A DNA stretch of 64,000 bases. It comes from a virus (Duplodnaviria > Caudoviricetes). Of this stretch, positions 1 through 64,000 are shown piece by piece; positions within the stretch are counted from its first letter, which is position 1, and the number at the start of each line of letters is the position of its first letter. Location of the stretch: positions 14,683 to 78,682 of the IMG/VR virus record IMGVR_UViG_3300037722_000889; one strand, 5' to 3'. Under the pieces are notes generated by a model. That model did no database searches. It had not been told where the DNA came from and saw only the letters and a program-made list of their open reading frames with translations. The position numbers and the translations under genes were made by a program.

Positions 1-509
1 TTCTCGGCATGGATCGTGGAGGTGTTCGGGAAGAACAGCAGAGGCTTCTGATCGACCATGGGCGAGGACACTCGCACGACCAGGTTGTCCGGCAGCTTAC
101 CCAGGTACTGGCGGATCAGGCCGTATTCCTTGGTCGGCAGCCAGTGCTGCGTCTCGGGAGTCTGGCGTGCGACCTCGATGATGTTCTCGAGGTGCCACGC
201 GCCCTGCAGGTCGCCACTGTCGAACCAGCGGAAGTGGGGCTGGCGCTTCACCAGGAACACCATGGCATCGACCCATTGCGGGTGATGCAGGGCTTCCATG
301 CGGCGGAACATGGCCTCCACGACGGGGGACATGCGATAGCGGCCTTTCAGGGCGTAGCAGTCTTCACAAGCACTGCCGGGGATCAGGGCCAGCTTCGCGC
401 CGGTGACGCAGGCGGAAGCGGGAAGGCTGATGGATTTGCACGGCATCTTGCCCGTACTGGACAAGCCGCCGACGATCTCTTCGGCTTGACGAACTCGGGT
501 CACCCTCAT
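1..509 (-). CDS. Gp88-like phage protein (Cys-rich, radical-SAM-like motif), truncated by window start
   Basis: Own translation from ATG 509: MRVTRVRQAEEIVGGLSSTGKMPCKSISLPASAC...CEDCYALKGRY...FRWFDSGDLQ...HWLPTKE; CxxCYA and FRWxDSGD motifs resemble the Gp88 family; SD GGAGG upstream; frame stays open to base 1. Confidence 0.65.
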   Translation of the reverse strand, partial: MRVTRVRQAEEIVGGLSSTGKMPCKSISLPASACVTGAKLALIPGSACEDCYALKGRYRMSPVVEAMFRRMEALHHPQWVDAMVFLVKRQPHFRWFDSGDLQGAWHLENIIEVARQTPETQHWLPTKEYGLIRQYLGKLPDNLVVRVSSPMVDQKPLLFFPNTSTIHAE

Positions 510-539
510 TGGTGGCCTCCTTATGTCCTCGTTGACAGG

Positions 540-896
540 CTAGGCGGTCATCTCCAGCATGTAGTCGTACACGGTGGTAACCAGGAACTGCTTGGTCCTG
601 TAGTCGTAGAGCAGGGTGGGTTCTCCGGCATCGCGTCGGCACACGTACGCAGCCAGGGGCTGCTCTCGGCCAGGTGAGTAGGCCTCGATGACGCCACTGC
701 CGTCCAGGTATTGGTTAATTGCGTTCAGAACTTTGGTCGTTTGAACCGGCAGGTTCAGGCCTTGCAGCGCCCATACTTCCACGCCGTGCACGTTGTCTGG
801 ATTGATGCGCCCCTCGATGAGCCCAAGTATCCGATCTGCTGTTGACGGAGCTACGCCGAGCCCGCTACGAATTGTCCTCATTGACAAGTTCGACAT
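540..896 (-). CDS. hypothetical phage protein (118 aa)
   Basis: ORF in the tightly packed leftward run, overlapping the upstream gene; no family recognised. Confidence 0.6.
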   Translation of the reverse strand: MSNLSMRTIRSGLGVAPSTADRILGLIEGRINPDNVHGVEVWALQGLNLPVQTTKVLNAINQYLDGSGVIEAYSPGREQPLAAYVCRRDAGEPTLLYDYRTKQFLVTTVYDYMLEMTA

Positions 897-1458
897 GCTT
901 CATTTCTCCCCATGGGAAACTATAGTCGTAGAACAAACACATCTGCGGATCCTCTTGACCGGCAGGTTTATTGAAGTGCTGCAGTATCACGTACCACTCT
1001 CTTCCTGCCTCTTCGACAGAGGCTCGGCAATCGGCGTGAGATAGTTCCACGCCTTTGGCGCAGGCGATGGCCTCGTACTTGGTACCGTATTTGACGATGG
1101 TAACGGGGTCGTCTACGTCAGAGAACTGATCAGGGCAGTCCAGCTCAGCTGACTCCAACACATCAGACGGGCGTAACGAGTAATACGCAACGATGCCGGC
1201 CTTGGCCATGTTGCGGTACAGTTTTGTGAACGAGGAGGGTCCCTCGCTCAGCTTGGCCTCTACCATCTTCCTGAATGTCTCTTCCCGAAACACCGGCAGG
1301 CCGGACTTGGATACCACGCCCAGTCGGACCTGCTGACCGATCACTCGCACCGGCATGATGGCGATGTCCGTACTAACCATGATTGCCTCACCCACTTTTC
1401 GGGTATTGACGATCATGCCGCCGTACTCCTCTTTGAGTCTGCGTTCAGTGTCTTTCAC
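865..1458 (-). CDS. csrA: CsrA/RsmA-domain protein with ~130-aa C-terminal extension
   Basis: MIVNTRKVGEAIMVSTDIAIMPVRVIGQQVRLGVVSKSGLPVFREETF aligns by eye with CsrA (MLILTRRVGETLMIGDEV...[22 protein letters not shown]); the RNA-contacting Arg6 and Arg44 equivalents are retained. Confidence 0.8.
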   Translation of the reverse strand: MKDTERRLKEEYGGMIVNTRKVGEAIMVSTDIAIMPVRVIGQQVRLGVVSKSGLPVFREETFRKMVEAKLSEGPSSFTKLYRNMAKAGIVAYYSLRPSDVLESAELDCPDQFSDVDDPVTIVKYGTKYEAIACAKGVELSHADCRASVEEAGREWYVILQHFNKPAGQEDPQMCLFYDYSFPWGEMKHVELVNEDNS

Positions 1459-1528
1459 AATTTACTCCTGGGCTCGCGTTGAGCCATTATTTTATTAGCG
1501 GCCGGGGTCTGGGGCCTCCCTCTACAAG

Positions 1529-1837
1529 TCAGCCATATAGCCCGGATTCAAAGCCTTCGGCGGCTACTGCGTCCTCTTCGAACACCTCATCAGCATGCAC
1601 GATTGCCAGCGCAAGCAGCGCCACCGGGTCTCCATTTCCCGCTGCGGCTTGCACTGCTGAATAGGCGTGGTCTTCATCTGCGAAAGCCGGGCATCCACTG
1701 CACTCGGCCGGGCAGATGACGTAAGCGTACAAGTCCTCCTCCTCTTCCACCGCCAGCGCCCATCCCTGGGCAGCGGCGATCTTTTCATGCCGCGTGGTCC
1801 AAAACAATGCGGTCCCTACGTACAGCTTTCGTGTCAC
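1529..1837 (-). CDS. hypothetical acidic protein (102 aa)
   Basis: ORF coupled to upstream gene by a 4-bp overlap. Confidence 0.55.
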   Translation of the reverse strand: MTRKLYVGTALFWTTRHEKIAAAQGWALAVEEEEDLYAYVICPAECSGCPAFADEDHAYSAVQAAAGNGDPVALLALAIVHADEVFEEDAVAAEGFESGLYG

Positions 1838-2085
1838 GGTACGTCACCATATTCAACTATTTCCCCAGTTTCATCAAGCCAAAACAATACTGCTACGTAC
1901 CCCTGCATAGTTTTGTGTGCTTCCAGCAGCACCTGCTTTCCTACAAGGCTTTCAGCGATGGGGTGCGTAGTACTAAACGCCATCGCCGTGATGAATATTC
2001 CAAATCCAAGGTCCACGTCTGCAACTACACTCTGCTGCGTCACATCTCGGACCACGGCTCTATACTGGTAAAGTGGTGTCAACAC
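1834..2085 (-). CDS. hypothetical protein (83 aa)
   Basis: ORF in the leftward run, SD-like AGGGG upstream. Confidence 0.5.
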   Translation of the reverse strand: MLTPLYQYRAVVRDVTQQSVVADVDLGFGIFITAMAFSTTHPIAESLVGKQVLLEAHKTMQGYVAVLFWLDETGEIVEYGDVP

Positions 2086-2259
2086 GTTAAATCCCCTGCG
2101 TAATGTTCACATTTATGCACTTAGGGCATTGTCTTCAGACATTGCATCACCGTCGACGCCCATGCACTTGTTTTATTTCGACTGTCGCGACCTCCTTTAT
2201 TTGATTCTCTTCCTCATGAAGACTGCCGCGTAGGTCGAGAACTGGTTATACCTTCAAAC

Positions 2260-2670
2260 TTATGTCGCCGCAACCCGACACATCGCAGGGGGTACCGGCA
2301 GGTGCGGGCCGGCGTTCGGCCCGAGGTACTCGGCAACCGCCTGGTCAAGTACTTGCGACAACCAGCCTTCCTTTATGGCCAGCTTCTGCAGGTCCTGCTC
2401 CACGTCGGAGTACGTGAGTTTGGGGTCTCCGCGACTCTGCCACGTCAGGATTTTGACGAGGAAATCATACTGTCGGTTCGCGGTACTGAACCAGTGCTCA
2501 TAGAACATGGATCGGTTGAAGTGCAGGGACAGGCCGTACATGGTGCCGAGCCTGCGATAGAACCACTTCGGAAAGTCCTCCTCCCGGTACCCGCCGGTGA
2601 CGAATTTATAGAACTGGGTGCGGAACGACATCTTGTCCGCGACACTGCTGCGCTTGGTTGGAACGTACAT
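2260..2670 (-). CDS. hypothetical phage protein (136 aa, aromatic-rich)
   Basis: ORF with SD GAGGG upstream; no function recognised. Confidence 0.6.
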   Translation of the reverse strand: MYVPTKRSSVADKMSFRTQFYKFVTGGYREEDFPKWFYRRLGTMYGLSLHFNRSMFYEHWFSTANRQYDFLVKILTWQSRGDPKLTYSDVEQDLQKLAIKEGWLSQVLDQAVAEYLGPNAGPHLPVPPAMCRVAAT

Positions 2671-2679
2671 GCGTAACCC

Positions 2680-2910
2680 TCACTGGTTAAGTAGCTTCTG
2701 GCGTACTCGGTAGTTGAATAGCCGCCTCCACACGTACGACCGGATGACGGAGACGACGGTAAAGATTGATGTAATGCCCAGGTTCTCCAGCATCTTCGTC
2801 TCGATGTTGTATAGCGGACCTACAATGTAGATCCACACCAGCAGCGAGATGAAGAACCCGGACCCGATGTTCAGGCCAGACTCGATGGCGGACTCAAGCC
2901 TGGACTGCAC
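2680..2910 (-). CDS. small two-TM phage membrane protein (DUF7220-like)
   Basis: MQSRLESAIESGLNIGSGFFISLLVW...IFTVVSVIRSYVWRRLFN; two hydrophobic helices and the RSYxxRRLFN ending typical of this phage family. Confidence 0.7.
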   Translation of the reverse strand: MQSRLESAIESGLNIGSGFFISLLVWIYIVGPLYNIETKMLENLGITSIFTVVSVIRSYVWRRLFNYRVRQKLLNQ

Positions 2911-3112
2911 GATCCGCTTCCCTGAACGATGCGCAGGTGGTGGCCAGGATCCTGTTCACGCCTGCCGGCTTGAGGTCGACGACGACGCCTGACGGCCCTG
3001 TCTTGACGACGACCTCGATGTTGCCGATCAGGTTGCTAATCACCCTATTGCGCATCACGGCCCCCTTGGGGTACGCTTGGGGGTTGGCGTTGGTTACTCG
3101 ATTAAGACTCAT
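2894..3112 (-). CDS. hypothetical protein (72 aa)
   Basis: ORF directly downstream of the sigma gene with GGAGG SD. Confidence 0.55.
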   Translation of the reverse strand: MSLNRVTNANPQAYPKGAVMRNRVISNLIGNIEVVVKTGPSGVVVDLKPAGVNRILATTCASFREADRAVQA

Positions 3113-3113
3113 G

Positions 3114-3725
3114 TCAGTGGCCTCCTATGGCCTTGGTTATCTTTTTGACCGCCCGTTTAATAATCCAACAGGCATGGCTTTCCGTTATGCCTCGCTCCTC
3201 TCCCATCTCCTTCAGTGGTGTACCCAGCAGCCGCTGTTCCAGCATCTGCCGGTCTCTGAGGCTGAGCAGGGAAATTGCCACCGTCACCTCTTCCCGCAGG
3301 GCGAGGTCCTCAGCGGTGTCCTCGGAAGTCATCGCATGCACCTCCTGGTCAAACGGCACGTGAATCGCGTATGCCCCGTGCCTGGACTCGCGCTGAAACG
3401 TCCTGATCTCATCCTGCAGGGCGCCGGCCAGCACCAGCCGGAAGTACGTATTGAATGAAGCGCCTTGCTCCGGGTCGTACCTCCGGCTGGCCTTCACGAG
3501 CGCGATCCTGCCGGCCTGGATCAGGTCGTCCAGCTCCAGAATTGACGAACGCCACTTCCCTTTGTAGTAGTGGTATCCAGCCGCCTTGCGAATGACGGCG
3601 TCGTACTCTTTCAGCAGCTCTTCGCAGTTCACGGGGCGTTGGGCGTGGCCACTACGACGGGCAGCGGGTCGCATCCCACGACACACTTCGCCCACCGTTC
3701 TGCGTTGCGCGCGGCGAGGTCGCAA
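3114..3725 (-). CDS. sigma-70 family RNA polymerase sigma factor, FliA/WhiG-like (true start may be GTG 3632)
   Basis: Region 2 ELDDLIQAGRIALVKASRRYDPEQGASFNTYF..LAGALQDEIR and region 4 HTH LSLRDRQML...TPLKEMGEERGITESHACWIIKRAVKKI. Confidence 0.85.
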   Translation of the reverse strand: MRPRRAQRRTVGEVCRGMRPAARRSGHAQRPVNCEELLKEYDAVIRKAAGYHYYKGKWRSSILELDDLIQAGRIALVKASRRYDPEQGASFNTYFRLVLAGALQDEIRTFQRESRHGAYAIHVPFDQEVHAMTSEDTAEDLALREEVTVAISLLSLRDRQMLEQRLLGTPLKEMGEERGITESHACWIIKRAVKKITKAIGGH

Positions 3726-3811
3726 CCCGACACCGCCATGACGGCGTAGAACAGCGAGACGAGGATAATTGCTGCGATTAGCGGCACCGGCTCAAACTTG
3801 CGCGGCCTCAT
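3629..3811 (-). CDS. small membrane or lipoprotein-like protein
   Basis: MRPRKFEPVPLIAAIILVSLFYAVMAVSGC: basic N-terminus, hydrophobic helix, lipobox-like VSGC. Confidence 0.5.
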   Translation of the reverse strand: MRPRKFEPVPLIAAIILVSLFYAVMAVSGCDLAARNAERWAKCVVGCDPLPVVVATPNAP

Positions 3812-4014
3812 GCTGCTTCTCCCAGCTTGGCCAGCTCCGCCTTCAGGTGGGCGATACGCTTGCGCTGGGCAATGCCTTTCTCCCAAACCCGGTGGTCATC
3901 CGAGTACTCGAAATACTCGTCATAGTTCTTCACCAGGTCATCCAGCTCCTGCCGCATGGCCTGCACTTCCAGGTCTTCTTGCTTGATCACTGCGCTCATT
4001 GCTAGCCTCCTCAT
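3808..4014 (-). CDS. hypothetical coiled-coil protein
   Basis: Follows extended SD CTCAATGAGGAG immediately downstream of the palindrome at 4028. Confidence 0.6.
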   Translation of the reverse strand: MRRLAMSAVIKQEDLEVQAMRQELDDLVKNYDEYFEYSDDHRVWEKGIAQRKRIAHLKAELAKLGEAA

Positions 4015-4041
4015 TGAGGTTTGGATCCTGACATGTCAGGA

Positions 4042-4437
4042 TTAGTTAAGGTCGTAGTAGTACTCTCCGTCCGCCATGAACAGTCGACCAGTGTTCCGGC
4101 CTGCCTCCGCCTCTGCTTCGTACTCCTGCCAGCTCCACTCCCCGACGGGGTGGTCCGAGAATTCCCGCATGTCGCCGGAGATCAGTTGGATGAACAGGGC
4201 GTTCAGCTGTTGGTCGCTCCAGCCCGAGATTTCCTCGTCATCCCACGCGCCGAAGCCACGAACGTGGTCGCGCAGAGCCTCCCGCTCGTCATCGGTGGTC
4301 AGCAACTGGCTGTCTAAGGCTTCTTCCATGGCCGCGCGCCATGTGCGCGGCCCTGCCATGTCTCCGATCTCTGCCACGCTCGCCGAGAAATCCTTCGGCG
4401 TGCACTCCTTCACGAACTTCGTAATGTTGATCTCCAT
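4042..4437 (-). CDS. hypothetical acidic protein (131 aa)
   Basis: ORF with GGAGG SD; stop codon abuts the palindrome at 4025-4042. Confidence 0.7.
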   Translation of the reverse strand: MEINITKFVKECTPKDFSASVAEIGDMAGPRTWRAAMEEALDSQLLTTDDEREALRDHVRGFGAWDDEEISGWSDQQLNALFIQLISGDMREFSDHPVGEWSWQEYEAEAEAGRNTGRLFMADGEYYYDLN

Positions 4438-4445
4438 GCTCCCTC

Positions 4446-4670
4446 CTAAAGGTCAGCTGTAGCCATGATCTGGGATACCGTGGTGTCGTAGGTCCTCGCC
4501 AACATGATCACGGTGTCCAGGCAGTAACGGTTGTCCTGCGTACCGTTCTCCAGCACGCTCAGCCACCCCTGACTGATGCCGGTCATCTCTTGCACCTGCA
4601 TCTGGGTCAGCTTTGCCTGGGTGCGGTAGAACCTCAGCGCCGCGCCCATCTTCTCGTTCCACGGCCTCAT
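4446..4670 (-). CDS. XRE/Cro-family helix-turn-helix regulator
   Basis: MRPWNEKMGAALRFYRTQAKLTQMQVQEMTGISQGWLSVLENG matches the HTH_3 pattern (LR..R....LTQ..L....GISQ..LS.LENG); start re-called at ATG 4670. Confidence 0.85.
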   Translation of the reverse strand: MRPWNEKMGAALRFYRTQAKLTQMQVQEMTGISQGWLSVLENGTQDNRYCLDTVIMLARTYDTTVSQIMATADL

Positions 4671-4882
4671 GCGACGACGACCTCCGCTTCGGTTTCGATC
4701 CACACCTTGGCCCCGCAGGGCAGCGGGTTGTCCGGCCGGTACACGATCTTGCACGGCCCGTTGACCGTGACCTCGTGGCCGTAGCGGTTGGCCTTGTAGT
4801 CCTTCACCGTGATCACGGGCAGGGCAGCGCCCTTGGCGTTGGCCTTGATGTTGTGCTGGTTCACGTGGATGCGGCTTTTCAT
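4667..4882 (-). CDS. conserved small phage protein (71 aa)
   Basis: MKSRIHVNQHNIK...VITVKDYKANRYGHEV...CGAKVWIETE, a pattern I recognise from other phages; function unknown. Confidence 0.75.
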   Translation of the reverse strand: MKSRIHVNQHNIKANAKGAALPVITVKDYKANRYGHEVTVNGPCKIVYRPDNPLPCGAKVWIETEAEVVVA

Positions 4883-5796
4883 GCGGCCTCCTGCACGGCG
4901 TTGAGCAGGTCGGTGACGACCGGCGGAGCCACGGCATTGCCCAGCACGAAGTTCGCCAGGGTCTTGCTCTTGGGCAGGATGTAGGAGGAGGGGAAGCCCA
5001 TGATGGTCCGGGCCTCGGTCGGCTGGACCATGCGCATGCGATCCCCGTCGACCAGCATCCAGCGGGCCTTCGTGGTCAGGGTCCCGAGCGGGCGGTCCAG
5101 GCTTCTGCCGGTCTCCCCGGATCCTGATTTATAGAAGGGCGCCACGAACTGCTCCCCGAACCGGGCACGGCCTGCCGCGATGCGGCGCAGGGTGGCCTCG
5201 CTGCGGCCGGGCCGGTGGATCGGGTTCCACCGGTGCTGGTCCCACTCAAGGACGTCCCTGACGGGCGTGTGAGGCCGCCTGGGCAGCGCCAGCTTCAGCG
5301 GGTGCTGGGAGCGGGTGCAGACCAGGAACAGCCGCTCCCGGTGCTGGGGCACGCCGTGGTCCGCGGCGTCGAGGACGTGCGGCGAGATGGCATAGCCCAG
5401 GGCTTCCATTGCAGCGGCCCAGGCCGGGTACAACTTCCACTGGAGGAAAGCCGGCACATTTTCAACAATAACCACTTTTTCCTTGTGGACTTCAGTGCAG
5501 GTGACCACTGCCCAGGCCGTGGCCCGGGCCGCATCATGGCTGGGCCGGTCCTTGCCGCGCGCCAGGGTGTGGCCGGTGCAGGACGGGGAGGCCAGCAGGA
5601 TGTCGTGGGCCGGAACCTCGGTGAAGTTGGCCTGCTGGAGGTCCTGGCAGGCGTGGACGGTGCCTGGATGGTTCCAGGAATGGATGTGCACGGCTTCGGG
5701 CCAGTGGTTGGCAGCCCAGATGACATCGACGCCGGCCAGGGTGGCGCCGGTGGTGAACCCTCCAGCGCCGGCGAACAGATCGATTGCGGTTGGCAT
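4879..5796 (-). CDS. C5-cytosine DNA methyltransferase (orphan)
   Basis: Motif I DLFAGAGG, catalytic SPSC (PC variant), ENV, QHRERLF and GNAV in canonical order; no cognate endonuclease adjacent. Confidence 0.92.
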   Translation of the reverse strand: MPTAIDLFAGAGGFTTGATLAGVDVIWAANHWPEAVHIHSWNHPGTVHACQDLQQANFTEVPAHDILLASPSCTGHTLARGKDRPSHDAARATAWAVVTCTEVHKEKVVIVENVPAFLQWKLYPAWAAAMEALGYAISPHVLDAADHGVPQHRERLFLVCTRSQHPLKLALPRRPHTPVRDVLEWDQHRWNPIHRPGRSEATLRRIAAGRARFGEQFVAPFYKSGSGETGRSLDRPLGTLTTKARWMLVDGDRMRMVQPTEARTIMGFPSSYILPKSKTLANFVLGNAVAPPVVTDLLNAVQEAA

Positions 5797-5835
5797 TTCT
5801 TGTCTCCCTCATTGGAGTCAGTAGTTACGGTGCGG

Positions 5836-6237
5836 TCAGCCTTCGAATACTTCATCCAGGTTGATCGCAGCCCCGGTGATGAATTCCTGTGCAACGAACG
5901 CAGGCACACGATCACCGTTAGGCTGCGTGAGGTAGGTCAGAACGGTGTCATCGCACCCTTCGATGTCGTAGTCGAGCACGGCTACTTTGGGAGCGTGCGC
6001 GACGTGGTCGGAGATAACCCCCTGTACGAGCCCGCCTTCCACTACAATCACAATCCGTGGCTCTGGAACCGGAGTCTCCTTCACGCTCCTTGCTTCGACT
6101 ATGAGACGGCTCAAGGTAGTAACGGCGTCATCGTTCTCCATGAGGAACTCGGTGCCGTCCTCTAGTTCCTCGCCGTCGTAGTTCATCCTTGCTATCGTCT
6201 GTACCAGATCACTCGGAGTCATGACTGCTTCCTCCAC
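5836..6237 (-). CDS. hypothetical protein (~130 aa)
   Basis: ORF in the leftward run containing RIVIVVEGGLVQGVISD. Confidence 0.6.
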   Translation of the reverse strand: MEEAVMTPSDLVQTIARMNYDGEELEDGTEFLMENDDAVTTLSRLIVEARSVKETPVPEPRIVIVVEGGLVQGVISDHVAHAPKVAVLDYDIEGCDDTVLTYLTQPNGDRVPAFVAQEFITGAAINLDEVFEG

Positions 6238-6434
6238 AGGCTTTCATCCATTTCTGCCGCTGCACGGCGGCGAGTTGCCTTACGCTCTCGTTTCTCCTGG
6301 GCCTTCTTCAAGGCGGCGAGGTCCTCTTCAGTGGTCTGGCGCCGACCGGGCAGGGTGACCGGCTTGAACAGCCGGGTCACCGCCTCCGGCCCGGCCAGGC
6401 CGGCGAGCATGGCGAGCAATTGCGGGGCCTGCAT
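6219..6434 (-). CDS. hypothetical basic protein (71 aa)
   Basis: ATG preceded by GGAGG; C-terminal LKKAQEKRERKATRRR. Confidence 0.55.
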   Translation of the reverse strand: MQAPQLLAMLAGLAGPEAVTRLFKPVTLPGRRQTTEEDLAALKKAQEKRERKATRRRAAAEMDESLWRKQS

Positions 6435-7045
6435 GCTGCCTCCTTGACCTTGGCCTTGGGCTTGCTGTTCAGGGCGGCCTTCACCTTGTCGTCGGTGACG
6501 GCGAGCGCCTTGGTCTGCGGCTCGATCTTGGGCAGGAAGCCCGCCAGGGACGGGTAGTTCTCCTGCACCTGCTTGTAGGTGGTACATCCGGCCAGGGCCT
6601 GGTTGACGGCGTCAACCAAGGTGCTCTTCTTGTCGGCGATCTTGGTGCCCTTTTCCACCAGCTTCATCAGCTCCTTGTAATCGGCGGAGCCTTCTTCCAC
6701 CTTGAGATCCAGGCCGTACTGCTCGTCGGCCACGCATCGGGTCTCGTTCAGCGGCCACCAGCGCGAGTGACACATGCTATGCACCGGATTGTTTTGCCGG
6801 CTCTGGCGCCTGCCCTGGTCGTCCTTATTGACGGGCCACACCGGGATTTCGCAGTAGTTGCGGGTGGAAAGCATGCCGGTGGGAGCGGCAGCGATCCAGG
6901 CCATGACTTCTGGTGGATACCGTTTCGCAGCCAGGGCGGCGGTGAAGACCTTGGCCTCTTCCACGAACGCTGCCTTCAGCGGCTCGATCTCCTTATCCAG
7001 GATGGCGGTCAGTACCTTCTTGCGGATTTCGTTGGTAAGTCTCAT
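6377..7045 (-). CDS. Nmad5-like (nucleotide-modification-associated domain 5) protein
   Basis: Starts MRLTNEIRKKVL and ends ALAGCTTYKQVQENYPSLAGFLP, matching the Nmad5 termini as I recall them; start re-called at 7045 after the extended SD. Confidence 0.7.
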   Translation of the reverse strand: MRLTNEIRKKVLTAILDKEIEPLKAAFVEEAKVFTAALAAKRYPPEVMAWIAAAPTGMLSTRNYCEIPVWPVNKDDQGRRQSRQNNPVHSMCHSRWWPLNETRCVADEQYGLDLKVEEGSADYKELMKLVEKGTKIADKKSTLVDAVNQALAGCTTYKQVQENYPSLAGFLPKIEPQTKALAVTDDKVKAALNSKPKAKVKEAACRPRNCSPCSPAWPGRRR

Positions 7046-7092
7046 TGCGGTTCCCTCATTGGAGTGATAGTTACGATCCTGACATGTCAGGA

Positions 7093-7515
7093 TCAGTCGA
7101 TGGCCGAGAAGATGTCGGTCGCCTCGGGATGGTCGTAGGCGTACGCCATCAGGCGGTCGTAGGCGTTGCGGATGGCATCCGAATCGTGCCCGCTCCACAT
7201 CAAGTGGTTAAAGGTGAAGATGCAGACGATAATGCCGGCCGCATCCGGACTGACATCGCCCCCGTAGCAGTTACCATCTACCTCGATGTGCAGCTTGCCA
7301 TCCGACTTCGGATACATGTAGCCGCCGCCGTTGGACAGCTTGACGAACTCCCAGTACCCGCCCTTGTACCCTTCAATCAACCGTTCCGCCATGGAGTAGA
7401 TGGCGTACTCGACGGTCAGCATTTCACCGCCAAACAGGCCCGGCAGGAAGTTCAAGCGATCGTGCTCGGCTACGTGGTCAGCAAAGACTTTCTGTTCTTC
7501 GATAGATTCATTCAT
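7093..7515 (-). CDS. ArdB/KlcA-family antirestriction protein
   Basis: RLNFLPGLFG...VEYAIYSMAERLIEGYKGGYWEF..LSNGGGYMYP...SPDAAGIIVC...LMAYAYDHPEATDIFSAID is the characteristic KlcA/ArdB pattern. Confidence 0.9.
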   Translation of the reverse strand: MNESIEEQKVFADHVAEHDRLNFLPGLFGGEMLTVEYAIYSMAERLIEGYKGGYWEFVKLSNGGGYMYPKSDGKLHIEVDGNCYGGDVSPDAAGIIVCIFTFNHLMWSGHDSDAIRNAYDRLMAYAYDHPEATDIFSAID

Positions 7516-7532
7516 GGCAATGCCCTCATTGG

Positions 7533-7706
7533 TTAAAATAACAGTTCATCCACGTAATCGGGCTCCAGCCCGTACTCGTACAGCAGCTCTTCAGGATCGT
7601 CGGACCCTTCAAGCACTTGCCGGCGCATGTCCTCGACCAGGTCGTTGGCTACTTCCCGTGATAGGCCGTCTCGACGCACCAAAATGTCAGCGATGGATTC
7701 CGTCAT
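7533..7706 (-). CDS. small acidic hypothetical protein (57 aa)
   Basis: MTESIADILVRRDG...YGLEPDYVDELLF with GGAGG SD. Confidence 0.65.
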   Translation of the reverse strand: MTESIADILVRRDGLSREVANDLVEDMRRQVLEGSDDPEELLYEYGLEPDYVDELLF

Positions 7707-7969
7707 GACGCTTCCTCCAGCGGCCGCCTGGTGCGGGCCAGCCTGTAGGGCGGGTTCGCAATAGACAGGTTGCGCCACTGCTCTATAGCCTGGTAAGCCC
7801 GTGTAAACTCCGGCGAGACCTTCGTGCCTTCTTTCTCATATATTTCCATCGCCCGGTGCAGCCACCCATACGCTACGTGCAGCGCACTGATGGGGTCACT
7901 CTCCGTGCCGTGCTTGAGGCCGCATTCAATCGCCTTGGCCAGTTCCGTTAGTTCGTCTTTGCGTCTCAT
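7703..7969 (-). CDS. hypothetical protein (88 aa)
   Basis: ATGA-coupled to both neighbours. Confidence 0.55.
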   Translation of the reverse strand: MRRKDELTELAKAIECGLKHGTESDPISALHVAYGWLHRAMEIYEKEGTKVSPEFTRAYQAIEQWRNLSIANPPYRLARTRRPLEEAS

Positions 7970-8127
7970 GACACGCCCCTCCAGAACCGCTGCTCGTGAC
8001 GACGGCGCGCAGCCTTGCGCCACCGCTTCGTCAGGTAGGGAGGGACGTAGTCAGACACGAATGCCAGGAAGGCGAACGCAAGACACAGGACGGCGAGTAC
8101 GCCGGAGACTACGAACAGTGTTGCCAT
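7966..8127 (-). CDS. small single-TM protein (53 aa)
   Basis: Own translation MATLFVVSGVLAVLCLAFAFLAFVSDYVPPYLTKRWRKAARRRHEQRFWRGVS; extended SD upstream; below the ORF-track cutoff. Confidence 0.65.
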   Translation of the reverse strand: MATLFVVSGVLAVLCLAFAFLAFVSDYVPPYLTKRWRKAARRRHEQRFWRGVS

Positions 8128-8169
8128 TGGAACCTCCTCATTGAGGTGTGATCGGTCTAGAATCTAGAC

Positions 8170-8427
8170 CTACAGTTGATAGCGGTCGTAGTTGCGGATC
8201 GCGGTGCGCTCGACGTAGTTCTCGACGAGCTGGACTTCTTCCCCTGCCGCCTCCTTGGCCTGCCGGAAGAGGGATGCATCGCAATCCTCTTCAAGATACA
8301 CCGTTTCCCCTCGCTGGTACGAGTAGGACGAGACCTTGTCCAGCAGGTTGAGGCGGGCCAGCTCGCTGCGCTTCACGTGCAGCCAGCCGTGGCCGGGGTC
8401 GGATGTGAAATGGTACTTGGTTTTCAT
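8170..8427 (-). CDS. conserved small phage protein (DPGHGWL motif)
   Basis: MKTKYHFTSDPGHGWLHV...YLEEDCDASLF; stop codon abuts the family-X element. Confidence 0.75.
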   Translation of the reverse strand: MKTKYHFTSDPGHGWLHVKRSELARLNLLDKVSSYSYQRGETVYLEEDCDASLFRQAKEAAGEEVQLVENYVERTAIRNYDRYQL

Positions 8428-8843
8428 GCTGCTTCTCCAGTATTGAAGGGCAGGGTGTGGCCGTCCCCCAGGATCTCGTTGACGAACGCCAGGGCATCGA
8501 ACCATTCCGGTTCCACGGTGTTGTCGTTGCGGGCGTCCCCGTCGGACGTGACCTCGATCAGGTCTCCCAGGCGGTGCTTGGCCACGATCAGGGCGGCACA
8601 GACTACGTGGTCGTAGGGGTAGCGGTTGGTCTTGCAGAACCCGCTGCTCTTGGTGGACTCGATAAAGAAGTCCTCGTACGCTTCGTCTCCTACCCCGTTC
8701 AGGAAGAAGTGACTCGCGCTGATGGCGAAGTCCAGCAGCATGCCGGGTTCATTGAGCACCAGCTTTTCGACGTCGAACACGAGCGCCGCCCAAACATCGC
8801 CCGGCACCTCCTGCTTCACTTCCCAATAATGTGTGTATCCCAT
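8424..8843 (-). CDS. conserved phage protein (MGYTHYW family)
   Basis: MGYTHYW...FCKTNRYPYDHVVCAALI...VTSDGD; extended SD upstream. Confidence 0.75.
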   Translation of the reverse strand: MGYTHYWEVKQEVPGDVWAALVFDVEKLVLNEPGMLLDFAISASHFFLNGVGDEAYEDFFIESTKSSGFCKTNRYPYDHVVCAALIVAKHRLGDLIEVTSDGDARNDNTVEPEWFDALAFVNEILGDGHTLPFNTGEAA

Positions 8844-8854
8844 GGTGGTTCTCC

Positions 8855-9295
8855 TCAGTTAGTTTGAAACTCTGACATGCCAGACGGCTCGTGGTGTCCT
8901 TCCAATACCAGCAGACAATAGTAATTGTCTGGGTCGCCTTCATAGTGGTGCAGCTTCGCGGCCGTGCGCTGAGCCAGCTCGACCACGGTGGCAAGGTCAA
9001 CAGTGATCACCTGGACGTAGTACGTATCCTGCCCATAGTTGTCCGCCAAGTCATCCGGCAGCAGCAGCAGGACCGAGTACTTGCCTGCTTCGCTTTCCTG
9101 CTCTACCGGGGTTACGACGTATTGCGTCGGCGCCGGCAGTTCCTCCTCTTCCTTGGGCTCGGCAGCCAGCCGGAACTGCAGTTCCAGCCCGGCATGCCGG
9201 GCCAAAACGGCCAGCTCACGTACCGTAGTGTCTTCGTCCTGCAGCGCCTCGCCCAGTGCTGCCAGTTTCATGCCGTGGTCTTGAATGCTCGTCAT
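8855..9295 (-). CDS. hypothetical protein (146 aa)
   Basis: AGGAG SD before ATG 9295; 3' end runs through the degenerate palindrome at 8872. Confidence 0.6.
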   Translation of the reverse strand: MTSIQDHGMKLAALGEALQDEDTTVRELAVLARHAGLELQFRLAAEPKEEEELPAPTQYVVTPVEQESEAGKYSVLLLLPDDLADNYGQDTYYVQVITVDLATVVELAQRTAAKLHHYEGDPDNYYCLLVLEGHHEPSGMSEFQTN

Positions 9296-9510
9296 GCTGC
9301 TTCTCCTTTTGGGAATCGAAATTTGGTCAGCCACGCTGGGCCTTTGGTGTTCCTGATCTGCTGCAGGGTGGCAGCATCCGCCGCCGATACGTGCCAGCGG
9401 TAGTGGCCGGTGTTCCAGCTTTCACGCAAGCCAGCCTTCCATTGCCGACCGTATGCTTCGGCGAACCGCTGCAGGACGGCGAGTTCTTCGGTGCTGAGAT
9501 CTTCGTTCAT
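9292..9510 (-). CDS. hypothetical protein (72 aa)
   Basis: Coupled ORF containing YGRQWK...LQQIRNTKGPAWL. Confidence 0.6.
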   Translation of the reverse strand: MNEDLSTEELAVLQRFAEAYGRQWKAGLRESWNTGHYRWHVSAADAATLQQIRNTKGPAWLTKFRFPKGEAA

Positions 9511-9983
9511 GTTTTCTCTCCCACGTCAAACCCCTGTTCTTCCAGCAGTGCCCGCACCGTGGTCAAGTACCATTCACGAGTCTCTGCCTTGGACACGACG
9601 GTGACAGGCCGCTGCCCGATACTCAGGGAATCGCGAACCCAGACCACCTGGTACTCCTCACTGTCGTGCTGGTCAGTGGTTACAAGACTGCCGATCGTGC
9701 CATTGACCAGAGACCAACTGACCTGGTCAGCCGTTTCCTGCAGTAGATGAACGTAGGCGGCTACCCAGCGATTCTTGCCGTTCAGCGTCCAATGCCCGTG
9801 TACCCCCTCTACTTTAAGGTACACGCCTTCAGGGCGGCGGCGTGGAGCGCCGGGAATGTCCACGTAGACATGGATGGACTTGAACAGGTAAGAGACCTTC
9901 TCTACTGCCGGCATGAATAACTGAGTATGCCGGATGTCTTGCCGGTAGCGGTTGTACTTGTCGACATACGCTTCACGGTTCAT
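9507..9983 (-). CDS. hypothetical protein (158 aa)
   Basis: ATGA-coupled ORF. Confidence 0.6.
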   Translation of the reverse strand: MNREAYVDKYNRYRQDIRHTQLFMPAVEKVSYLFKSIHVYVDIPGAPRRRPEGVYLKVEGVHGHWTLNGKNRWVAAYVHLLQETADQVSWSLVNGTIGSLVTTDQHDSEEYQVVWVRDSLSIGQRPVTVVSKAETREWYLTTVRALLEEQGFDVGEKT

Positions 9984-10186
9984 CGGCTCACCTCCTCGCT
10001 CAGGTATCGCAAACAGGTTTTGGCCAGGTCGAGCGCGACAGCAGGCCTGCCCAGCGCATTGGTGATGTAATCTATTACGTAGGGGATCTCGTAGACTCCC
10101 AGCTCACGCGCCTGCTGGTAGGCCTGCTTACGCTGGCCGTTGACCATGCTGGCGTAGATCTCGTCCATATCTGCACGTGTTGTCAT
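9980..10186 (-). CDS. hypothetical protein (68 aa)
   Basis: GAGGAG SD upstream. Confidence 0.6.
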   Translation of the reverse strand: MTTRADMDEIYASMVNGQRKQAYQQARELGVYEIPYVIDYITNALGRPAVALDLAKTCLRYLSEEVSR

Positions 10187-10197
10187 GCCCGTTCTCC

Positions 10198-10443
10198 TCA
10201 GTAGTTGACTCGCTTCAGGAACTCCTGGACTTCATCGGAGTCCAGCCAGTCCAGCTGTGCCTGGGTCAGGGCGGGCTCGTAGTTGTCTTCGTAGCTCGCC
10301 AATACCCCGCAATCGGTAGCCACGGCGTAACTCGCGAAGTACTTGCCGTCTCGCTCCACCCAGACCTGGTTGCCGGGCCGGTCGTCATTGGGCGCGGTAG
10401 TGAGGGTGAGGCCGTGCCTTTCCAGGCAATTCTCTTGATCCAT
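10198..10443 (-). CDS. hypothetical acidic protein (81 aa)
   Basis: GAGGAG SD before ATG 10443 (MDQENC). Confidence 0.55.
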   Translation of the reverse strand: MDQENCLERHGLTLTTAPNDDRPGNQVWVERDGKYFASYAVATDCGVLASYEDNYEPALTQAQLDWLDSDEVQEFLKRVNY

Positions 10444-10444
10444 G

Positions 10445-10858
10445 TCAGTTCTCCTCGGCCAGCACGAGTTCGTCGGGCACTTCGACCTCATCGCCGAGTT
10501 CGCTGGCGGCGTGGCAGCGCATGGCGGCTTCGAGGAGTGTTTTGCCATATTCAAATGCTCGCCATGCTATTGGGTGGCGCCCGTCCAGAATGGGCTCGTG
10601 CAGCGGATCAATGTATTTGTGGCCCCCGAGCCAGGCATAGAACAATCCGTTATGTTGATTCCAGCGCACACCTTCTCGCTCGATGATCGGGCCGCCAAAC
10701 GACCAGTTGGACGAGTATTCCGCCACTTGGTCCGGACCTATCTTGGTGATAAGCTCCCCTGCCAGAATTGTCCTACCTTCCGTCAAGCGAATGACTGCGC
10801 ATTTCGCCACCGCCCAATCAAGTGCGCGCCCTTTGAGTTCAGCGGTTTTGATTTTCAT
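10445..10858 (-). CDS. DUF2591/NinX-like phage protein
   Basis: MKIKTAELKGRALDWAVAK...YSSNWSFGGPIIERE...LEAAMRCHAASELGDEVEVPDEL. Confidence 0.8.
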   Translation of the reverse strand: MKIKTAELKGRALDWAVAKCAVIRLTEGRTILAGELITKIGPDQVAEYSSNWSFGGPIIEREGVRWNQHNGLFYAWLGGHKYIDPLHEPILDGRHPIAWRAFEYGKTLLEAAMRCHAASELGDEVEVPDELVLAEEN

Positions 10859-11066
10859 ACCAGTTCTCCTCGCCGACCAGTACGGTCGGCATCCTGCTGT
10901 TGACGAACGGGCGGGCCTCGATGTCATCAGCACACTGCAGTAGGGCGATGGCGATCTGACGCGCCTCCTGCGGGGTGAAGTAGCCCTGGTCCACGTTGGG
11001 GCTGGCCAGGATGGTCAGGGCCGCCGTGCCGCGGAACCGGTAGATCTGTGCTCGACAGTGCAGCAT
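10839..11066 (-). CDS. hypothetical protein (75 aa)
   Basis: GGAGG SD upstream. Confidence 0.5.
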   Translation of the reverse strand: MLHCRAQIYRFRGTAALTILASPNVDQGYFTPQEARQIAIALLQCADDIEARPFVNSRMPTVLVGEENWYENQNR

Positions 11067-11078
11067 GGTTTCTGCCTC

Positions 11079-11327
11079 CTATGAGTGGTACGAGAAGAGG
11101 CGAGACTCTTCCCGGTAAACGGCGCCGATGACGTACTCCCGGTCGCCCTCGGTCTGCGAGTAGTACGCGGTCAGGTCGCCGTCTCGATCTGTGATGATCT
11201 CGACGTGGCCGAACCCCTCGACACTCCAGGCTGACAGGTAGCCTACAGCCTCGAACACTGCCGACATCGGAATCTCGTGTTTCAGGCAGTGCTGGGCATA
11301 ATCAACGCGGTGGATTACGGTTCTCAT
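11079..11327 (-). CDS. hypothetical protein (82 aa)
   Basis: Coupled ORF with GGAG SD. Confidence 0.55.
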   Translation of the reverse strand: MRTVIHRVDYAQHCLKHEIPMSAVFEAVGYLSAWSVEGFGHVEIITDRDGDLTAYYSQTEGDREYVIGAVYREESRLFSYHS

Positions 11328-11506
11328 GGCTTCTCCCTCCAGGCGTAGACCTGGGGTCGGTCGTACCGTTGCTCGTGCTCGTTCACCACTTCCACGGCAT
11401 GTTTGGCGGATGCCAGGGTGAAGTGAGTTTCCAGCACGATGTCGGTTGCGGTGTTGTAGACCTCGTAATGGTCATGAGGGCTGATGGCGGGCGGGTTAGG
11501 TCTCAT
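11324..11506 (-). CDS. hypothetical protein (60 aa)
   Basis: ATGA-coupled to the RadC-like gene. Confidence 0.5.
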   Translation of the reverse strand: MRPNPPAISPHDHYEVYNTATDIVLETHFTLASAKHAVEVVNEHEQRYDRPQVYAWREKP

Positions 11507-12009
11507 ATCAGACCCCTTTCCGCGAAGCTCACGGTCTCGGTGCCGCCCACGACGATGTGATCCAGGACCCGCACGTCGATCAGGCGAGACGTATCCTGCA
11601 GCCGGCGGGTGAGGGTCTGGTCGGCCTGGCTGGGCTCCGGCACGCCAGACGGATGGTTGTGGTAGAGGATCACCGCGGCGCTGTTGTGCGCCAGCATGGA
11701 CTTGGCCACCTCACGGGGGTACCCGCTGGCCCCGTCCAAGGTGCCGCGGAACAGCTGCTCGTCCTCGATCAGCCGGTGACGGTTGTCGAGATGGAGCATG
11801 CCGAACACTTCGTGCTCCAGCAGGGCGATGTGCATGATGAGGTGGTCCTTGACCATCTGCGGCGAGGACAACGGGTCGGTGGCGCGGGCCATGCGGTTCT
11901 GCAGGATGATCTTGGCCTGCTCGATGATGAGGTTGTCCGCCACGGCAGCCGGGGCCTGTGCCGGGAACAGCTGGTACGTGGGGGATGTTTCTGACTTGAC
12001 TTTGTTCAT
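11503..12009 (-). CDS. radC: RadC-like JAB-domain protein (UPF0758)
   Basis: EHEVFGMLHLDNRHRLI...YPREVAK...AAVILYHNHPSGVPEPSQADQTLTRRL...VRVLDHIVVG, including the JAMM HxH-x10-D motif. Confidence 0.92.
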   Translation of the reverse strand: MNKVKSETSPTYQLFPAQAPAAVADNLIIEQAKIILQNRMARATDPLSSPQMVKDHLIMHIALLEHEVFGMLHLDNRHRLIEDEQLFRGTLDGASGYPREVAKSMLAHNSAAVILYHNHPSGVPEPSQADQTLTRRLQDTSRLIDVRVLDHIVVGGTETVSFAERGLI

Positions 12010-12063
12010 GGTGCTTCTCCTCAGTGAGAAGCGATCCTGACATGTCAGGATCGCGGTGGTTGG

Positions 12064-12384
12064 TTATCGGAACTGCATGCCGTCCAGGGTGTACACCCGC
12101 ATGATCGGGCCGCGGGGACTGTCCCAAAACACGGTGATCTTGTCGCCCTTCAGGTCCCAACAGCCGATGGTCACGTTATCGATGCCCTGGATGTGGGCGT
12201 ATGCCAACAGCCGGTAGGGGCTGGAATCGAAGGGGCATTTGTCTTGGGTCATGACGATGTCCCCGCCGGCCTCGCTCTTGAAGTACGCCTCGTTGAAGTC
12301 CGCGGCATACGCCTTGGGCAGGAACACGAGAGCGAGTAGGGCGAACAGCAGGGCGGCGATGGTTACGGTAAGAATGGGCTTCAT
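12064..12384 (-). CDS. exported hypothetical protein with signal peptide (106 aa)
   Basis: MKPILTVTIAALLFALLALVFLPKAYA-AD signal peptide; bounded by a P element (12031) and an X element (12410). Confidence 0.7.
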   Translation of the reverse strand: MKPILTVTIAALLFALLALVFLPKAYAADFNEAYFKSEAGGDIVMTQDKCPFDSSPYRLLAYAHIQGIDNVTIGCWDLKGDKITVFWDSPRGPIMRVYTLDGMQFR

Positions 12385-12419
12385 TGCGGATCTCCTCAGT
12401 GAGATGGTTGGTCTAGAAT

Positions 12420-12668
12420 CTATACTGCGGTTTTGAACTCGACTTCCTGTTCCAGGCGGTTGATATTGACCGTGGTGATCAGTTTCGCGCCCGGAACTCT
12501 GGGTTGGAACCCGATGATCTCGTACACCGATTTCTCGGGCAGCGGGATCTCGTACACGTACATGGTAGCGATCTCGCCCGTGTCCTTGGCGCGTTTCATC
12601 ATGGCCTTGTCACGGTCTTCGTCCGTGGCCCAGCCGCAGAAGTCGATTGCGAGGTAGTGCTTTTTCAT
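12420..12668 (-). CDS. hypothetical protein (82 aa)
   Basis: AGGAG SD before ATG 12668; stop lies inside the X element. Confidence 0.6.
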   Translation of the reverse strand: MKKHYLAIDFCGWATDEDRDKAMMKRAKDTGEIATMYVYEIPLPEKSVYEIIGFQPRVPGAKLITTVNINRLEQEVEFKTAV

Positions 12669-12687
12669 GGTGGTTCTCCTTGGTTGG

Positions 12688-13149
12688 TTAAAACTGTACG
12701 CGAGAGGATGTGGTTGCCTTCGGGCACAGGGCGGAATGACGAGGCCGGGGTGCCAGCTCCCGGATCTCGCCACTCAGCAGCCCCTCCAGGATTTCCTGAA
12801 ACTCCTGCTCCGTTACCTGCTTCCGCTTTTCCCCGCGCAGACACATCACGTCGTCATGGAACAGCTGCAGCGCGCCGAGCTGTTCAACGGTCAGGCCTGT
12901 CTCTTGCTCGATGTCCTGTGGCCCGCCCGGTAAAGACCGGGCCAGCATGACGACTGAGGCGCCCTTTATCAGGTCGTCGCGGTGCATGAGATCCAGGGTA
13001 GGCCTGGACAGCATCGCCCCGACTACGCAGCAGCGCCCTTGTTCGTCCTCGTACACGCACTCTTCAAGGCGTTCAGACCAGGCCCATAGCCTGCCCTCCT
13101 TCAGCAGGTCGAGGGCCTTCTGAATGGACTGCCTTGCTTTATCGTTCAT
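12688..13149 (-). CDS. hypothetical protein (153 aa)
   Basis: AGGAG SD before ATG 13149. Confidence 0.55.
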   Translation of the reverse strand: MNDKARQSIQKALDLLKEGRLWAWSERLEECVYEDEQGRCCVVGAMLSRPTLDLMHRDDLIKGASVVMLARSLPGGPQDIEQETGLTVEQLGALQLFHDDVMCLRGEKRKQVTEQEFQEILEGLLSGEIRELAPRPRHSALCPKATTSSRVQF

Positions 13150-13525
13150 GGCGGTTCTCCTGTTCGAACCGGTCGAAGACCGGGATGGGGGATTCATAGG
13201 GGAAGCGGCTGTCGCAGGACTCGATGTAGTGCCCGCCAAACGAGCCGCCCAGTACCGGGTTTCCGGCTTCGGTCAACGGTACGGCGCGTACCCGGCGGAT
13301 AATCGCGTCCTCCGGCCTGATCGTCGGGCGCAGTCCATGGGCTATGTTGAGGTAGCCTGGGTATTCCCGCAGGTTGTCACTTTCGATCAGGGTCAGGCCT
13401 GGGCAGCCTTCCTGGGACGTGAACACGTTGCAGTCCTTCACACGCAGCACTGCGTGTTTGCAGCCTGACGTCACGCCGCCGTTCGTACAGTCATCGCCGA
13501 TGATAAAGACGAGTAAACCTTTCAT
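13139..13525 (-). CDS. hypothetical protein (128 aa)
   Basis: Extended SD upstream; contains DCTNGGVTS and FGGHYIESCDSRF. Confidence 0.65.
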   Translation of the reverse strand: MKGLLVFIIGDDCTNGGVTSGCKHAVLRVKDCNVFTSQEGCPGLTLIESDNLREYPGYLNIAHGLRPTIRPEDAIIRRVRAVPLTEAGNPVLGGSFGGHYIESCDSRFPYESPIPVFDRFEQENRHER

Positions 13526-13579
13526 CGCATTTCTCCTCGTTGAGAGTGGCGGTCTAGAATCTAGACCGCCGTAGGTTGG

Positions 13580-14830
13580 TTACAGTGGCAGGTACCACAG
13601 GATGTCGTCGTAGTTGTCGATGTGCTTCCACCGTAAGCCCGAAGCACTGCGGACCATGGTCTTGCCGTCGCGCATCCTGTACAGCACATCCCCTGTGAGG
13701 CCGTGCGGGCAATCGCCGCCCTTCCACGGGGTCATCTGCAGCAGGCCGGGGTGGTCCAGTTCCTTGAAGCTCATGCGCCAGGTAACCTGTCCTTTGGAGT
13801 GGGCTACCTTGTACGGGTACTCTCGTGACGGGTCGTGCTCAATCAGTTCGCCTACGGCGGCCAAATCCTCGTCACTGTTCCAGAACCGGTACAGCTTGCC
13901 GATGACCGGCGCCGCCTGTTTCTTGGCCTCCGCCTCTTCCTCCTGCTTCCGGTCGTACCACTGGATCGTCTGCTCCAGCAGCTTGATCATGGGCTCGGGA
14001 TTACCATCCTTGGCGAACACCCGGAACTCAGATCCGCACGAGCGGCCTCTGGACAGCTTGATCTCGCACTCGTCGCAGTTCGAGTTGTGCACCTGACACA
14101 GGGCGCAGCTGGTTTCCCGGAACGAGAGCACGGTCTCGCCGGTCGTGATCAGGAAGCCGTCCCGTGACAGCCCGTACTCCTTCAGCACTTCTTTCCTGGC
14201 GCCCTTCCACTTGCGCAGGGAATGTTCCATGGCGGCGCGGGTGGTAATTGTCGGCGGGAACCCGGCCTTGGCTCCTGGCGAGAATGTGCTGGCCGGGACC
14301 GGGTAGAACTCCTGCAGCCAGGTATCCGGGCAAGCCTTCGGTACTTTCGGCTTGAATACGCGCCGCCAACCATAGCCTTCGTTGAAGACTTCAGGCTCGC
14401 GCTCGACCACGAGGGCGAACGCCTCGCGCTTATTGTTTTCGTCGCTGAAGAACGGGCACCATGAGCCGTCATCCGTCTTCAGCGTGATGACGGTGCCCGG
14501 CTTGAATGCGAAGTGGTTGCTTCTCAGTACCTCGATCTGGTCCCCGACTTTCAAGCCCAGCTTTTCGCGCGTAGTTTTCTCCACTGGTTTCGTATCCACG
14601 CGTTCCCAGCCATAGCCTTCGTCGTAGACTTCTTCGGTTTCTTCGGTGGAGCCTTCGACGGTGAAGTAGGTTGTTTCTCCTGATCGCTCGTTGTAGAAGC
14701 GAGGGGCGATAGACCTGTCGTCCCGGGCTAAGCGAAGGATGTCGCCGGGCTGGCAGACCTCATGGCCTTTGCGTAGAACTTTGATCTTGTCTCCGACCTT
14801 CAGGCCGAGTCTTTCACATGGCGTGGCCAT
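13580..14830 (-). CDS. modular protein: two tandem SH3/KOW-like repeats, a Cys-rich module and a C-terminal WxGGxCP phage module
   Basis: Repeats LGLKVGD(K/Q)I.VLR...DD....P.F...EV(Y/F).EGYGW.RV twice; HSLRKW...CALC...CDEC...CG; PWKGGDCP...LRWKHIDNYDDILWY. Confidence 0.7.
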   Translation of the reverse strand: MATPCERLGLKVGDKIKVLRKGHEVCQPGDILRLARDDRSIAPRFYNERSGETTYFTVEGSTEETEEVYDEGYGWERVDTKPVEKTTREKLGLKVGDQIEVLRSNHFAFKPGTVITLKTDDGSWCPFFSDENNKREAFALVVEREPEVFNEGYGWRRVFKPKVPKACPDTWLQEFYPVPASTFSPGAKAGFPPTITTRAAMEHSLRKWKGARKEVLKEYGLSRDGFLITTGETVLSFRETSCALCQVHNSNCDECEIKLSRGRSCGSEFRVFAKDGNPEPMIKLLEQTIQWYDRKQEEEAEAKKQAAPVIGKLYRFWNSDEDLAAVGELIEHDPSREYPYKVAHSKGQVTWRMSFKELDHPGLLQMTPWKGGDCPHGLTGDVLYRMRDGKTMVRSASGLRWKHIDNYDDILWYLPL

Positions 14831-15086
14831 ATTCTTTCTCCTCATTGAGTGGTTGGGTAATGATTTCTTTATTCTGCAGGACATCCTGCACGAAGTCCGC
14901 CGCAAACTGCTGACAGCAGCCCAGCATCTCCTGCACGAACTTGACCGTAGACTCCGGGCCGTTCACCTGGACGGACAGCCGGCAATAGGCTGCCAGAGAC
15001 AAGACGGCCCGGTAGGGCAGGGTGGAGTGATGCGTATGATTTCCGGTGTTGATACGGACACCGGTACCGTGGTGCAGCAGCTCCAT
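14814..15086 (-). CDS. hypothetical protein (90 aa)
   Basis: ATG immediately after the stop of the upstream basic ORF; no clear SD. Confidence 0.4.
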   Translation of the reverse strand: MELLHHGTGVRINTGNHTHHSTLPYRAVLSLAAYCRLSVQVNGPESTVKFVQEMLGCCQQFAADFVQDVLQNKEIITQPLNEEKEYGHAM

Positions 15087-15087
15087 G

Positions 15088-15252
15088 TCAGCGAACCACC
15101 AGACCGAGGGTCTTCTTGGCGATCTTCTTACGCAGCTTGTCACCGGAGCGGGTGAGGTTGTCCGGGTTATGTGCCCACGTGGTGCGCTTCATGTTGGCGG
15201 TGCCGCTGAAATGCTTGCGGGCGGAGGGCTTACGGGCTTTGCTTGCTTTCAT
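15088..15252 (-). CDS. small Lys/Arg-rich protein (54 aa)
   Basis: Own translation MKASKARKPSARKHFSGTANMKRTTWAHNPDNLTRSGDKLRKKIAKKTLGLVVR after the extended SD. Confidence 0.6.
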   Translation of the reverse strand: MKASKARKPSARKHFSGTANMKRTTWAHNPDNLTRSGDKLRKKIAKKTLGLVVR

Positions 15253-15319
15253 CTTCAGTTCTCCTCATTGAGAAAGTTGGTCTAGAATCTAGACCGGGTT
15301 GGATCCTGACATGTCAGGA

Positions 15320-15931
15320 TCAGTACGGTGCTACTATTTCACATTGCGCCAGCGGCACGGGCAGGTGTTCCGCCATGCCGTTGGTTTCCGGATCGGACCC
15401 GTAAAAGCCACAGCAGCTGTCGGTCTCCTCCTCATCCTGCTCCAGGACGAAACCGTACACGTCGCCCTGGATGAACTGGTCGTATACCTTGACCTCGCTC
15501 TTCAGGCGCTGGCTGACCTTGTCCCACAGGCTGGCGCTGATCCGCTTCTTGCCGAACTCGGCGCGCACCTTCTCCGGGGTCACGAAGATCACACCGACCT
15601 GGCCAGAGTCCCAGGGGCAGGAGAATCTCTCCGTGCTCATGGTAATACCGGAATGGTCATACAGGTACAGTGGCAGCAGGTAGATGCCACACTCTTCGGC
15701 CGTGTCGGCCAGGGTTGCGGGCCGGTCGAAGTCCCGGTAGTCGTCGCTGCGGTAATCCTCCCAGGACTCGCGGTACTTCTTGCTGCTGCGTACCGCTTCC
15801 TTCAGCTTGTCCACGCCATCCTTGTCACCGAGGTTGTAGCGGCTGTGCCAACAGGCCATGGTACCGAGGTTGTCCCAGTCACGCGGGCTCTCCGCGTCCT
15901 GGTCGGGGATGATCTTGAGTACGTTCTTCAT
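15320..15931 (-). CDS. conserved hypothetical protein of mobile elements (203 aa)
   Basis: ESPRDWDNLGTM...LYLYDHSGITMS...CPWDSGQVG...VYDQFIQGDVYG...DSCCGFYG. Confidence 0.75.
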   Translation of the reverse strand: MKNVLKIIPDQDAESPRDWDNLGTMACWHSRYNLGDKDGVDKLKEAVRSSKKYRESWEDYRSDDYRDFDRPATLADTAEECGIYLLPLYLYDHSGITMSTERFSCPWDSGQVGVIFVTPEKVRAEFGKKRISASLWDKVSQRLKSEVKVYDQFIQGDVYGFVLEQDEEETDSCCGFYGSDPETNGMAEHLPVPLAQCEIVAPY

Positions 15932-15966
15932 TCGCGTTCTCCTCATTGAGAAAGTTGGCCTAGGTT

Positions 15967-16248
15967 CTAGACCGCGGCGTAGCGGGGTACGAAGAAATTC
16001 TCCAGCTTGCCGGTCTCCCGGTTCAGGTGACGGGCGATGCCGTTGACGTCGTGCATCAGGTCGTGGTCTTCTGCGTTTGCCAGCCCGCTCAGACGCAGTG
16101 GCGTGTGCAGGTGAACGGCCGCCAGGTCCATCTGCACGCCGAGCCGGTCGACACTGTACCCGTAGTGATCAGCCGCGATCTTGCGCACTCGCGCAGTGAT
16201 GACATCTACGTGTATCCGTTCTTCTTTGGTGAATGTTGCAAATTTCAT
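15967..16248 (-). CDS. DUF6874-like phage protein
   Basis: MDLAAVH...LRLSGL...DLMHDVNGIARHLNRETGKLENFFVPRY. Confidence 0.75.
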   Translation of the reverse strand: MKFATFTKEERIHVDVITARVRKIAADHYGYSVDRLGVQMDLAAVHLHTPLRLSGLANAEDHDLMHDVNGIARHLNRETGKLENFFVPRYAAV

Positions 16249-16285
16249 GATGTTCTCCTTGGGTTGAAATCCTGACATGTCAGAG

Positions 16286-16930
16286 TTACCAGTAATCCCG
16301 TTCCACTTCCTCGCAGGTGGCATACCCGCCACCGTACCTCAGCCTGAACTCCTGGCCTACGTGCTCCGCGTGCTTGGCACGCGGGTCCACCGCTTTTGCA
16401 ATGGCCCAGAACTGCTGGTTGGCCTTGCCGATGTCTCCGAACCGGCGCTTGGCCAGGTTGTAACCGTGGCGCAGGAAGTGCAGGGAGTCCGTCCAGAACT
16501 GCGGGTCCACCTCGATGTCAGGGTCCATCCCTCTCATGCCTACGTCGATGATCGTATGGAATGCATCATCACAGTCGTGCCGGCGGGTACGCGGCACCGG
16601 CATCCGGTACGAACACCCGTTCGCGTAATACCCCGCCAAGCTGGCCGCATCCCTTGCGAGGTTCTCTTCCGCCGAGTACATGTTGCCCTGGCCATCCCGG
16701 CTCAAGTCGCTCCACTCGCCGCGCACGAACCACACGCCTCCCAGCGCCACCAGCTCGTCACCGACCGAGCCAATCGCCTTCAACCCATACTGGTGCTCCA
16801 GCAGGTCATGGGCGATCAGCAGGCCTTCCCTGGCGACCATCGGGGTTTCAATCATGCGCACGTCCTTGCACATCAGTCCCAGCTCTCCGAGACATATGTC
16901 CTCCCGCACTACCAAACTCACGCTTCTCAT
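16286..16930 (-). CDS. hypothetical protein (214 aa) between two chimeric palindromes
   Basis: Extended SD before ATG 16930; stop abuts the element at 16272; contains IAHDLLEH. Confidence 0.7.
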   Translation of the reverse strand: MRSVSLVVREDICLGELGLMCKDVRMIETPMVAREGLLIAHDLLEHQYGLKAIGSVGDELVALGGVWFVRGEWSDLSRDGQGNMYSAEENLARDAASLAGYYANGCSYRMPVPRTRRHDCDDAFHTIIDVGMRGMDPDIEVDPQFWTDSLHFLRHGYNLAKRRFGDIGKANQQFWAIAKAVDPRAKHAEHVGQEFRLRYGGGYATCEEVERDYW

Positions 16931-16977
16931 GGTTACCCTCCTCATTGAGGTATTGAAACTCTGACATGTCAGGACCG

Positions 16978-17322
16978 TTACACTTCCTGCTCCACCCACA
17001 CGTACAGGATGGACCCTACGGGCGGGCTGCCGAACAAGGCTGCCGTCTCGCTGATGATGTAGTGCCTGACGTTATACTCGGGCAAATTCACTTCCAGCGA
17101 ACCTAGCTTGTACTTAACGGTTACCTCGACCTCGATGTACTCGTCATCATCCTTCGGACGGCGACTGGATACGGTTAACCACATTGGCTTACTGCGGCGC
17201 AGGCCCGGGAACACCTCATTCAGCTGCCTTGCGCACAGCAGCCCGTCCGTGGTGAACGGGCCGCTCCGCCACCAATCAAAGAGCAGGCCTGGGATGTACT
17301 GGAGCTTCACTGTCTTTTTCAT
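16978..17322 (-). CDS. hypothetical protein, paralog of 17319-17666
   Basis: Shares LC..LN..FP.L, VSSR(R/K)P and (I/V)LYVWVEQE with its neighbour. Confidence 0.7.
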   Translation of the reverse strand: MKKTVKLQYIPGLLFDWWRSGPFTTDGLLCARQLNEVFPGLRRSKPMWLTVSSRRPKDDDEYIEVEVTVKYKLGSLEVNLPEYNVRHYIISETAALFGSPPVGSILYVWVEQEV

Positions 17323-17666
17323 GCTGATTCCTCCTGTTCAACCCACACATACAGGACGGTACCGGGCGACGGATTGTCGAATGCGTCGCGCACATCCTCC
17401 ATAATGTACGTGCCGCCGCGAAGGCCCCTTCCCTCTACATACTCTCCATAGAAGTCCATCTTCACAGTGACGTGCTTCCGGCCGTCGGCAGGTTTGCGGC
17501 TGGACACTGTGACCAGTAGTGTCTTATCCGTATCCAAGTCCGGAAACAGGCTGTTCATAATGCCTCCGCACAAGTACCCGCCATGGCCTGGTAGATTCCA
17601 CCGAGGCCCGTTAAACCCTCCCTCTCGGTACACAAATTCCACTGTCTTTTCCACTATCTCTTTCAT
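17319..17666 (-). CDS. hypothetical protein, paralog of 16978-17322
   Basis: Shared motifs with its neighbour; ATGA coupling. Confidence 0.7.
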   Translation of the reverse strand: MKEIVEKTVEFVYREGGFNGPRWNLPGHGGYLCGGIMNSLFPDLDTDKTLLVTVSSRKPADGRKHVTVKMDFYGEYVEGRGLRGGTYIMEDVRDAFDNPSPGTVLYVWVEQEESA

Positions 17667-18250
17667 GCCGATTCCCTCATCTGCCAAAGTTGGTCGTCTC
17701 CAACGGCATTCTTACCCTCCAGGGTAATCGCGCCGGCCTTGTTCAGCAGGCCCTTCTGGATCAGGGCCGCCTTCACCGCTTCCCACCGTTCCGACGTGAT
17801 GCCGGTGTACCGGTGCGCCTCCCGATAGCGGATGTTCTTCTCGCCGCCATAGGAATTCTTGTGACTGCGGGTCGCGATCAGGACAATGCGCTCGTCCCGG
17901 GTCAGCTCCACCGGCGCAGGCAGGGCGGCTGCCAGGTCTCCGGGCAGGGCATGGGCCTTCAGGTATTGCCGATCGGACACCTGCTGCATCTCGACGATGA
18001 CCACGCCAGGACGCAACGGCACATCCACGTGCTCTTCCGGCTTGAACGGATTGGCCGTGTCAGGGTGAGCCTCGGTGACCTTGCCAGTGGCAAGCTCGAC
18101 GGCCTTGTACCAGGACCGGGAACCGCCGGACCAGAAGTTGTTGAGATGAACAGAGCTGGCGGTAATGAGCTGCACCTGCTTGCCCGAGTAGGCAAAGCAG
18201 CGATGGATGCACTCCGGCAGGTCTTGCGGCTTGATGTAGGTGGTTTGCAT
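17663..18250 (-). CDS. hypothetical protein (195 aa)
   Basis: Extended SD before ATG 18250; contains FWSGGSRSWY. Confidence 0.7.
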   Translation of the reverse strand: MQTTYIKPQDLPECIHRCFAYSGKQVQLITASSVHLNNFWSGGSRSWYKAVELATGKVTEAHPDTANPFKPEEHVDVPLRPGVVIVEMQQVSDRQYLKAHALPGDLAAALPAPVELTRDERIVLIATRSHKNSYGGEKNIRYREAHRYTGITSERWEAVKAALIQKGLLNKAGAITLEGKNAVGDDQLWQMRESA

Positions 18251-18296
18251 TGTCTTCTCCTCATTGAGAAAGGTTGGGAATCCTGACATGTCAGGA

Positions 18297-18791
18297 TCAG
18301 GCAGGGGTGGCTTCCTTCAGCACCTTCTCGATGTGGCTCCAGATAGGATGCCGGCAGATGAACTTCCATTGCCCGCTTTCCAGCAGGTGAAGACTGAAAT
18401 AGGACTGGCCTGCTGTCATCTCGATCTTCCACAAGTTGCTGCTGCCTTCTACGGTAGCGATCCAAGCCAGGTTGTTGCCGACCGTAGGGATAGTCTGCGT
18501 GGTGATCTTGCGAGGTGGCGCTGTCGGCGGCCCGTCAATGTACTCAAGAGTGGTGCGGATACTTACGGCGAGCGAAGACTCGTCCTGCCCGTTCTCCTCC
18601 AGCTCGTCCAGCAGCCGCTGCGCCAATGCGTACAGCTCCGGTGCCATGCGCATCAGCCTTCCATTCGCCTCGGCTTCCTGCAGGCCGATGGATCGGCTAC
18701 ATTCGCGACCGGCGCTGTAGTACAGGTAATCCTCGTCGTCATCTTGGACCGGCCCGAAATCGGCCCAAGGGCCTTGGGTAAATTTTGCCAT
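18297..18791 (-). CDS. phage protein with 'TxGPW...ANARLI.AAPEL'-type motif
   Basis: MAKFTQGPW...EAEANGRLMRMAPELY; bounded by P elements at 18283 and 18815. Confidence 0.7.
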   Translation of the reverse strand: MAKFTQGPWADFGPVQDDDEDYLYYSAGRECSRSIGLQEAEANGRLMRMAPELYALAQRLLDELEENGQDESSLAVSIRTTLEYIDGPPTAPPRKITTQTIPTVGNNLAWIATVEGSSNLWKIEMTAGQSYFSLHLLESGQWKFICRHPIWSHIEKVLKEATPA

Positions 18792-18846
18792 GCTCTTCTC
18801 CTCAGTGAGAAACTCTGACATGTCAGAGTTTGTGATGGTCTAGGTT

Positions 18847-19032
18847 CTAGACCTCGACGTTGCGCCGCCGGATACGGTCAAGCAACTGGGCGCAGGTAAG
18901 GTCGTTCTCTTCTATCTCGTCCACCAGCTCTGGGCAGTCGAACATGGCGTCATACGCTTCCTCCGTCTTCCCGTGCCGGTGCAGGTTGAGGATCATCCGC
19001 TCAACCACGGGCTGTGGATACCTCTCGCTCAT
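18847..19032 (-). CDS. hypothetical protein (61 aa)
   Basis: Stop lies inside the X element at 18839. Confidence 0.55.
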   Translation of the reverse strand: MSERYPQPVVERMILNLHRHGKTEEAYDAMFDCPELVDEIEENDLTCAQLLDRIRRRNVEV

Positions 19033-19412
19033 GTTGGTTTCCTCGCTTCAAAATGCACACAGCCATACTCCGCCCCGAAATAGACCGCGCCATCGTGCCC
19101 GCACTCAATCCCACACTCGTCAGGCTTCATGCCGCGGGCATCAAACGGCGCCTTGTGGCAGGGATAGGCAAGGTGGACTGCGTGGTACGGCAGACCTGGC
19201 ACTTCGTTGGAGTAGGCCTTCCCCTCCCTTTCCCAGTGCTGGCAATCCTTGCAGGTGCCGATGAGGGTGGTGACTCGGCCTTGCAGGAAGCCACGGAACA
19301 GTCGCAGCTCGCGGGCCGCGCTGGCCGCATTAGTGCTGTAGTCCTCCACCTTCTGCTCGTTATCACACGTCCCCAGGTACTCCCGCATTGCCTGTTCCAG
19401 GTTCATGGCCAC
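19029..19412 (-). CDS. hypothetical Cys-containing protein (127 aa)
   Basis: CKDCQHW...FGAEYGCVHF. Confidence 0.6.
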   Translation of the reverse strand: MAMNLEQAMREYLGTCDNEQKVEDYSTNAASAARELRLFRGFLQGRVTTLIGTCKDCQHWEREGKAYSNEVPGLPYHAVHLAYPCHKAPFDARGMKPDECGIECGHDGAVYFGAEYGCVHFEARKPT

Positions 19413-19642
19413 GCCTCCTCCACGACCATCTGCACCCTGTCGGGCGGGTCAGGCAGTAATATCTGCAACTCGGTACCACAGCCCCCGCACTCTGCCCCCT
19501 TTCCGTCCAGGTGGCTCGCCAGTTCAGGCGGCACACTCGCGGCCAGGTAGCTATTCCACTGACCGTCGCGCTCAATCGACTGAAACACTACATCTCTACC
19601 GCACTTCGGGCAGGGCGCTATTACTTTATCGTGTATGCTCAT
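19403..19642 (-). CDS. zinc-ribbon protein (79 aa)
   Basis: CPKC...CGGC pair. Confidence 0.6.
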   Translation of the reverse strand: MSIHDKVIAPCPKCGRDVVFQSIERDGQWNSYLAASVPPELASHLDGKGAECGGCGTELQILLPDPPDRVQMVVEEAWP

Positions 19643-19644
19643 GG

Positions 19645-19851
19645 CTATGTCTCCTGCACGTCGTCAACACTCCACTGACCATCACGCACGGAGTAGCCAA
19701 ACTCCTCACACGCATCCTCCGAAGCCTCCACCTTTCGCTGGGCTTCTTCCGCACTCTCCGCCTCCACCAGATGCATCAGGGTGCGGTTGTCGGTAACGTA
19801 CACTCGAAAGGTTTTCAGTCTGAGTTCTTTATTCACGGTGCTTCTCCTCAC
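19645..19851 (-). CDS. hypothetical protein (likely GTG start at 19836)
   Basis: GAGGAG SD at 19844-19849 just downstream of the X+P composite. Confidence 0.55.
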   Translation of the reverse strand: MRRSTVNKELRLKTFRVYVTDNRTLMHLVEAESAEEAQRKVEASEDACEEFGYSVRDGQWSVDDVQET

Positions 19852-19881
19852 TCTAGATTCTAGAATCCTGACATGTCAGGA

Positions 19882-20322
19882 TTACCAATCAAATATCGGG
19901 AACAGGTTCTTGTACAGCTCTGCGTCCCGGTCGAACATGACGTAGCGGTGGCCCTTCTTACGCGCCCAGGCCAGGATGTCGTCCAGGTACGGGCAGCCCA
20001 TGCTCTCTCCCCTGCGCATGGCGTTGGGGTCGGTGTAGGTCAGCCAACCATATTCACCCAGACTATAACTGATGCAATTATCCAGGCTGCCTTCATCCAA
20101 CTTCTCCGCCGTTTCCTTCGGCACGTGGCCGGTAGACAGGATCGGGCAGGTGAAGGTCTCGACTTGGGTCTCTGCACGTGCCAGTTGCATTCGCAATGCT
20201 TCACACTCTTCGCGCAGAGTGAGGAAGGTCTTGACTCCGGCTTCCTGTTTCAGCTGTGCCATCTCTTCCCGCAAGGCTTCACACTCCTCGCGCCAGGCGC
20301 GGTTCGACTTGACTTCTGCCAT
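19882..20322 (-). CDS. hypothetical protein (146 aa; N-terminal coiled coil)
   Basis: Bounded on both sides by X+P composites; C-terminal YVMFDRDA motif. Confidence 0.7.
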   Translation of the reverse strand: MAEVKSNRAWREECEALREEMAQLKQEAGVKTFLTLREECEALRMQLARAETQVETFTCPILSTGHVPKETAEKLDEGSLDNCISYSLGEYGWLTYTDPNAMRRGESMGCPYLDDILAWARKKGHRYVMFDRDAELYKNLFPIFDW

Positions 20323-20361
20323 GATTTTTCTCCTTACTCTAGGTTTTAGAATCCTGACATG

Positions 20362-20763
20362 TCAGGATTGCTCGCTCTCCGCCACTGCTCGGCGCATGAT
20401 CCAGTGTGCCTGATCCAACAGGGCCAGGGCTTGCGTGGTCAGCGCGCATGGTATGGGCGGCAGGTCTGGCCTGGCTTCATCCGTCTCCAGTTGGTAATGC
20501 AGCTTTTCAATTTGCTGCGCCTCTTCCAACAGCCACAGGTTGGCAGGTGGTCGATCCCGCTCGTACTCCTTGCGTGCATCTTCCAGCCACTGCACCGCTT
20601 CAAGCAGGGAGGAGCGCGTGGCAAAGCCTTCTTCCCTGCCGTCCTCGTGCTTCAGCATGATCTCGAATGCATTCCAGGTGAGTCGCTCGATGACCCACAC
20701 CTGTGGACCGATTAGATACTGCCAACAGTGAGGGCCAACTATGGTAAGAGTGTTGGCGCGCAT
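20362..20763 (-). CDS. hypothetical protein (133 aa)
   Basis: Uses the TGA inside the P palindrome (20362-20364) as its stop. Confidence 0.6.
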   Translation of the reverse strand: MRANTLTIVGPHCWQYLIGPQVWVIERLTWNAFEIMLKHEDGREEGFATRSSLLEAVQWLEDARKEYERDRPPANLWLLEEAQQIEKLHYQLETDEARPDLPPIPCALTTQALALLDQAHWIMRRAVAESEQS

Positions 20764-21089
20764 GGTGCTTCTCCTTCCGGCAGGAGTGACTCCAGGAACT
20801 CACGCTCCTGACGGGCGAGGTCGGCGAGTTCATCGGTCCAGGCGATGTGCAGCCACACGTCGTGCGCTTCCATGTACTTCCCTATCTCCCCATCAAACAG
20901 ATCGTACGGAGTGCTGCCGCACCCTCGCACGCCGGTGGCCTCCCGCACAGGGCAGCCGCTACAGTCTTTAACGAAGAACAACTTGCACAGTGGACAGTTT
21001 GCCGTGCCCAGGTCCCGCCCGTCATGACACTCAATTTCCTTCCACTTCTCGATACTGCCGCGCAGGGCGGCCAGAGTTTGTTCATCCAT
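20739..21089 (-). CDS. Cys-rich putative zinc-binding protein (116 aa)
   Basis: GSIEKW...CPLC...CSGCPV...GCG; extended SD upstream. Confidence 0.7.
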   Translation of the reverse strand: MDEQTLAALRGSIEKWKEIECHDGRDLGTANCPLCKLFFVKDCSGCPVREATGVRGCGSTPYDLFDGEIGKYMEAHDVWLHIAWTDELADLARQEREFLESLLPEGEAPCAPTLLP

Positions 21090-21250
21090 ATCGTTTCTCC
21101 TCATTGAGAAACTCTGACATGTCAGAGTTTCAGGCGTTGATCCAGTGCCGTTGGAAGCGGCGGATATACCGCTTCTGCTGCGGCCAGGGGACCGGCAGGA
21201 GGGTGCAGAGGGCGCACTGGTTCCTGCCGGTGGTAATGAACCGCAGCGGG

Positions 21251-21448
21251 TTACAGGGCATACCGGGTAGCCTGGACATGAATGTGGCGCTTGGGCAGGC
21301 GGTGGCGTGCATCAGCCACAGCTTCCAGAAGCTCCGCACGGGCCTCCTGAGCGGCGATCAGGTTCTCGCGGGTGGCGCAGTCACGCAGGCGCTTGCAGGC
21401 CTGGCGGTAGGCGAGGCGCAGGCAGGTGAGGGTGTAGAGGTTCTTCAT
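21251..21448 (-). CDS. hypothetical protein (65 aa)
   Basis: AGGAG SD before ATG 21448. Confidence 0.5.
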   Translation of the reverse strand: MKNLYTLTCLRLAYRQACKRLRDCATRENLIAAQEARAELLEAVADARHRLPKRHIHVQATRYAL

Positions 21449-21552
21449 GGCTTTCTCCTTCATTGGAAATGCACCACTGGGATTCCCCTGGCCTCAATGC
21501 AAGGGGGAGTGGTGCTGGTTTGGGTGTAACGTATATCAGTTCGAGGGTATAT

Positions 21553-21798
21553 TCAAGCGGCCTCGGCCTGGGCGTTCGTCCGGGCCAGCTCCCGGCGCAG
21601 GTAGGCCTGGGTGACCGCGGAGTCGCTCAGGTCCGTCGCTTCCTGGCAGGCATAGCCGGCCAGGTAGATGTTGATGCCCCTTACCTTCTGGGCAGTCTCA
21701 TTCCACGCCTCTGGCGTGTCGCAGCCTTCGTTGCAGTCCCACAGGAAGATGAGGGTCTGCTCCAGGTTGTCGAGTTCGGCTTTATCTTCAGGGGTCAT
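21553..21798 (-). CDS. hypothetical protein (81 aa)
   Basis: AGGAG SD upstream. Confidence 0.6.
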   Translation of the reverse strand: MTPEDKAELDNLEQTLIFLWDCNEGCDTPEAWNETAQKVRGINIYLAGYACQEATDLSDSAVTQAYLRRELARTNAQAEAA

Positions 21799-21882
21799 GA
21801 TGGTCTCCTTCATTGGAAAGGTCGGATCGTCCGACAGGTTGATCCCGATATGTCGGAAGGGTGGATCCTGACATGTCAGGAT

Positions 21883-22188
21883 CTAGGTTCTAGACTCGCT
21901 GGCCTCCTTTACTGCGCCTACGAAGGCGGCAACATGCTGGGGCAGGTCCACCGGCTTTCCGGACAGTGCGGCTTCTTCGAATCCGCCGGCAACCTCCAAG
22001 GCGTCCAGTATCCCCATGGGCTCCCCGGTCACCTGGTAGTACAGCGCGCTCAGGGCCATGCCGGCGCATTCCAAGGCCCCTTGCGCGTACAGGTTCTGGC
22101 CGTCGTCCTCCCCCTCGATTCGGTCCATCGCGGCGCCGAGGATGATTCCAGTTACGAATGCAAGCTGCTCGTGGCTCATTGGGTGCAT
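21883..22188 (-). CDS. hypothetical protein (101 aa)
   Basis: Bounded on both sides by P+X composites. Confidence 0.65.
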   Translation of the reverse strand: MHPMSHEQLAFVTGIILGAAMDRIEGEDDGQNLYAQGALECAGMALSALYYQVTGEPMGILDALEVAGGFEEAALSGKPVDLPQHVAAFVGAVKEASESRT

Positions 22189-22288
22189 AGTGCTCTCCTT
22201 GGTTGGGATCCTGACATGTCAGGATCTAGGTTCTAGGGCTGCCGGCCTTCATAGGGGAGGGCGGCGGGGCCGGCTTGCCGCGTGGCCG

Positions 22289-22320
22289 GTTGCGTGACTT
22301 GTTGCGTGACTTGTTGCGTG
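22289..22320. repeat. tandem 12-bp direct repeat GTTGCGTGACTT (2.7 copies)
   Basis: Read directly at 22289-22320. Confidence 0.9.
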
Positions 22321-22489
22321 TCGATGCCAGCGGTGGTTTACAACTGGCTAAAAAAGCAACAGTGAAAATTATTTGTCCTAGCTAATATTGGCTAGACTCA
22401 GTCTAAACCGGAGCCTGATTTTGCCTGGCTTTTTGGCAGGTGAGGCTCCTCGGCCTGAAGTGTATTAGAGTTTCTGCATACTGGCACTA

Positions 22490-23043
22490 ATATTATTAGG
22501 AGCTTCTAATAATTTTCGGAAAAAACGTGTGTAATGCCTTATTTTAAGGGGTGAGAGGCACGTGGATTCCGTCCGTGGAGCGGCGTGTAATCGTGTAATG
22601 AAGGGAGGGTGGCGGTGGTGGAACCCAAGCAGGGCCTGGCTTTACACCGATTACACGAGTTACACAGTGAAAGTGAACAAAAAGTTTCTCTGCCTCACCC
22701 AGTTTAGGCCCCACCCCAGTTTCAGGAAGAAAATTTCCCGAAATCGTGAATTTTTGGGGTTCACCATAAAATTTTAGTGGACTGCACTTTGCAAAGTTGT
22801 GAAGCGTTTTCAATCTTGCTTGGGTATAAAACGGGTAGGGGGTCAAAACTTTTTATTCACTTTCACTGTGTAACTCGTGTAACTGGTGTAAAGCTTTACC
22901 CTGCCTGGGTTTCACCACCGCCATCCTGCCTTCATTACACCATTACACCCTCATTTCCCAACCAAATCCACCTGCATCTCGCCCCTTAAAATAAGCTATT
23001 ACACACGTTTTTTCCGAAAATTATTAGAATCTCCTAATAATAT
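22490..23043. repeat. long imperfect inverted repeat, ~198-bp arms (22490-22687 / 22846-23043) with a ~158-bp spacer
   Basis: For example TTATTAGGAGCTTCTAATAATTTTCGGAAAAAACGTGTGTAAT pairs with ATTACACACGTTTTTTCCGAAAATTATTAGAATCTCCTAATAA, and TTACACGAGTTACACAGTGAAAGTGAA pairs with TTCACTTTCACTGTGTAACTCGTGTAA. Confidence 0.93.
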
Positions 23044-23130
23044 ACGTACGCGTATATATTAGCCCTTCATCATATTCGACCGTCAAAACGGCCTGGACCT
23101 CCCGATCGGCGCCTGCCCTTCAAAAATCGC

Positions 23131-23178
23131 TTGACAGGCCCGGAAATTCGACGTAACCTGCGGTAGCAGGTTACGTCG
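23131..23178 (+). promoter_or_regulatory. sigma70-type promoter with overlapping palindromic operator
   Basis: TTGACA(23131)-N17-TAACCT(23154); perfect inverted repeat CGACGTAACCTGC-ggta-GCAGGTTACGTCG at 23149-23178. Confidence 0.7.
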
Positions 23179-23243
23179 GGGAAAATGGAGAACAACAGGA
23201 GAACACGGGGTTAAACCCGGTATCTCAAATACTGGTTTACATC

Positions 23244-23289
23244 TTGACTTTCGCCCAGAGGGCGAGTAACCTCGGCCCGAGGTTACTCG
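23244..23289 (+). promoter_or_regulatory. second sigma70-type promoter with the same operator architecture
   Basis: TTGACT(23244)-N17-TAACCT(23267); perfect inverted repeat CGAGTAACCTCG-gcc-CGAGGTTACTCG at 23263-23289. Confidence 0.7.
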
Positions 23290-23303
23290 TTCACCACTGG
23301 ATT

Positions 23304-23630
23304 TCAAAAATTGCTGGCCTTCATTCGGTTCAGCAGCTCCCGCCACCGGTTGTACCCCTTCACTTCCCGCCGCGCCACCCTGAACATCCGAGCGTGCTGC
23401 GGGCTGCACGGGTAGGTCAGGTGCACGTCGATGCAGGTCAAGATCGCGACCTTGTCCGTGATCCCCATCCGCAGTGCCAGCAGCTGCCGGTCGATCCAGT
23501 CGCCATCGGCGACCAGGTGCGGCGTGAGGAAGCACTCGCCACCGGCAGGGGAGGGCGGGTATTCAGTGGCCAGACGGACGGCCATGGCGTGATACGTTGA
23601 CATTGGGATTGCTCCAGTGTGGGAAGGCAT
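23304..23630 (-). CDS. hypothetical protein (~100 aa)
   Basis: Only plausible ORF in this interval; weak SD. Confidence 0.45.
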   Translation of the reverse strand: MPSHTGAIPMSTYHAMAVRLATEYPPSPAGGECFLTPHLVADGDWIDRQLLALRMGITDKVAILTCIDVHLTYPCSPQHARMFRVARREVKGYNRWRELLNRMKASNF

Positions 23631-24804
23631 TTCTGCCAGCCTTCCGTTCGTTTTTGCCAGCCTTCCGTTCGTTTCGGCGGCCAGCGCCTGTGACTCCCAG
23701 ATGCCGCCTCACCACCGATGCCCACAGCGCCCCTGGCCGGCGGTGCCGGCTTTTCAAGGGGAGTGGGTAGGGCAGTGGTGAAGCGACATGAGGCAGTGCC
23801 CAGGGCTTGGGTCTGCGTGAATGCGTCGAACCTGCAACTCACCACCGATCCTGACATGTCAGGATCGACCAGGTGCCGCGGATGGCACGCGCCGGGGTCG
23901 AAGTCCGGCTCCGCCCGTACGTCGGTGAGAGGTACGGTGGTGAGGTCCCTGCAGGGGACAATATGATTGGTCTCCCGGTATATTGTTGACCGGGTACCAC
24001 GCGGTTATCCAAGCGCATGGGCTCGCCATGCTAGTAGGCATTTTCGGTGGACCGCTCCACCGTCAGGGCATCCTAGTGTCTCGCACGCCGTGGTCACCAC
24101 GTGAAGGGAAAAATTCAGTGGCGACGGTAGGCGATTCAGATGCGTAGCATGCAGGAGGACGCACCGCCCCTTTCGAGGGGTGTGGCCTATGTGAGTATAA
24201 GCTGGCATGGGGTGCCCAGCGACGGTGGCCCGATTCTGTGCTCGCCGTTCGACGAGTCTCGGTTTCGGATCGCTACTCTCCTGCTATTACCTGACCACCG
24301 GTTTTATTGGTACCAGGAAACCGGCAAAGGAACTGGAGTCTTGACGGCGCTCCACTCTGGTCAAGTGGTCCCGGGGTATCATTCCGGCCACTTTTCCGCA
24401 TTACCTCCCGTCGATATGGGACGGGTACCGGCTACCGCGTGCCACGGTGCCCGAAGGGCCACAACCCTTCGCTTCCTTGACTTCCCTTTGTAGTCCGCAC
24501 CAGATGGACGGCTCCTGCCTGCACGCCCCCACGTCGATGCTACCGTGACCACGTGTCCATCTGAAAACCTGTATGCCAGCGCCCAGCGCCAGGCCCGGGC
24601 CAGTGGCCGATCCTGACATGTCAGGATCACCGCTGGCCGAGAAATTGTGCCCGCGCACCAGGCAAAACCCTGGCGCCGGGGAAAACGCCCACGCGCCCGG
24701 GAAAAGCCCGGCGCGCGGGAAATCACCACCGGCCAGCCGGCGGGAGACTGAATCCTGACATGTCAGGATCGCCCTTTTGTGTGCGCACGCACGCACGCGC
24801 ACAC

Positions 24805-24833
24805 AAAAAGGCCCGCCCGGCAAGCCGGGCAGG
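24805..24833 (-). terminator. putative intrinsic terminator downstream of the 24877-25605 gene
   Basis: Minus strand CCTGCCCGG-cttg-CCGGGCGGG followed by CCTTTTT. Confidence 0.6.
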
Positions 24834-24876
24834 ATGAATAGGGGAAGCCCGCCGGGAGTGCCGGCGGGCTATGGGG

Positions 24877-25605
24877 TTACGCGCGGAGTCGGCGCGCGGT
24901 CTTTTCGGCGTCCGTCTTGTGCTCGGGGGTTGCCTTGGTACCCTTGGGAACGGCTACCGGCGCGGCGGAGTCGATCGGGATACCCTTGGAAGCCTTGCGC
25001 GGCTTGCGGGTTGCCTTGGGCTTGCTGGCCTTTGCCATGGCGTCAAATTCACGCGCCAGTGTGGCCAGCGTTTCTTTGCTAAGCCCTTTGGCCAGTTCCC
25101 GGATAACGTCCGGGAGGTTCAAGCCATTGGGTACCATGGCGTCCCGTACCGGCTTGCATACGTCCGCAACGGACAGGCGCACCGGCTGGACCTGTTTCGG
25201 CTGGCCGTTGCTGGGAGTCGTTGTGGCGGGTGCTTCCGGCTCAGCCTTGGCGGGTGCTTCCGGCTCAGCCTTGGCGGGTGCCATGGACAGGTCCAACGGG
25301 AATTCATAGACCCCAGTATTTGGATAGCGTTTCATCTGGCCAGCCGGGAACAGGAAGCCAGAATCAGTAACGGCGCGGCGTATCAGACGCTGGCAAGAGT
25401 TCCATTCTGTGTCCGTCAAGTCTTTCATGATGGCAACCATGGAAGCCTGTCGGCTTGCGGCGTCCGTACTGGCCGGAATGGTTGCGTCCGCGCGGACAAT
25501 GGCGCGCAGTCCAAGGCTGAAATTTTCGGCACGGCCCAGAGCGACGCGGAATTCAATCAACAGGCTGGACACGGTAGCGGTCTTAAGATCGAAAGTATTT
25601 TTCAT
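24877..25605 (-). CDS. first gene of the leftward arm, hypothetical (242 aa; Ala/Lys/Pro-rich linker)
   Basis: AGAGGG SD; AKAEPEAP repeated twice; directly downstream of the P copy at 25635. Confidence 0.65.
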   Translation of the reverse strand: MKNTFDLKTATVSSLLIEFRVALGRAENFSLGLRAIVRADATIPASTDAASRQASMVAIMKDLTDTEWNSCQRLIRRAVTDSGFLFPAGQMKRYPNTGVYEFPLDLSMAPAKAEPEAPAKAEPEAPATTTPSNGQPKQVQPVRLSVADVCKPVRDAMVPNGLNLPDVIRELAKGLSKETLATLAREFDAMAKASKPKATRKPRKASKGIPIDSAAPVAVPKGTKATPEHKTDAEKTARRLRA

Positions 25606-25655
25606 GGCGTAAACCCTCTTTGGTTTGTGTGATCCTGACATGTCAGGATCTGGGG

Positions 25656-25703
25656 CGTCAACTATTTGACGGGTACCCAGGTAGGACCGTCAAAAGATTG
25701 ACG
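25656..25703. promoter_or_regulatory. pair of palindromic operators CGTCAA-N4-TTGACG
   Basis: CGTCAActatTTGACG at 25656-25671 and CGTCAAaagaTTGACG at 25688-25703, 32 bp apart. Confidence 0.65.
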
Positions 25704-25786
25704 GCCAAAGAACGGACCGAGAACAAGCCCAGCCCATGGGGTCGCGGCCCCATACCCTATATATGCAGGAGGCGTGCCAAGTCTCG

Positions 25787-26169
25787 TAAGCTATTGATTC
25801 TATTAGACTTTATATCCTTATGCAGGTACCGTGCCAGCCTCTAACTGTATGATTATCCGACCTATTTTCTGTGGATAAGTCTCTAAGTCATTGATTCACA
25901 AGGCAATCACCACTGTCAACCAGGTCGACACTCGCCGGCAGGCTTGACAGTCGGCATACCGGGAGAATGTCTTTAGATACAAGGACTTAGACCCGGTACC
26001 CACTTTTATTTTGTGGTTACTTGGCCACTGGGATGTTGGTCCCTGCGCGAATTCCCCAGCTTTTTAAACCAGATCACCACCGAAATCAACAACTTAATAA
26101 CAATTATCAACGACTTACAACCGAAAACGGCGCCAAATCGCCAGATTCGCCACCGAAATCAACAATTTA
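25787..26169. promoter_or_regulatory. cluster of five IHF-consensus sites and a DnaA-box match; candidate cos/packaging region
   Basis: WATCAANNNNTTR matches at 25787 (-), 25884 (-), 26084, 26105 and 26157; TGTGGATAA at 25870; AT-rich non-coding DNA upstream of TerS. Confidence 0.6.
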
Positions 26170-26324
26170 CCCTAAATTCGCCCAAAAACAGGCCAAAACC
26201 GCCAAAATCCCGCCGCCCAAATCCCAAAATTTTAGGGTAAACCCCAAAATTCCAAGAATCCCTCGACTCAGCCCGTCCTTTCCCTCACACTTCAGGAACA
26301 TCCCGCCACTTCTTGAGGTGAAAC

Positions 26325-26507
26325 ATGAGCTACCCCTCCTGCCAAGCCTGCCACTGGGACCGTTTCAACCTCGACCACGGCTACCACAGCTGCGACCTGG
26401 ACCGTGCCGAGCACGTCACCCACGGCCCGGTCATCTGCCCCGAGTTCAAGCTCAGGTACCTCATGAACAACGTGCCGCATCCCACTGAAACAGTTGACCA
26501 AACCTGA
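26325..26507 (+). CDS. small Cys/His-rich protein (60 aa)
   Basis: CQAC...C...C; GAGG SD; first rightward ORF. Confidence 0.5.
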   Translation: MSYPSCQACHWDRFNLDHGYHSCDLDRAEHVTHGPVICPEFKLRYLMNNVPHPTETVDQT

Positions 26508-26531
26508 TCGCACGGCGTAGGATGCCAGTCT

Positions 26532-26996
26532 ATGACCGAGACCTCCGCCATCCACGAGTTCATGACGGACCTCCAGACCCTGGACGCCGAGGTGGAGGCG
26601 ATCCTCCACGCCCCGCAGCTGCTGACCAAGGAGCAGCTGCGCAACCTCGCCTGCATCCTGCAGGATTACCTGCCCCAAGGCGTGGCCTATGGCGCCGACT
26701 TTGACCTGGTGGCGGAGATCGGCCAGCAGCTGACCGCGATCAAGGCCATGCGGCGCAAAGTGATGACGGACAACGGGGTGCCGATGGAGGGGATCTCTGC
26801 GCGCGACCTGAAAGAGGTCGCAACCGCCAGCAACACCATCCTGCAGACCCTGATCAAGACCCACGAGAAGATCATGAGCTACGAGCGCCAGCGGGCCATC
26901 GAGAAGGCCGCGGCCGCTGCCGTGCGCGCCATGCCGCAGGAGTTCCAGGACCAATATTTCGAACACCTCGAGCGGGAGTTGTCCGCAATCGCATAA
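26532..26996 (+). CDS. putative terminase small subunit
   Basis: 154-aa helical protein heading the packaging module; assigned by position only. Confidence 0.55.
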   Translation: MTETSAIHEFMTDLQTLDAEVEAILHAPQLLTKEQLRNLACILQDYLPQGVAYGADFDLVAEIGQQLTAIKAMRRKVMTDNGVPMEGISARDLKEVATASNTILQTLIKTHEKIMSYERQRAIEKAAAAAVRAMPQEFQDQYFEHLERELSAIA

Positions 26997-27017
26997 CCCG
27001 CCTGTCTCAATGAGGAG

Positions 27018-28916
27018 ATGGCTATGGCACGACAAGCAATCAACCACGGTACCACGCCCGGCGACAATACCGGCGAGACTCACTTCGCCGCGTTCCAGAA
27101 ATGTAACGCCAATTTCGTCGAACTGTACAACAGTGCCACGGCCAACGCTGATGCGGCTGCGGCTGCGCTGAGCGCGGCCAACGACAAGGAAGCCGACCTC
27201 GGCAACCCGGCTTCCGACGGCCAGATCTTGTCCAGTGACACGCTCGGCAACCGGGAGTGGATCGATCCGCCTGCGGGCGGGGCGGTGGACTCGGTCAGCG
27301 GCGCTGCACCGGTCGCCGTGGGCGGTACGGCTTCTGCGCCGGTGATCAGTATCTTGCCTGCAACTACTTCTGCGGCCGGCTCGATGTCCGCCACGGACAA
27401 GGCCAAACTGGATGGGGTCGCCACCGGGGCCACGGCCAACGCGACCGACGCTCAGCTGCGTGACCGGGCCTCGCACACTGGTGCGCAGGCGATCAGCACT
27501 GTCACAGACCTGCAAACGGCGCTGGACGACAAAGAGCCGGCCATCAGCAACCCTGCAGAGCTTGGCATGGTACTGACTAGCACTCTCGCTGGAGTCCGGT
27601 CTTGGGTGCCTCGGCTTGGGTCAAACATTCTCACAGTTGGGGAAACCGGCGCGTATGCAACCGTCCAGGTCGCTATAACTGCTCGTACTGCTGCCGGGTA
27701 CAAGAAAACCACTCTGGCGTCCATCACGGACGGGGCTGAGGCGAATTTTGCCGGTCAGCATCGAGAATGGACCACTACCACAGACTTGTCCGCGCTGGTC
27801 GGCAGGACAGTTGGAATGGAGGTTGACGGCGACATCCCGTTGCTGGTGTATGTGCTGAACGCGAATACGGTTATGCAGTTGAACCCGCGTATTTCATCGT
27901 CCCGCACCGCACAGACGATCGAGCTGTTCGAAGTCAACCCTGTTGTAATCTACCTGCTTCCAGGTCACACGGAATCCGCGTCGTTTTCAAATAATGCGCC
28001 GATCTATATTCCAAATGGACATTTCACTACGCTGTTTGCCCACTCCGGCACCACTCAAATCAATGCGTGGAAAAATGCCGGCGAGACATGGGGTGCAATT
28101 ATTGGCGGCAGCGAGTTCTGTATGGACGGACTCAATATAAGCTCCCGAGTAGCTGCTTCCGGGATCTACGAGAATGTACCTGCAGGCTATGGCCTTATCC
28201 GGTCTGCATATCCAAGCAACCCGGTGGCGGCGTACTCAGCCAATATCTATCTGCGTAACGTATCCGGGATCGCAGGCTACCAAGACGCTGTGTATATGGC
28301 TGGTCCTCAAGGGTTGTTCATAGATAACTGTGTGATGGAGACTGAATTCGACGCCATTCGGTATTTCGAGGGGCGTCGTTTGGATGTCAGAAATTCTAAA
28401 ATTACCGCGTTTCATAGGCAAGCTTCTAACAATACCCGATGTGTCGCGTTGGGGATTTCTTCGCCATCAATTGCGTTGCCAACCGATGCAAAAACAGATG
28501 TCAACCTCATCGGAAACGAGTTTTCTGCGTGGATACATACGAATGGCGGAGTGGGGACTGCCTCAACAATAGCCCTTGTGGCGACAGTACAGCAAATGAG
28601 TTCACGATCGGTTGTCGATATCGCCCATAACAAGTTCAAGGTGGATTGCGATGAGGCGCTGAGCTTCGTAGGGGCTGAGATTGTTGGGGTTGATACCGGC
28701 ACCGCATCAGGGGACACAATAGTTAACTTCCCCGCTCAGTTTAACGTACACGACAATCAGTTTGATATGCGAATGGACGCAGCAGATGTGACGAATGTGA
28801 AACTGATGAAGAACCGCCATGCGTCTCACCCATTTGTACAGTGGAACAACATCGCTGTCCCAGGCTCGATCACTAATGTTGACGCTACCAATATCACGGC
28901 GCCGACCTTCTTGTAA
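27018..28916 (+). CDS. fibre/tailspike-like virion protein with probable beta-helix (pectin-lyase-like) C-terminal domain
   Basis: N-terminus ARQAINHGTTPGDNTGETHFAAFQKCNANFVELY, fibre repeat ATTSAAGSMSATDKAKLDG, and a lower-GC C-terminal half with beta-helix-like rungs (IDNCVM, DVRNSKI, NLIGNEF, DIAHNKF, NVHDNQF). Confidence 0.7.
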   Translation: MAMARQAINHGTTPGDNTGETHFAAFQKCNANFVELYNSATANADAAAAALSAANDKEADLGNPASDGQILSSDTLGNREWIDPPAGGAVDSVSGAAPVAVGGTASAPVISILPATTSAAGSMSATDKAKLDGVATGATANATDAQLRDRASHTGAQAISTVTDLQTALDDKEPAISNPAELGMVLTSTLAGVRSWVPRLGSNILTVGETGAYATVQVAITARTAAGYKKTTLASITDGAEANFAGQHREWTTTTDLSALVGRTVGMEVDGDIPLLVYVLNANTVMQLNPRISSSRTAQTIELFEVNPVVIYLLPGHTESASFSNNAPIYIPNGHFTTLFAHSGTTQINAWKNAGETWGAIIGGSEFCMDGLNISSRVAASGIYENVPAGYGLIRSAYPSNPVAAYSANIYLRNVSGIAGYQDAVYMAGPQGLFIDNCVMETEFDAIRYFEGRRLDVRNSKITAFHRQASNNTRCVALGISSPSIALPTDAKTDVNLIGNEFSAWIHTNGGVGTASTIALVATVQQMSSRSVVDIAHNKFKVDCDEALSFVGAEIVGVDTGTASGDTIVNFPAQFNVHDNQFDMRMDAADVTNVKLMKNRHASHPFVQWNNIAVPGSITNVDATNITAPTFL

Positions 28917-28944
28917 CCGCAAACGGCCACAAAGATGACCAGAC

Positions 28945-29109
28945 GTGACCACTGACACCGACATCCACACCGCCGACAGCCAGTTCCTGATGGCCGACGG
29001 TTTCTTCCGGGGCGTGCCGCACGATCCACAGCGCCCGGACGTTGTGGTGTTGACCCCGGTCACCGGCCAGACCAACGCTACCCCTGTCCTGGACATTGAG
29101 GTCCTATGA
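28945..29109 (+). CDS. small hypothetical protein (54 aa)
   Basis: Own translation VTTDTDIHTADSQFLMADG...; ATGA-coupled to the next gene. Confidence 0.45.
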   Translation: MTTDTDIHTADSQFLMADGFFRGVPHDPQRPDVVVLTPVTGQTNATPVLDIEVL

Positions 29110-29414
29110 GCACAACGCTGCACGTCACCCAGGGAGAGACCACCGTTTCCCGCCTGCGCCTGACCGAGGACGGCGTGGCCGTGCCGGACCATACCAGCGT
29201 CACGCGCGCCATCCTCGACGTGGAGGGCGTGCTGACGATGGACTCGGCGGACGACCCAGGTCACTTCGACCTGACTGAGCCTGCCTACCTGGGCGTGGTC
29301 CTGGGCACGCTGCCGCTGCAGCCGGGCGTCTACTGGGCCACGCTGACCGTCTTCTCGGCCCTGCACCCCACCGGCATCGCGTGGCGCCCCCTCCTGCGGC
29401 TGCGGGTCGAATGA
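29106..29414 (+). CDS. small beta-sandwich-like virion accessory protein (102 aa)
   Basis: VTQGET..RLRL...GVYWATLTVF pattern; ATGA-coupled to TerL. Confidence 0.5.
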   Translation: MSTTLHVTQGETTVSRLRLTEDGVAVPDHTSVTRAILDVEGVLTMDSADDPGHFDLTEPAYLGVVLGTLPLQPGVYWATLTVFSALHPTGIAWRPLLRLRVE

Positions 29415-31147
29415 ACAGCCAGGCGGAGGCGTTCATGGCGCGCCTACGGGCCGCCGTCTCGACAGTGCGCGACCTCTCACGCACGTCCGAGTGGATCTGC
29501 TCCCGCACCACTCACCCCCGCGATCGCACGCAGCCCTGGTCCTTCAAGGACCACGAGATGCAGATCGAGATCGCCAACTGCGACGCGCCCAAGGCCTGCA
29601 CCCGAAAGTGCTCCCAGGTCGGCCTGTCGGAGCTGTCCGTGCGCATCGTTCTGGCCCTGCTGGACATCTACCCGAACTCGACGGCCATCTACACCCTGCC
29701 GACCACCGGCTTTGCCCGCAAGTTCACCAAGGCCCGCATCGATACCGTGATCGACGGCTCTGACCATCTCAGCAGCATGCTGGATCCGGACAACGACAGC
29801 TCGGAGCTGAAGCAGCTGGGCGGCTCGTTCCTGTACATCTCCGGCTCGTTTGGCCAGGGCTCCGCCATCTCGGTGCCGGCGGACTTCCTGGTCCGGGACG
29901 AAGTGGACTTCTCCAACCAGGTGGCGCTCAGCACCTACGCCAGCCGCCTGGGCCATGCCGAGAACGGCGGCATCACCCGGGACTTCTCCACGCCCACGGT
30001 CGAGGGGTATGGCATCAGCGAGAAGTTCGCCAAGTCGACCCAGGCGCGCTACGCCGTACGCTGTGACCATTGCAGCACCTGGGTGGCGCCGGGCTTCCTG
30101 GACGACGTGGTCATCCCCGGCTACCAGGACTCCATCCTGGAGCTGGACAAGTCGGACCTGGAGAACCCCAAGTACCGCATCGGCGAGGCGTTCCTGAAGT
30201 GCCCCTCCTGCCACAGCCCGCTGACCCAGGCCAACCTGTGTGACCCGGACAAGCGCCAGTGGGTGCACGCGCATGAGATCGGGACCAAGGAATACGTCGG
30301 CTTCCAGGTGGAGCCCTTCGACGTGGCCGCGGTCAACCCGGTCAGCAAGACCTTGATGTCGCTGAGCGAATACAAGAAGAAGGCCGACTGGGTCAATTTC
30401 AAGGTCGGACTGCCCTACGAGGACGCCGAGTCCTCCTTCCTGAAGGAAGTGATCACCCGCAACACCACGCTCTCCTGGCTGCAGCCCCGGGAGCTGGCCG
30501 GGTCCGGCTTCATCCTGGGCATGGACGTCGGCAAGGTCTGCCACCTGGTGATCGGCCGGCGGGACAAGCACTACCTCGATGTCGTGCATGCCGAGCGGAT
30601 CAAGCAGGACGACGATGACGCCATTTTCAAGCGGGTTGTCGAGCTGCTGCGGATGTACGGGGTCTCCAAGGCCGTGGTGGACGCCGGCCCGGACTTCACG
30701 ACTGCCCTGAAACTGATCGGTCATGGCTACCTAAATCAAGTATTTGCGTGCTATTATGTACGTAGTACTCGAGCTTCTCTGGCCAACGTGGATGTGAAGG
30801 AGGTGGAGCAGGTGATCAACGCGAACCGCACCGGCACCATCGACGAGCTGGCCAAGACGGTCAACAAGGGCCAGATGCGCTTCGCCCGGATGGAGGAGAT
30901 GTCCGTCATCGCGAGCCACTTGAGCAACGTCAAGCGCATCGAGACGGAAAACGGCCGGGGCGAACGCGTCGCCTCCTGGGTGAAGACCGGCGACGACCAT
31001 TACGCCCACGCCCTGAACTACCTGCACATGGCGGATTCCATGCTGGGGTTCCGTGGCAAGCACGCCCCGATTGCCGCCCTGCCGCTGATCGGCAAGGCCC
31101 AGATCAAGACCGAACCGGAGCACGTGGAATCCCAACTCCTACAATGA
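29411..31147 (+). CDS. terminase large subunit (lambda gpA-type)
   Basis: Walker-A-like KCSQVGLSE, Walker-B LVRDEVD, Zn motifs CDHC and CPSC, nuclease LGMDVG and DDHYAHA. Confidence 0.9.
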   Translation: MNSQAEAFMARLRAAVSTVRDLSRTSEWICSRTTHPRDRTQPWSFKDHEMQIEIANCDAPKACTRKCSQVGLSELSVRIVLALLDIYPNSTAIYTLPTTGFARKFTKARIDTVIDGSDHLSSMLDPDNDSSELKQLGGSFLYISGSFGQGSAISVPADFLVRDEVDFSNQVALSTYASRLGHAENGGITRDFSTPTVEGYGISEKFAKSTQARYAVRCDHCSTWVAPGFLDDVVIPGYQDSILELDKSDLENPKYRIGEAFLKCPSCHSPLTQANLCDPDKRQWVHAHEIGTKEYVGFQVEPFDVAAVNPVSKTLMSLSEYKKKADWVNFKVGLPYEDAESSFLKEVITRNTTLSWLQPRELAGSGFILGMDVGKVCHLVIGRRDKHYLDVVHAERIKQDDDDAIFKRVVELLRMYGVSKAVVDAGPDFTTALKLIGHGYLNQVFACYYVRSTRASLANVDVKEVEQVINANRTGTIDELAKTVNKGQMRFARMEEMSVIASHLSNVKRIETENGRGERVASWVKTGDDHYAHALNYLHMADSMLGFRGKHAPIAALPLIGKAQIKTEPEHVESQLLQ

Positions 31148-31155
31148 GGTAGGTT

Positions 31156-32586
31156 ATGGCCCTGGCACCAAAACAACTCGTGATGCCCCGCAGCCTTGCC
31201 ACCAAGGCGAAGACGGTCGGCCCGGCCTCTGGCCTGGAGAAGGGCGCGGAAATCCGCAAGCCTAGCCAGCTGATCCAGGCGGAGTCGGTACGCTCGCTGC
31301 GCAACCAGGGCCGCATCGCCGAGGCGGTGCGCCGGCTGGCCCGGGTCGACGGGACCACCTCGGCGGCCGTGTTCACCTATGTCCAGGTGGCCAATTCCGG
31401 CTACACCATCAAGGCCTACGATGGCAGCACGCACGAGTTCAGCGCCGAGGGGACTCAGATTGCCCGCTCGGTCGCGGCCGGCATGGACACGCTCTACGAC
31501 TACAGCGAGAAATTCTCGGACAAGCGGACCATGGATGCCCTGATCGAATCCGGCCTGCTCGAGGTCGTGCTGACCGGCGCTGTCGCCGGCGAACTGGTTC
31601 TGGACAAGCAGCGCCTGCCTAGTCACATCAACTTCATTCCCTACGAGCAGATCACCTACAAGGCCAAGGGCGACGGGCGCATGTACCCGCGCCAGCAGCC
31701 GACCACCGGCGAGGCCGTGGACCTGGACGAGCCGACCGTCTGGATCGCTGAGTCGCACAAGCAGGCGCACGTGGCCTATTCCAGTTCCATGATGGAGTCC
31801 GCCATCGAGATGGCGTTTTACTTCATGGAGTTCATCGAGGACATGCGCCGCGCGGTGCGCCGCTCCGGCCACACCCGGCTGCTGGTGAAGATCGTCTCCG
31901 AGAAGGTCATGGCTTCCGCCCCGTCGGACGTGCAGTCGGATCCGAAGAAGCTGAAGGTATACCTCGAGCAAATCCGCGACGAGGTTGTGGCGACGGTCAA
32001 CAGCCTGGAGCCGGAAGACGCCTTGGTCGCGTTCGACGCGGTCGAGATGAGCGCCATCAAGGCCGACGGCGACAAGACCGACTACAAGGAGCTGCTGACC
32101 GCCCTGTCCGGGATCCTGGCCACCAGCCTCAAGTCGCACCCGTCGATCCTCGGCCTGCGCCTGTCCGGTAGCCAGAGCCTGTCGAACACGGAAAGCCTGG
32201 TGTTCCTGAAGATCGCTCGCTCGATCCAGAAGCCGGTGGAGCAGTTCATGAGCCGCGCGCTGACGCTGGCCGTACGTCTGTACGGCGGCGACTACTACGT
32301 GCACTTCCGCTTTGACCCCATCGACCTGCGCCCCGAGCACGAGCTGGAGGCGTTTCGCACCATGCGCCAGCAGCGCATCCTGGAGCAGCTGTCCTACGGC
32401 TTCATCACGGACGAGGAGGCGGCCGAGGCGATGGGTACCGGCGTGCGGCCGCCCGGGGCACCGCCGCTCAGCGGCACCATGTTCTTCAGCCGTTCCGGCG
32501 CCAACAGCACGGAAACACCTGATGACCCGCAGGGCCGCGCCCTGCAACCGGACACCCCTGACAAGGCCGGGGGCGACAGCCAGTAA
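31156..32586 (+). CDS. portal protein
   Basis: 476-aa helical protein between TerL and the protease; C-terminal FDPIDLRP...FITDEEA pattern. Confidence 0.8.
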   Translation: MALAPKQLVMPRSLATKAKTVGPASGLEKGAEIRKPSQLIQAESVRSLRNQGRIAEAVRRLARVDGTTSAAVFTYVQVANSGYTIKAYDGSTHEFSAEGTQIARSVAAGMDTLYDYSEKFSDKRTMDALIESGLLEVVLTGAVAGELVLDKQRLPSHINFIPYEQITYKAKGDGRMYPRQQPTTGEAVDLDEPTVWIAESHKQAHVAYSSSMMESAIEMAFYFMEFIEDMRRAVRRSGHTRLLVKIVSEKVMASAPSDVQSDPKKLKVYLEQIRDEVVATVNSLEPEDALVAFDAVEMSAIKADGDKTDYKELLTALSGILATSLKSHPSILGLRLSGSQSLSNTESLVFLKIARSIQKPVEQFMSRALTLAVRLYGGDYYVHFRFDPIDLRPEHELEAFRTMRQQRILEQLSYGFITDEEAAEAMGTGVRPPGAPPLSGTMFFSRSGANSTETPDDPQGRALQPDTPDKAGGDSQ

Positions 32587-32622
32587 GGGCGACCTACTCC
32601 CACTTTCATTGAGGAAAGCGGC

Positions 32623-34134
32623 ATGACCATCGAAACCAAGTTCTGGCTGGGCGACCTTTCCAGCTACCAGCTCTGCCTCGACGCCATTGCGGCCGAGGCT
32701 GCCATGTCGCCGGAAGCGCGGGCCAACAACCCGTTCGACGACGAGGACGACGAGTTCGACGGGTACGGCTACCTCGTGCAGCGCCACGGCGATACCGCCA
32801 TCCTGTCCGTGCACGGCCCCTTGACCAACCGCGACAGCATGTGGAACCGGTTCTTCGGCGTGACCAGCTACGGCGAGATCCGCAACGCGCTCTCCGCCGC
32901 GGTCAACAACGGCGACATCAAGGACATCCTGCTGGACGTCGACAGCCCTGGCGGCGCGGCCAAGGGCACCTCGGAGGCGGCTGACTTTATTGCCCGGGTC
33001 GATGCCGAGCACAAGCCGGTGTACGCGCACACCTCCGGCGACATGATGAGCGCCGCGTACTGGCTGGGCAGCGCCGCGCGCAAGATCACCGCCACTTCCA
33101 TGTCCAGCGTCGGTTCCATCGGCGTCATCGCCGTGCACCGCGAGTTCACCGCGGCCCTGGCCCAGGGCGGCATCAAGGCCACCGTACTGCGCGAAGGCAA
33201 GTACAAGGCGCTGGGCTCTCCCTACGAAAAACTCACCGATGAGGCCAAGGCGCACCTGCAGCAGAGCCTGTCGGACATGTACGGCTTTTTCACCGGCGCC
33301 GTGGCAGAAAATCGAGGTTTGCCAATCGATTACATCCTGGAGAAGGCGGCGGAAGGCCGTGAGTTCTGGGGGCCGGATGCCATGGCCGTCGGCCTGGTGG
33401 ATGAAATTTCGACCCTTGAAGAGGTTGTAAATCAACTGGATAGGGGGCATAATTCGAAACAACATGAAGTTCACATGTCGAACCACAGGGGCCTTCAGCC
33501 TATGACCACCAAAAGCAAGCGAGTAGTAATCACCGCCGCCGCTCAGCAGGCCATCCAGGCTGGCGTTCCCGAAGCCGAGGCCCTCGAGCTGCACGGTGCG
33601 GTCGAGACCGATGCAGACGCGGAGGCCCAGGCCGCTGCTGAAGCCGCTGCCGCCGCGGAGGCCCAGGCCGCTGCCGAAGGCGGCGCGGAAGGCGAGGGCA
33701 GTGAAGCTGCCGCCGGGGAAGGCGTGACCGCCGAGACGGTCTCCACCCCGGACACCTCCGCCATCGATGCGCTGTCCCGCCAGATCAGCGAGCTGAACAC
33801 TGCCCTGGTCGATACCAAGGTGGAGCTGGCCCAGGCCAACACCGCCCTGGCCAAGGCCACCGCTGCCGAATCCGGGCTGTTGGACATCGCCCGCGCCTCG
33901 GTGCAGAAGATGCAGATTGCCTTGGGCGGTTCGCCCCAGGATCTCAACCACCTTGACGCCACCACGCTGCTGCAGCAGCACGCAGCCGTGGAAAAGGCGT
34001 TTCTCGAGCGGTACCCGGTCGGTGGCAAGGGCAAGGTTTCCAGCGACAAGCTGGAAGTCGTGACCGATGCTCCGGCCATGCACTCCCCGGCCGTAAAGCG
34101 AGCCGTTTCTTTCTCCAAAACCAATGAGGGTTAA
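32623..34134 (+). CDS. S49-family prohead protease with C-terminal scaffold region
   Basis: ILLDVDSPGG, SAAYWLGSAA, VGSIGV and GKYKALG motifs; Ala/Glu-rich linker then coiled coil. Confidence 0.9.
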   Translation: MTIETKFWLGDLSSYQLCLDAIAAEAAMSPEARANNPFDDEDDEFDGYGYLVQRHGDTAILSVHGPLTNRDSMWNRFFGVTSYGEIRNALSAAVNNGDIKDILLDVDSPGGAAKGTSEAADFIARVDAEHKPVYAHTSGDMMSAAYWLGSAARKITATSMSSVGSIGVIAVHREFTAALAQGGIKATVLREGKYKALGSPYEKLTDEAKAHLQQSLSDMYGFFTGAVAENRGLPIDYILEKAAEGREFWGPDAMAVGLVDEISTLEEVVNQLDRGHNSKQHEVHMSNHRGLQPMTTKSKRVVITAAAQQAIQAGVPEAEALELHGAVETDADAEAQAAAEAAAAAEAQAAAEGGAEGEGSEAAAGEGVTAETVSTPDTSAIDALSRQISELNTALVDTKVELAQANTALAKATAAESGLLDIARASVQKMQIALGGSPQDLNHLDATTLLQQHAAVEKAFLERYPVGGKGKVSSDKLEVVTDAPAMHSPAVKRAVSFSKTNEG

Positions 34135-34139
34135 TTGTC

Positions 34140-34586
34140 ATGACGGACTTCGTTTTCACTGACCTCGTCAAGGACCCGCCCGCCCGGGTCGAGTCTGCCG
34201 CGCTGGGTGCAAGTACTTCCGCCAAGATGGTCACTGCCGACGAAGGCAAGGCCGTCACGCTGGCTTCCAGCAACAACTATGTTCTCGCCGGCGTCGGCGA
34301 CGAGATCGAGGGCTTCGTCAGCTCGGTCGAGCCGTACACCGTCAACGGTGGATTCTCGTTCGGCGGCGTGAAGCGCGACGGCCGCATGATCTGCGAGGTG
34401 GACGCCTCGCAGGTCAGCACCGTGGCCGTAGGCGGCCTCGTGGTCGCAGGTACCCAGGCAGCTCTGGGCACCGCAGGCCTGCCGACCGTCAAGGGCGGCA
34501 CGCCGACCATCTTCCTGTGGCGCGTCCTGCGCATCCTGACGGGTACCGGCGCTGCCGGCGACACTGTCCTCATCGAACGCGTCTAA
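34140..34586 (+). CDS. head decoration/cement protein
   Basis: 148-aa small-residue-rich protein between protease and capsid, the lambda gpD position. Confidence 0.7.
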   Translation: MTDFVFTDLVKDPPARVESAALGASTSAKMVTADEGKAVTLASSNNYVLAGVGDEIEGFVSSVEPYTVNGGFSFGGVKRDGRMICEVDASQVSTVAVGGLVVAGTQAALGTAGLPTVKGGTPTIFLWRVLRILTGTGAAGDTVLIERV

Positions 34587-34597
34587 GGAGACCTGAG

Positions 34598-35782
34598 ATG
34601 CCCAAGTACAACATCGTAGACGCACAGGGCCAGCGCGCTGAACTGGACCTGGACGTGACCGCCTACAAGGCAGCCGCTGACAAGGGCCTGTCCCTGACCC
34701 AGTACCTGCAGAACGCCTACCCGTCCGACCTGAAGGAAGGCACCACCCTGGAGCAGTGCATGGCCTCCGCGGGCATGTTCTTGCGCCCTGACCCGGCCAC
34801 CGGCCTGACCCCGCCCACGATGAAGTCCATCATGGACGGCAGCCTGGACGTGAACATGGGCGCCATCAACCGCAACGACGGCAGCAGCAACAACACCCCG
34901 TCCGGACGGCTGCTGTTCCCGGAAGTGATCATGCAGCTGATCCAGAGCGAGCTGACCACGAACAACGAGGACTTCCTGGGCGGCTACAACAGCATGATCG
35001 CCTCCACGGCGTTCGTGAACTCGCCCAAGATCGACCAGCCCGTCATCAACGTGAAGGCGCCGGAAGATTCCGAGGCCCAGCCCATTTCGCAGCTGGCGGA
35101 ACCGGCCATCATGGTCACCATCACGGTGAACGAGAAGTCGATGCGGATCCCGACCAAGTCCATCGGTCTGACCATCTCCGACGAAGCCACCGCGGCCAGT
35201 ACCCTGGACCTGGTGGGTCTCGCCATGACCGCACAGGCTCGCGGCGAACGCATTCGCACCGTCGAAGGTCAGCTGGCTGGCATGCTGAGCGGCGATGCGG
35301 ACGTGGGCGAGGTTGCTCTCGATTCCGTCCAAGCGGACTCCTTCGACGACACCATCGCGGCTGCCGGCGCCATCTCCCACAAGGCATGGGTGAAGTACCT
35401 GCGTGCCAACTACCGGAAGATGACCATCACGGACATTATCTGTGACATCGACACGGCCCTGGCCATCGAAGGCCGTTCCGGCAAGCCGACCATCAATAGC
35501 GACGACCCCAACTCGCCGCGCATTGATGCGCTGTTCACCCTGCAGAACCTGGGCATCTCCGCCCCGCGCATCCTGCTGGTGGACACTGCCGTGACCGGTG
35601 CCAACACCATCGTCGGCCTCGACCGCCGGTACGCCATCCGTCGCGTGGTTAACGTGGCAGCCTCCTACAGCGCCATCGAGCAGTACGTGATGCGCCGGGC
35701 TACCTCGTTCCGTGTCGACTTCGGCGAGATCGCGCACAAGCTGATGACCGACGCGTGGTCGAAGATGACCCTGACGGTGTAA
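34598..35782 (+). CDS. major capsid protein
   Basis: 394 aa from ATG 34598 with AAGGAG SD; strongly biased codons; followed by a terminator. Confidence 0.85.
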   Translation: MPKYNIVDAQGQRAELDLDVTAYKAAADKGLSLTQYLQNAYPSDLKEGTTLEQCMASAGMFLRPDPATGLTPPTMKSIMDGSLDVNMGAINRNDGSSNNTPSGRLLFPEVIMQLIQSELTTNNEDFLGGYNSMIASTAFVNSPKIDQPVINVKAPEDSEAQPISQLAEPAIMVTITVNEKSMRIPTKSIGLTISDEATAASTLDLVGLAMTAQARGERIRTVEGQLAGMLSGDADVGEVALDSVQADSFDDTIAAAGAISHKAWVKYLRANYRKMTITDIICDIDTALAIEGRSGKPTINSDDPNSPRIDALFTLQNLGISAPRILLVDTAVTGANTIVGLDRRYAIRRVVNVAASYSAIEQYVMRRATSFRVDFGEIAHKLMTDAWSKMTLTV

Positions 35783-35807
35783 GGCTGAGCCTGCTCAGTG
35801 AACCGAC

Positions 35808-35834
35808 AAACGGAGGCCTGTCGGCCTCCGTTTT
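35808..35834 (+). terminator. intrinsic terminator after the capsid gene
   Basis: AAACGGAGGCC-tgtc-GGCCTCCGTTTT. Confidence 0.8.
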
Positions 35835-35858
35835 CACATGAAGACCAAGGAGGCCGTA

Positions 35859-36314
35859 ATGGCTTTGCAGAAAAATAGTTCCGCCCCGCAACCTGCCGCT
35901 CAGGCAGTCACGCCCGAAGCCCTGGCTGAAGCCGAAGCCAAGGCAGCCGCTGAAGCTGAAGCCGAAGCCAAGGCAGCTGCTGAAGCTGAAGCCGAAGCCA
36001 AGGCAGCTGCTGAAGCCGCCCTGGCGGCCAAAATCGCAGGCATCGAGGCCAACAACGAGGCCGCCGCCAAGGCCGCTGAAGCCGAAGCCAAGGCCCGTGC
36101 CAAAGAGGACCAGGCCACCATGAAGCAGTCCGGTGCCAAGGAAGTGAAAGTGAAAGGCGTGGAGCCGGGTCAGTACCGCTCGAAGCGGTTCAAGATGCAC
36201 GACCCCTACACCAACCTGACGTTCTCGCCCAGCCGACCGACCACGGTCGGCAAGGTGACCAGCTGGTTCGCCTGTCAGGTGCAGGCCGGCCTGCTGATTC
36301 GCTGCGGAGACTGA
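35859..36314 (+). CDS. Ala/Glu/Lys-repeat head-associated protein
   Basis: AEAEAKAA tandem repeats (24-bp DNA unit) followed by a globular C-terminus. Confidence 0.65.
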   Translation: MALQKNSSAPQPAAQAVTPEALAEAEAKAAAEAEAEAKAAAEAEAEAKAAAEAALAAKIAGIEANNEAAAKAAEAEAKARAKEDQATMKQSGAKEVKVKGVEPGQYRSKRFKMHDPYTNLTFSPSRPTTVGKVTSWFACQVQAGLLIRCGD

Positions 36315-36320
36315 TGAGCC

Positions 36321-36794
36321 ATGGCCCAGCCTATCACCGCGTACACCGACACGGACGCCATCCGTTCCGCCCTGGGGGTCACCGACAATGAGGTGACCGA
36401 CGCCATGCTGGTGGATCAGCGGCTGGCCCTGGAGCTGACGGTGGACCTGGATGGCTGGGCCGACGGCCATGCCGCGGCCTTCGCGGCCGGCAGCCTGCAG
36501 GGGGCCGATGCGGCCGCCCAGCTGAAGGCCAACTACATCTCCCTCTACGCGCAGTGGTACTGCGCCGAGCGGGTGATCACGAACATGAAGCTGGCCATCC
36601 CGCAGATGATCTCGGACGGCAAGACCGAGATGCGCCGGTTCCAGATGATGGACATGGATGCGGTGGAGCGGGCGGCATCCGCGCGCGCCGCCCACTACAA
36701 GAGCCTGCTGTCGCTGGCCCTGGGTGGCACGGCCGAGACCGTGATGTCCTTCGCCAGCCGCAGCACGCCTACCTATGACCCGGTGACCGGGTGA
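36321..36794 (+). CDS. putative head-tail adaptor
   Basis: Position after the capsid; YTDTDAIRSALGV start is typical of adaptors. Confidence 0.6.
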   Translation: MAQPITAYTDTDAIRSALGVTDNEVTDAMLVDQRLALELTVDLDGWADGHAAAFAAGSLQGADAAAQLKANYISLYAQWYCAERVITNMKLAIPQMISDGKTEMRRFQMMDMDAVERAASARAAHYKSLLSLALGGTAETVMSFASRSTPTYDPVTG

Positions 36795-37384
36795 AGCTGA
36801 GCCAGGCCATCCAGTATTTCGCCACCGTGCACCTGGATGGCTGGGACGGCACGGACTGGGTGACCGGGGTAGTCGCAGGCGACTTCTTGGCGTTTGACCG
36901 GTTCATCACCGACCGCAGCTTCGGGCAAAAGAAGCGCATGTTCATGACCGGCGGCGACACGGTCATTCCTGATCAGTACAAGGTCGTCCGGTCCCCTGAA
37001 GGCGTGCGCTACCTCGTAGGGGCGCTCAACGTCGACATCGCCCACAACGAGACCTACGGGCGCACGTACTTGCTGCAAGAGTGCATGGGTACCGCGGAAT
37101 TGTTCCGCTTCGGCGACGTGAAGGCCGCTTCCGGCCTGAACGGCACCAAGCAGGAGATCTCCGCCGGCACGGTGTTCTGCGATTCCGAGCGCATCACCTA
37201 TGAAAATTCCAAGGAGTACCTCGGCGTGCGCTACAGCTCGCACAGCGTCTTCCTGCCCGAGGGCACCGTCATCGACACCACTTACCAGATTCAGCTGGAT
37301 GGGCACCGCTACGAGGTCCTCGAGGTCAACCGCCTCCTGAAGACGGTAGAGGCGCGCGCCGTCAAGCTGGGAGCCTCGGCATGA
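36791..37384 (+). CDS. putative head-closure/stopper protein
   Basis: Position; ends IQLDGHRYEVLEV. Confidence 0.55.
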   Translation: MKLSQAIQYFATVHLDGWDGTDWVTGVVAGDFLAFDRFITDRSFGQKKRMFMTGGDTVIPDQYKVVRSPEGVRYLVGALNVDIAHNETYGRTYLLQECMGTAELFRFGDVKAASGLNGTKQEISAGTVFCDSERITYENSKEYLGVRYSSHSVFLPEGTVIDTTYQIQLDGHRYEVLEVNRLLKTVEARAVKLGASA

Positions 37385-37830
37385 GCGAATTCATCAAGCC
37401 CATGAAGTCCACCATCGACCAGCTGGGCGTGGCCATCGGCGCCAACTACATGGCCGGCGACATCGCGGTCATCGACCTGACCGACAACGTCAACGTGGAG
37501 GAGCTTCTGGCCTCGCCTGACCCTGCCATCGTGTGGGAGCTGGGCACCATGAACCCGGCGCCCCGGGAGCCCATGTGGGACGTCTCCTTCGTGATCGGGG
37601 CCAAGACCGCCAAGGACCCGGCCCGCTACGAGCAGATGTCCCTCATCGAGGCGGTCAACGCCGCGGTGAAGCAGGGCAGTGACATCCAGGTGCGCGACTA
37701 CTCCGGCGAGACGGCCGGTGCGATCGTGGGCTACCTGCACATCACCTGGGTAGGCCTGGATCCGGCCCAGGGCGATCGCTTTTCCGGGGTGCGGCTGGTG
37801 TCCGTGCGCGGCAAGGCGGTCAGCTACTGA
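37381..37830 (+). CDS. putative tail terminator/neck protein
   Basis: Position and size. Confidence 0.5.
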   Translation: MSEFIKPMKSTIDQLGVAIGANYMAGDIAVIDLTDNVNVEELLASPDPAIVWELGTMNPAPREPMWDVSFVIGAKTAKDPARYEQMSLIEAVNAAVKQGSDIQVRDYSGETAGAIVGYLHITWVGLDPAQGDRFSGVRLVSVRGKAVSY

Positions 37831-37831
37831 G

Positions 37832-38545
37832 ATGGCGACCCGCGTCACGGTCACCGGCCCGACCTCGGCGCAGTTCAATGTGAAGCTGGGCAACGAAGTC
37901 ATGAAGGCAGCCGCGCCCAAGATCTCGGCCGCCAAGGCCCGCCAGCTGTCCCAGCTGTCCCAGGCGCATTACCGGAACGTCGTCTCCGAGGTGCAGAAGT
38001 TCCTGACCAGCCCCGGGCGCACGGGAATCGAGTCTGGAGGCGCGCAGACCGTCGCCGTGACCGACCCCACGGGCAGCACCACTTCCGTGCGAACGGTCAA
38101 CTGGGCGCCGCTCAGCAAAGCCTACGCCAAGCGCAAGCCCAAGAGCACGACCTTCTGGCGCAAGCGCCTCACCGGCGGCCTGCTCTCGAAGTTCGGCGCC
38201 ATGGCCCCGCCCGGCACCGAGTCCACCCGGGCGCGCACCGTCTCGATCACGACCACAAAAAAGAGCGCCAGGTCCCTGATTGAAGTGACCTTTTCCGGCC
38301 TGCCGCGGCCCATGGACAGTTACATCACGAAGTCCTTCCTGGACGGCCTGAAAGGGCAGACGGTGCACGACCGCGGGTACGTGGACGCGGATATGACCAG
38401 GATCATCGGCGGCAGCGGGGAAGACGTCATCGGCCGGGACTCGCTCGGCACCTTCGTCTACGTGGAATCCAAGCGGCCCGTAATCTCACTAATCGCTTCA
38501 ACTTTGGGTCGCAAACTATTGAAGGTATTGCGCTTGAGCCTATAA
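37832..38545 (+). CDS. putative tail completion/neck protein (basic)
   Basis: Position directly before the tail tube gene. Confidence 0.5.
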   Translation: MATRVTVTGPTSAQFNVKLGNEVMKAAAPKISAAKARQLSQLSQAHYRNVVSEVQKFLTSPGRTGIESGGAQTVAVTDPTGSTTSVRTVNWAPLSKAYAKRKPKSTTFWRKRLTGGLLSKFGAMAPPGTESTRARTVSITTTKKSARSLIEVTFSGLPRPMDSYITKSFLDGLKGQTVHDRGYVDADMTRIIGGSGEDVIGRDSLGTFVYVESKRPVISLIASTLGRKLLKVLRLSL

Positions 38546-38604
38546 CCCGTGATACAATGACGGGGACGATTTACGTACACCCATCTCAATGAGGAGATAC
38601 CCAG

Positions 38605-39420
38605 ATGGCACTCGGAACACCGAAGACCCAGAAGTACAAGATCGGGACTGCTGAGGTCCGCGTTGGACCCCTGTCTCTGGCCGGCAAGCTGACCCAGTCC
38701 CACTCCGTGGGCCTCCTGGACAACGTGACCGTCGAAGTGGCCCAGGAATCCCTGGATCTCGAGGGCGGGTTCCCCAAGGTTGCGGTTGACACTGCCGTCA
38801 TCAAGCAGACCTCCAGCCTCACGGCCACCCTGCGCGAGTATTCTCGTCGCAACCTGCAGCTGATGCTGGGTGAGGGCGTGTCCGGCTCCGAGCCGGCTGA
38901 CTTCGCTACCACCCTGGCTAGCGACGCTGCCGCCGCTGCCGTGTCCATCACCCTGGACACCGGCGCCGGTGCCAGCGTGGATGAAGGTCAGCTGCTGGTG
39001 CTGTACACGGTTGGCTCGCCCGAGAAGATCTCGGTCGTGCGCGTGTCGGCCATCACCGGTGACGTCCTGACCCTGGACGACGGTACCCCGCTGATGCACG
39101 CCTACACCGTGGCCGGCACCGTCGTGTACGCGGCTCACCCCGTGGCTATCGGCGCCATCACCCAGACCAACTACTTCGCGGTCCAGGTGCTGCAGACCGA
39201 GCGCGCCACTGGCCGCCCGATTGGCTACAACTTCTGGAAGGCCGCCATCTCCAGCGGCATGAACGACGGCTCCAACGCCGACGACTTCGCTTCCACCGAG
39301 CTGGGCCTGAAGCTGCTGGTACCGGCGGCTGCCGAGTACGACACCGGCGGCGATCTGGAGCACCTGGCCAACATCATCCCCACCCATCCCACCGGCCTGT
39401 ACTTCGGCGGCGGAGACTAA
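38605..39420 (+). CDS. major tail (tube) protein
   Basis: 271 aa; extended SD CTCAATGAGGAG; followed by a terminator; upstream of the chaperone and tape measure genes. Confidence 0.8.
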   Translation: MALGTPKTQKYKIGTAEVRVGPLSLAGKLTQSHSVGLLDNVTVEVAQESLDLEGGFPKVAVDTAVIKQTSSLTATLREYSRRNLQLMLGEGVSGSEPADFATTLASDAAAAAVSITLDTGAGASVDEGQLLVLYTVGSPEKISVVRVSAITGDVLTLDDGTPLMHAYTVAGTVVYAAHPVAIGAITQTNYFAVQVLQTERATGRPIGYNFWKAAISSGMNDGSNADDFASTELGLKLLVPAAAEYDTGGDLEHLANIIPTHPTGLYFGGGD

Positions 39421-39449
39421 TCAACGCCCTCCTCCTGCGTTGCACCTTT

Positions 39450-39474
39450 GCCCCCTTTTCAGGGGGCTTTTCTT
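39450..39474 (+). terminator. intrinsic terminator after the tail tube gene
   Basis: GCCCCCT-tttc-AGGGGGC followed by TTTTCTT. Confidence 0.75.
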
Positions 39475-39485
39475 TGGAGGCCTGA

Positions 39486-40061
39486 GTGGATCGTTCCATA
39501 TTTTACCAAACCAAAACCGAACGCCGGTTTCCCGTCTCGTACCTGATGCTCGAGTGCATCACCGCCTGCATGGACGACCTCGACGAGCTGACCGAGGCCG
39601 CCGTCATCGCCGCCGTGCACACCGGAATGGCTGAGTGCGGCCGCACGAAGCTGTCGGACGACGACCTGAGCTATGTGCTGACCCGCGCCGCCAAGCACAA
39701 GGACGCGCCTGAGTCGCCGGGAGAGGAGGGCGAGGCCGCCAAGCGTGGGTTCGCCAGCGACTACCTGCAGTGGGTGGAAAAGATGACCCCGGCGCAGATG
39801 TGCATGTACCTGGCCGAGTACGACCTGCCGGCGGCGCGCGCCCTGTATTGCGACGAGGATTGTGACGATGTGCTGGCCCTGGCCGAGCAGAAGCTGGCCC
39901 GGGACTGGGAAAACGTAAAAGTCCTATACGAATCAGTGCTGTTTGGCTTCGGCGGCGGGTATTCCGAGGAGGAGGCGCCCGTGCCGGCTGGCGACGGTAC
40001 GGCCACCATTGACACGGACGATCCGGAGTTTAAGAAACTACGTGAAATGATGCGTCTTTGA
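39486..40061 (+). CDS. putative tail assembly chaperone
   Basis: Single acidic ORF between tail tube and tape measure genes. Confidence 0.6.
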   Translation: MDRSIFYQTKTERRFPVSYLMLECITACMDDLDELTEAAVIAAVHTGMAECGRTKLSDDDLSYVLTRAAKHKDAPESPGEEGEAAKRGFASDYLQWVEKMTPAQMCMYLAEYDLPAARALYCDEDCDDVLALAEQKLARDWENVKVLYESVLFGFGGGYSEEEAPVPAGDGTATIDTDDPEFKKLREMMRL

Positions 40062-40128
40062 GCTTGTAATAAAAGGGAAAATTGCATAGGCTTGAGCGAT
40101 CACCAACGCCCAATGAGGGGTAGGCAGG

Positions 40129-43100
40129 ATGGCCGACATAAAACTTAGCGTTATCGCGGACATCCTGCTCAAAAAGGGCAAGGTCGAGGACAAGGAGTTC
40201 GACAATGCCATCAAACAGCTGCTGTCCAGCAAGCAGCTGCCAGACGTCGTCATCGACCCCAATATCAAGATGTCGAAGCAGGGCCTTGCCCGTTTCAAGG
40301 CCAGCTTCGAGAAACATTCCCAGGCCCTGAGCCTTGTCATCGAGGGGCAAGGCGAGCACCTGAAGGGCTCGTACAGGAAGCTGTACGGGGAGCTGACGGC
40401 TACGCAAGCCGCAGCCATGCGGAAGATGTACGCGGACCTTGAGGCCCTGGTCAACTCCAAGAGTATTGGCGGTAAGTTCACCCCGGATACCATCCGCAAC
40501 GCCGAGCGCATGGCCAAGGGGCTGACCAGCGTATTCGAACTGACGCCCGAACAGCGCCGCGGCGCCAACGAATACCAGAAGTTCATCGAGCAGCAGACTG
40601 GCCTGATGAACAATTTTGCTGCGTCCCAGGCCAGGCTGACGAATTCTCTGGGGGGAGGTCAGCGCGCCGCGCCCATGCTGATGCCCGGCGTCAAGGCCCT
40701 GGCCGACGACTCCAAGAAGTTCAGCGACTCCCTGAAAACTGCGCTGGACGAGGGTAAGCAGCTTGAGCTGGCTGCCAAGCAACGGGCCAAGGACGCCAAG
40801 GCCGCCTTGGAGCTGGAGAAACGCACGGAGCGCGAGCGTGACGCCGCCCTGAAGGAGATTGCAGCCAAGCGCAAGGCCCGTGCCGAGCGCGCGGCGCAGG
40901 ACGAGCGACAGGCCTCTGCAGCCCACCAGCAGCGCCTGGGCCGCCAGGCCCTGAACGCGGCTCCGAAGGGCGTGCTCAGCGACATGTCCCTGCTGCCCAC
41001 GCAGGAGCTGGGACCCAGCGTGGCGTTCCTCAAGAGCCAGGCGGACAGGGTGGCCACGTCCCTGGACCGACTGAAAGCCAACCCTGCGTACAATGTCAAG
41101 AGCAAGGAGGTTCAGAACCTGCTGCACCAGCAGGAGCGACTGAACGCGGCCATCGCCCAGGGCAAGCGACTGATGTCTCAAGCGGGCAAGCCCGCGAAGC
41201 CCGCGCCCGTCCAGCAGGTCTCCGGCGAGATGTTCGGCCCGCCTGACGAGCTGATCCGCCGCGAAGCCCAGAACCGCCTCGGCGGCGACATCCTCGAGCG
41301 TGCCGGCGGTCTGAAGGGAATCCGTAACGTAGCCCGTGACGACCTGCCGCTGGTCATCAAGCACCTGGAAACCGCCAAGCGGCAGTACGAAGGCCTGGCG
41401 GCCGCGACCAGCCCGTTCAGCTCGGAAGGCCGCAAGCAGCTGCGCCAGTACACCGGCCAGATCCAGCACGTCAGCGATGCACTGCACACCGCCAAGCAGC
41501 GGCAGAACGGGTTCGGTACCGCGACCCAGCAGACCGGCGCACTGTTCCGGCAGTTCTTCCGCTACGCCCTGGGGTACGGCGCGCTGTACAAGATGCTGGC
41601 CGCGCTGCGCGCGCTGACCACCGGCGTCGTCGATTACAACGCCGCCCTGAAGAGCATCCAGGCCATCACCGGCGCCACGGTCAACTCGATGCGCACCATC
41701 GAGGCCGGCATCTCCCGGGTTGCACTGGTTACCAAGTTCAACGTCAAGCAGGTCGCGGAGGCCGGCCGCGTGCTGGCCCAGGCCGGTACCAAGCCCGAGG
41801 ACTTCACCGGCGCGCTGAACAGTGTAGCCCTGTTCGCCAGCGCCACCGAGACCTCCATCGAGACGGCGGCTGACCTCGTCAGCACCATGCGCAACGTCTA
41901 CAAGGAGCTGGACGACCTTACCATCTCCAACCAGCTGACCAAGGCGGTCAACATCTCCAAGCTGACCGGCGAGGACCTGAAGACCATCCTCAGCCGCGGC
42001 GCCCAGGTAGCCCAGAGCTACAACCTGACCTCCGAGCAATTCCTGGCGGCCGTGACTGTCCTGCGTAACGCCGGTATCAAGGCCTCCACCGTCGCCACCG
42101 GCCTGCGCCAGGGCCTGATCGAATTGTTGAGCCCGGACGACAAGACCCTGAAGGTGCTGGTCGAGCGGTACGATCAGCTGGGCGAGAAGCTGAACAAAAA
42201 GGACGTCCAGGACAAGTTCTTCGGCTTCGGCCAGACTGACAACCCGCTGGTCGCCGTCCTGAAGGAATACCAGCGTCTGGGCTTCACCGGTAACGCCAAG
42301 AAGCAGTTCGAACGTGTGTTCGACGTCCGTGCCCAGAACGCCATTGTGGCGATGATCAACAACCTGGACGAGCTGCAGGCCGCCGAGGCCAAGCTGACGT
42401 TCGGCAACGCGGCCATGTCTGCCGCCCAGACCCAGCTGGAAGCCCTGCAGAGCAGCGTGCAGAACCTGGGTGCCGCCATGACGGTGCTGGCTTCCAACAT
42501 GTCTGGCGACGTCGTAAACAGTCTGGAGAACGTGGCAGACGCCGCCACGGACGTTATCCAGAAGCTGACCCAGCTGGACCTGCAGATGAAGTCCACCTCC
42601 GGCATCGGCGTGGGAACGCTGGTTGGCGCGGGCGTGACCGGCGGCGTGCTGGCCGGCATGGGCGGGGGCTCCATCAAGGGCAGACTTGGCCGGTTCGCGG
42701 CCGGCACCGCCGTCGGCACCGCCGCCGCTTCCGCCGCCTCCGAGGGCGCCGAGGATAAAGGGGAAGCCCAGACCAAGGCGTTTACCGCCTCAGTGCTGTC
42801 TGCCGGGGTCCTGCTGGATATATTCATCCGGCTGGGCAGCCTGCTCTACGGCGCGTCCAAGAAGACGTACGTGGCTACCTACTTTGGGGTCAAGCTACTT
42901 GATTTTTTCAAGTGGATAACCACCCTCGGCAAGCTGTTCGGGGAGGCCAGCACAGTAGTGCGTATTGCATCTCTCGCCGCCGGAGGTCCGATCCGCGCCG
43001 TCATCGTGGGTGTGGCCGCTGTGGCCGGGCTGGCTACGCTGGTGGCCAAGTTCTTTAGGAAGGAAACCTTTGAGGACGCCAGCGCGAAGGTAAGGGCCGC

Positions 43101-46100
43101 GCAGAAGCAGTACGAGTCGGCCAAGGCCGATCTGGACGCCATCACTGCCGCCGCATCCCAGTACCGGCTAGGCGGGGTGCAGGCAGACGGCACCTTTACC
43201 GAGGTGCAGAGCGGCACCACCGCCGCCCAGGTGCAGGCCCTGCAGGACGAGGTAAAGGACTACCGCGCTCGCATTGCCGACACGTTCGACGTAACGGCTG
43301 AAAATTTCTCGGATATAAACGAGATAATGCTGAGGCTGGCGCACGAAGGGGCAGAGGCCGAGTCCCCACAGCGTAAAGCGCTGATAGGGCAGCTGAATCA
43401 GTATGCAAAGAACGCCATAGAGGCCGGAGGCGAGGATGACCGGCTGCTGACGCGCACAGCGTCCATGGCGAACGGGATAACGCAAGTTACCAAGAGCCTG
43501 CAGGACGCACTGCGCACCGAGCTGACGCGCATCAGCGAGGTGCAGGGCGAGCTGTCGGCGCTGGACCAGGCGCTGTGGGACGCTGCCCAGGAGCTGGGGC
43601 GTGGAGACGCTGGCCGCGTGTCCGCCGAGCTTCGTGGCCTGATCCGTATCACTCCGGATCGCGCCGCCGAGCTGTTCGGCCAGCTGCTGCAGATGACCAC
43701 GGACAACCTGGCCAACACGGAACAGGCCAAGGAAGCAGTGCGCCGCGCCAACGGGGCCAACGAACAACACATTAAGAACCTGGTCGCGGCCGTCGCGCAG
43801 GCTGATTCGCCCGAGCAGGCTCAGGCAGAGGTCGACAAGCTGGTCACCACGCTTGGCAGCCTCGGCGTCGAGACCCGAACCCTTCTGGAGCGCCTGCGCG
43901 ATGCCTTGGAGCAGGCCAGGGACGCGGCCGGCGAAAGCAAGGGCTGGTTCTCTGGGTGGGACTTCACGGGGATGCCCAAGTGGTTCCAGGGGCCTGACTT
44001 TAGCGGGTTCAGCGAGGACCCGAAGGAGCGGCTCGCGCAGCTGAAAGAGGCGCAAGCAAAGGCCCGGGAGAAGGAGCTTGCTACCGCCCGGGCTGGAAGC
44101 CCCTACGACCCCAGAAAGGCAGAGGACTTCGAGACTGAGTTTGACGCTGAGATTGCCAGGGTAGCCCTGACCGTCAATTACAACGCCGGCATCGAGGGCG
44201 CCGATGCGCCCTTGAGAGTCAGCAGCGAAGCCATTGCGGAGGAAAACAAGCGCGAGGAACTCAAGGAGCAGCGCGAGCGCCCGGACATCCTGGAACTACT
44301 GGCCAGCGACAAGTGGGAGGGCAGGCTCAAGAGGCTGGACCAGTCTCAGCAGGCGCTGGTGGCCCAATACCGAGCCCCGGATTTCAAAGGCCTCCTGCCG
44401 GACACCAAGGACCCGCTCAAGCTGACCGAGAGTCCCGCCCTGAAGTACGTCCGGGAGCTGACCGGGTTTGGCAGGGACGAAGAGGAAAGGGACCCGGAAG
44501 CCTTTGCCATCAGCCCCGAGCTGGCGGTCAGTATCGCCAAGGCCAAGCGCGAGCTGAAGCTGGCACAGGACTATAACCTTCAATCCCTGACTCTGGACGA
44601 CCCCGAGGCGAATCCTAGAAGGAAGCTGGCTCAGCTCGAGGAAACCGTGCGCAGCGAGGAAATCACGTACCTGGAGGGCCGGCGAGACCAGGGCACCCGT
44701 TCGCAGCGAGACACCACGCACGGCAAGCTGCTGAAGCTGGAGAACGAAAGGGCAGAGGCGGAGGAGGACCTGAAGTTCGACCTGGAGGACAGCCGCCGTC
44801 GCCTGGACCAGCGCCAGTTCGAGCGCAAGCCCATCGATGCCGAGCGTGCCGTAGAAGAAGCCCGCCTCGAGCAGGAGATCAAGACCCGCAAGAAGACCGA
44901 TCCTGCGTCCCTGGGCGTCGACGACCCATCCAACCCGCTGAACCAGCTGTCTGATCTGAAGGCCCAGGGGCTGCGCGACGAGATCGATTTCTATTCTCGC
45001 CAGCTCCTGAGCGGTGCCAAGGAAGACGACGAGATCAAGGCCAGGGAGAGCCTGCAGAAGGCCATGATCGAGCTGGCCAAGCTGCACGACTCCACCGGTG
45101 AGGAGATCGCCCAGTACGGCCGTGACACCAAGAAGCGCAACCTGGAGCTGGAAGGCAAGCTCAACAAGCTGAGCCTCGAGGACACTGAGAACGCGATCAA
45201 GCGTGCCTACGAGTCCAGCTCCTTCACCGAGATCCCGGCCCTGCAGGAAAAGCGCCTGGAGCTGATGCGCCGGCAGTACGAGATCGAGATCGAGAAGCTG
45301 ATCCTGTCCGGGCAGGAGAAGGAGCTGATCGAGCAGCAGCGGGCTGAGCAGGCTCGGCTGCTGCAGGCCGCCCGCGTGCAGACGTATTCGGCCGACACTG
45401 CTCTGCCCGGCATCAAGCAAAACATCTCGGCCCGCGAGCAGACGCTGTCCACCGGCAGCGTCGCTGAGGATGTCGCGCGCGCCGCCAAGGGCGTGCCGTT
45501 CTCCGTCGACCAGAAGAAGGGCAATCTCGACGCCAATATCGCCCTGTATGAACAGCAGCTAAGGGGCGCCAAGGAGCTACGCGACCACGACCTGGACGAG
45601 CTGTTCCAGTCTGGCGACATGGAAGCCTACGACCTCGAGGTGGCCAAGTACAAGAAGGGCATAGAAGACCTCGCGCTGACGCTGGAGCAGCTGCGCTACG
45701 AGCGCGACCAGCTAGACAACGGCCTGGGAGAGGAGCTGGAGCAGGGCTTCAATCTGGAGCACATCGGGGACGGCATTGATGGCCTCGACTCCCGCATGGG
45801 CAACCTGGGCGAGACCATCACCGGTGATGTCGTCGGCGGCGTCAAGAACATGGAGGATGCCTTCGCCGACGCCATCGTCTCCGGCGAGAACGCTTTCGAT
45901 GCCATTCGCGCCGCCGCCGCGGACGCCATGCGCGACGTGGCCCGGTCCATCGCCCGCTCGGGCATGAACAAACTGTTCTCCACCGCGGTAACCGCGGTCG
46001 GTGCCTATTTCACAGGCGGCGCGAAAGACGGCGGCGTTATCAAGGCCGCAACCGGCGCGGGTCCCGGCCGCATGGGCGGGGTTATCCGTGGCGCCGGCAC

Positions 46101-46533
46101 CGGCACCTCGGACTCCATCAAGGGCTGGGTCGTGGACGCCTACGGCCGCGTGACCAAGGGCCTGCGGGTCAGTGACAGGGAAGGCATCGTTACTGCCGAG
46201 GCGGTCAGCAACCTGGGCGAGGACGGCCTGCATTACCTGAACCGCAACCCCGCGGAAGCCGCTGCCATGATCCGCGCGTCCATGAAGACCCCGATGCGCC
46301 GGGCGGCTGGCGGCACCATGGAGAGCAGCCGCGGCATTACCCGGCAGTCGGCCGCCCGCAGCAGCGGCGGAGGCCAGTTCAACTACACCTCGGACATCAA
46401 GGTGGATGGCGGGAACAGTGACATGGACCCGTCGACCATGCAGCGCCTGGGCAAAAAGATTGACTCCACGGTACGCGACATCCTCATCACGGAACAGCGC
46501 CCAGGCGGCATGCTGTATGGGAGCAGACGATGA
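40129..46533 (+). CDS. tail tape measure protein (2134 aa)
   Basis: TP901-type core (YNAALKSIQAITGAT...FNVKQVAEAGRVLAQAG), long helical body and lambda gpH-like C-terminus (GIVTAEAV..LG...LN; EQRPGGMLY). Confidence 0.95.
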   Translation: MADIKLSVIADILLKKGKVEDKEFDNAIKQLLSSKQLPDVVIDPNIKMSKQGLARFKASFEKHSQALSLVIEGQGEHLKGSYRKLYGELTATQAAAMRKMYADLEALVNSKSIGGKFTPDTIRNAERMAKGLTSVFELTPEQRRGANEYQKFIEQQTGLMNNFAASQARLTNSLGGGQRAAPMLMPGVKALADDSKKFSDSLKTALDEGKQLELAAKQRAKDAKAALELEKRTERERDAALKEIAAKRKARAERAAQDERQASAAHQQRLGRQALNAAPKGVLSDMSLLPTQELGPSVAFLKSQADRVATSLDRLKANPAYNVKSKEVQNLLHQQERLNAAIAQGKRLMSQAGKPAKPAPVQQVSGEMFGPPDELIRREAQNRLGGDILERAGGLKGIRNVARDDLPLVIKHLETAKRQYEGLAAATSPFSSEGRKQLRQYTGQIQHVSDALHTAKQRQNGFGTATQQTGALFRQFFRYALGYGALYKMLAALRALTTGVVDYNAALKSIQAITGATVNSMRTIEAGISRVALVTKFNVKQVAEAGRVLAQAGTKPEDFTGALNSVALFASATETSIETAADLVSTMRNVYKELDDLTISNQLTKAVNISKLTGEDLKTILSRGAQVAQSYNLTSEQFLAAVTVLRNAGIKASTVATGLRQGLIELLSPDDKTLKVLVERYDQLGEKLNKKDVQDKFFGFGQTDNPLVAVLKEYQRLGFTGNAKKQFERVFDVRAQNAIVAMINNLDELQAAEAKLTFGNAAMSAAQTQLEALQSSVQNLGAAMTVLASNMSGDVVNSLENVADAATDVIQKLTQLDLQMKSTSGIGVGTLVGAGVTGGVLAGMGGGSIKGRLGRFAAGTAVGTAAASAASEGAEDKGEAQTKAFTASVLSAGVLLDIFIRLGSLLYGASKKTYVATYFGVKLLDFFKWITTLGKLFGEASTVVRIASLAAGGPIRAVIVGVAAVAGLATLVAKFFRKETFEDASAKVRAAQKQYESAKADLDAITAAASQYRLGGVQADGTFTEVQSGTTAAQVQALQDEVKDYRARIADTFDVTAENFSDINEIMLRLAHEGAEAESPQRKALIGQLNQYAKNAIEAGGEDDRLLTRTASMANGITQVTKSLQDALRTELTRISEVQGELSALDQALWDAAQELGRGDAGRVSAELRGLIRITPDRAAELFGQLLQMTTDNLANTEQAKEAVRRANGANEQHIKNLVAAVAQADSPEQAQAEVDKLVTTLGSLGVETRTLLERLRDALEQARDAAGESKGWFSGWDFTGMPKWFQGPDFSGFSEDPKERLAQLKEAQAKAREKELATARAGSPYDPRKAEDFETEFDAEIARVALTVNYNAGIEGADAPLRVSSEAIAEENKREELKEQRERPDILELLASDKWEGRLKRLDQSQQALVAQYRAPDFKGLLPDTKDPLKLTESPALKYVRELTGFGRDEEERDPEAFAISPELAVSIAKAKRELKLAQDYNLQSLTLDDPEANPRRKLAQLEETVRSEEITYLEGRRDQGTRSQRDTTHGKLLKLENERAEAEEDLKFDLEDSRRRLDQRQFERKPIDAERAVEEARLEQEIKTRKKTDPASLGVDDPSNPLNQLSDLKAQGLRDEIDFYSRQLLSGAKEDDEIKARESLQKAMIELAKLHDSTGEEIAQYGRDTKKRNLELEGKLNKLSLEDTENAIKRAYESSSFTEIPALQEKRLELMRRQYEIEIEKLILSGQEKELIEQQRAEQARLLQAARVQTYSADTALPGIKQNISAREQTLSTGSVAEDVARAAKGVPFSVDQKKGNLDANIALYEQQLRGAKELRDHDLDELFQSGDMEAYDLEVAKYKKGIEDLALTLEQLRYERDQLDNGLGEELEQGFNLEHIGDGIDGLDSRMGNLGETITGDVVGGVKNMEDAFADAIVSGENAFDAIRAAAADAMRDVARSIARSGMNKLFSTAVTAVGAYFTGGAKDGGVIKAATGAGPGRMGGVIRGAGTGTSDSIKGWVVDAYGRVTKGLRVSDREGIVTAEAVSNLGEDGLHYLNRNPAEAAAMIRASMKTPMRRAAGGTMESSRGITRQSAARSSGGGQFNYTSDIKVDGGNSDMDPSTMQRLGKKIDSTVRDILITEQRPGGMLYGSRR

Positions 46534-46946
46534 CCACGACAGCCGACAGCATCCTCACCGCGGACAGCCTGCTGACCGCCGACGGCGGCGGTGCCGCAGG
46601 TGGCCGCCCCTTCCTGCCCTACGAACCGGACAACGCCCTGGACCTCGAGATGACCCCCAGGGTGTACCTGGCCTCGTTCGGAGACGGGTACGAGCAGCGC
46701 GCGCGGCGCGGACTCAACCACAAGCTGCAGAAGTGGAGCGTGACCTACGACCTGAAACAGCGAGTGCTGGCGGAGGCGGTGTACGACTTCTTCGATTCCC
46801 TGGACGGCGTCGAAACCTTCCAGTGGGTGCCGCCCGGCGAATCCCAGGCGAGACTGTTCGTGGCCCGGTCCTACAAGAAATCCCTGCCCTACGGTGACCG
46901 GTTCGCCCAGACCATCACGACCACGTTCGAGGAGGTGCCCGCATGA
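46530..46946 (+). CDS. minor/distal tail protein, lambda gpM-like
   Basis: ASFGDGYEQR...GLN...FFDSLDGVETFQWVPP...FEEVP. Confidence 0.9.
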   Translation: MTTTADSILTADSLLTADGGGAAGGRPFLPYEPDNALDLEMTPRVYLASFGDGYEQRARRGLNHKLQKWSVTYDLKQRVLAEAVYDFFDSLDGVETFQWVPPGESQARLFVARSYKKSLPYGDRFAQTITTTFEEVPA

Positions 46947-47623
46947 GCCTGCAGGCCGAACTCCAGGAGCTGGTCCCGTCTGCCCTGCTCGAGCTGTACG
47001 TGCTGGATCTGACCGAAACCGGTCACCAGACCGTCCTGCGTTTCTATTCCGGGCTGGACCGCAACTACGGCGCGCTGCAGTTCCGGGGCTACGACTACAG
47101 CCCCTGGCCGATCAAGGCCACCGGCTTTGCCAAGTCGGCCAAAGGCCCGTTCCCGCGGCCGGAGCTGACGCTGAGCAACGTGACCGGCTACATCAGCTCC
47201 CTGCTGCCGATATACGACGACTTCGTCGGCGCCAAGGTTACCCGCCAGCGCACCGTGGCCCGCTATCTGGACAACGGCGCGAACCCCGATCCCAACGCCG
47301 TGCTCGAGGACGTGTTCTTCGTGAACCAGCGCAAGGTCGAGACCCAGGAGGCGGTGACCTTCGAGCTGGTGTCCTCCCTGGACCTGGGCGACAAGGTACT
47401 GCCCGGCCGCATCATGGTGACCACCTGCCCGTCCGAATACCGGGGGCCGGAGTGCAGCTGGCCCGGCACCAATCCGCTGAAGTGGTACGACCGGGACGAT
47501 GTCCAGGTGTTCACCCAGTCGGCCGACCGCTGCGGCCGCAAGATCTCCAGCTGCAAGAAACGGTTCGGGGCGAATGCGGAGCTGACATACGGCGGGTTCC
47601 CCGGCATGGGGAGGACGCGATGA
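46943..47623 (+). CDS. tail tip protein L, lambda gpL-like
   Basis: LELYVLD, FPRPELTLSN, LPGR, CPSEYRGPEC...C...CKKRF, YGGFPG with the Cys cluster intact. Confidence 0.92.
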   Translation: MSLQAELQELVPSALLELYVLDLTETGHQTVLRFYSGLDRNYGALQFRGYDYSPWPIKATGFAKSAKGPFPRPELTLSNVTGYISSLLPIYDDFVGAKVTRQRTVARYLDNGANPDPNAVLEDVFFVNQRKVETQEAVTFELVSSLDLGDKVLPGRIMVTTCPSEYRGPECSWPGTNPLKWYDRDDVQVFTQSADRCGRKISSCKKRFGANAELTYGGFPGMGRTR

Positions 47624-48333
47624 CCATCGACGACACCGTGATCCGGGCCATCGCCGCCCACGCCGAGGCCGAGCACCCCAAAGAGTGCTGCGGCCTGGTG
47701 CTGCGCAACGGACCCATTGCCAGGGTCCTGCGGGCGGAGAACCTTGCCCACGACCCCTACCGGTCGTTCAAGATCGATCCGGTCTGGTACCTGCGACACG
47801 AAGCCCACGTGGAGTTCGTTTACCACTCTCACCCCAATGGCCTGCCCAACCCGACGGACGCTGACAAGGCCGCTTGCGAGGCCCTGAACAAGCCGTACCT
47901 GATCATGGCATCTCCGTCAGGCGCCATGTGCTCGTACTTCCCACAGGGCTTCACAGCGCCGCTGGAAGGACGCCAGTTCGTGTATGGGATCTTCGACTGC
48001 CTGTCCGTAGTGACCGACTTCTACAAGCAGGAATTCGGCCTGGCCATCGGCCAGTTCGAGCGCCCGCCGTTCGGCTGGTGGCGGGAGGGCAAGCAGGCCC
48101 CGTTCGAGGCCCACTACAAGGCCGCCGGGTTTGTGGAGGTCACGGAGCCGCAGCACGGGGACGTGCTCCTGATGCAGGTCGGCGACGCCAAGGTGACCAA
48201 CCACTCCGGCGTCTACCTGAAGGGCGGCCTGCTGCTGCACCACTCTCTGAACCATGTCAGCCACAAGACCGTGTACGGCGGGTACTGGCGCAAACATACA
48301 ACGAAGGTGCTACGGCATGTTGACCACACTTAA
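47620..48333 (+). CDS. tail tip assembly protein K (JAB + NlpC/P60)
   Basis: PKECCG, YHSHP...D, FVYGIFDC and NHSGVYL...LLHH motifs. Confidence 0.92.
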   Translation: MTIDDTVIRAIAAHAEAEHPKECCGLVLRNGPIARVLRAENLAHDPYRSFKIDPVWYLRHEAHVEFVYHSHPNGLPNPTDADKAACEALNKPYLIMASPSGAMCSYFPQGFTAPLEGRQFVYGIFDCLSVVTDFYKQEFGLAIGQFERPPFGWWREGKQAPFEAHYKAAGFVEVTEPQHGDVLLMQVGDAKVTNHSGVYLKGGLLLHHSLNHVSHKTVYGGYWRKHTTKVLRHVDHT

Positions 48334-48919
48334 ATTGCACGGCGACCTGGAGAGGTTCGGCGCCAGTCGCGAACTGGCCCTGGCCACGCCGTTCGAGGCG
48401 TTCCAGGCGGTCGAAGCCCTGCGCCCCGGGTTCCTGCAGCAGGCCAAGGTCGGCCAGTACTGCATGGTTATCGAGTATCCCGGCGAGGAGCCTGAGCTGG
48501 TGGACGAGGCGCGCGGCAACATGCCAATCTCCGGCGGCACGTTGCATGTTGTGCCAACCGTGGAAGGCGAGTACGGCCAGGCGATCGCCTGGACCGCCAG
48601 CCAGCTCATGACCTACTTCGGAGGGACCACCGCGGCAGCGGCCGCAGTAGCTGTGGCCGTCGCGACGGTTGCGGTTTCAGTAGTCATCTCCATGGCGCTC
48701 TCTGGCGTCGCCAACATGCTGTGGCCACTCCCCAAGGCGGACCCCTCCCAGGAGCGGCCAGACAACAAGCCCAGCTACTACTTCAACGGCCCGGTCAACA
48801 CGATCAAGCAAGGCAACCCCGTAGCCCTGTGCTACGGCGGCCCCCTTTTGGTCGGCAGCCAGGTGATCAGCGTGGCAATCAACACAGAAGAACTGGCCCT
48901 GGATTATGAACCGGAATAA
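48317..48919 (+). CDS. tail assembly protein I
   Basis: LKLHGDL, VPTVEG, SYYFNGPVNT..QG.PV.LCYG...VGSQVIS. Confidence 0.9.
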   Translation: MLTTLKLHGDLERFGASRELALATPFEAFQAVEALRPGFLQQAKVGQYCMVIEYPGEEPELVDEARGNMPISGGTLHVVPTVEGEYGQAIAWTASQLMTYFGGTTAAAAAVAVAVATVAVSVVISMALSGVANMLWPLPKADPSQERPDNKPSYYFNGPVNTIKQGNPVALCYGGPLLVGSQVISVAINTEELALDYEPE

Positions 48920-48924
48920 TAACC

Positions 48925-51900
48925 ATGAATGATCTGAACAAGAACCTACCAGTAGTGGCAGGCAGCGGCGGCGGCAAGGGCGGCGGCGGCGCAGTGCGTG
49001 CCGCAGTGGAAGATCCAGACAGCCTGCGCTCCACGTCGATCATCGACATTGTCGAGGTGATCAGCGAGGGCGAGATCGAGGGCTGGGCCGGCGAAAGCAT
49101 GGAGAATTCCATCTACATCGACGGCACGCCCCTGTGGCAGAACGGCAAATTCAACTTCACCGGCGTAACCGTGGAGGCCCGCAGCGGCACCCAGGACCAG
49201 ACCTACGTGCCGGGGCAGGCCAACTTCGCCGGCCCGTCCAATGAGCAGCAGGTGGACGTGCGCCTGCGCTACGACACTCCGCTGATCCGCCGCATCAACG
49301 ACACCGCGGTCGATGAGTGCAAGGTCACCGTCATGGTGCCGCAGTTGCTGAAGCAGGACAAGACGACGGGCGACGTGAACGGCACGTCGGTTGCTCTGTC
49401 CATCAGCGTGCGGTCTTCTTCCACTGGCACCTTTGTCAACGTGCCGCTGGGCGGGCGCGGGGTGATCAACGGCAAGGCGTCCTCCCCGTACTACCGGTCG
49501 TTCCGCTTCGGCCTGCGCCAGTTCGGCGACCCGCCCTACGACATTCAGGTGGAGCGGCTGACGGAGGACTCGGAGTCCCTGGCACTTAGCAACGACCTGC
49601 ATTGGGCGTCCTACACTGAGACCATCCGGTCCAAGCTGACCTACCCGAACTCGGCGCTGGTCCGTATTGCCATCGATGCCGAGCAGTTCAGCAGTATCCC
49701 GGTGCGCGGCTACCTGATCAAGGGCCTCAAGGTCCAGGTGCCGACCAACTACGACCCCATCCTGCGCACCTATGACGGGGAGTGGGTCGGCACGTTCAAG
49801 CCGGCCTGGACCGACAACCCAGCCTGGGTGTTCCACGACATCCTGGCCAATGACCGCTACGGGCTCGGCAAGCGGATCCCCGAGGCGCTGCGCAACAAGT
49901 GGATGCTGTACACCCTGGCCCAGTACTGTGACGAGTTGGTGCCGGACGGCATGGGCGGGGAAGAGCCCAGATTCCGCTGCTCCGGCTACTTCCAGTCTCC
50001 GTCCAGCGCCTACCAGTTTGTCCAGGACCTGGCCACCATCTTCCGCGGCGCCGTGTACTGGGGATCAGGCGGAGTCACGGCCACGGTCGACCGTCCCACC
50101 GCGCCCAGTTTCCAGTACACGCCGGCGAACGTCATCGACGGCCGCTTCTCCTACACCGGCAGCAAAGGGGACACCCGCTTTACCGCCGCCCTGGTAGCGT
50201 GGAACAACCCGGACCTGAACTACGAGCGGGAGCTGGAATATGTGGACGACCCGGAAGGGATGCTGCGCTACGGCTATCGGGAGACCTCGGTCGTGGCCAT
50301 CGGCTGCACCTCTCGCGCCCAGGCGCGCCGCGTAGGCAAGGCCCTGCTGCTGACCAACCGCCTGGAAACCGAGCTGGTAACCTTCAACGTAGGCCTCGAC
50401 TCTGCCGCCGTTGTGCCGGGGCAGGTGGGGTATATCTACGACCCGATGCACAACGTCAGCATCATCGGCGGGCGGGTGGCGTCCGCGGGCGTGCAGTCCG
50501 TGACGCTGGACCGGGACGTGACCCTCGAGACTGGCAACACCTACACCCTGGCCCTGACCCAGCCGGACGGCACGGTCTACGACGCCACCGTCATGAACGA
50601 CATGGGCTTGATCGAGGCGGGCGAGGACATCCTGCTGGGCGACCCGCTGCCGGCCGTGCTGGTGGGCCACGCGGTATGGACCCTGCGCACCCAGTCCGCC
50701 CAGGGCGCTCTGTATCGCGTCATCTCCATCACCGAGTCCGATGACCCGGTGTCTGACGGGTTCTTTACCGTGACCGCTGTCGAGTACCACGGCGACAAGT
50801 ATCCGCAGATCGATGACGTTGGCGATCTGGAGCTGGCCCCGATTACCGAGCTGCCCGGCAGCAGCGGCGTGCCGTCACCTTCCGGCCTGACCGTGACGGA
50901 TGGGGCTATGTTCGTGGCGGACGGCTACCGCCGGTACATCGACGTGTCCTGGTCCAATGCAGTGGGCCAGTACATCAGTCACCACGTCATCCGCTACACC
51001 TCGCCCAGCGGCGAGATCCACGAGGTCAAGGTGCTGGGCCAATCCCACCGCATCATGGACCCTGCGCTGGGCACGTACTCGTTCGCCGTCTACGCGGTGG
51101 ACGTGGGCGGGCGGTACTCCACCAGCATCGGGCAAGCCATTACGCTGTCGGAGCTGACCCACATCGAGCTGGTGCGGATCTCCGGATTGGAACTGAAAGG
51201 GAAAGGGAATGTAACCGAGTTCGAGGGGCGGGACGCACACTTCACGTGGCGCATGAACTCGGCGACCTACAACTACGAGATGGGCGATGAGCCCCTGGGG
51301 GCGGGGTCCGGGTCCAACGACCCGTGGTTCCTGGACTACGAAGTCACGGTCTACACGCCTGGCCTGTTCGATACCGTGCGTCGGGTCGAGCACGTCACGG
51401 ACCCCGAGTACGTGTACACCCTGGAGAAGAACAAGGCAGACGGCAACGGCACGCCGATCCGCGAGTTCATCGTGTCGGTGGCCGCGCGCGACAAGTACAA
51501 CCGCACCAGCCCCGACGCCCGGATTATGGTCAACAATCCGCCGCCAGTCGACTTCGGTCTGGTCAATTACCTGTCGTCCATCGGCGCGATCTTCGTCGAG
51601 TACACGAAGCCAACCGACCCGGATTACGTATCCACTCGCCTGTACGGCTCGCTGGTGCCTGGGTTCGCGCCCGGGCCAGACAATCTGCTGAACGAATCGG
51701 CGGATTACATTGTCGGGACCACCGGCCTGCCTGCTGGCACTTACTACGTGCGCCTGGAAGGCGTGGACGCGTTCGGTCCTGCCGGGATATTCACCTCGCC
51801 CGTAGCGGTCGTGGCCAATGCCACCGCCGATGTGCAGCAGCTGTTGGAAGGGGCAGTCACTGAATCGATGCTGAACGCATCCCTGACGGAGGCCATCAGT

Positions 51901-53409
51901 GCCAACGGGATTCCAGCCTACAACCAGGGCACTGCATACGCCAAGGACGACGCGGTGCTGTACGACGGCGGAATGTACGTGGCCCTGCAGGACATGCCCA
52001 CGCCGCCGGTTCCGCTCACTTCCGATACCGCATACTGGCAGTACTTGGGACCCTATACCACGGTAAGCGCCGCGGTGGCCGGCAACTCGGTTGCGGTTGC
52101 TGAATCGATGACGGCTATCGCGAACCTGGAGGGCGACGTCACTAACCTGTACGCCGAGTACATGGTCAAGCTGGATGTAAACGGATACGTCTCCGGCTTC
52201 GGCCTGGCCAATGACGGTGCCACCTCCGAGGCAGCCTTCCTGGTCGACACGTTCTCGATCGTGTCTCCCGGCGCTACAGCCGCCAGCTTCCTGGTGGAGG
52301 GCGGGAAGGTGGTCATGGACGGGGCGCACATCAAGCAGGCGTCCATCGAGACGGCGGCTATTGAAGACATCATTCACAGCTCCAACTACGAGCCTGGGGT
52401 GGCTGGCTGGGCGCTGACCTCCAGCACCGGGGCGTTCGAAGCGAACAGTGGCACGTTCCGTGGCAACGTAGATGTAGCCAGTATCGACATCGGCGGGCCG
52501 GACGCCACTTCATTCCACATCGATACCGACGGCAACGCCTGGGCTGGAGCCGCATTGTTCGCTGCTGCTCCATTCCGCGTCAGTTCCTCCGGCCAGCTGA
52601 CCGCCTTGTCGGGGCAGTTCTCTGGCAAGCTGGACATCGGCACCGGCAACACCTCGTTCCACGTGGACCAGAGCGGTAACATGTGGTCAGGGCACGCGGA
52701 TTACGGCGCGCTGGCGCCGTTCCGCGTGACGAACGCGGGCGTGATGCACTGCAAGGACGCCTACGTGAACGGCAATTTCTCGGTGGCGTCCACCGGCAAT
52801 ATCAAGGGTGGCGCTACCGGGTACAACGCGGGCAACGGGTTCTGGTTCGGGTATCACAGCGGGGCGTACAAGGCGTTTATTGGCAACGCCAGCGGCAATA
52901 AGTTGTTGTATGACGGTACGAACCTGTGGCTGACGGGCAAGCTGACCGCTTCTGCTATCGACGCCATCAACACGATAAATATTGCAGGGCAGGCGGTTAC
53001 CATTCCAGAAGGCACCTTAACTGGCGCAGTGAATTTGACCTCCACAACGTGGAAACAAGTAGGGTCAGCGACAATATATGGGTCTATAGGTCAGACGCGC
53101 ATTATCGTTTTCTCCATAAATGTGTTCTTCGCCGCGCCGCAGGGAGCGGGGACTGATAACAATGCCAAGCTCGAGCTGCAAATTAGGAGAAACGGCGGCA
53201 CGATAAAAACTTACTATGGGTACGGGGACGGAGTGGGTGATACCGACGTCATCGGAGACGCAATTAAGTCCACGTTCTGCTGGGCAGACAAAACTGGGGG
53301 TACGGGCACTCAGACCTTTACCGTGTGGGCAAGGTCGTCAGGGCCAATTAGCGGATCTGGGCATCAGTCTAAAGAATGCGTAGTCGCAGTCATAGAGGGA
53401 AAACGATGA
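48925..53409 (+). CDS. tail tip/host-specificity protein J (1494 aa)
   Basis: GGGKGGG start, ISEGEIEG, WTDNPAW, FN3-like segments, CBM5/12-like AYNQGTAYAKDDAVLYDG...W, DUF1983-like VKLDVNGYVSGFGL, and a lower-GC C-terminus. Confidence 0.93.
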   Translation: MNDLNKNLPVVAGSGGGKGGGGAVRAAVEDPDSLRSTSIIDIVEVISEGEIEGWAGESMENSIYIDGTPLWQNGKFNFTGVTVEARSGTQDQTYVPGQANFAGPSNEQQVDVRLRYDTPLIRRINDTAVDECKVTVMVPQLLKQDKTTGDVNGTSVALSISVRSSSTGTFVNVPLGGRGVINGKASSPYYRSFRFGLRQFGDPPYDIQVERLTEDSESLALSNDLHWASYTETIRSKLTYPNSALVRIAIDAEQFSSIPVRGYLIKGLKVQVPTNYDPILRTYDGEWVGTFKPAWTDNPAWVFHDILANDRYGLGKRIPEALRNKWMLYTLAQYCDELVPDGMGGEEPRFRCSGYFQSPSSAYQFVQDLATIFRGAVYWGSGGVTATVDRPTAPSFQYTPANVIDGRFSYTGSKGDTRFTAALVAWNNPDLNYERELEYVDDPEGMLRYGYRETSVVAIGCTSRAQARRVGKALLLTNRLETELVTFNVGLDSAAVVPGQVGYIYDPMHNVSIIGGRVASAGVQSVTLDRDVTLETGNTYTLALTQPDGTVYDATVMNDMGLIEAGEDILLGDPLPAVLVGHAVWTLRTQSAQGALYRVISITESDDPVSDGFFTVTAVEYHGDKYPQIDDVGDLELAPITELPGSSGVPSPSGLTVTDGAMFVADGYRRYIDVSWSNAVGQYISHHVIRYTSPSGEIHEVKVLGQSHRIMDPALGTYSFAVYAVDVGGRYSTSIGQAITLSELTHIELVRISGLELKGKGNVTEFEGRDAHFTWRMNSATYNYEMGDEPLGAGSGSNDPWFLDYEVTVYTPGLFDTVRRVEHVTDPEYVYTLEKNKADGNGTPIREFIVSVAARDKYNRTSPDARIMVNNPPPVDFGLVNYLSSIGAIFVEYTKPTDPDYVSTRLYGSLVPGFAPGPDNLLNESADYIVGTTGLPAGTYYVRLEGVDAFGPAGIFTSPVAVVANATADVQQLLEGAVTESMLNASLTEAISANGIPAYNQGTAYAKDDAVLYDGGMYVALQDMPTPPVPLTSDTAYWQYLGPYTTVSAAVAGNSVAVAESMTAIANLEGDVTNLYAEYMVKLDVNGYVSGFGLANDGATSEAAFLVDTFSIVSPGATAASFLVEGGKVVMDGAHIKQASIETAAIEDIIHSSNYEPGVAGWALTSSTGAFEANSGTFRGNVDVASIDIGGPDATSFHIDTDGNAWAGAALFAAAPFRVSSSGQLTALSGQFSGKLDIGTGNTSFHVDQSGNMWSGHADYGALAPFRVTNAGVMHCKDAYVNGNFSVASTGNIKGGATGYNAGNGFWFGYHSGAYKAFIGNASGNKLLYDGTNLWLTGKLTASAIDAINTINIAGQAVTIPEGTLTGAVNLTSTTWKQVGSATIYGSIGQTRIIVFSINVFFAAPQGAGTDNNAKLELQIRRNGGTIKTYYGYGDGVGDTDVIGDAIKSTFCWADKTGGTGTQTFTVWARSSGPISGSGHQSKECVVAVIEGKR

Positions 53410-53843
53410 GAAGCTTCGTCATATATTTAAACACCTGCGAGATTATCAGGTGGGGTTCCACCATCGATAATTTCATGGAAGGCGAATCGGAAATAGACAC
53501 GGTACAGGGGCAGATCAGCAATCCTGAAGAGAACGCTTTGGAAGCAGTTGGTACGCAAGGCACCCATTACATAGACCTCTCCAGCGACCCTGTCTGCGTG
53601 CAGCGCCCAGAACTAGAATACCTCGTAACCACCGGCATTATCCTCGCCGACGGCATCGACTCCTCCACTGTCACCGGCATCCCCGAGGACTGGGAGTTCA
53701 CCCTCGACAACGGCGACCCCATGCTCACGGACGGCACCGACGTCGTGTTCACCGCCATCGAACCCGGCGACTACGTCCTGCGGTTCACGAAGTGGCCTTA
53801 CCTCGACGTGGAGGTTGTGATCCATGCAGATCCAGCTGTCTAA
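53406..53843 (+). CDS. tail-tip accessory protein (145 aa)
   Basis: ATGA-coupled to J; ends FT...PGDY.LRF..WPYLD. Confidence 0.6.
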   Translation: MRSFVIYLNTCEIIRWGSTIDNFMEGESEIDTVQGQISNPEENALEAVGTQGTHYIDLSSDPVCVQRPELEYLVTTGIILADGIDSSTVTGIPEDWEFTLDNGDPMLTDGTDVVFTAIEPGDYVLRFTKWPYLDVEVVIHADPAV

Positions 53844-54246
53844 ACACCCGACCGCAACCCTGGACGACCAGAAGGCTTCCGCCAAGTGGGACGTGGACCG
53901 GGCCGCCGGCCGTGCGCGGTCGCGTTACATCACGGTCGTCCCCGGCCAGGCCGAGACCTACCAGTCCAAGGCCATGGACGCGGCGGCTTTCCTGGCCACC
54001 AGCCCGGACCCCGCGGCCCCGGCGGCCCCGGGTCACCCCTGGGTGGAGGCCGAGGCCGAGGCCCAGGGCATGCTGCCAGTCCCGGCGGCCCAGTTCGTCC
54101 TGCAGACCCAGGCCCAGTGGGCTTCGCTCGGCGCTTTGATCGAGAAAATCCGCCTCCAGACGAAGAATGCCGTGACAGCTTCTGGTACAATTCAGGCAGT
54201 TATCGCAGCCAGGAACGCCGGGACTGCCGCGCTGGACGCACTTTGA
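53824..54246 (+). CDS. tail fibre assembly-like protein
   Basis: DRAAGRARSRYIT..GQAETYQSK...W......IEKIRLQTK pattern seen in fibre-associated helical proteins. Confidence 0.65.
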   Translation: MQIQLSKHPTATLDDQKASAKWDVDRAAGRARSRYITVVPGQAETYQSKAMDAAAFLATSPDPAAPAAPGHPWVEAEAEAQGMLPVPAAQFVLQTQAQWASLGALIEKIRLQTKNAVTASGTIQAVIAARNAGTAALDAL

Positions 54247-54271
54247 GACCCGAATCAATGAGGATTCGCAA

Positions 54272-54625
54272 ATGCAATACAAAGCAGGCTCGGTAGCCGT
54301 TACCAGCGGCTCCAACATCGTCACCGGCACCGACACCCTCTGGCTCGCCAACCTGACCGCCGGCGACATCTTCACCGTCAGCCCGGGCGGCGTCTGGTAC
54401 CAGATCGCCTCCGTCGACTCCAGCACCCAGCTCACCCTGACCGCGCCGTACGGCGGCTCCACCGCGGCGGCGCAGGACTACGCTGTCACCCGCGACTTCA
54501 CCCCCAACCTGAACCTTCCATACCCCGTGCGCGGGGACATCGAAACGCCTGCCATCGTTGCGCGGGCGCTGCTGGCCATCGACGCCGAGTTGAAGCGGCT
54601 GAGCGACATTGTAGACAACCCGTAA
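54272..54625 (+). CDS. stand-alone tail-fibre N-terminal (anchor-like) domain protein
   Basis: MQYKAGSVAVTSGSNIVTGTDTLW...WYQIASVDSSTQLTLTAPYGG is the usual N-terminus of long fibres, but this ORF stops at 117 aa. Confidence 0.7.
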   Translation: MQYKAGSVAVTSGSNIVTGTDTLWLANLTAGDIFTVSPGGVWYQIASVDSSTQLTLTAPYGGSTAAAQDYAVTRDFTPNLNLPYPVRGDIETPAIVARALLAIDAELKRLSDIVDNP

Positions 54626-54643
54626 TGTAGAAAGGGGGCCGCG

Positions 54644-55105
54644 ATGGCGGACAATTCGGTAAGCACCGAGCATGTGCAGGCGATCGTCGCGGTAGGGATT
54701 TTCGCAACCGGGGCGGCAGCTGCAGGGATCCGGATCCTGTGGCGGCGCTGGGTAAGAAGGCGAGGGGAGTTTTTGCAGCGGCTGATCGGAGAAGCAGAGG
54801 GGAAGGTAGAGGCCCGGGTTGCACTGGCCGAGAAGGGCATCGATTCACGCATCGACGAGGTGGAGAGGACCATGGCAGCGAACGCTGAGACACTTTTGGC
54901 AAAACTGAATCATGATCGCGATGACATTCGAGACCGGATGGACGACTGCGCCGCCAAGCTGCGCGGGGCGCTCGACACGAAGGCGGACAAGGCCAGTACC
55001 CAGGCCCTGTTCGACCGCATATTCGAGCTGCAGGAGCGCCACCGGGACCAGATGGTCACTGCCATCACGGAATGGGCCAGAGGCGCCTGCCAGAAAAGCG
55101 AGTAA
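54644..55105 (+). CDS. single-TM coiled-coil protein (holin/antiholin-like)
   Basis: N-terminal hydrophobic helix then coiled coil; lies just before the lysis genes. Confidence 0.5.
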   Translation: MADNSVSTEHVQAIVAVGIFATGAAAAGIRILWRRWVRRRGEFLQRLIGEAEGKVEARVALAEKGIDSRIDEVERTMAANAETLLAKLNHDRDDIRDRMDDCAAKLRGALDTKADKASTQALFDRIFELQERHRDQMVTAITEWARGACQKSE

Positions 55106-55206
55106 TTACGTGAAGTTTATGGTATAAACTATTGACATTTCGGGCGTAACGCCCACCGGGGCTGCCACTGAGGGCCGCCCCGAGTGCTACTAGAGAGGGT
55201 AGCCGC

Positions 55207-55650
55207 ATGGACCACATGGTCATCCGCAGGATCGCCAGTCGCAACGACGGCATGTTCGGCGCCGTCACCTGGAACAACCTCCCTTTCGCCGTCACCGTCG
55301 AGCGCCCCTGGCTCGACAACCAGACCGGCATCTCGTGCATCCCCGCAGGCCATTACATCTGCAAGCGGTGCCGCACGTCTCCCGACTATGGGTTTCGCGA
55401 CAGCCCCAAGTTCGGCGACACCTTCCAGGTCATGAACGTCCCGGGCCGCTCCCTCATCCTGTTTCACAAGGGCAACCTCGACGAGGACAGCCATGGCTGC
55501 ATCATCCTCGGCGAGCAGTACGAGCCGTTCCGCAGCCGCCCGGCCGCCGTGCTCAGCAGCGCCAAGGCCTTCGAAGAGTTCAAGTCCCTGACCCACGGCA
55601 TCGACGAGTTCCTGTTGGACATCGTCGACTGCACGGCGGTGCCGCGGTGA
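55207..55650 (+). CDS. DUF5675-family protein, probable endolysin
   Basis: TVERPWLDN...SCIPAGHY...VPGRSLILFHKGN..DSHGCIILG; located in the lysis cassette with no other lysin seen. Confidence 0.75.
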   Translation: MDHMVIRRIASRNDGMFGAVTWNNLPFAVTVERPWLDNQTGISCIPAGHYICKRCRTSPDYGFRDSPKFGDTFQVMNVPGRSLILFHKGNLDEDSHGCIILGEQYEPFRSRPAAVLSSAKAFEEFKSLTHGIDEFLLDIVDCTAVPR

Positions 55651-55988
55651 ACGACCAAGTCAACTTCGAAGGTTGGCGGGTCCCGCCGGACTTCAAGAGC
55701 GACGGGTGCACGTTCCCCGGGCCGCTGGCGCTGTTCAAGGGCGTCATGCAGGCGGCGGAGTACAAGCCGGCCTGCATCCTGCACGACTGGCATCGCAACC
55801 ACGTCACCTTTTACGGCATGACGATGGCCGAGGCCGACGCCATCTTCCGCCGCTACCTGAAGCACATGGGCGCGCCTTCCTGGAAGGCGACCATTTATTG
55901 GGGCGCGACGAAGTTGGGCCGGGTGTTTTACCGGAATAGTTCGCCCGTCCCGGAGCGATGGATGTACTACGTGGAGGCGCATAAATGA
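55647..55988 (+). CDS. DUF1353-like protein
   Basis: VPPDFKSDGCTFP...ACILHDW...ADAIFRRYL. Confidence 0.7.
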   Translation: MNDQVNFEGWRVPPDFKSDGCTFPGPLALFKGVMQAAEYKPACILHDWHRNHVTFYGMTMAEADAIFRRYLKHMGAPSWKATIYWGATKLGRVFYRNSSPVPERWMYYVEAHK

Positions 55989-56212
55989 TCGCCTGGATGG
56001 ATCGGCACAAGGTGTTCACCATCATCTTGGTGTTCGCCATCTTCGCCCTGGTAGGCGCGGTCACCGTCAAGGTGTTCTGGGACCCGAGAGACGTCCCTAG
56101 CGGCACGCTCGGGGCGCTGACCGTCGTGTACGGCCTGCCTGCCTTGGCCGTTGCGCTGTGGAAATGGCGCGGCGAGCTGATCACCAGGAAGCCTGCGAAA
56201 GGGGATGAGTGA
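55985..56212 (+). CDS. putative holin (2 TM)
   Basis: 75 aa, two hydrophobic helices, charged C-terminal tail. Confidence 0.7.
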   Translation: MIAWMDRHKVFTIILVFAIFALVGAVTVKVFWDPRDVPSGTLGALTVVYGLPALAVALWKWRGELITRKPAKGDE

Positions 56213-56580
56213 TGTGGCGCTTGGTTGCGAAGTATTTGCCCGCCAGTCTGTCAGCCGTGCTGAAACCTGGGCTGTTTGCTGCGCTGGGCGCTGCATCGGC
56301 AGTCGGTGCGTGGGGAGCTTGGTGGGCGACCAGCAAGTACTACGAATCGCAGACCGTTGCTGCCTGGAAGCTGACGGCGGAAACGGCGCAGAAGAGGCTG
56401 GTAGCAAGGGACAAGATCATCGCTGACCTGCAGGCGGACCATCAGCGGTTCGTGAGGGCCGCCGACGAGAGGAGAAGGGAATATGAACGGCAACGCGATC
56501 AAGAAGGCGGCAGCTGGGGCGGCACTCGCGTACCTCCTTCTGCTCTCCAGCGGCTGCGCAACCTGCCGCCCGCCGAGTGA
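56209..56580 (+). CDS. inner-membrane spanin (Rz-like)
   Basis: N-terminal TM segment and periplasmic coiled coil; overlaps the lipoprotein gene. Confidence 0.7.
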   Translation: MMWRLVAKYLPASLSAVLKPGLFAALGAASAVGAWGAWWATSKYYESQTVAAWKLTAETAQKRLVARDKIIADLQADHQRFVRAADERRREYERQRDQEGGSWGGTRVPPSALQRLRNLPPAE

Positions 56581-56746
56581 TGGATCAGAGTCCTCTGAGG
56601 CGCTGGCTGCTGCCACGCCAGTTCCACCGCCCCCTACCGCAGATACCACCACCAACGACGACCTGCTGGAGTGGTGCGATGCGACGTATGAAAGTTTGCT
56701 GGCGTGCAATCGCAGCAAAGCCGCCATCAAGGAAGACGGCAAATAG
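56483..56746 (+). CDS. outer-membrane spanin lipoprotein (Rz1-like)
   Basis: Signal peptide with lipobox LSSG-C and a Pro-rich segment; overlaps the Rz-like gene in another frame. Confidence 0.75.
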   Translation: MNGNAIKKAAAGAALAYLLLLSSGCATCRPPSDGSESSEALAAATPVPPPPTADTTTNDDLLEWCDATYESLLACNRSKAAIKEDGK

Positions 56747-56773
56747 CACCGCAACGAAGTGAAGGAGCGGAGT

Positions 56774-57952
56774 ATGGCCGGCAAGCTGATAGATCGAGAC
56801 GACCAGTTAAAACAATATGCCACGCCCAGGCAATGGGAGCTGTTGAACGCCGCCTGGGACGCCGGCAGCATCCGTAAAGCCGCCAAGGCCCTGGGCCTGA
56901 ACAAGTCCACTATCGCGACGCAGGTCGCAGCCGTCCTGGCCCGAGCAGCCAAAGCCGGCCACTCCCCTGAACACGACCTGACCCATCCCATCCCCGACGG
57001 CTACAAGCTGCGCGGCGCTTCCACCCTGTACCGCCGCGGCGAGCCGGAGCCAGTACTGCAGTGGGTCAAGACCAGCGAGGATGCCGAGCGCCAGGAGTTC
57101 CTGCGCCGAGAGATAGTAGAGGCGATGACCAAGCTGCTGCCCCGTCTGGCGCCACAGGAGGCCCCTGCAGCCACGTTGGAGTCCCTGCTGGCCGTCTACC
57201 CCGTCGGCGACCATCACCTCGGCATGTACGCCTGGGACGAGGAAGCAGGGGAGAACTACGACATGGCCATTGCCGAGGGCCTGCTAGACAGCGCCATGGC
57301 GTCCCTGACCGCCTCGACCCCGCCGGCGCAGCAAGCCTTAGTCGCCATTCTTGGCGACTTCTTTCACTACGACAGCCTCGAGCCAATCACTCCTACCAGC
57401 AAGAATCAGCTGGATTCCGACGGCCGCTACGCCCTGATGATCCGCACCGGCATTCGCCTGATCCGACGAGTTGTGGAGCTGGCGCTGCAGCGCCACGAGA
57501 CCGTGCACATCATCCCGGAACCCGGCAACCACGACCTGTCCACCGCGGTGTTCCTGGGCGAGTGCCTTGCCGCCCTCTATGAGAACGAGCCCCGGGTGAC
57601 GGTCGACACCAGCCCGCGGCATTTCCACTACTACGAGTTCGGCGTGAACCTGATCGGCGTGCACCACGGGCATAGCGTGAAGCTGCCCGACCTGCCGCTG
57701 ATCATGGCCTCTGACCAGCCTGAAGCCTGGGGCCGTACCACGCAGCGCCGCTGGCTCACTGGCCATGTCCATAAAGACAGCGTGGTCGACGTGCAGGGCG
57801 TGCGCGTGGAGTCGTTCCGCGTGCTGCCTCCGACGGACGCCTGGGCGGCCAACAAGGGCTACCGGGGCGGGAGAAGTATGGTCGCCATGGTTCTGCACAA
57901 GGACCATGGCGAGGTGGCGCGACACACGGTCACGCCGGACATGATGAAGTAA
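56774..57952 (+). CDS. N-terminal HTH fused to a calcineurin-like metallophosphoesterase
   Basis: GSIRKAAKALGLNKSTI HTH; GDHH, GDFFH, GNHD, HHGH and GHVH motifs. Confidence 0.85.
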   Translation: MAGKLIDRDDQLKQYATPRQWELLNAAWDAGSIRKAAKALGLNKSTIATQVAAVLARAAKAGHSPEHDLTHPIPDGYKLRGASTLYRRGEPEPVLQWVKTSEDAERQEFLRREIVEAMTKLLPRLAPQEAPAATLESLLAVYPVGDHHLGMYAWDEEAGENYDMAIAEGLLDSAMASLTASTPPAQQALVAILGDFFHYDSLEPITPTSKNQLDSDGRYALMIRTGIRLIRRVVELALQRHETVHIIPEPGNHDLSTAVFLGECLAALYENEPRVTVDTSPRHFHYYEFGVNLIGVHHGHSVKLPDLPLIMASDQPEAWGRTTQRRWLTGHVHKDSVVDVQGVRVESFRVLPPTDAWAANKGYRGGRSMVAMVLHKDHGEVARHTVTPDMMK

Positions 57953-57977
57953 CCGGGGAATGTGATGGGAGTCAGAA

Positions 57978-58334
57978 ATGAAACGGATGTTCGACTGGAT
58001 AACCTCGCGCTTGCCTTCAAACTGCTGGCTATGGTCGAAAGGCAAGCAATGGAAACACGGCGGCTATATCGCGAGACGCAGAACCGTCCGCCATATGTTC
58101 GGTGGACGTGTCCGCGGATGGTGGAGCCATTACCTGTGGGCAAGGGACCTGAACGGCCCTTGGATGGGGTACCTGCCGAAGAAGGACGAAGATCACAAGG
58201 TTACCCGAATTGGGCTGCCGGCGCTGTTGTTCTTCGGGGTCGTTAAGGAAGAGAAACCGGGCCACGTGGCCCGGTATCTGGATGAGCATGAACTGGTTGC
58301 GTTGCCGCCGTTGGGGGATCAGGAGAAGGGCTGA
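57978..58334 (+). CDS. hypothetical Trp/Arg-rich protein (118 aa)
   Basis: Last rightward ORF; converges with the right arm. Confidence 0.5.
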   Translation: MKRMFDWITSRLPSNCWLWSKGKQWKHGGYIARRRTVRHMFGGRVRGWWSHYLWARDLNGPWMGYLPKKDEDHKVTRIGLPALLFFGVVKEEKPGHVARYLDEHELVALPPLGDQEKG

Positions 58335-58347
58335 CCACGCCCTGTAG

Positions 58348-58581
58348 TTAGATAAACTTGTTCATGGACGAGGACTGGTCGAACTTATCTATCTCCTTGT
58401 ACTCGATTCGCGGATACAGTCTGCCCGGGACGTGCGCTATATTCAGGCACTCCGGGCACTGGTACTGGCGCTGCGGCGGGTCGCTCATGAGAATCGTGCC
58501 GGTATACGCCATCTCTCCCGTCCCGCAGGTGTCGCAGATCAGGTCTACCCTGATCGTCTTTACTTCAGTGCGCTGTTCCAT
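58348..58581 (-). CDS. zinc-ribbon protein (77 aa)
   Basis: CDTC...CPEC. Confidence 0.65.
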   Translation of the reverse strand: MEQRTEVKTIRVDLICDTCGTGEMAYTGTILMSDPPQRQYQCPECLNIAHVPGRLYPRIEYKEIDKFDQSSSMNKFI

Positions 58582-58898
58582 CACGAACCTACCTGCGAGC
58601 CGTCCGGCTCCCACGTAAATTCAGTGACCGGAAAATGGGCGCCGCACCCAGTACAGAATGTACCGCCGTAAAACGTCGGATCACGGGCGTACGTCTCTGC
58701 TATCGTCGCTCCCATCGTCGTTACCACTCCGCATTTCGTGTGCCGGTAACTACGGCGCACGGGCCGCACAAATCCCTTTGCACGTTCTTCCGGACACAGC
58801 GTCAGGTAATCCACCTGCTGCCCGTTTTCCTTCAGTTCGGTGTAGCCTGGGCTTGGCGCACTCCCATCGGTCAGGCACGTCTTAGGCACGTCGTTCAT
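58581..58898 (-). CDS. conserved phage Cys/His protein
   Basis: FVRPVRRSYRHTKCG..TTMG..IAETYARDP.FYGGTFCTGC..HFPV.EF.W. Confidence 0.75.
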   Translation of the reverse strand: MNDVPKTCLTDGSAPSPGYTELKENGQQVDYLTLCPEERAKGFVRPVRRSYRHTKCGVVTTMGATIAETYARDPTFYGGTFCTGCGAHFPVTEFTWEPDGSQVGS

Positions 58899-59085
58899 TT
58901 CTGCACTCCTCGTCGGCTGCTTCAACTACTGGTTTCAAATCTGCTACCCACTCGTACTGCACGCGCAATGTCAGCGTGTCCTGTGTGATGCCGCCATGCT
59001 CCGTGTAAGTGAAGTCGGCGGCATCTAGACGGCGCTTGAAAATCGGCAGCTTCCAGGCATCAATGACAATGGCTGCCGTCTTCAT
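58882..59085 (-). CDS. conserved small phage protein (67 aa)
   Basis: MKTAAIVIDAWKLPIFKRRL. Confidence 0.65.
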   Translation of the reverse strand: MKTAAIVIDAWKLPIFKRRLDAADFTYTEHGGITQDTLTLRVQYEWVADLKPVVEAADEECRNERRA

Positions 59086-59282
59086 GGTTCCACTTCCTGT
59101 TCAACGGCAGGGCAGTCGTACACAGTCTGCAGCCCTTTTACGTTTTGGATAACGAGCGTAGTAGGCTTGCAATGGGTGACGAGGTACTCATTTTCCTCGT
59201 GCCTACTTTGTGTCCCGGCCAAGGCAAAGTAGACGATACCGGCCAACCCCACGCCCAGCACTATAAAAGGACCGTCCATCAC
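59082..59282 (-). CDS. small single-TM protein (66 aa)
   Basis: N-terminal hydrophobic helix; coupled to the SbcC-like gene. Confidence 0.55.
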   Translation of the reverse strand: MMDGPFIVLGVGLAGIVYFALAGTQSRHEENEYLVTHCKPTTLVIQNVKGLQTVYDCPAVEQEVEP

Positions 59283-61414
59283 GCCACCTCGATTACGTTC
59301 TGAGCCACCGCACCGTCCAACTCCCGGTGTGTCACTACGATCAACTGCTTACCTTCCGCCGACAAAATAGAGGACATAGCCAAGGAGTGCTGCGTGTCCA
59401 TGTCAGCCGCAGGTTCGTCCAGCAGCAATGTCTGCCACGGACAAGGCAACAGGCCGTCCAGCGCCAGCTGGACCCCGAGTCCCATCAGTGACCGCTGCGC
59501 ACCAGACGCCGCATCGATGGGCCGTTCCACCTCACCCTCGACGTAGGCGAACGACCCGTTCTCCTTGCGCACGATGCGGGCAATGTGTCCGTCCGTGCAC
59601 GCCGAGGCGAAGGTCGAAGCCTGCGATGTGATGCCGTCCCAGACCGAGGCCAGATACCGGTCCCGGTTCGAGGCCAGGAACTTCTTCAGCTGGCCCGCGG
59701 TCGCCAGCCGGTGGGTCAGCTGGGTGCGCTTCTCCTCGGCGGCCTTGGCCGCCTTCAGGTTGGTCTCGGCTTCCTTCCAGGACCCGTACTCGATCCGGTA
59801 CCCTTCCTCGGCTGCCGCTACCACCGTCTCCTTCTCGGTCAGCTGCCGGCCCAGGTCCTGGACCGCCTCAGCCAGCGGGGCCGTGTCGACCAACGCCTCC
59901 GGCTCACCCAGGGCCTCGATGCGGTCCAGGTACTGCTGGGCACGCTGCTGGGCCGCACTGCACTCCCGGTTGGCGGCGTCGAAGACCGCCCTGGCCTGAC
60001 GGGCGACCGTCACCTGCCCCTGCAGCTTGGTCACCTCGGCCTGCAGCTCGGCCAGGGTCGCCTCGTCGCACGGCCCCAGCGCCTGCAGGCTGGCCTCGGC
60101 CTCGGTCAGTGCCTGGGCGTTCTCCTGCACCTTCTCCTGTGCCCTGACGAGGGCTGCCGCTGCCTTCTCATGGTCAGCTGCCATCTTCACGGCCTGATCC
60201 AGCGCCGCCTTCATGTTCGTGTAGGCCCCCTGGGCGGCTTGCACCTCCCGCTCGGCCTCAGCCGCCTTCGCGGCCAGCGCCTGTGGATCCGCGTCCTCGA
60301 ACGGGCGCTGGCAGGTCGGGCAGGCGCAGTTCTTGGCCGAGTGCTGCAGGCTGGTCCATTCTGCGTGCTTGGCGGTGTACTGGTCGCGCAGCGCCTCCAC
60401 CTCGACCTTGGCCTCCTCCAGACCGTTCGGCATCGGGCAGGCATCCAGCTCATCCTGTGCCGCCTCCAGGTCCAGGCCATACTGGCTGGCCCGGGCCTGC
60501 AGGGACCCGACCAGCGCCTTGGCCTGCTTCACCGCCCCGGCCACCCCGGCCACCCGGTTCAGCTCGTCCTGTGCCGCCCGGGCCTGGATCTCGAGGCTCT
60601 CCAGAGGGGCCGCCGCATCCGTCGCCTGGGCCATTCGATCCGCCGCGGCGTTCCCGGCAGCGGTCTCCTGGGCCGCGAGCACGCTCAGCTGATCGATCTC
60701 ACGCTGCGCCGCCTCCTGCGCCGCATTGTGCTGCTGAGCCTGCGTCAGGGCCTGCCCAGCTGCCTCTCGCTGCGCCTGCAGCGTCTCACGTTGCTTCTTG
60801 GCGTCCTTGAGGCTGCGATCCTTGGCCAGCAGGCTGGTGCGCAGGGTCTCTTCCTGCTGGGACAGGGCCGGCACGTCTCCCTCGGGCAGGGCTTCCAGCC
60901 CGCCCTTGGCTTCGGACTCGACCACCTTGCAGGCCTCGATCACCTGGCTGACCACGTCCGCCCCGGAGATCTCCTCGATGATCTTGTGCAGCTCGGCGAC
61001 CCCGAGGGTCAGCAGGGCCTCGGTCTGCTTCTGGGCGGAGTGCTTCAGCTGGCGGAAGCGCCGGTCGGCCATGCCGAACAGCTTGGCCAGTTCCGCTGCC
61101 ACCGGTGAGGCGCCCTTGGCGATCTCCTCGCCGTCGCGGCTCAAGGTGGCGTTGGATCCGGAACGCTTCACGTGGAACACTTGACCGGCCATGTTCCAGG
61201 TCAGCTCGGCGCCGGCGTTCTTGGCTTCGTCGTTCACCGCCACGGCCTTGCCACCCGGGACGGCAGAGTAGCCGCCCAGGGCGAACATGATGCCTTGCAG
61301 CACGGAACTCTTGCCCTTGTAGTTGTCGCCAATGAGGATGTTCAGGCCGTCGGTGAACGACAGGTCCAGTTCCTTGTGACGTTTGAAGTTGGTGAGCTTG
61401 AGGTTGGTAATCAC
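59279..61414 (-). CDS. SbcC/Rad50-like SMC ATPase (recombination nuclease subunit)
   Basis: Walker A GDNYKGKS, long coiled coil with CPTC zinc hook, signature SGAQ and Walker B LLLDEP; GTG start at 61414 after GAGGAG. Confidence 0.93.
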   Translation of the reverse strand: MITNLKLTNFKRHKELDLSFTDGLNILIGDNYKGKSSVLQGIMFALGGYSAVPGGKAVAVNDEAKNAGAELTWNMAGQVFHVKRSGSNATLSRDGEEIAKGASPVAAELAKLFGMADRRFRQLKHSAQKQTEALLTLGVAELHKIIEEISGADVVSQVIEACKVVESEAKGGLEALPEGDVPALSQQEETLRTSLLAKDRSLKDAKKQRETLQAQREAAGQALTQAQQHNAAQEAAQREIDQLSVLAAQETAAGNAAADRMAQATDAAAPLESLEIQARAAQDELNRVAGVAGAVKQAKALVGSLQARASQYGLDLEAAQDELDACPMPNGLEEAKVEVEALRDQYTAKHAEWTSLQHSAKNCACPTCQRPFEDADPQALAAKAAEAEREVQAAQGAYTNMKAALDQAVKMAADHEKAAAALVRAQEKVQENAQALTEAEASLQALGPCDEATLAELQAEVTKLQGQVTVARQARAVFDAANRECSAAQQRAQQYLDRIEALGEPEALVDTAPLAEAVQDLGRQLTEKETVVAAAEEGYRIEYGSWKEAETNLKAAKAAEEKRTQLTHRLATAGQLKKFLASNRDRYLASVWDGITSQASTFASACTDGHIARIVRKENGSFAYVEGEVERPIDAASGAQRSLMGLGVQLALDGLLPCPWQTLLLDEPAADMDTQHSLAMSSILSAEGKQLIVVTHRELDGAVAQNVIEVA

Positions 61415-61599
61415 GGGTAACTCCTCGTTGAGCGTGTACTGCATCGGCTGCAGTCACAGTTTGGGTTTCTGCCGTCCAGGACCAAGACCAGGCGGATCAC
61501 GGCACGTTTGGCGTGAGGAGGAGTGATCATTTTGTACCACTTCACCCCGGCCGGGACGCGAGCATACCTGACGTACTTACACTGGTCAGCGGCCGTCAT
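61411..61599 (-). CDS. small hypothetical protein with C-terminal CDCSRC
   Basis: ATG 61599, coupled to both neighbours. Confidence 0.4.
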   Translation of the reverse strand: MTAADQCKYVRYARVPAGVKWYKMITPPHAKRAVIRLVLVLDGRNPNCDCSRCSTRSTRSYP

Positions 61600-61925
61600 T
61601 CGTCGCCCGGCCCCGCCTTGCACCGTTGTTCGATGGCCGCCCAGGTGGGCTCGTACTCCGGCCAGTCCTTCTCCACTACCACGCATTCGAGAGGCAGCTT
61701 GCCGCGCTCCAGGCGCTGCGCTGCCACCAGATGCCCAGCCCGGTGAAGTGCCACTCTGAGGTCAGACGGCAGGCGGGCCGCATCGATGTCGGTCCACTTC
61801 AGCACGAAGTACCGATTCTCGCGCTTAAAAGGCCGGGTTTCTTCCAGCTTCGCCTCCAGCTCCTTCACGCGATTTTCCAACCAGCGGATCTGTTCGTATG
61901 CAGGGGTTCCAGCGTGTAGGCTCAC
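61596..61925 (-). CDS. conserved phage protein (109 aa)
   Basis: FKRENRYFVLKWTD...ECVVVEKDWPEYEPTWAAIEQR. Confidence 0.7.
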   Translation of the reverse strand: MSLHAGTPAYEQIRWLENRVKELEAKLEETRPFKRENRYFVLKWTDIDAARLPSDLRVALHRAGHLVAAQRLERGKLPLECVVVEKDWPEYEPTWAAIEQRCKAGPGDE

Positions 61926-62110
61926 GCCGCCTCCTTTAGTTTCTCGTCGACGTACCGCTTGCCGGCAGTGTGGGCGCCCTTCACGGACAGGAAGAAGTTC
62001 GGCAGTTCCGTGCCGTCCACGTAGCAGAGCAGATCGGGACCTGCCAGGGTGACCAGGATGGTGGAGCCCTTGTACTCGAGGGGCTGGCCTACAGTGTTTC
62101 GCTGAATCAT
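61922..62110 (-). CDS. hypothetical protein (62 aa)
   Basis: Coupled ORF with AGGGG SD. Confidence 0.6.
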   Translation of the reverse strand: MIQRNTVGQPLEYKGSTILVTLAGPDLLCYVDGTELPNFFLSVKGAHTAGKRYVDEKLKEAA

Positions 62111-62120
62111 CTCGGCCCCC

Positions 62121-62393
62121 TTATTCCGGACGCTTGCCGGGCATGTATTTTGCGGGGCCGCCAGTATTTCGCGGGCCTTCAGGCACCCGGCGGGACTTGG
62201 TCACGACGAGCTGCGGCTCGTCGAAGCTCTGCGCGTCTGGCAGGGTGCCGTCCTTGTTGACCTTGGGTTGCACGCTGACGCGGGTGCAACCATTCAGGTA
62301 CAGGTGCAGTGCCACTACGGTACCCGTGAAATCAGACACCGAATCCTTCACTTCGTCACCGAGATTAACCGTGCTCATTTTCGTAATCCTCAT
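62121..62393 (-). CDS. small SH3-like phage protein (90 aa)
   Basis: LGDEVKDSVSDFTGTVVA...YLNGC....VQP...FDEPQL. Confidence 0.7.
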   Translation of the reverse strand: MRITKMSTVNLGDEVKDSVSDFTGTVVALHLYLNGCTRVSVQPKVNKDGTLPDAQSFDEPQLVVTKSRRVPEGPRNTGGPAKYMPGKRPE

Positions 62394-62697
62394 TGATTAT
62401 CAAAAGTTTATCGTGCTTCGTGCAATGCAGGCTACCCTGCTCGTCACCCAGCAAACTGCCCGGGTGCAGGCATTGGCCGGCGGTCAGCCCGTCGACCTCC
62501 ATGTTCGGCCGCGCTACTTCATCTTTCAGCGTCTCCAGCTCACTGCGCAGCTGCTCATTCTCCTCCTCGTTGGCAATCGACCGCACCGCCTCACAGGAGG
62601 CACACCGGCCGCGGAAGGACAGCTGGGCCTGCTCCCGATCACACACGTAGCAGTACCCGATCCGCAGCGTCGGCCGCACCTTGATCACCTGGCTCAT
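62365..62697 (-). CDS. hypothetical Cys-containing protein (110 aa)
   Basis: CYVC...CASC; ATGA-coupled to the SbcD-like gene. Confidence 0.55.
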   Translation of the reverse strand: MSQVIKVRPTLRIGYCYVCDREQAQLSFRGRCASCEAVRSIANEEENEQLRSELETLKDEVARPNMEVDGLTAGQCLHPGSLLGDEQGSLHCTKHDKLLIINEDYENEHG

Positions 62698-63749
62698 GAC
62701 GCCTTCTCCAGCAACTCTTCGAACAGTCCCAGCATCGAGGTCCCCTTCAGCTCCTTGCGGATGGTTGCCGGCAGGGATTCGACCTCGATGCGGGTGCCGT
62801 CGGCGGTGACCGTGGCCGTCTTGACCTCGATGTCCAGCTTGACCGCGTACAGCTCGTCCGACTCCTTCCACAGGTTGGCGACCGCCTTGGTCACCTTGCC
62901 CACGTCCCCGGCGTCGACCGTGCCGGTGATGCGCACGAACTGGGCGGAGGTTGCCGTTGGAATGGTGTCGCGGGTGTAGGCCTTGTAACCGGACTTGGCA
63001 TCCCAGATCTTCTCGAACCGCAGCTCGCCGCCCTCCAGGATGGCGATGCGCTTGTCCGAGATGTCGCTGAACCCGGTCGGATGGGTGTTGCCCAGGATCA
63101 CCAGCCGGCCACCGAACAGGTCCCGCGGCTGGTGCTCGTGGCCCATGATGATGTAGTCGAACCGCTCCAGCAGCTTCTCGGCCCAGGCCTCGGTCAAGTT
63201 GAGGGTGGTCTCGGCCTCGGCGAACGGGCATTCGTAGTTGGCGTGCAGGAGCAGGATCCGGACACCGGGGCCTTCCTTCATCGTCCCGCTTCTCGGAACG
63301 TCGCCGCTGTCAACCTCGTCACAGACTCGCTGCAGGGATTCCTCGAACAGGGCCTGCGAGGCAACGTGCGGGACACCGAAGAGCACGGCGTTACCCATGC
63401 GGTACACCTGGTACCCGGCCTCGCCGAACGGCGTGATCCAGACCGTGCCGGGCTCCAGGGTGGACAGGAACTGCAGGGAGCCGATCGAGTCCTTGCGGTT
63501 GGTCACGTCGTGGTTCCCGGCCAGGATGACTTCGGAATAGCGCAGGGCGCGGTACCCCTGGAACAATGTCTCCTCATCGTTGCTGTAGGTGTGGAACAGG
63601 TCTCCGACGCAGACCTTGGCGCCGTCGGCGTCGAGGACGCGGTCGATCTGGTCGTACAGGGCTTCACGCAGCTTGGCGCGCGAGGCGGGCGTGGTGTTGG
63701 CTACTCGGTTGAGACCCAGGTGCGGGTCGGTATAGAACACGATACTCAT
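62694..63749 (-). CDS. SbcD/Mre11-like metallophosphoesterase nuclease
   Basis: FYTDPHLG, VGDLFH, AGNHD, LLHAN and MGHEH motifs; in the same operon as the Rad50-like ATPase. Confidence 0.9.
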   Translation of the reverse strand: MSIVFYTDPHLGLNRVANTTPASRAKLREALYDQIDRVLDADGAKVCVGDLFHTYSNDEETLFQGYRALRYSEVILAGNHDVTNRKDSIGSLQFLSTLEPGTVWITPFGEAGYQVYRMGNAVLFGVPHVASQALFEESLQRVCDEVDSGDVPRSGTMKEGPGVRILLLHANYECPFAEAETTLNLTEAWAEKLLERFDYIIMGHEHQPRDLFGGRLVILGNTHPTGFSDISDKRIAILEGGELRFEKIWDAKSGYKAYTRDTIPTATSAQFVRITGTVDAGDVGKVTKAVANLWKESDELYAVKLDIEVKTATVTADGTRIEVESLPATIRKELKGTSMLGLFEELLEKAS

Positions 63750-63873
63750 GCTGATCTCCTCGTTGAGACACTCCGAAAATTCTGGTGTGTGACGCTACAA
63801 AACAAGCCCTTACTGGCACCTAGTTCCGAAAATAATCCACCCTATGTTGTTGATGCACTTCATTTCAGCGGGT

Positions 63874-63919
63874 GATTGCAAATCCGTGTACCTCGGTTCG
63901 ACTCCGGGCTCGGCCTCCA
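63874..63919 (+). other. 3' half of tRNA-Cys(GCA), probable att core (attP or attR)
   Basis: GATTGCAAATCCGTGTACCTCGGTTCGACTCCGGGCTCGGCCTCCA gives anticodon loop, T arm and acceptor 3' strand with CCA; the matching 5' acceptor strand (GGCCGAG) and D arm are absent upstream. Confidence 0.8.
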
Positions 63920-64000
63920 TATTCCCCGCAATACCACCATGATTTCCATGCGCACACGCCCTTGATTTCGGGTAAAGTCTTCCTGTCGCTCGCTGCTGCA

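Follow-up and report, generated by a model that had tools for sequence, protein, structure and literature searches.

The DNA analysed here (the window) is a stretch of 64,000 nucleotides, bases 14683-78682, from an uncultured sediment phage, a 78.7-kb IMG/VR siphophage whose whole virus record comprises 78,682 bp. Its left part carries a leftward early gene arm, and all features described below lie on the minus strand. The arm is headed by a tandem pair of sites that match the sigma-54 promoter core TGGCAC-N6-TGCA exactly (25764..25836; 25821-25836 and 25764-25779). The first early gene follows (24877..25605); its product is an orphan of 242 aa, basic in its C-terminal tail, with a single detectable homologue (E = 2.5e-5). 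Two GC-rich terminator hairpins with T-runs (24772..24833) lie 3' of this gene, and no other convincing intrinsic terminators were found in the early arm. Beyond them is a GC-rich, ORF-less segment of 750 nt (23863..24612), a candidate non-coding RNA. Many of the early-arm proteins are orphans. At the far end, a gene for a phage sigma-70-family factor with regions 2 and 4 (3114..3632) is the third gene past the final copy of the repeat that concerns us here.

This repeat, P1 (CTGACATGTCAG), occurs in 17 exact copies against 0.00 expected from 100 shuffles. The array described in an earlier note is real: a motif scan of the full 78,682-bp record confirmed that all 17 copies are confined to the leftward early arm, at 4.0-25.7 kb of the window, and returned no further copies, the virion genes and right arm being free of the motif as claimed. 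The 16-mer TCCTGACATGTCAGGA gave 109 single matches in 596 Gb of prokaryote genomes, approximately the number due to chance, and these clustered in no genome. The 12-nt P1 core is invariant in all 17 copies; the full unit is a longer palindrome of 18-24 bp, with flanks that vary among copies and fall into two classes, GATC..GATC (type A) and AAACT..AGTTT (type B). A copy with one mismatch (CTGACATGCCAG, 8872..8883), within the last codons of gene 8855-9295, is possibly a decayed P1. A second palindrome, P2 (GGTCTAGAWYCTAGACC), has nine copies; its 7-bp stem is conserved, its 3-nt loop varies (AUU, AAC or AAU), and the Shine-Dalgarno sequence (SD) is located within an SD-sequestering UUCUC/GAGAA hairpin.

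Numbered by position and followed in the direction of transcription, copy 17 (25631..25650, core 25635-25646) falls within the first early gene's 5' leader, with the sigma-54-like promoters ~105-120 nt upstream of it, and copy 16 (24752..24769, core 24755-24766) directly follows the terminator hairpins. The ORF-less segment is bracketed by copy 15 at its 5' border (24609..24628, core 24613-24624) and copy 14, a 22-bp palindrome, at its 3' border (23846..23867, core 23851-23862). The densely coding part of the arm starts at copy 13 (22207..22226, core 22211-22222), which has a P2 upstream (22223..22239), as does copy 12 (21864..21883, core 21868-21879), where the P2 (21880..21896) contains a TAG stop. 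Copy 11 (21108..21131, core 21114-21125) is type B, a 24-bp palindrome GAAACT..AGTTTC. Copy 10 (20350..20369, core 20354-20365), with the upstream gene's TGA stop within its core, is directly followed by a degenerate P2 (CTAAAACCTAGA, 20336..20351), and copy 9 (19864..19883, core 19868-19879), with flanks AATC..GATT, by another P2 (19850..19866). Copy 8 (18810..18831, core 18815-18826) is the other type B unit, a 22-bp palindrome AAACT..AGTTT with a P2 upstream (loop AAC, 18837..18853) that contains a TAG stop. Copy 7 (18280..18297, core 18283-18294) precedes two hybrids: copy 6 (16961..16972), with a type-A-like left flank (GGTC) and a type B right flank (AGTTTC), and copy 5 (16272..16283), with a type B left flank (TAACT), a type A right flank (GATT) and a weak hairpin. 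A P2 variant that contains a TAG stop (CTAGAACCTAGG) lies at 15957..15973. Copy 4 (15302..15321, core 15306-15317) is followed by a P2 hairpin (15279..15295) and an SD hairpin. Copy 3 (12031..12054, core 12037-12048) is a perfect 24-bp palindrome, GCGATC..GATCGC, and copy 2 (7075..7094, core 7079-7090) a 20-bp palindrome abutted by the TGA stop of an ArdA-like gene. P2 stands at two junctions without P1 (13551..13567 and, as GGTCTAGATTCTAGACC, 8154..8170). The arm's last copy, copy 1 (4025..4042, core 4028-4039), reads TAA stop, TC and core, then CTCAATGAGGAGG and ATG.

By our own gene calls, 16 of the 17 cores fall wholly outside coding sequence, core 20354 containing the upstream stop codon. 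Thirteen copies sit at gene junctions in the order stop codon, palindrome, RBS, ATG; the other four (25635, 24755, 24613 and 23851) adjoin the leader or non-coding segments rather than stop codons. Because coding density is 0.88 in 4.0-22.25 kb, the intergenic location of 13 out of 13 copies is far above chance. None of these 13 junctions shows translational coupling, and their layout is modular: stop codon, P1 hairpin, optional P2 hairpin, SD-containing hairpin, ATG. Stops abut or overlap P1, as reported, at 4042, 7093, 15320, 16286, 18297, 19882, 20362 and 21883, whereas the case at 21130 rests on a doubtful 69-aa ORF. The extended SD, previously counted as a component of the repeat unit, proved separate from it: CTCAAYGAGGAG is the strong RBS context genome-wide, also found 5' of late genes at 27006, 38585, 61422 and 63757, and the distance from core to RBS ranges from 5 to ~60 nt among P1 copies. 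Blocks of a single gene or a few genes between copies hold for the promoter-proximal half (0-3 genes) but not for the distal blocks, which contain 6-15. All copies lie in regions that must be transcribed (leader and intercistronic gaps), and none occurs upstream of the promoters, where the region is divergent and not transcribed.

On the coding strand P1 forms a stem-loop, of which the apical 12 nt (4 bp and a CAUG loop) are invariant and the basal stem adds 3-6 pairs of copy-specific sequence with complementarity kept. The flanks stay complementary through changes on both sides, extending dyad symmetry beyond the core: column pair 5/24 is GC in eight copies, AU in five, GU in three and unpaired in one, and columns 7/22 and 8/21 show two double changes each. 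The covariation score was 0.232 against 0.157±0.023 in shuffles (reached by 1 of 500), and 15 cells were changed on both sides against 6.9 (0 of 500), although these values rest on few independent events (two type B copies, one position that alternates between G:C and A:T, and three longer extensions) and kinship among copies can lift covariation above shuffles without any structure. In slid controls merely 25-45% of cells were paired. The folding energy of -1.1 kcal/mol for the core alone becomes -9 to -10 with the flanks; hybrid copies 5 and 6 combine a perfect core with poor folding. Since U-runs are absent downstream, the P1 hairpins are not classical terminators.

Distant relatives show the same junction architecture, each lineage with its own palindrome. 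In two contigs of a sister lineage (L125 and L126) the palindrome is TAACTCCAAC-N-GTTGGAGTTA; it has a stop codon built in and is found in the leader, downstream of the first gene and flanking a terminator on either side. In the Vibrio phages SHOU24 and K449, TTGGTCTNAGACCAA occurs 13 and 36 times, respectively, in the order stop, palindrome, extended RBS, ATG, and the leader of the first early protein's homologue carries a related 20-bp palindrome, GGTCAGACATATGTCTGACC. The earlier note had suggested testing whether breakpoints among relatives fall at the repeats. Gain or loss of a 755-bp methyltransferase gene among SHOU24-group phages has occurred precisely between two copies of the group's own palindrome, SHOU24 having both copies at this junction and vB_VpaP_1601 and phivp505_B a single one. 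Three further gene indels in the group start at or beside the palindrome (palindrome plus RBS). However, of the indels examined a single one has both its ends within palindrome copies; most meet a palindrome at one end, with the other end at an RBS or somewhere else, and all come from relatives with a palindrome different from P1. The P1 phage has no close relatives for breakpoint mapping. Within the P1 phage, gene 16286-16873 is bracketed by hybrid copies 5 and 6, whose half-sites resemble a crossover inside the core.

We tentatively favour, at a little under an even chance, a reading in which P1 is a lineage-specific hairpin punctuation of the leftward early unit, mainly regulatory in role, with short-homology recombination joints as a side effect. 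P1 would work as a stem-loop in the transcript, or in transiently single-stranded nucleic acid; a specific factor would read this stem-loop, for which the first early gene product might be a candidate partner, and the element would delimit cistrons through processing sites or 3'-end stability, or alternatively mediate terminator read-through in the manner of lambda N/nut. Identical copies would double as short-homology joints for gene gain, loss and exchange. We infer the action at RNA level, and likewise which factor might bind and what precisely the molecular result would be. Judged from sequence, the flank covariation speaks for a hairpin, whether in RNA or in single-stranded DNA, more than for a simple operator bound by a dimer, because a homodimer on duplex half-sites needs no joint change of both halves. 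There is a counterpoint, in that 12 nt invariant in 17 copies would more typically mark a site read by a protein than a hairpin whose role is structural alone; this invariance requires a sequence-specific reader or concerted evolution, and the perfect core and poor fold of the hybrids better fit recognition of the core as duplex.

These last features are what one would expect if P1 were instead a set of duplex-DNA operators, stoperator-like or phiC31-CIR-like, at which a phage regulator acting as a dimer, perhaps the product of the first early gene, blocks elongation by RNA polymerase and so shuts off or times the early arm, a possibility that we regard as real but rather unlikely. The perfectly symmetric core would suit it, as would lineage-specific sequences if site and binding protein co-evolve, the related palindrome preceding the homologue of the first early protein, and a temporal programme with the phage's own sigma factor, which makes early shut-off plausible. 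There are precedents in the many-site repressors of Cluster A mycobacteriophages (PMC9283540) and the 34-copy, 17-bp palindrome of Cluster O (PMC4351075). Complementarity-preserving covariation is unexpected under independent half-site recognition, and the central 12 bp are the most conserved, placing P1 half-site centres merely 6 bp apart. Typical HTH dimers have half-sites ~10 bp apart. No P1 copy overlaps a promoter, the leader copy lying downstream of the sigma-54-like sites, and a Pfam scan of 60 proteins detected no domain of HTH, RHH or repressor type and neither an integrase nor a recombinase. Of the stoperator-type repressor site proposed earlier, the idea of a regulatory site fares better than its duplex form, over which the flank covariation favours a hairpin.

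The same scan of 60 proteins, which found no tyrosine or serine recombinase and no HUH/RAYT transposase, speaks against a dedicated recombination or mobility system (attC- or REP/RAYT-like), in which the folded hairpin would be recognised by a phage enzyme that captures, excises or shuffles cassettes. Identical hairpin-forming repeats at cassette-like gene boundaries, the gene flanked by hybrid half-sites and the exact palindrome-to-palindrome indel in relatives are in its favour, and an unrecognised enzyme could hide among the arm's orphans; set against the missing attC hallmarks (GTTRRRY ends, extrahelical bases, imperfect long stems), the long distal blocks and the mostly single-palindrome indel junctions, which fit short-homology or illegitimate recombination and not site-specific exchange, they leave it improbable. 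In our judgement P1 is not an integron analogue. The integron-analogous cassette platform gains no support, with neither attC features nor an excision signal found, in line with the earlier caveat that this is no classical integron. Of the three roles offered, which also included a repressor site and RNA processing, a passive joint, similar to the promoter early stem-loops (PeSL) discussed below, finds indirect support in the indels of relatives and the hybrid half-sites, and a regulatory role appears more likely to be primary, with recombination secondary. It is highly improbable that P1 is a promoter element from which host RNA polymerase or a phage sigma starts transcription at each junction, as in PeSL. 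CTGACA, on both core strands, is one base off the sigma-70 -35 TTGACA, the phage encodes a sigma-70-family factor, and P1 with P2 at 19868 and 20354 reads CTGACA-18-TAGAGT. Yet the other 15 copies lack a conserved -10 at fixed distance, the core-RBS gap varies, several junctions are too tight for a start upstream of the SD, promoter-like matches are not enriched (6 versus 5.5 in shuffles) and the sigma gene lies downstream of the entire P1 region.

Among known systems, integron attC sites resemble P1 in forming hairpins and in marking the 3' ends of arrayed promoterless genes, but IntI, R/L boxes, extrahelical bases, sequence-variable imperfect stems and the Pc/attI platform are all absent here, P1 copies being identical perfect palindromes. 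REP elements are multi-copy palindromes just 3' of stop codons that stabilise upstream mRNA; neither the GTAG-type head of REPs nor their RAYT partner was seen in the P1 phage. The lambda arrangement pL-nutL-N-tL1 is mirrored by promoter, leader hairpin, gene for a first small basic protein and terminator, although lambda has two nut sites against 17 P1 copies and the 242-aa first early protein has no detected similarity to N. The phiC31 conserved inverted repeats are many identical intergenic sites, repressor-bound, at which elongation is blocked. Cluster A stoperators likewise are many identical sites in short intergenic gaps of transcribed regions, bound by repressor to block elongation, but they are asymmetric, orientation-dependent 13-mers of temperate phages read by a monomeric repressor (PMC9283540), whereas P1 is palindromic with covarying flanks and neither repressor nor integrase was detected in its phage.

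Further parallels are found in other phages. The PeSL of T4-type phages (PMC2839356, PMC4122927) are, like P1, short conserved regulatory stem-loop repeats between small non-essential early genes; they bound gene indels among close relatives, as the palindromes of the SHOU24 group do, with recombination as a by-product of a regulatory motif. They differ in having a strong sigma-70 promoter and a working terminator, P1 having no associated promoter or U-run, and mini-circles such as those of PeSL were not seen for the P1 phage. In Cluster O, whose phages and hosts are unrelated to ours, the 34 copies of TGTTCGGNNNCCGAACA, of unknown function, are also invariant, orientation-neutral inverted repeats in the tens, mostly at junctions of a long leftward non-structural operon, but many lie within ORFs and in both arms, and their central 3 bp vary where the P1 centre is invariant and its outer pairs covary (PMC4351075). 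In Cluster K (PMC3203893), inverted repeats (ESAS) lie upstream of a conserved, extended RBS (SAS), and these motifs are confined to the non-structural genome half. The ESAS have imperfect 17-bp arms with 4-13 bp spacers and are tied to SAS, whereas P1, compact and perfectly palindromic, is linked to the stop codon upstream of it, and its phage also has the extended SD at sites without P1. The inverted-repeat consensus of Cluster K varies by sublineage, and its logic is that of CTCAATGAGGAG with P1/P2 in the P1 phage and of CCAGTAAGGAAC with TTGGTCTNAGACCAA in K449.

The window contains 17 copies of the palindrome P1, built on the invariant 12-nt core CTGACATGTCAG, where shuffled sequence leads us to expect none, and all of the exact copies that the earlier note had counted between 4.0 and 25.7 kb were recovered. 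A mismatch scan added one further match at a single mismatch (8872), within the final codons of a gene. The complete 78,682-bp IMG/VR record (CheckV completeness 94%), which the window covers from 14683 to 78682, holds no additional copy, in agreement with the claim that virion and right-arm genes lack the element. A 16-mer comprising the core and its commonest flanks gave 109 matches in 596 Gb of prokaryote genomes, one per stretch and approximately the chance number. Shuffles, whole-record scan and prokaryote count together establish that P1 is real, phage-specific and limited to one arm.

Relative to our gene models, which are simple coding-potential calls, 13 of the 17 copies occupy gene junctions, with the stop codon inside the element or 0–5 nt upstream. 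Of the other four, one is in the leader of the first early gene, one follows the terminators of that gene, and two border a 750-nt segment lacking an ORF; the proposed association with gene junctions is correct for the thirteen and not for these four. Every core lies outside called genes, save for the stop codon at 20354, in an arm whose dense part has a coding density of 0.88. There are approximately 20 junctions with a gap of at least 30 bp between 4 and 22 kb, of which 13 carry P1 and four more carry only P2, a second palindrome (GGTCTAGAWYCTAGACC) with nine occurrences from 8.1 to 22.2 kb, situated 5' or 3' of P1 or solo. P1 thins out away from the promoters, the nearest 10 kb having 13 copies and the following 11 kb 4, and inter-P1 blocks contain 0–3 genes near the promoters and 6–15 genes farther off, so that one gene or a small block per interval describes the promoter-proximal region only. 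Composition did not differ among P1-bounded blocks, and the arm contains just one pair of tandem paralogues. The short word CCAAC recurs in early-arm junctions and the ribosome binding site (RBS) often sits within a UUCUC..GAGAA hairpin; the extended Shine-Dalgarno sequence CTCAAYGAGGAG, previously considered part of the repeat unit, is not specific to these junctions, as it precedes late genes also.

Coding-potential calls and family searches indicate a siphovirus layout. The rightward structural arm begins at ~26.5 kb and includes TerL (29435–31147), which is 35% identical to those of Pseudomonas phage PMBT3 and Vibrio phage SHOU24. The leftward arm begins at ~25.7 kb with small, mostly orphan genes, followed by replication genes (ligase, thymidylate synthase, dNMP kinase, primase, SNF2 helicase and PolA). 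Genes identified in the P1 region encode ArdA (7093–7515), a C5 DNA methylase (4879–5796), RadC (11503–12009), Nmad5 (6377–7045), DUF5983 and DUF6874, and are typical early or anti-defence cargo, as had been supposed. Two genes beyond the last P1 (4028) is a minus-strand sigma-70-family factor (3114–3632; ECF-sized, 172 aa, regions 2 and 4), which probably drives middle or late genes, and after this a minus-strand 197-aa protein with an N-terminal CsrA domain (865–1458; Pfam E = 7e-9), a CsrA-like RNA-binding regulator that might act on the GGA-rich leaders; from this order we conclude that P1 marks the early module. Two exact, tandem sigma-54-type promoter cores, TGGCACGCCTCCTGCA (25764–25779) and TGGCACGGTACCTGCA (25821–25836), head the early arm on the minus strand, 57 bp apart; by chance the window should contain ~0.1 exact matches. 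For a phage, an early operon driven by sigma-54 would be unusual and would require an enhancer-binding protein.

Several other features of the genome were recorded. TTGACG/CGTCAA inverted repeats lie just 3' of the sigma-54-type cores (~25650–25720), and iteron-like ATTTTGG / GATTT(C)GG repeats occupy 26080–26260, in the divergent region between early and late arms. An AT-rich island at ~22450–23100 (GC ~0.5), with ~60-bp inverted-repeat arms, nested inverted repeats such as GTTACACGAGTTACACAGTGAAAGTGAA with its complement, and adjacent CACGCAACAAGT direct repeats (~22290–22330), could be an origin or promoter hub. Upstream of TerL, a 632-aa tail-fibre-like gene (27018–28916, plus strand) looks recently acquired; its GC3 is 0.61, compared to ~0.85 in its neighbours, and a 46-residue stretch shares ~70% identity with tail proteins from Rhizobium and Vibrio phages. 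The phage also encodes nuclease subunits resembling SbcC and SbcD (59279–61414 and 62694–63749, minus strand) and an additional DNA repair exonuclease (56774–57952, plus strand), recombination functions that could act on hairpins and promote exchange at short homologies.

The P1 element extends beyond 12 bp. Its commonest form is (G/A)ATC-core-GAT(C/T), with type A copies flanked by GATC..GATC; two copies are (G)AAACT-core-AGTTT(C), or type B; and three copies extend to perfect palindromes of 22–24 bp with differing outer letters (GCGATC.., CGATC.., GAAACT..). Two adjacent copies are hybrids, that at 16961 having a type-A-like left and a type-B right flank and that at 16272 the reverse, with a single gene (16286–16873) between them. 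In an alignment of the 17 copies, flank pairs outside the invariant core covary: one position is G:C in 8, A:U in 5, G:U in 3 and unpaired in 1, and two more have changed on both sides in type-B copies. This covariation score was reached by one of 500 shuffles and the number of doubly changed cells by none of 500, while slid registers pair in just 25–45% of cells. The core alone folds as a marginal hairpin (-1.1 kcal/mol), compared to -9 to -10 kcal/mol with its flanks. Judged from this alignment, the combination of an invariant loop and apical stem with covariation in the basal stem typifies a stem-loop read by a protein, and the distribution is of the kind expected for such an RNA hairpin (boxB/nut-like or a processing site), since 12 nt are invariant, the flanks covary, and all copies lie 3' of the promoters and outside ORFs.

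We therefore consider P1 best read as a hairpin element that is particular to its lineage, punctuates the cistrons of the early operon and has its primary role in gene expression, and a role at the RNA level would be, tentatively, the likeliest of the readings. The main rival, that P1 is an operator recognized as duplex DNA, is possible rather than probable. A homodimer bound to duplex half-sites has no need for both halves of one site to change together, as the P1 flanks have done; on the other side, the two hybrid copies retain the core yet fold poorly, and independent flank changes are few, for which reasons the hairpin is favoured only moderately. No HTH or repressor domain, nor any integrase, was detected in 60 Pfam-scanned proteins (among them every left-arm call of at least 100 aa), most early proteins being orphans. 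P1 is neither a classical terminator nor a promoter, given that no U-run follows its hairpins and that promoter-like matches are unenriched (6 vs 5.5 expected); likewise, no -10 element is conserved at a fixed distance. The only convincing early-arm terminators are the two 3' of the first gene (24772–24833). CsrA/RsmA binding at the CAGGAUC of type-A copies was dropped because GGA is absent from type B and the motif lies in the stem, and LexA, lux-box and CRP-type host operators were rejected as the identity of P1 because the spacing of such sites does not match.

The ORF-less segment (23863–24612, minus strand) is 750 nt long and GC-rich, contains no credible ORF and has a P1 copy at each border. 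The predicted fold of 23845–24630 is closed by a 26-bp P1-P1 duplex; two identical palindromes of one transcript can pair with each other, and a duplex of this sort would be a fitting RNase III substrate. Once stripped of its P1 ends, the segment has a fold z-score of only -2.2, and it is a candidate non-coding RNA, for which neither an Rfam match nor, by distant blastn, a relative was found. Across the whole window no Rfam family reached its gathering score, two sub-threshold chance matches falling in 21.5–26.6 kb. An ARAGORN call of tRNA-Arg(GCG) (21143–21239, plus strand) in the 161-nt gap by the eleventh P1 copy is probably false, since it lacks Rfam support, is 97 nt long and lies on the non-coding strand. 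The first early protein and a 416-aa early protein are orphans in a set of 5.8 billion proteins. The AlphaFold single-sequence model of the former is unreliable (pLDDT 44) and its Atlas neighbours are unnamed viral clusters; its sole detectable homologue, P0004 (E = 2.5e-5), is encoded on an 871-bp contig, and a related palindrome of 20 bp, GGTCAGACATATGTCTGACC, lies in the P0004 leader. That the first early protein is homologous to its counterpart in the sister lineage described below is unsupported (BLASTP E = 0.045; hhalign probability 0.6%).

No close relative turned up in the databases examined. An 8-kb portion of the arm had no megablast match among 50,697 phage records, and scans guided by PolA or by the 416-aa early protein found none; pattern scans with the extended motif (IMG/VR, JGI metagenomes and 185,579 species genomes) produced single matches, at about the chance level, in unrelated contigs only. 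Four sediment runs contain the phage, with Logan contigs identical to the window; no RNA run is listed among those with the phage, and these data bear on neither excision nor expression. Some of these end at P1 copies, as expected of repeats exceeding the assembler's word, and three joints in run contigs (6409/8966, 11575/11643 and 16761/20856), each in one contig with sides of 21–28 nt, are not at P1. A sister lineage is represented by two IMG/VR contigs, L125 and L126, which have a TerL ~50–55% identical and a homologue of a 154-aa protein. Its palindrome, (GGC)TAACTCCAAC-N-GTTGGAGTTA(GCC), is 21–27 bp long and different from P1; its outer arms AACTC/GAGTT match the type-B P1 flank. It is found in the leader preceding the first leftward gene, directly after that gene (with the TAA within the palindrome), flanking an intrinsic terminator and at later junctions. 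SHOU24, with PolA and TerL 34–35% identical to those of this phage, has 13 copies of YTTGGTCTSAGACCAA, exclusively in its early/replication arm. Vibrio phage K449 has 36 copies, in the order stop codon, palindrome, spacer, extended RBS (CCAGTAAGGAAC) and ATG; the arms GGTCT/AGACC are reminiscent of P2. PMBT3 was searched and has no such repeat. Since the sister lineage, SHOU24/K449 and the P0004 leader each have their own palindrome, sequence comparison indicates that this junction architecture characterizes a wider group of phages, in which every lineage has a sequence of its own. Palindromes were also seen in other phages. The TerL relative L023 has three copies of CTGTTCG-CAATGT-CGAACAG in 100 bp (548–660) beside a TTGTCAAGG box, which look like clustered operators in its control region, and unrelated phages sharing a phrog_6186 gene (L086, L038/L040, L043–L047 and L059) each have their own repeated palindrome near early genes, such as TCTGTAATTACAGA, present four times adjoining TTGACA/TATACT promoters, or AAACTCTAGAGTTT, present three times; lineage-specific early-region palindromes appear common. 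A palindrome in another TerL relative (CCTCTGCAGAGG, L011) is inside a repeated coding domain and irrelevant.

The view of the spacers as recombination joints was assessed by comparing SHOU24 with vB_VpaP_1601 (98% identical) and with phivp505_B. A 755-bp DNA methyltransferase segment lies in SHOU24 between palindromes at 26527 and 27297 and is missing from 1601, where a single palindrome has the left flank of the first SHOU24 copy and the right flank of the second; phivp505_B has the same single-copy state. Among further SHOU24/1601 indels, the conserved RBS holds the junctions of two and one involves neither palindrome nor RBS, and three SHOU24/phivp505_B gene indels start at or just after the palindrome and RBS and end elsewhere. 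The extended RBS of SHOU24 and K449 (CCAGTAAGGA(A/C)) is conserved and itself an indel junction among close relatives (for example, SHOU24 4491/4520 and 74849/75212, and junctions in K449). In T4-type PeSL elements, conserved regulatory repeats serve as short-homology exchange points (PMC2839356, PMC4122927), and, as far as the alignments indicate, the SHOU24-group indels follow this pattern and not site-specific recombination. Homology ends between K449 and 264E42.1 (7 of ~40 no more than 25 bp from a palindrome) were not counted as evidence, gene borders being where mosaic ends lie in any case, and K437a and K449 make an uninformative pair because their early arms differ chiefly by an HNH endonuclease gene. 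In the present phage, the hybrid half-sites around 16286–16873 would be the expected remnant had a type-A site crossed over, inside the core, with a gene flanked by type B. Exchange at palindromes thus has indirect support, as passive, palindrome-bounded indels in the SHOU24 group, which concern another palindrome, and not as site-specific recombination. Passive recombination at P1 would render the early genes modular; that P1 is instead a dedicated cassette-capture system is quite unlikely.

Palindrome and fast-evolving early protein may together constitute a phage-encoded system that reads a hairpin at each cistron boundary, by multi-site N/nut-like antitermination or by sequence-specific mRNA punctuation or processing, the hairpin-protein pair differing between this phage, the TAACTCCAAC lineage and SHOU24/K449. 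We regard this as doubtful; were it true, early anti-defence genes would become exchangeable modules by virtue of these same hairpins. The elements separate early, fast-changing host-takeover and anti-defence genes (ArdA, C5 methylase, RadC and Nmad5), and, if they both set cistron expression and offer exchange points, this would explain a stable regulatory frame with swapped cargo in this phage group. Cultured Vibrio phages share the architecture, making the mechanism approachable in a tractable host, and a P1-type element offers a simple marker of the early module in uncultured relatives.

Integron arrays have an adjacent tyrosine recombinase IntI, attI and Pc, and their attC sites are imperfect palindromes that carry R''/L''-L'/R' boxes (RYYYAAC..GTTRRRY) as well as extrahelical bases and differ in sequence from cassette to cassette. 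P1 has no attC features: all 17 sites share a perfect 12-bp core without bulges, and the absence of GTTRRRY ends from every site confirms that this is not a classical integron. With no integrase or recombinase among the 60 scanned proteins either, the suggested integron-analogous system is rejected. REP/RAYT elements likewise find no counterpart, there being no RAYT (IS200/IS605-like Y1 transposase) in the scanned proteins and no GTAG head in the P1 alignment. The stoperators of Cluster A mycobacteriophages are asymmetric 13-bp sites whose orientation follows transcription and which are bound by the immunity repressor of a temperate phage (PMC9283540), whereas P1 is a perfect palindrome, and the stoperator reading therefore fails in its strict sense. 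PeSLs contain a strong sigma-70 early promoter and a transcription-terminating stem-loop; P1 is not a PeSL because it has neither promoter nor U-run; it does have a predicted stem-loop of -9 to -10 kcal/mol. The repeat-bounded indels between close relatives of PeSL phages are matched by those at the SHOU24-group palindrome. The order of P1 leader copy, first gene and terminators resembles lambda pL-nutL-N-tL1, as an analogy only. P1 resembles the repeats, likewise unexplained, of mycobacteriophage Clusters O and K (PMC4351075, PMC3203893) in its number of copies, in being restricted to non-structural genes and in having a consensus particular to each lineage.

Follow-up and report, generated by a model that had tools for sequence, protein, structure and literature searches.

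The early-gene array and its junction palindrome

The DNA analysed here, henceforth referred to as the window, is a stretch of 64,000 nucleotides that corresponds to bases 14683-78682 of a 78,682-bp IMG/VR record, rated 94% complete, of an uncultured sediment phage of ~79 kb. The phage is a lytic-type siphophage of a roughly 79-kb lineage and carries a virulent-type early operon. Positions 1-26000 of the window contain a dense minus-strand array of ~55 small early genes, and the structural genes follow on the plus strand. The replication genes, located partly outside the window, include PolA with a 5'-3' exonuclease, an SNF2 helicase, thymidylate synthase and an ATP-dependent ligase. An SbcC-like ATPase and an SbcD-like phosphoesterase are encoded at 59279-61444 and 62694-63749, respectively. 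The first gene of the early array (24877-25605) lies downstream of two sigma-54-type promoter matches, which are tandem exact matches to the consensus TGGCACG-N4-YTGCW on the minus strand (25764-25779 and 25821-25836, 57 bp apart). No sigma-54 activator domain was found to be encoded by the phage in a profile search of the genome for which control genomes gave matches.

Protein families recognised in the early array are a C5 cytosine methylase (4879-5796), an ArdA antirestriction protein (7093-7515), a RadC-like JAB protein (11503-12009), DUF5983 (19882-20322), NinX, DUF6874 and a CsrA-domain protein; the remaining genes have no family. The methylase, ArdA, RadC-like JAB and DUF5983 are the same set that is typically carried by the leading regions of conjugative plasmids, and their presence suggests an anti-defence role for the array.

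A palindromic core, CTGACATGTCAG, henceforth referred to as P, recurs between the early genes in 17 exact copies, all of them between 4028 and 25646 and within the minus-strand array. Allowing up to two mismatches gave 19 matches against 2.8 expected, and no copy was present in the other 14.7 kb of the genome. A literature search for the core sequence returned nothing relevant. The usual order of elements at a junction, in the direction of transcription, is a stop codon, the palindrome, sometimes a second element TCTAG-N3-CTAGA, a leader with a ribosome-binding site (RBS), and ATG. The leader after the palindrome is 10-30 nt long with the extended Shine-Dalgarno sequence TCAATGAGGAG, and at seven sites a T[GA]A stop codon lies 2 nt before the core. 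The 5' leader of the first early gene also contains a copy of P, which follows the two sigma-54-type matches, and some copies bracket non-coding stretches.

The arms that extend the core fall into the two types described in the initial annotation, and its counts and coordinates were reproduced exactly. Type A (ATC/GAT) is found at 13 sites. Type B (AAACT/AGTTT) is found at two, namely 18810-18831, where the arm on the side of the downstream gene runs into a TTTCTCACTGAGGAG leader, and 21109-21130, which abuts a TTTCTCAATGAGGAG leader. Because AATC/GATT variants of type A exist, the contrast between the types reduces essentially to the dinucleotide that touches the core, TC/GA at the 13 A sites and CT/AG at the two B sites. 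Fifteen of the 17 sites are perfect palindromes of 18-24 bp with a 4-nt loop and no bulges. Four adjacent pairs of P each enclose a single gene. Identical runs of 31 and 23 nt flank other single-gene units of the array and make good substrates for recombination.

P probably forms a hairpin or serves as a symmetric site for protein binding. The 12 nucleotides that are invariant in 17 copies point to sequence-specific recognition. The arms covary, with a change from G-C to A-T in the fourth position at two sites, and at the two B sites, AG together with the first four bases of the otherwise constrained leader TTTCTCAATGAGGAG forms the complement of the upstream arm GAAACT; this covariation indicates that symmetry or pairing itself is maintained. 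If so, asymmetric copies are likely to be young. Among specific functions, an RNA hairpin acting in processing, stability or translation is a reasonable possibility at somewhat less than even odds, a symmetric DNA operator is a tentative one at about one in three, and some other role is unlikely. An intrinsic terminator was ruled out, as no U tract follows the palindrome. No Pfam helix-turn-helix domain scored above threshold among 34 proteins scanned (28 from the early array, about half of its small proteins), and a 416-aa protein gave a MazE/AbrB-like match that was sub-threshold only. Sigma-70-like matches numbered five against 5.6 in the shuffled expectation, and a weak CTGACA-N18-TAGAGT match occurs at two P sites only.

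Several further features of the array were recorded. The second palindrome family, TCTAG-N3-CTAGA, spans 8156-22237 at gene junctions and is often fused to a P site; the fused module at 21868 and 22211 forms a 31-nt identical direct repeat around one 101-aa gene. The leader motif TTTCTCAATGAGGAG gave 18 matches at up to three mismatches against 0.9 expected (4007-21111, plus 27003, 38582 and 63756) and stands before the start codons of early and late genes, comparable to the start-associated sequences of Cluster K mycobacteriophages. The CsrA-domain protein (865-1416, minus strand, 183 aa) matches Pfam CsrA over residues 1-51 (E 6e-9, above the cut-off), and its remaining ~130 aa have no Pfam match. 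A-type P sites carry a GGA (in CAGGAT) 15-30 nt upstream of the Shine-Dalgarno GGA, a spacing similar to that of CsrA targets, but the first GGA would sit in a stem here.

Between two P palindromes on the minus strand, ~750 nt (23863-24612) contain many local stems and no credible ORF, and are a possible candidate for a large non-coding RNA. A 130-nt GC-rich stretch between the P sites at 24613 and 24755 is also rich in hairpins. A search of the window against Rfam gave no match. The only tRNA called by ARAGORN (21143-21239, plus strand, 97 nt) was rejected as false, since it lies inside a minus-strand gene. A large inverted repeat at 22490-23060, located in a 1.9-kb gene-poor gap and rich in GTGTAA/TTACAC boxes around an AT-rich centre, looks like iterons or a replication origin.

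Two asymmetric sites around a single gene

Only two of the exact copies of P are asymmetric, and they are neighbours. The first occupies 16267-16288 (core 16272-16283) and reads AAATC-core-AGTTA on the plus strand, which in transcript (minus) orientation is TAACT-core-GATTTC. The second occupies 16956-16977 (core 16961-16972) and reads AAACT-core-GACCG on the plus strand, or GGTC-core-AGTTTCAA in transcript orientation. The two sites, referred to below as 16272 and 16961, are reciprocal in the dinucleotides that touch the core, 16961 being TC/AG and 16272 CT/GA. The initial annotation had reported neighbouring reciprocal hybrids that enclose exactly one RBS and ORF, and this arrangement was confirmed in the sequence.

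The enclosed gene (16286-16930, minus strand, phrog_7111) encodes 214 aa and is the sole gene between the two cores. Its RBS is GAGGAGGG, within an extended Shine-Dalgarno leader at 16936-16949 (CTCAATGAGGAGGG on the minus strand) that is a copy of the genome-wide leader motif. Its TAA stop codon is part of the arm of site 16272, 2 nt from the core. Leader, RBS, ORF and stop are all present between the cores, which makes the unit complete. The downstream neighbour (15967-16248, minus strand) encodes a 93-aa DUF6874 protein, and its CAACCCAAGGAG leader resembles the leaders after A-type sites. The upstream neighbour (16978-17322, minus strand) is a 114-aa ORFan with its TAA stop 5 nt from the 16961 core; it has no homologue besides itself among 5.8 billion proteins.

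The 214-aa protein has no Pfam match. It has 14 homologues in public data, and the resulting 15-member family has an invariant AHD..EH motif (AHDLLEH here). The AlphaFold model is confident (pLDDT 93.5) and predicts a beta-hairpin and a helical bundle. Comparison of the model with the PDB gave no Foldseek match at E<=0.001, and the best VIA-align Z score was an unconvincing 4.6. Homologues with 38-50% identity occur in unrelated phage contexts, and the order of this gene, DUF6874 and a 203-aa gene was found in none of 83 other loci; the early genes therefore move individually over evolutionary time. GC content, GC3 and codon use of the 214-aa gene are typical of the array and give no sign of foreign composition.

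Both asymmetric sites are poor hairpins, with energies of -3.7 and -3.1 kcal/mol compared to -8 to -18.6 kcal/mol at the other 15. In a post hoc comparison, 6/8 inner arm positions at the two sites were non-complementary, against 3/60 at the other 15. The assignment of their arms to the A and B types was less clear than had been proposed. The reciprocal dinucleotides stand, and the 5' arm of 16272 ends in AACT like the B sites while its 3' arm GATT matches the A sites, but over eight positions each arm of 16272 is as close to its A-type as to its B-type neighbours (6/8 in either case). The arm of 16961 that was described as A-like is GGTC in transcript orientation and does not have the third-position A found in all 13 A sites (GATC/AATC). 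The B-side arm of 16961 is 6/8 identical to the two symmetric B sites.

The claim that only two copies are asymmetric was upheld for exact copies and has to be extended for a third site, which has one core mismatch (8872-8883, CTGACATGCCAG on the plus strand). Its arm on the side of the downstream gene is the 8-nt AGTTTCAA in transcript orientation, identical to that of 16961 (8/8). The upstream ORF continues across 8872, so that the second arm of this site is unrelated coding sequence; the core mismatch falls in the upstream half.

This third copy is relevant to one alternative origin of the pair. The upstream arm of 16961 would never have been palindromic and would have arrived with an ORFan block (the 114-aa gene and its followers) joined illegitimately at or near the core centre, with 16272 a separate and unrelated variant. 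The 8-nt arm that 16961 and 8872 have in common, the absence of a matching upstream arm at both, the read-through and the upstream position of the core mismatch at 8872, and the lack of homologues of the 114-aa neighbour are all as expected from such a half-site. The reciprocal type of the next site is left unexplained, however, and the bases of 16961 that adjoin the core are TC, as in A sites. This origin was considered improbable.

The positional significance of the pair is weak. The chance of adjacency is 0.12, falling to 0.06 with reciprocity and 0.03 with the exact polarity; when 8872 is counted, the probability that some pair among three asymmetric sites is adjacent rises to 0.31.

Origin of the asymmetric pair

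The reading that we prefer, with a probability of roughly 50%, is that the two sites are scars of crossover at the P core by ordinary recombination between repeats. P is a repeated gene-junction element of the early operon, and sequences of 12-31 nt that recur at many junctions would for that reason serve as short homologies for recombination during phage replication. Crossovers inside the 12-bp core would join a TC/GA half-site to a CT/AG half-site on either side of the 214-aa gene. This gene carries its own leader and stop and may have entered as a mini-circle or through double-crossover replacement, with a co-infecting relative or another junction as the source; alternatively, it may have been left standing once its neighbours were deleted. 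Circle insertion, double-crossover replacement and two flanking deletions leave one and the same footprint and so cannot be told apart.

Judged from the arms, a core crossover between TC/GA and CT/AG sites would be the most economical route to a reciprocal pair. With one exchange, no more than one or two further substitutions have to be assumed, compared with at least six under independent mutation, all confined to the arms and leaving both cores intact. We infer both the origin of 16272 and 16961 in recombination rather than mutation and the direction of the event. Among the points against the scar reading are type calls that depend on 2-4 nt per arm, a core that at 12 bp is very short for homologous recombination, the weak positional significance, the typical composition of the gene and the presence of the gene in all four metagenome runs described below. 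An inversion between the two cores was rejected, because the gene points the same way as its neighbours and an inversion would yield A/B plus A/B instead of the observed A/B plus B/A.

Local decay is the main competitor of recombination and was judged rather unlikely. Symmetric copies would have drifted by point mutation where arm pairing was dispensable, and adjacency and reciprocity would be coincidental. Types A and B are separated mainly by a single dinucleotide on each side, and two neighbouring substitutions would suffice to derive 16272 from an AATC/GATT site such as that at 19868, or from a B site. The third degenerate copy at 8872, the p of 0.12 for adjacency alone and the native composition of the gene also fit. 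Decay would nevertheless have to place at least six changes in the arms and none in 24 core positions, against the 3/60 non-complementary positions of the other 15 sites, and each changed dinucleotide is precisely the one found in the other subtype, the order being reciprocal.

The initial annotation had gone further and proposed that a circular cassette with a B site inserted into an A site, leaving attL/attR-like hybrids. The passage of a crossover through the core remains the most economical account and is consistent with gene gain and loss at palindromes in Vibrio relatives (see below), but the circular, att-type insertion was not supported. Searches for a dedicated enzyme were negative. 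Neither PF00589 (Phage_integrase; E<=0.1, whole 78.7-kb record) nor PF00239 (Resolvase) matched in the 94%-complete genome, and all control genomes matched. HNH, RecT, YqaJ and Y1_Tnp were likewise without a match in this genome, with controls matching in each search. No repressor or integrase is recognisable in the phage.

An integron-like system, in which a dedicated enzyme acts on folded or duplex palindromes and inserts a ~690-bp B/B circle into an A/A site, was thus given very little credence. The footprint is as expected from such an event, the unit is promoterless and complete, and the reconstituted circle site TAACT-core-AGTTTC would make a good palindrome. Set against this are the negative enzyme searches, perfect palindromes that do not have attC-like bulges, a reconstituted recipient (GGTC-core-GATT) that would be an atypical A site, and the position of two of three Vibrio junctions outside the palindrome, described below. 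The last of these, together with the failure to find a tyrosine or serine recombinase, also speaks against an attL/attR-type circle catalysed by an integrase or the SbcCD pair.

A recombinase-free variant was considered as well. The SbcC/SbcD-like nuclease (59279-61444 and 62694-63749) might cut the tips of extruded P hairpins or cruciforms, and core-centred rejoining would then amount to dedicated cassette shuffling with 16272/16961 and the 8872 half-site as its products. We regard this as a long shot.

Searches for close relatives of the phage returned little. Comparison of the region with 50,697 phage records by megablast and blastn gave nothing, and the A-site 18-mer had no match in IMG/VR and 12 single, unrelated matches in JGI metagenome contigs. 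A 14-mer scan gave, among the matches listed, single chance matches only. IMG/VR searches seeded with peptides of the target, both neighbours and PolA found no relative. Only one other contig carrying the 16286-16930 gene was found, and it is 100% identical. In assembled contigs of four sediment metagenome runs, the phage was present at 100% identity with the gene in place and both sites bridged. No deletion or circle joint (16283/16961) was seen in these runs, whose assembled contigs drop rare forms; a few joints with sides of 21-22 nt at repeated k-mers were taken as assembly artefacts. No RNA dataset carrying the phage was listed.

By PolA (35% identity, full length), the nearest phages in culture are siphophages of Vibrio crassostreae with genomes of 83-85 kb. 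Vibrio phages PS14A.1, K381, K450 and K437a and one IMG/VR record, G002, belong to the same broad lineage (PolA 35%, portal 43-44%, capsid 36%). PS14A.1 and K381 have 12 core proteins in common with the phage at 27-43% identity; those common to PS14A.1 include helicase, a primase-like protein, ligase, terminase, portal, protease, major capsid and the SbcCD pair.

These relatives contain an intergenic palindrome of their own, TTGGTCTnAGACCAA, between early genes (31 copies in PS14A.1, 29 in K381 and 12 in G002). The copies in PS14A.1 are almost all between early genes, each then followed by a conserved RBS leader. The sequence is unrelated to P, and it differs from P in its free central base, which varies even at orthologous sites, and in having no arm subtypes. 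For one form, GGTCTCAGACC, no paper was found in a phage context. No dispersed palindrome was seen in the lineage members G001, G003 and G004, whose repeats are tandem or terminal, and common ancestry of the palindrome trait is therefore not established. G001 and G003, which are related 82-87-kb phage records, carry tandem-repeat arrays at both termini, with 11-bp units in G001 (1-130 and 86824-86880) and 18-bp units in G003 (1-125 and 81751-81895).

PS14A.1 and K381 are ~94% identical over the early region, with nine indels or replacements between them in 48 kb. Three of the genes involved, p0016, p0022 and p0027, are single genes between two palindromes in PS14A.1 and correspond to one palindrome in K381. 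For p0022, the K381 site consists of the left flank of the left copy and the right flank of the right copy, joined across a shared 24-nt module. The initial annotation had suggested looking in relatives that lack the enclosed gene for a single intact site at the junction, and the K381 p0022 junction is exactly an empty site of this kind, in distant Vibrio relatives. For p0016 and p0027, the switch lies within the shared leader downstream of the palindrome, so that two of three junctions are outside the palindrome. Crossing in the RBS leader, at variable points of the shared module, indicates homologous recombination.

Boundaries between PS14A.1 and K381 fall within 65 nt of a palindrome in 8/18 cases (p 5e-5 versus random positions), whereas against the gene-junction expectation palindromes were not enriched (p 0.61). 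The Vibrio evidence is best read as an analogy, from a different palindrome in a distant relative.

Comparison with known systems and implications

The closest parallel is the promoter-early stem-loop (PeSL) of the T4-type phages RB49 and phi1. PeSLs are repeated intergenic modules on either side of individual small early ORFans (Arbiol et al. 2010, PMC2839356; Comeau et al. 2014, PMC4122927). Recombination between neighbouring PeSLs deletes the gene or excises it as a mini-circle with a chimeric PeSL, which has been suggested to re-insert; the mapped crossovers lie at various points between the -10 box, the Shine-Dalgarno sequence and ATG (PMC2839356). The arrangement here is similar, with 17 copies among ~55 small early genes, mostly with no known function or of anti-defence type. 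Gene differences exactly at the modules, another PeSL trait, were found between PS14A.1 and K381 at their own palindrome. PeSLs differ from P in combining an AT-rich sigma-70 early promoter with a stem-loop, whereas P is a GC-balanced, perfect palindrome of 12-22 bp at which no promoter was detected. The hosts of PeSLs are T4-type phages, while P occurs in a roughly 79-kb siphophage lineage, known here from sequence and with no circles or indels observed.

A second parallel is provided by Cluster O mycobacteriophages, in which 17-bp dyad repeats (34 in Corndog) are concentrated in the narrow gaps between genes of a single long operon, with a dimeric regulator as their presumed ligand (Cresawn et al. 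2015, PMC4351075). A deletion by recombination between two of these palindromic repeats has been documented, as has a gene flanked by a direct repeat (PMC4351075). Invariant palindromes in intergenic gaps are common to both systems. The Cluster O repeats are of other sequence, have 7-bp arms and a 3-bp spacer, lie inside genes in about a third of cases and have no tie to stop codons or the RBS.

The stoperators of Cluster A mycobacteriophages are also many copies of a short site in operon gaps and act on transcription via a bound protein. They have no symmetry, depend on orientation and serve as binding sites for the immunity repressor of temperate phages. Their distribution has been likened to that of the Cluster O repeats (PMC4351075). 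Stoperators and P are both many-copy and intergenic, but the phage described here has no recognisable repressor or integrase.

The likeness to integrons consists of promoterless single-gene units between palindromic sites and of hybrid boundaries that result from recombination within a site. Neither IntI nor another tyrosine recombinase was found in the 94%-complete genome that carries the P array. Integron attC sites are imperfect R''-L''...L'-R' repeats with extrahelical bases and a fixed crossover in the R box, whereas 15 of the 17 P sites are perfect palindromes, and no GTTRRRY-type box is present. On inspection of the array start, where the sigma-54-type matches lie at 25764-25836, no distinct primary site comparable to the attI/Pc platform was recognised. 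A new integron-like system is not supported, and the finding does not point to a new recombination enzyme.

The pair of asymmetric sites is most likely to reflect ordinary gene swapping at repeated junction sequences, as known from T4-type phages. If the scar reading is true, a single genome records a gene exchange that normally needs a pair of close relatives to be seen. The PeSL idea, that regulatory repeats act as seams for accessory genes, would then reach ~80-kb siphophages, including cultured Vibrio phages. As the array holds anti-defence genes (ArdA, RadC-like, methylase), such seams would help explain the turnover of counter-defence functions, and the cultured Vibrio relatives make the mechanism testable at the bench.
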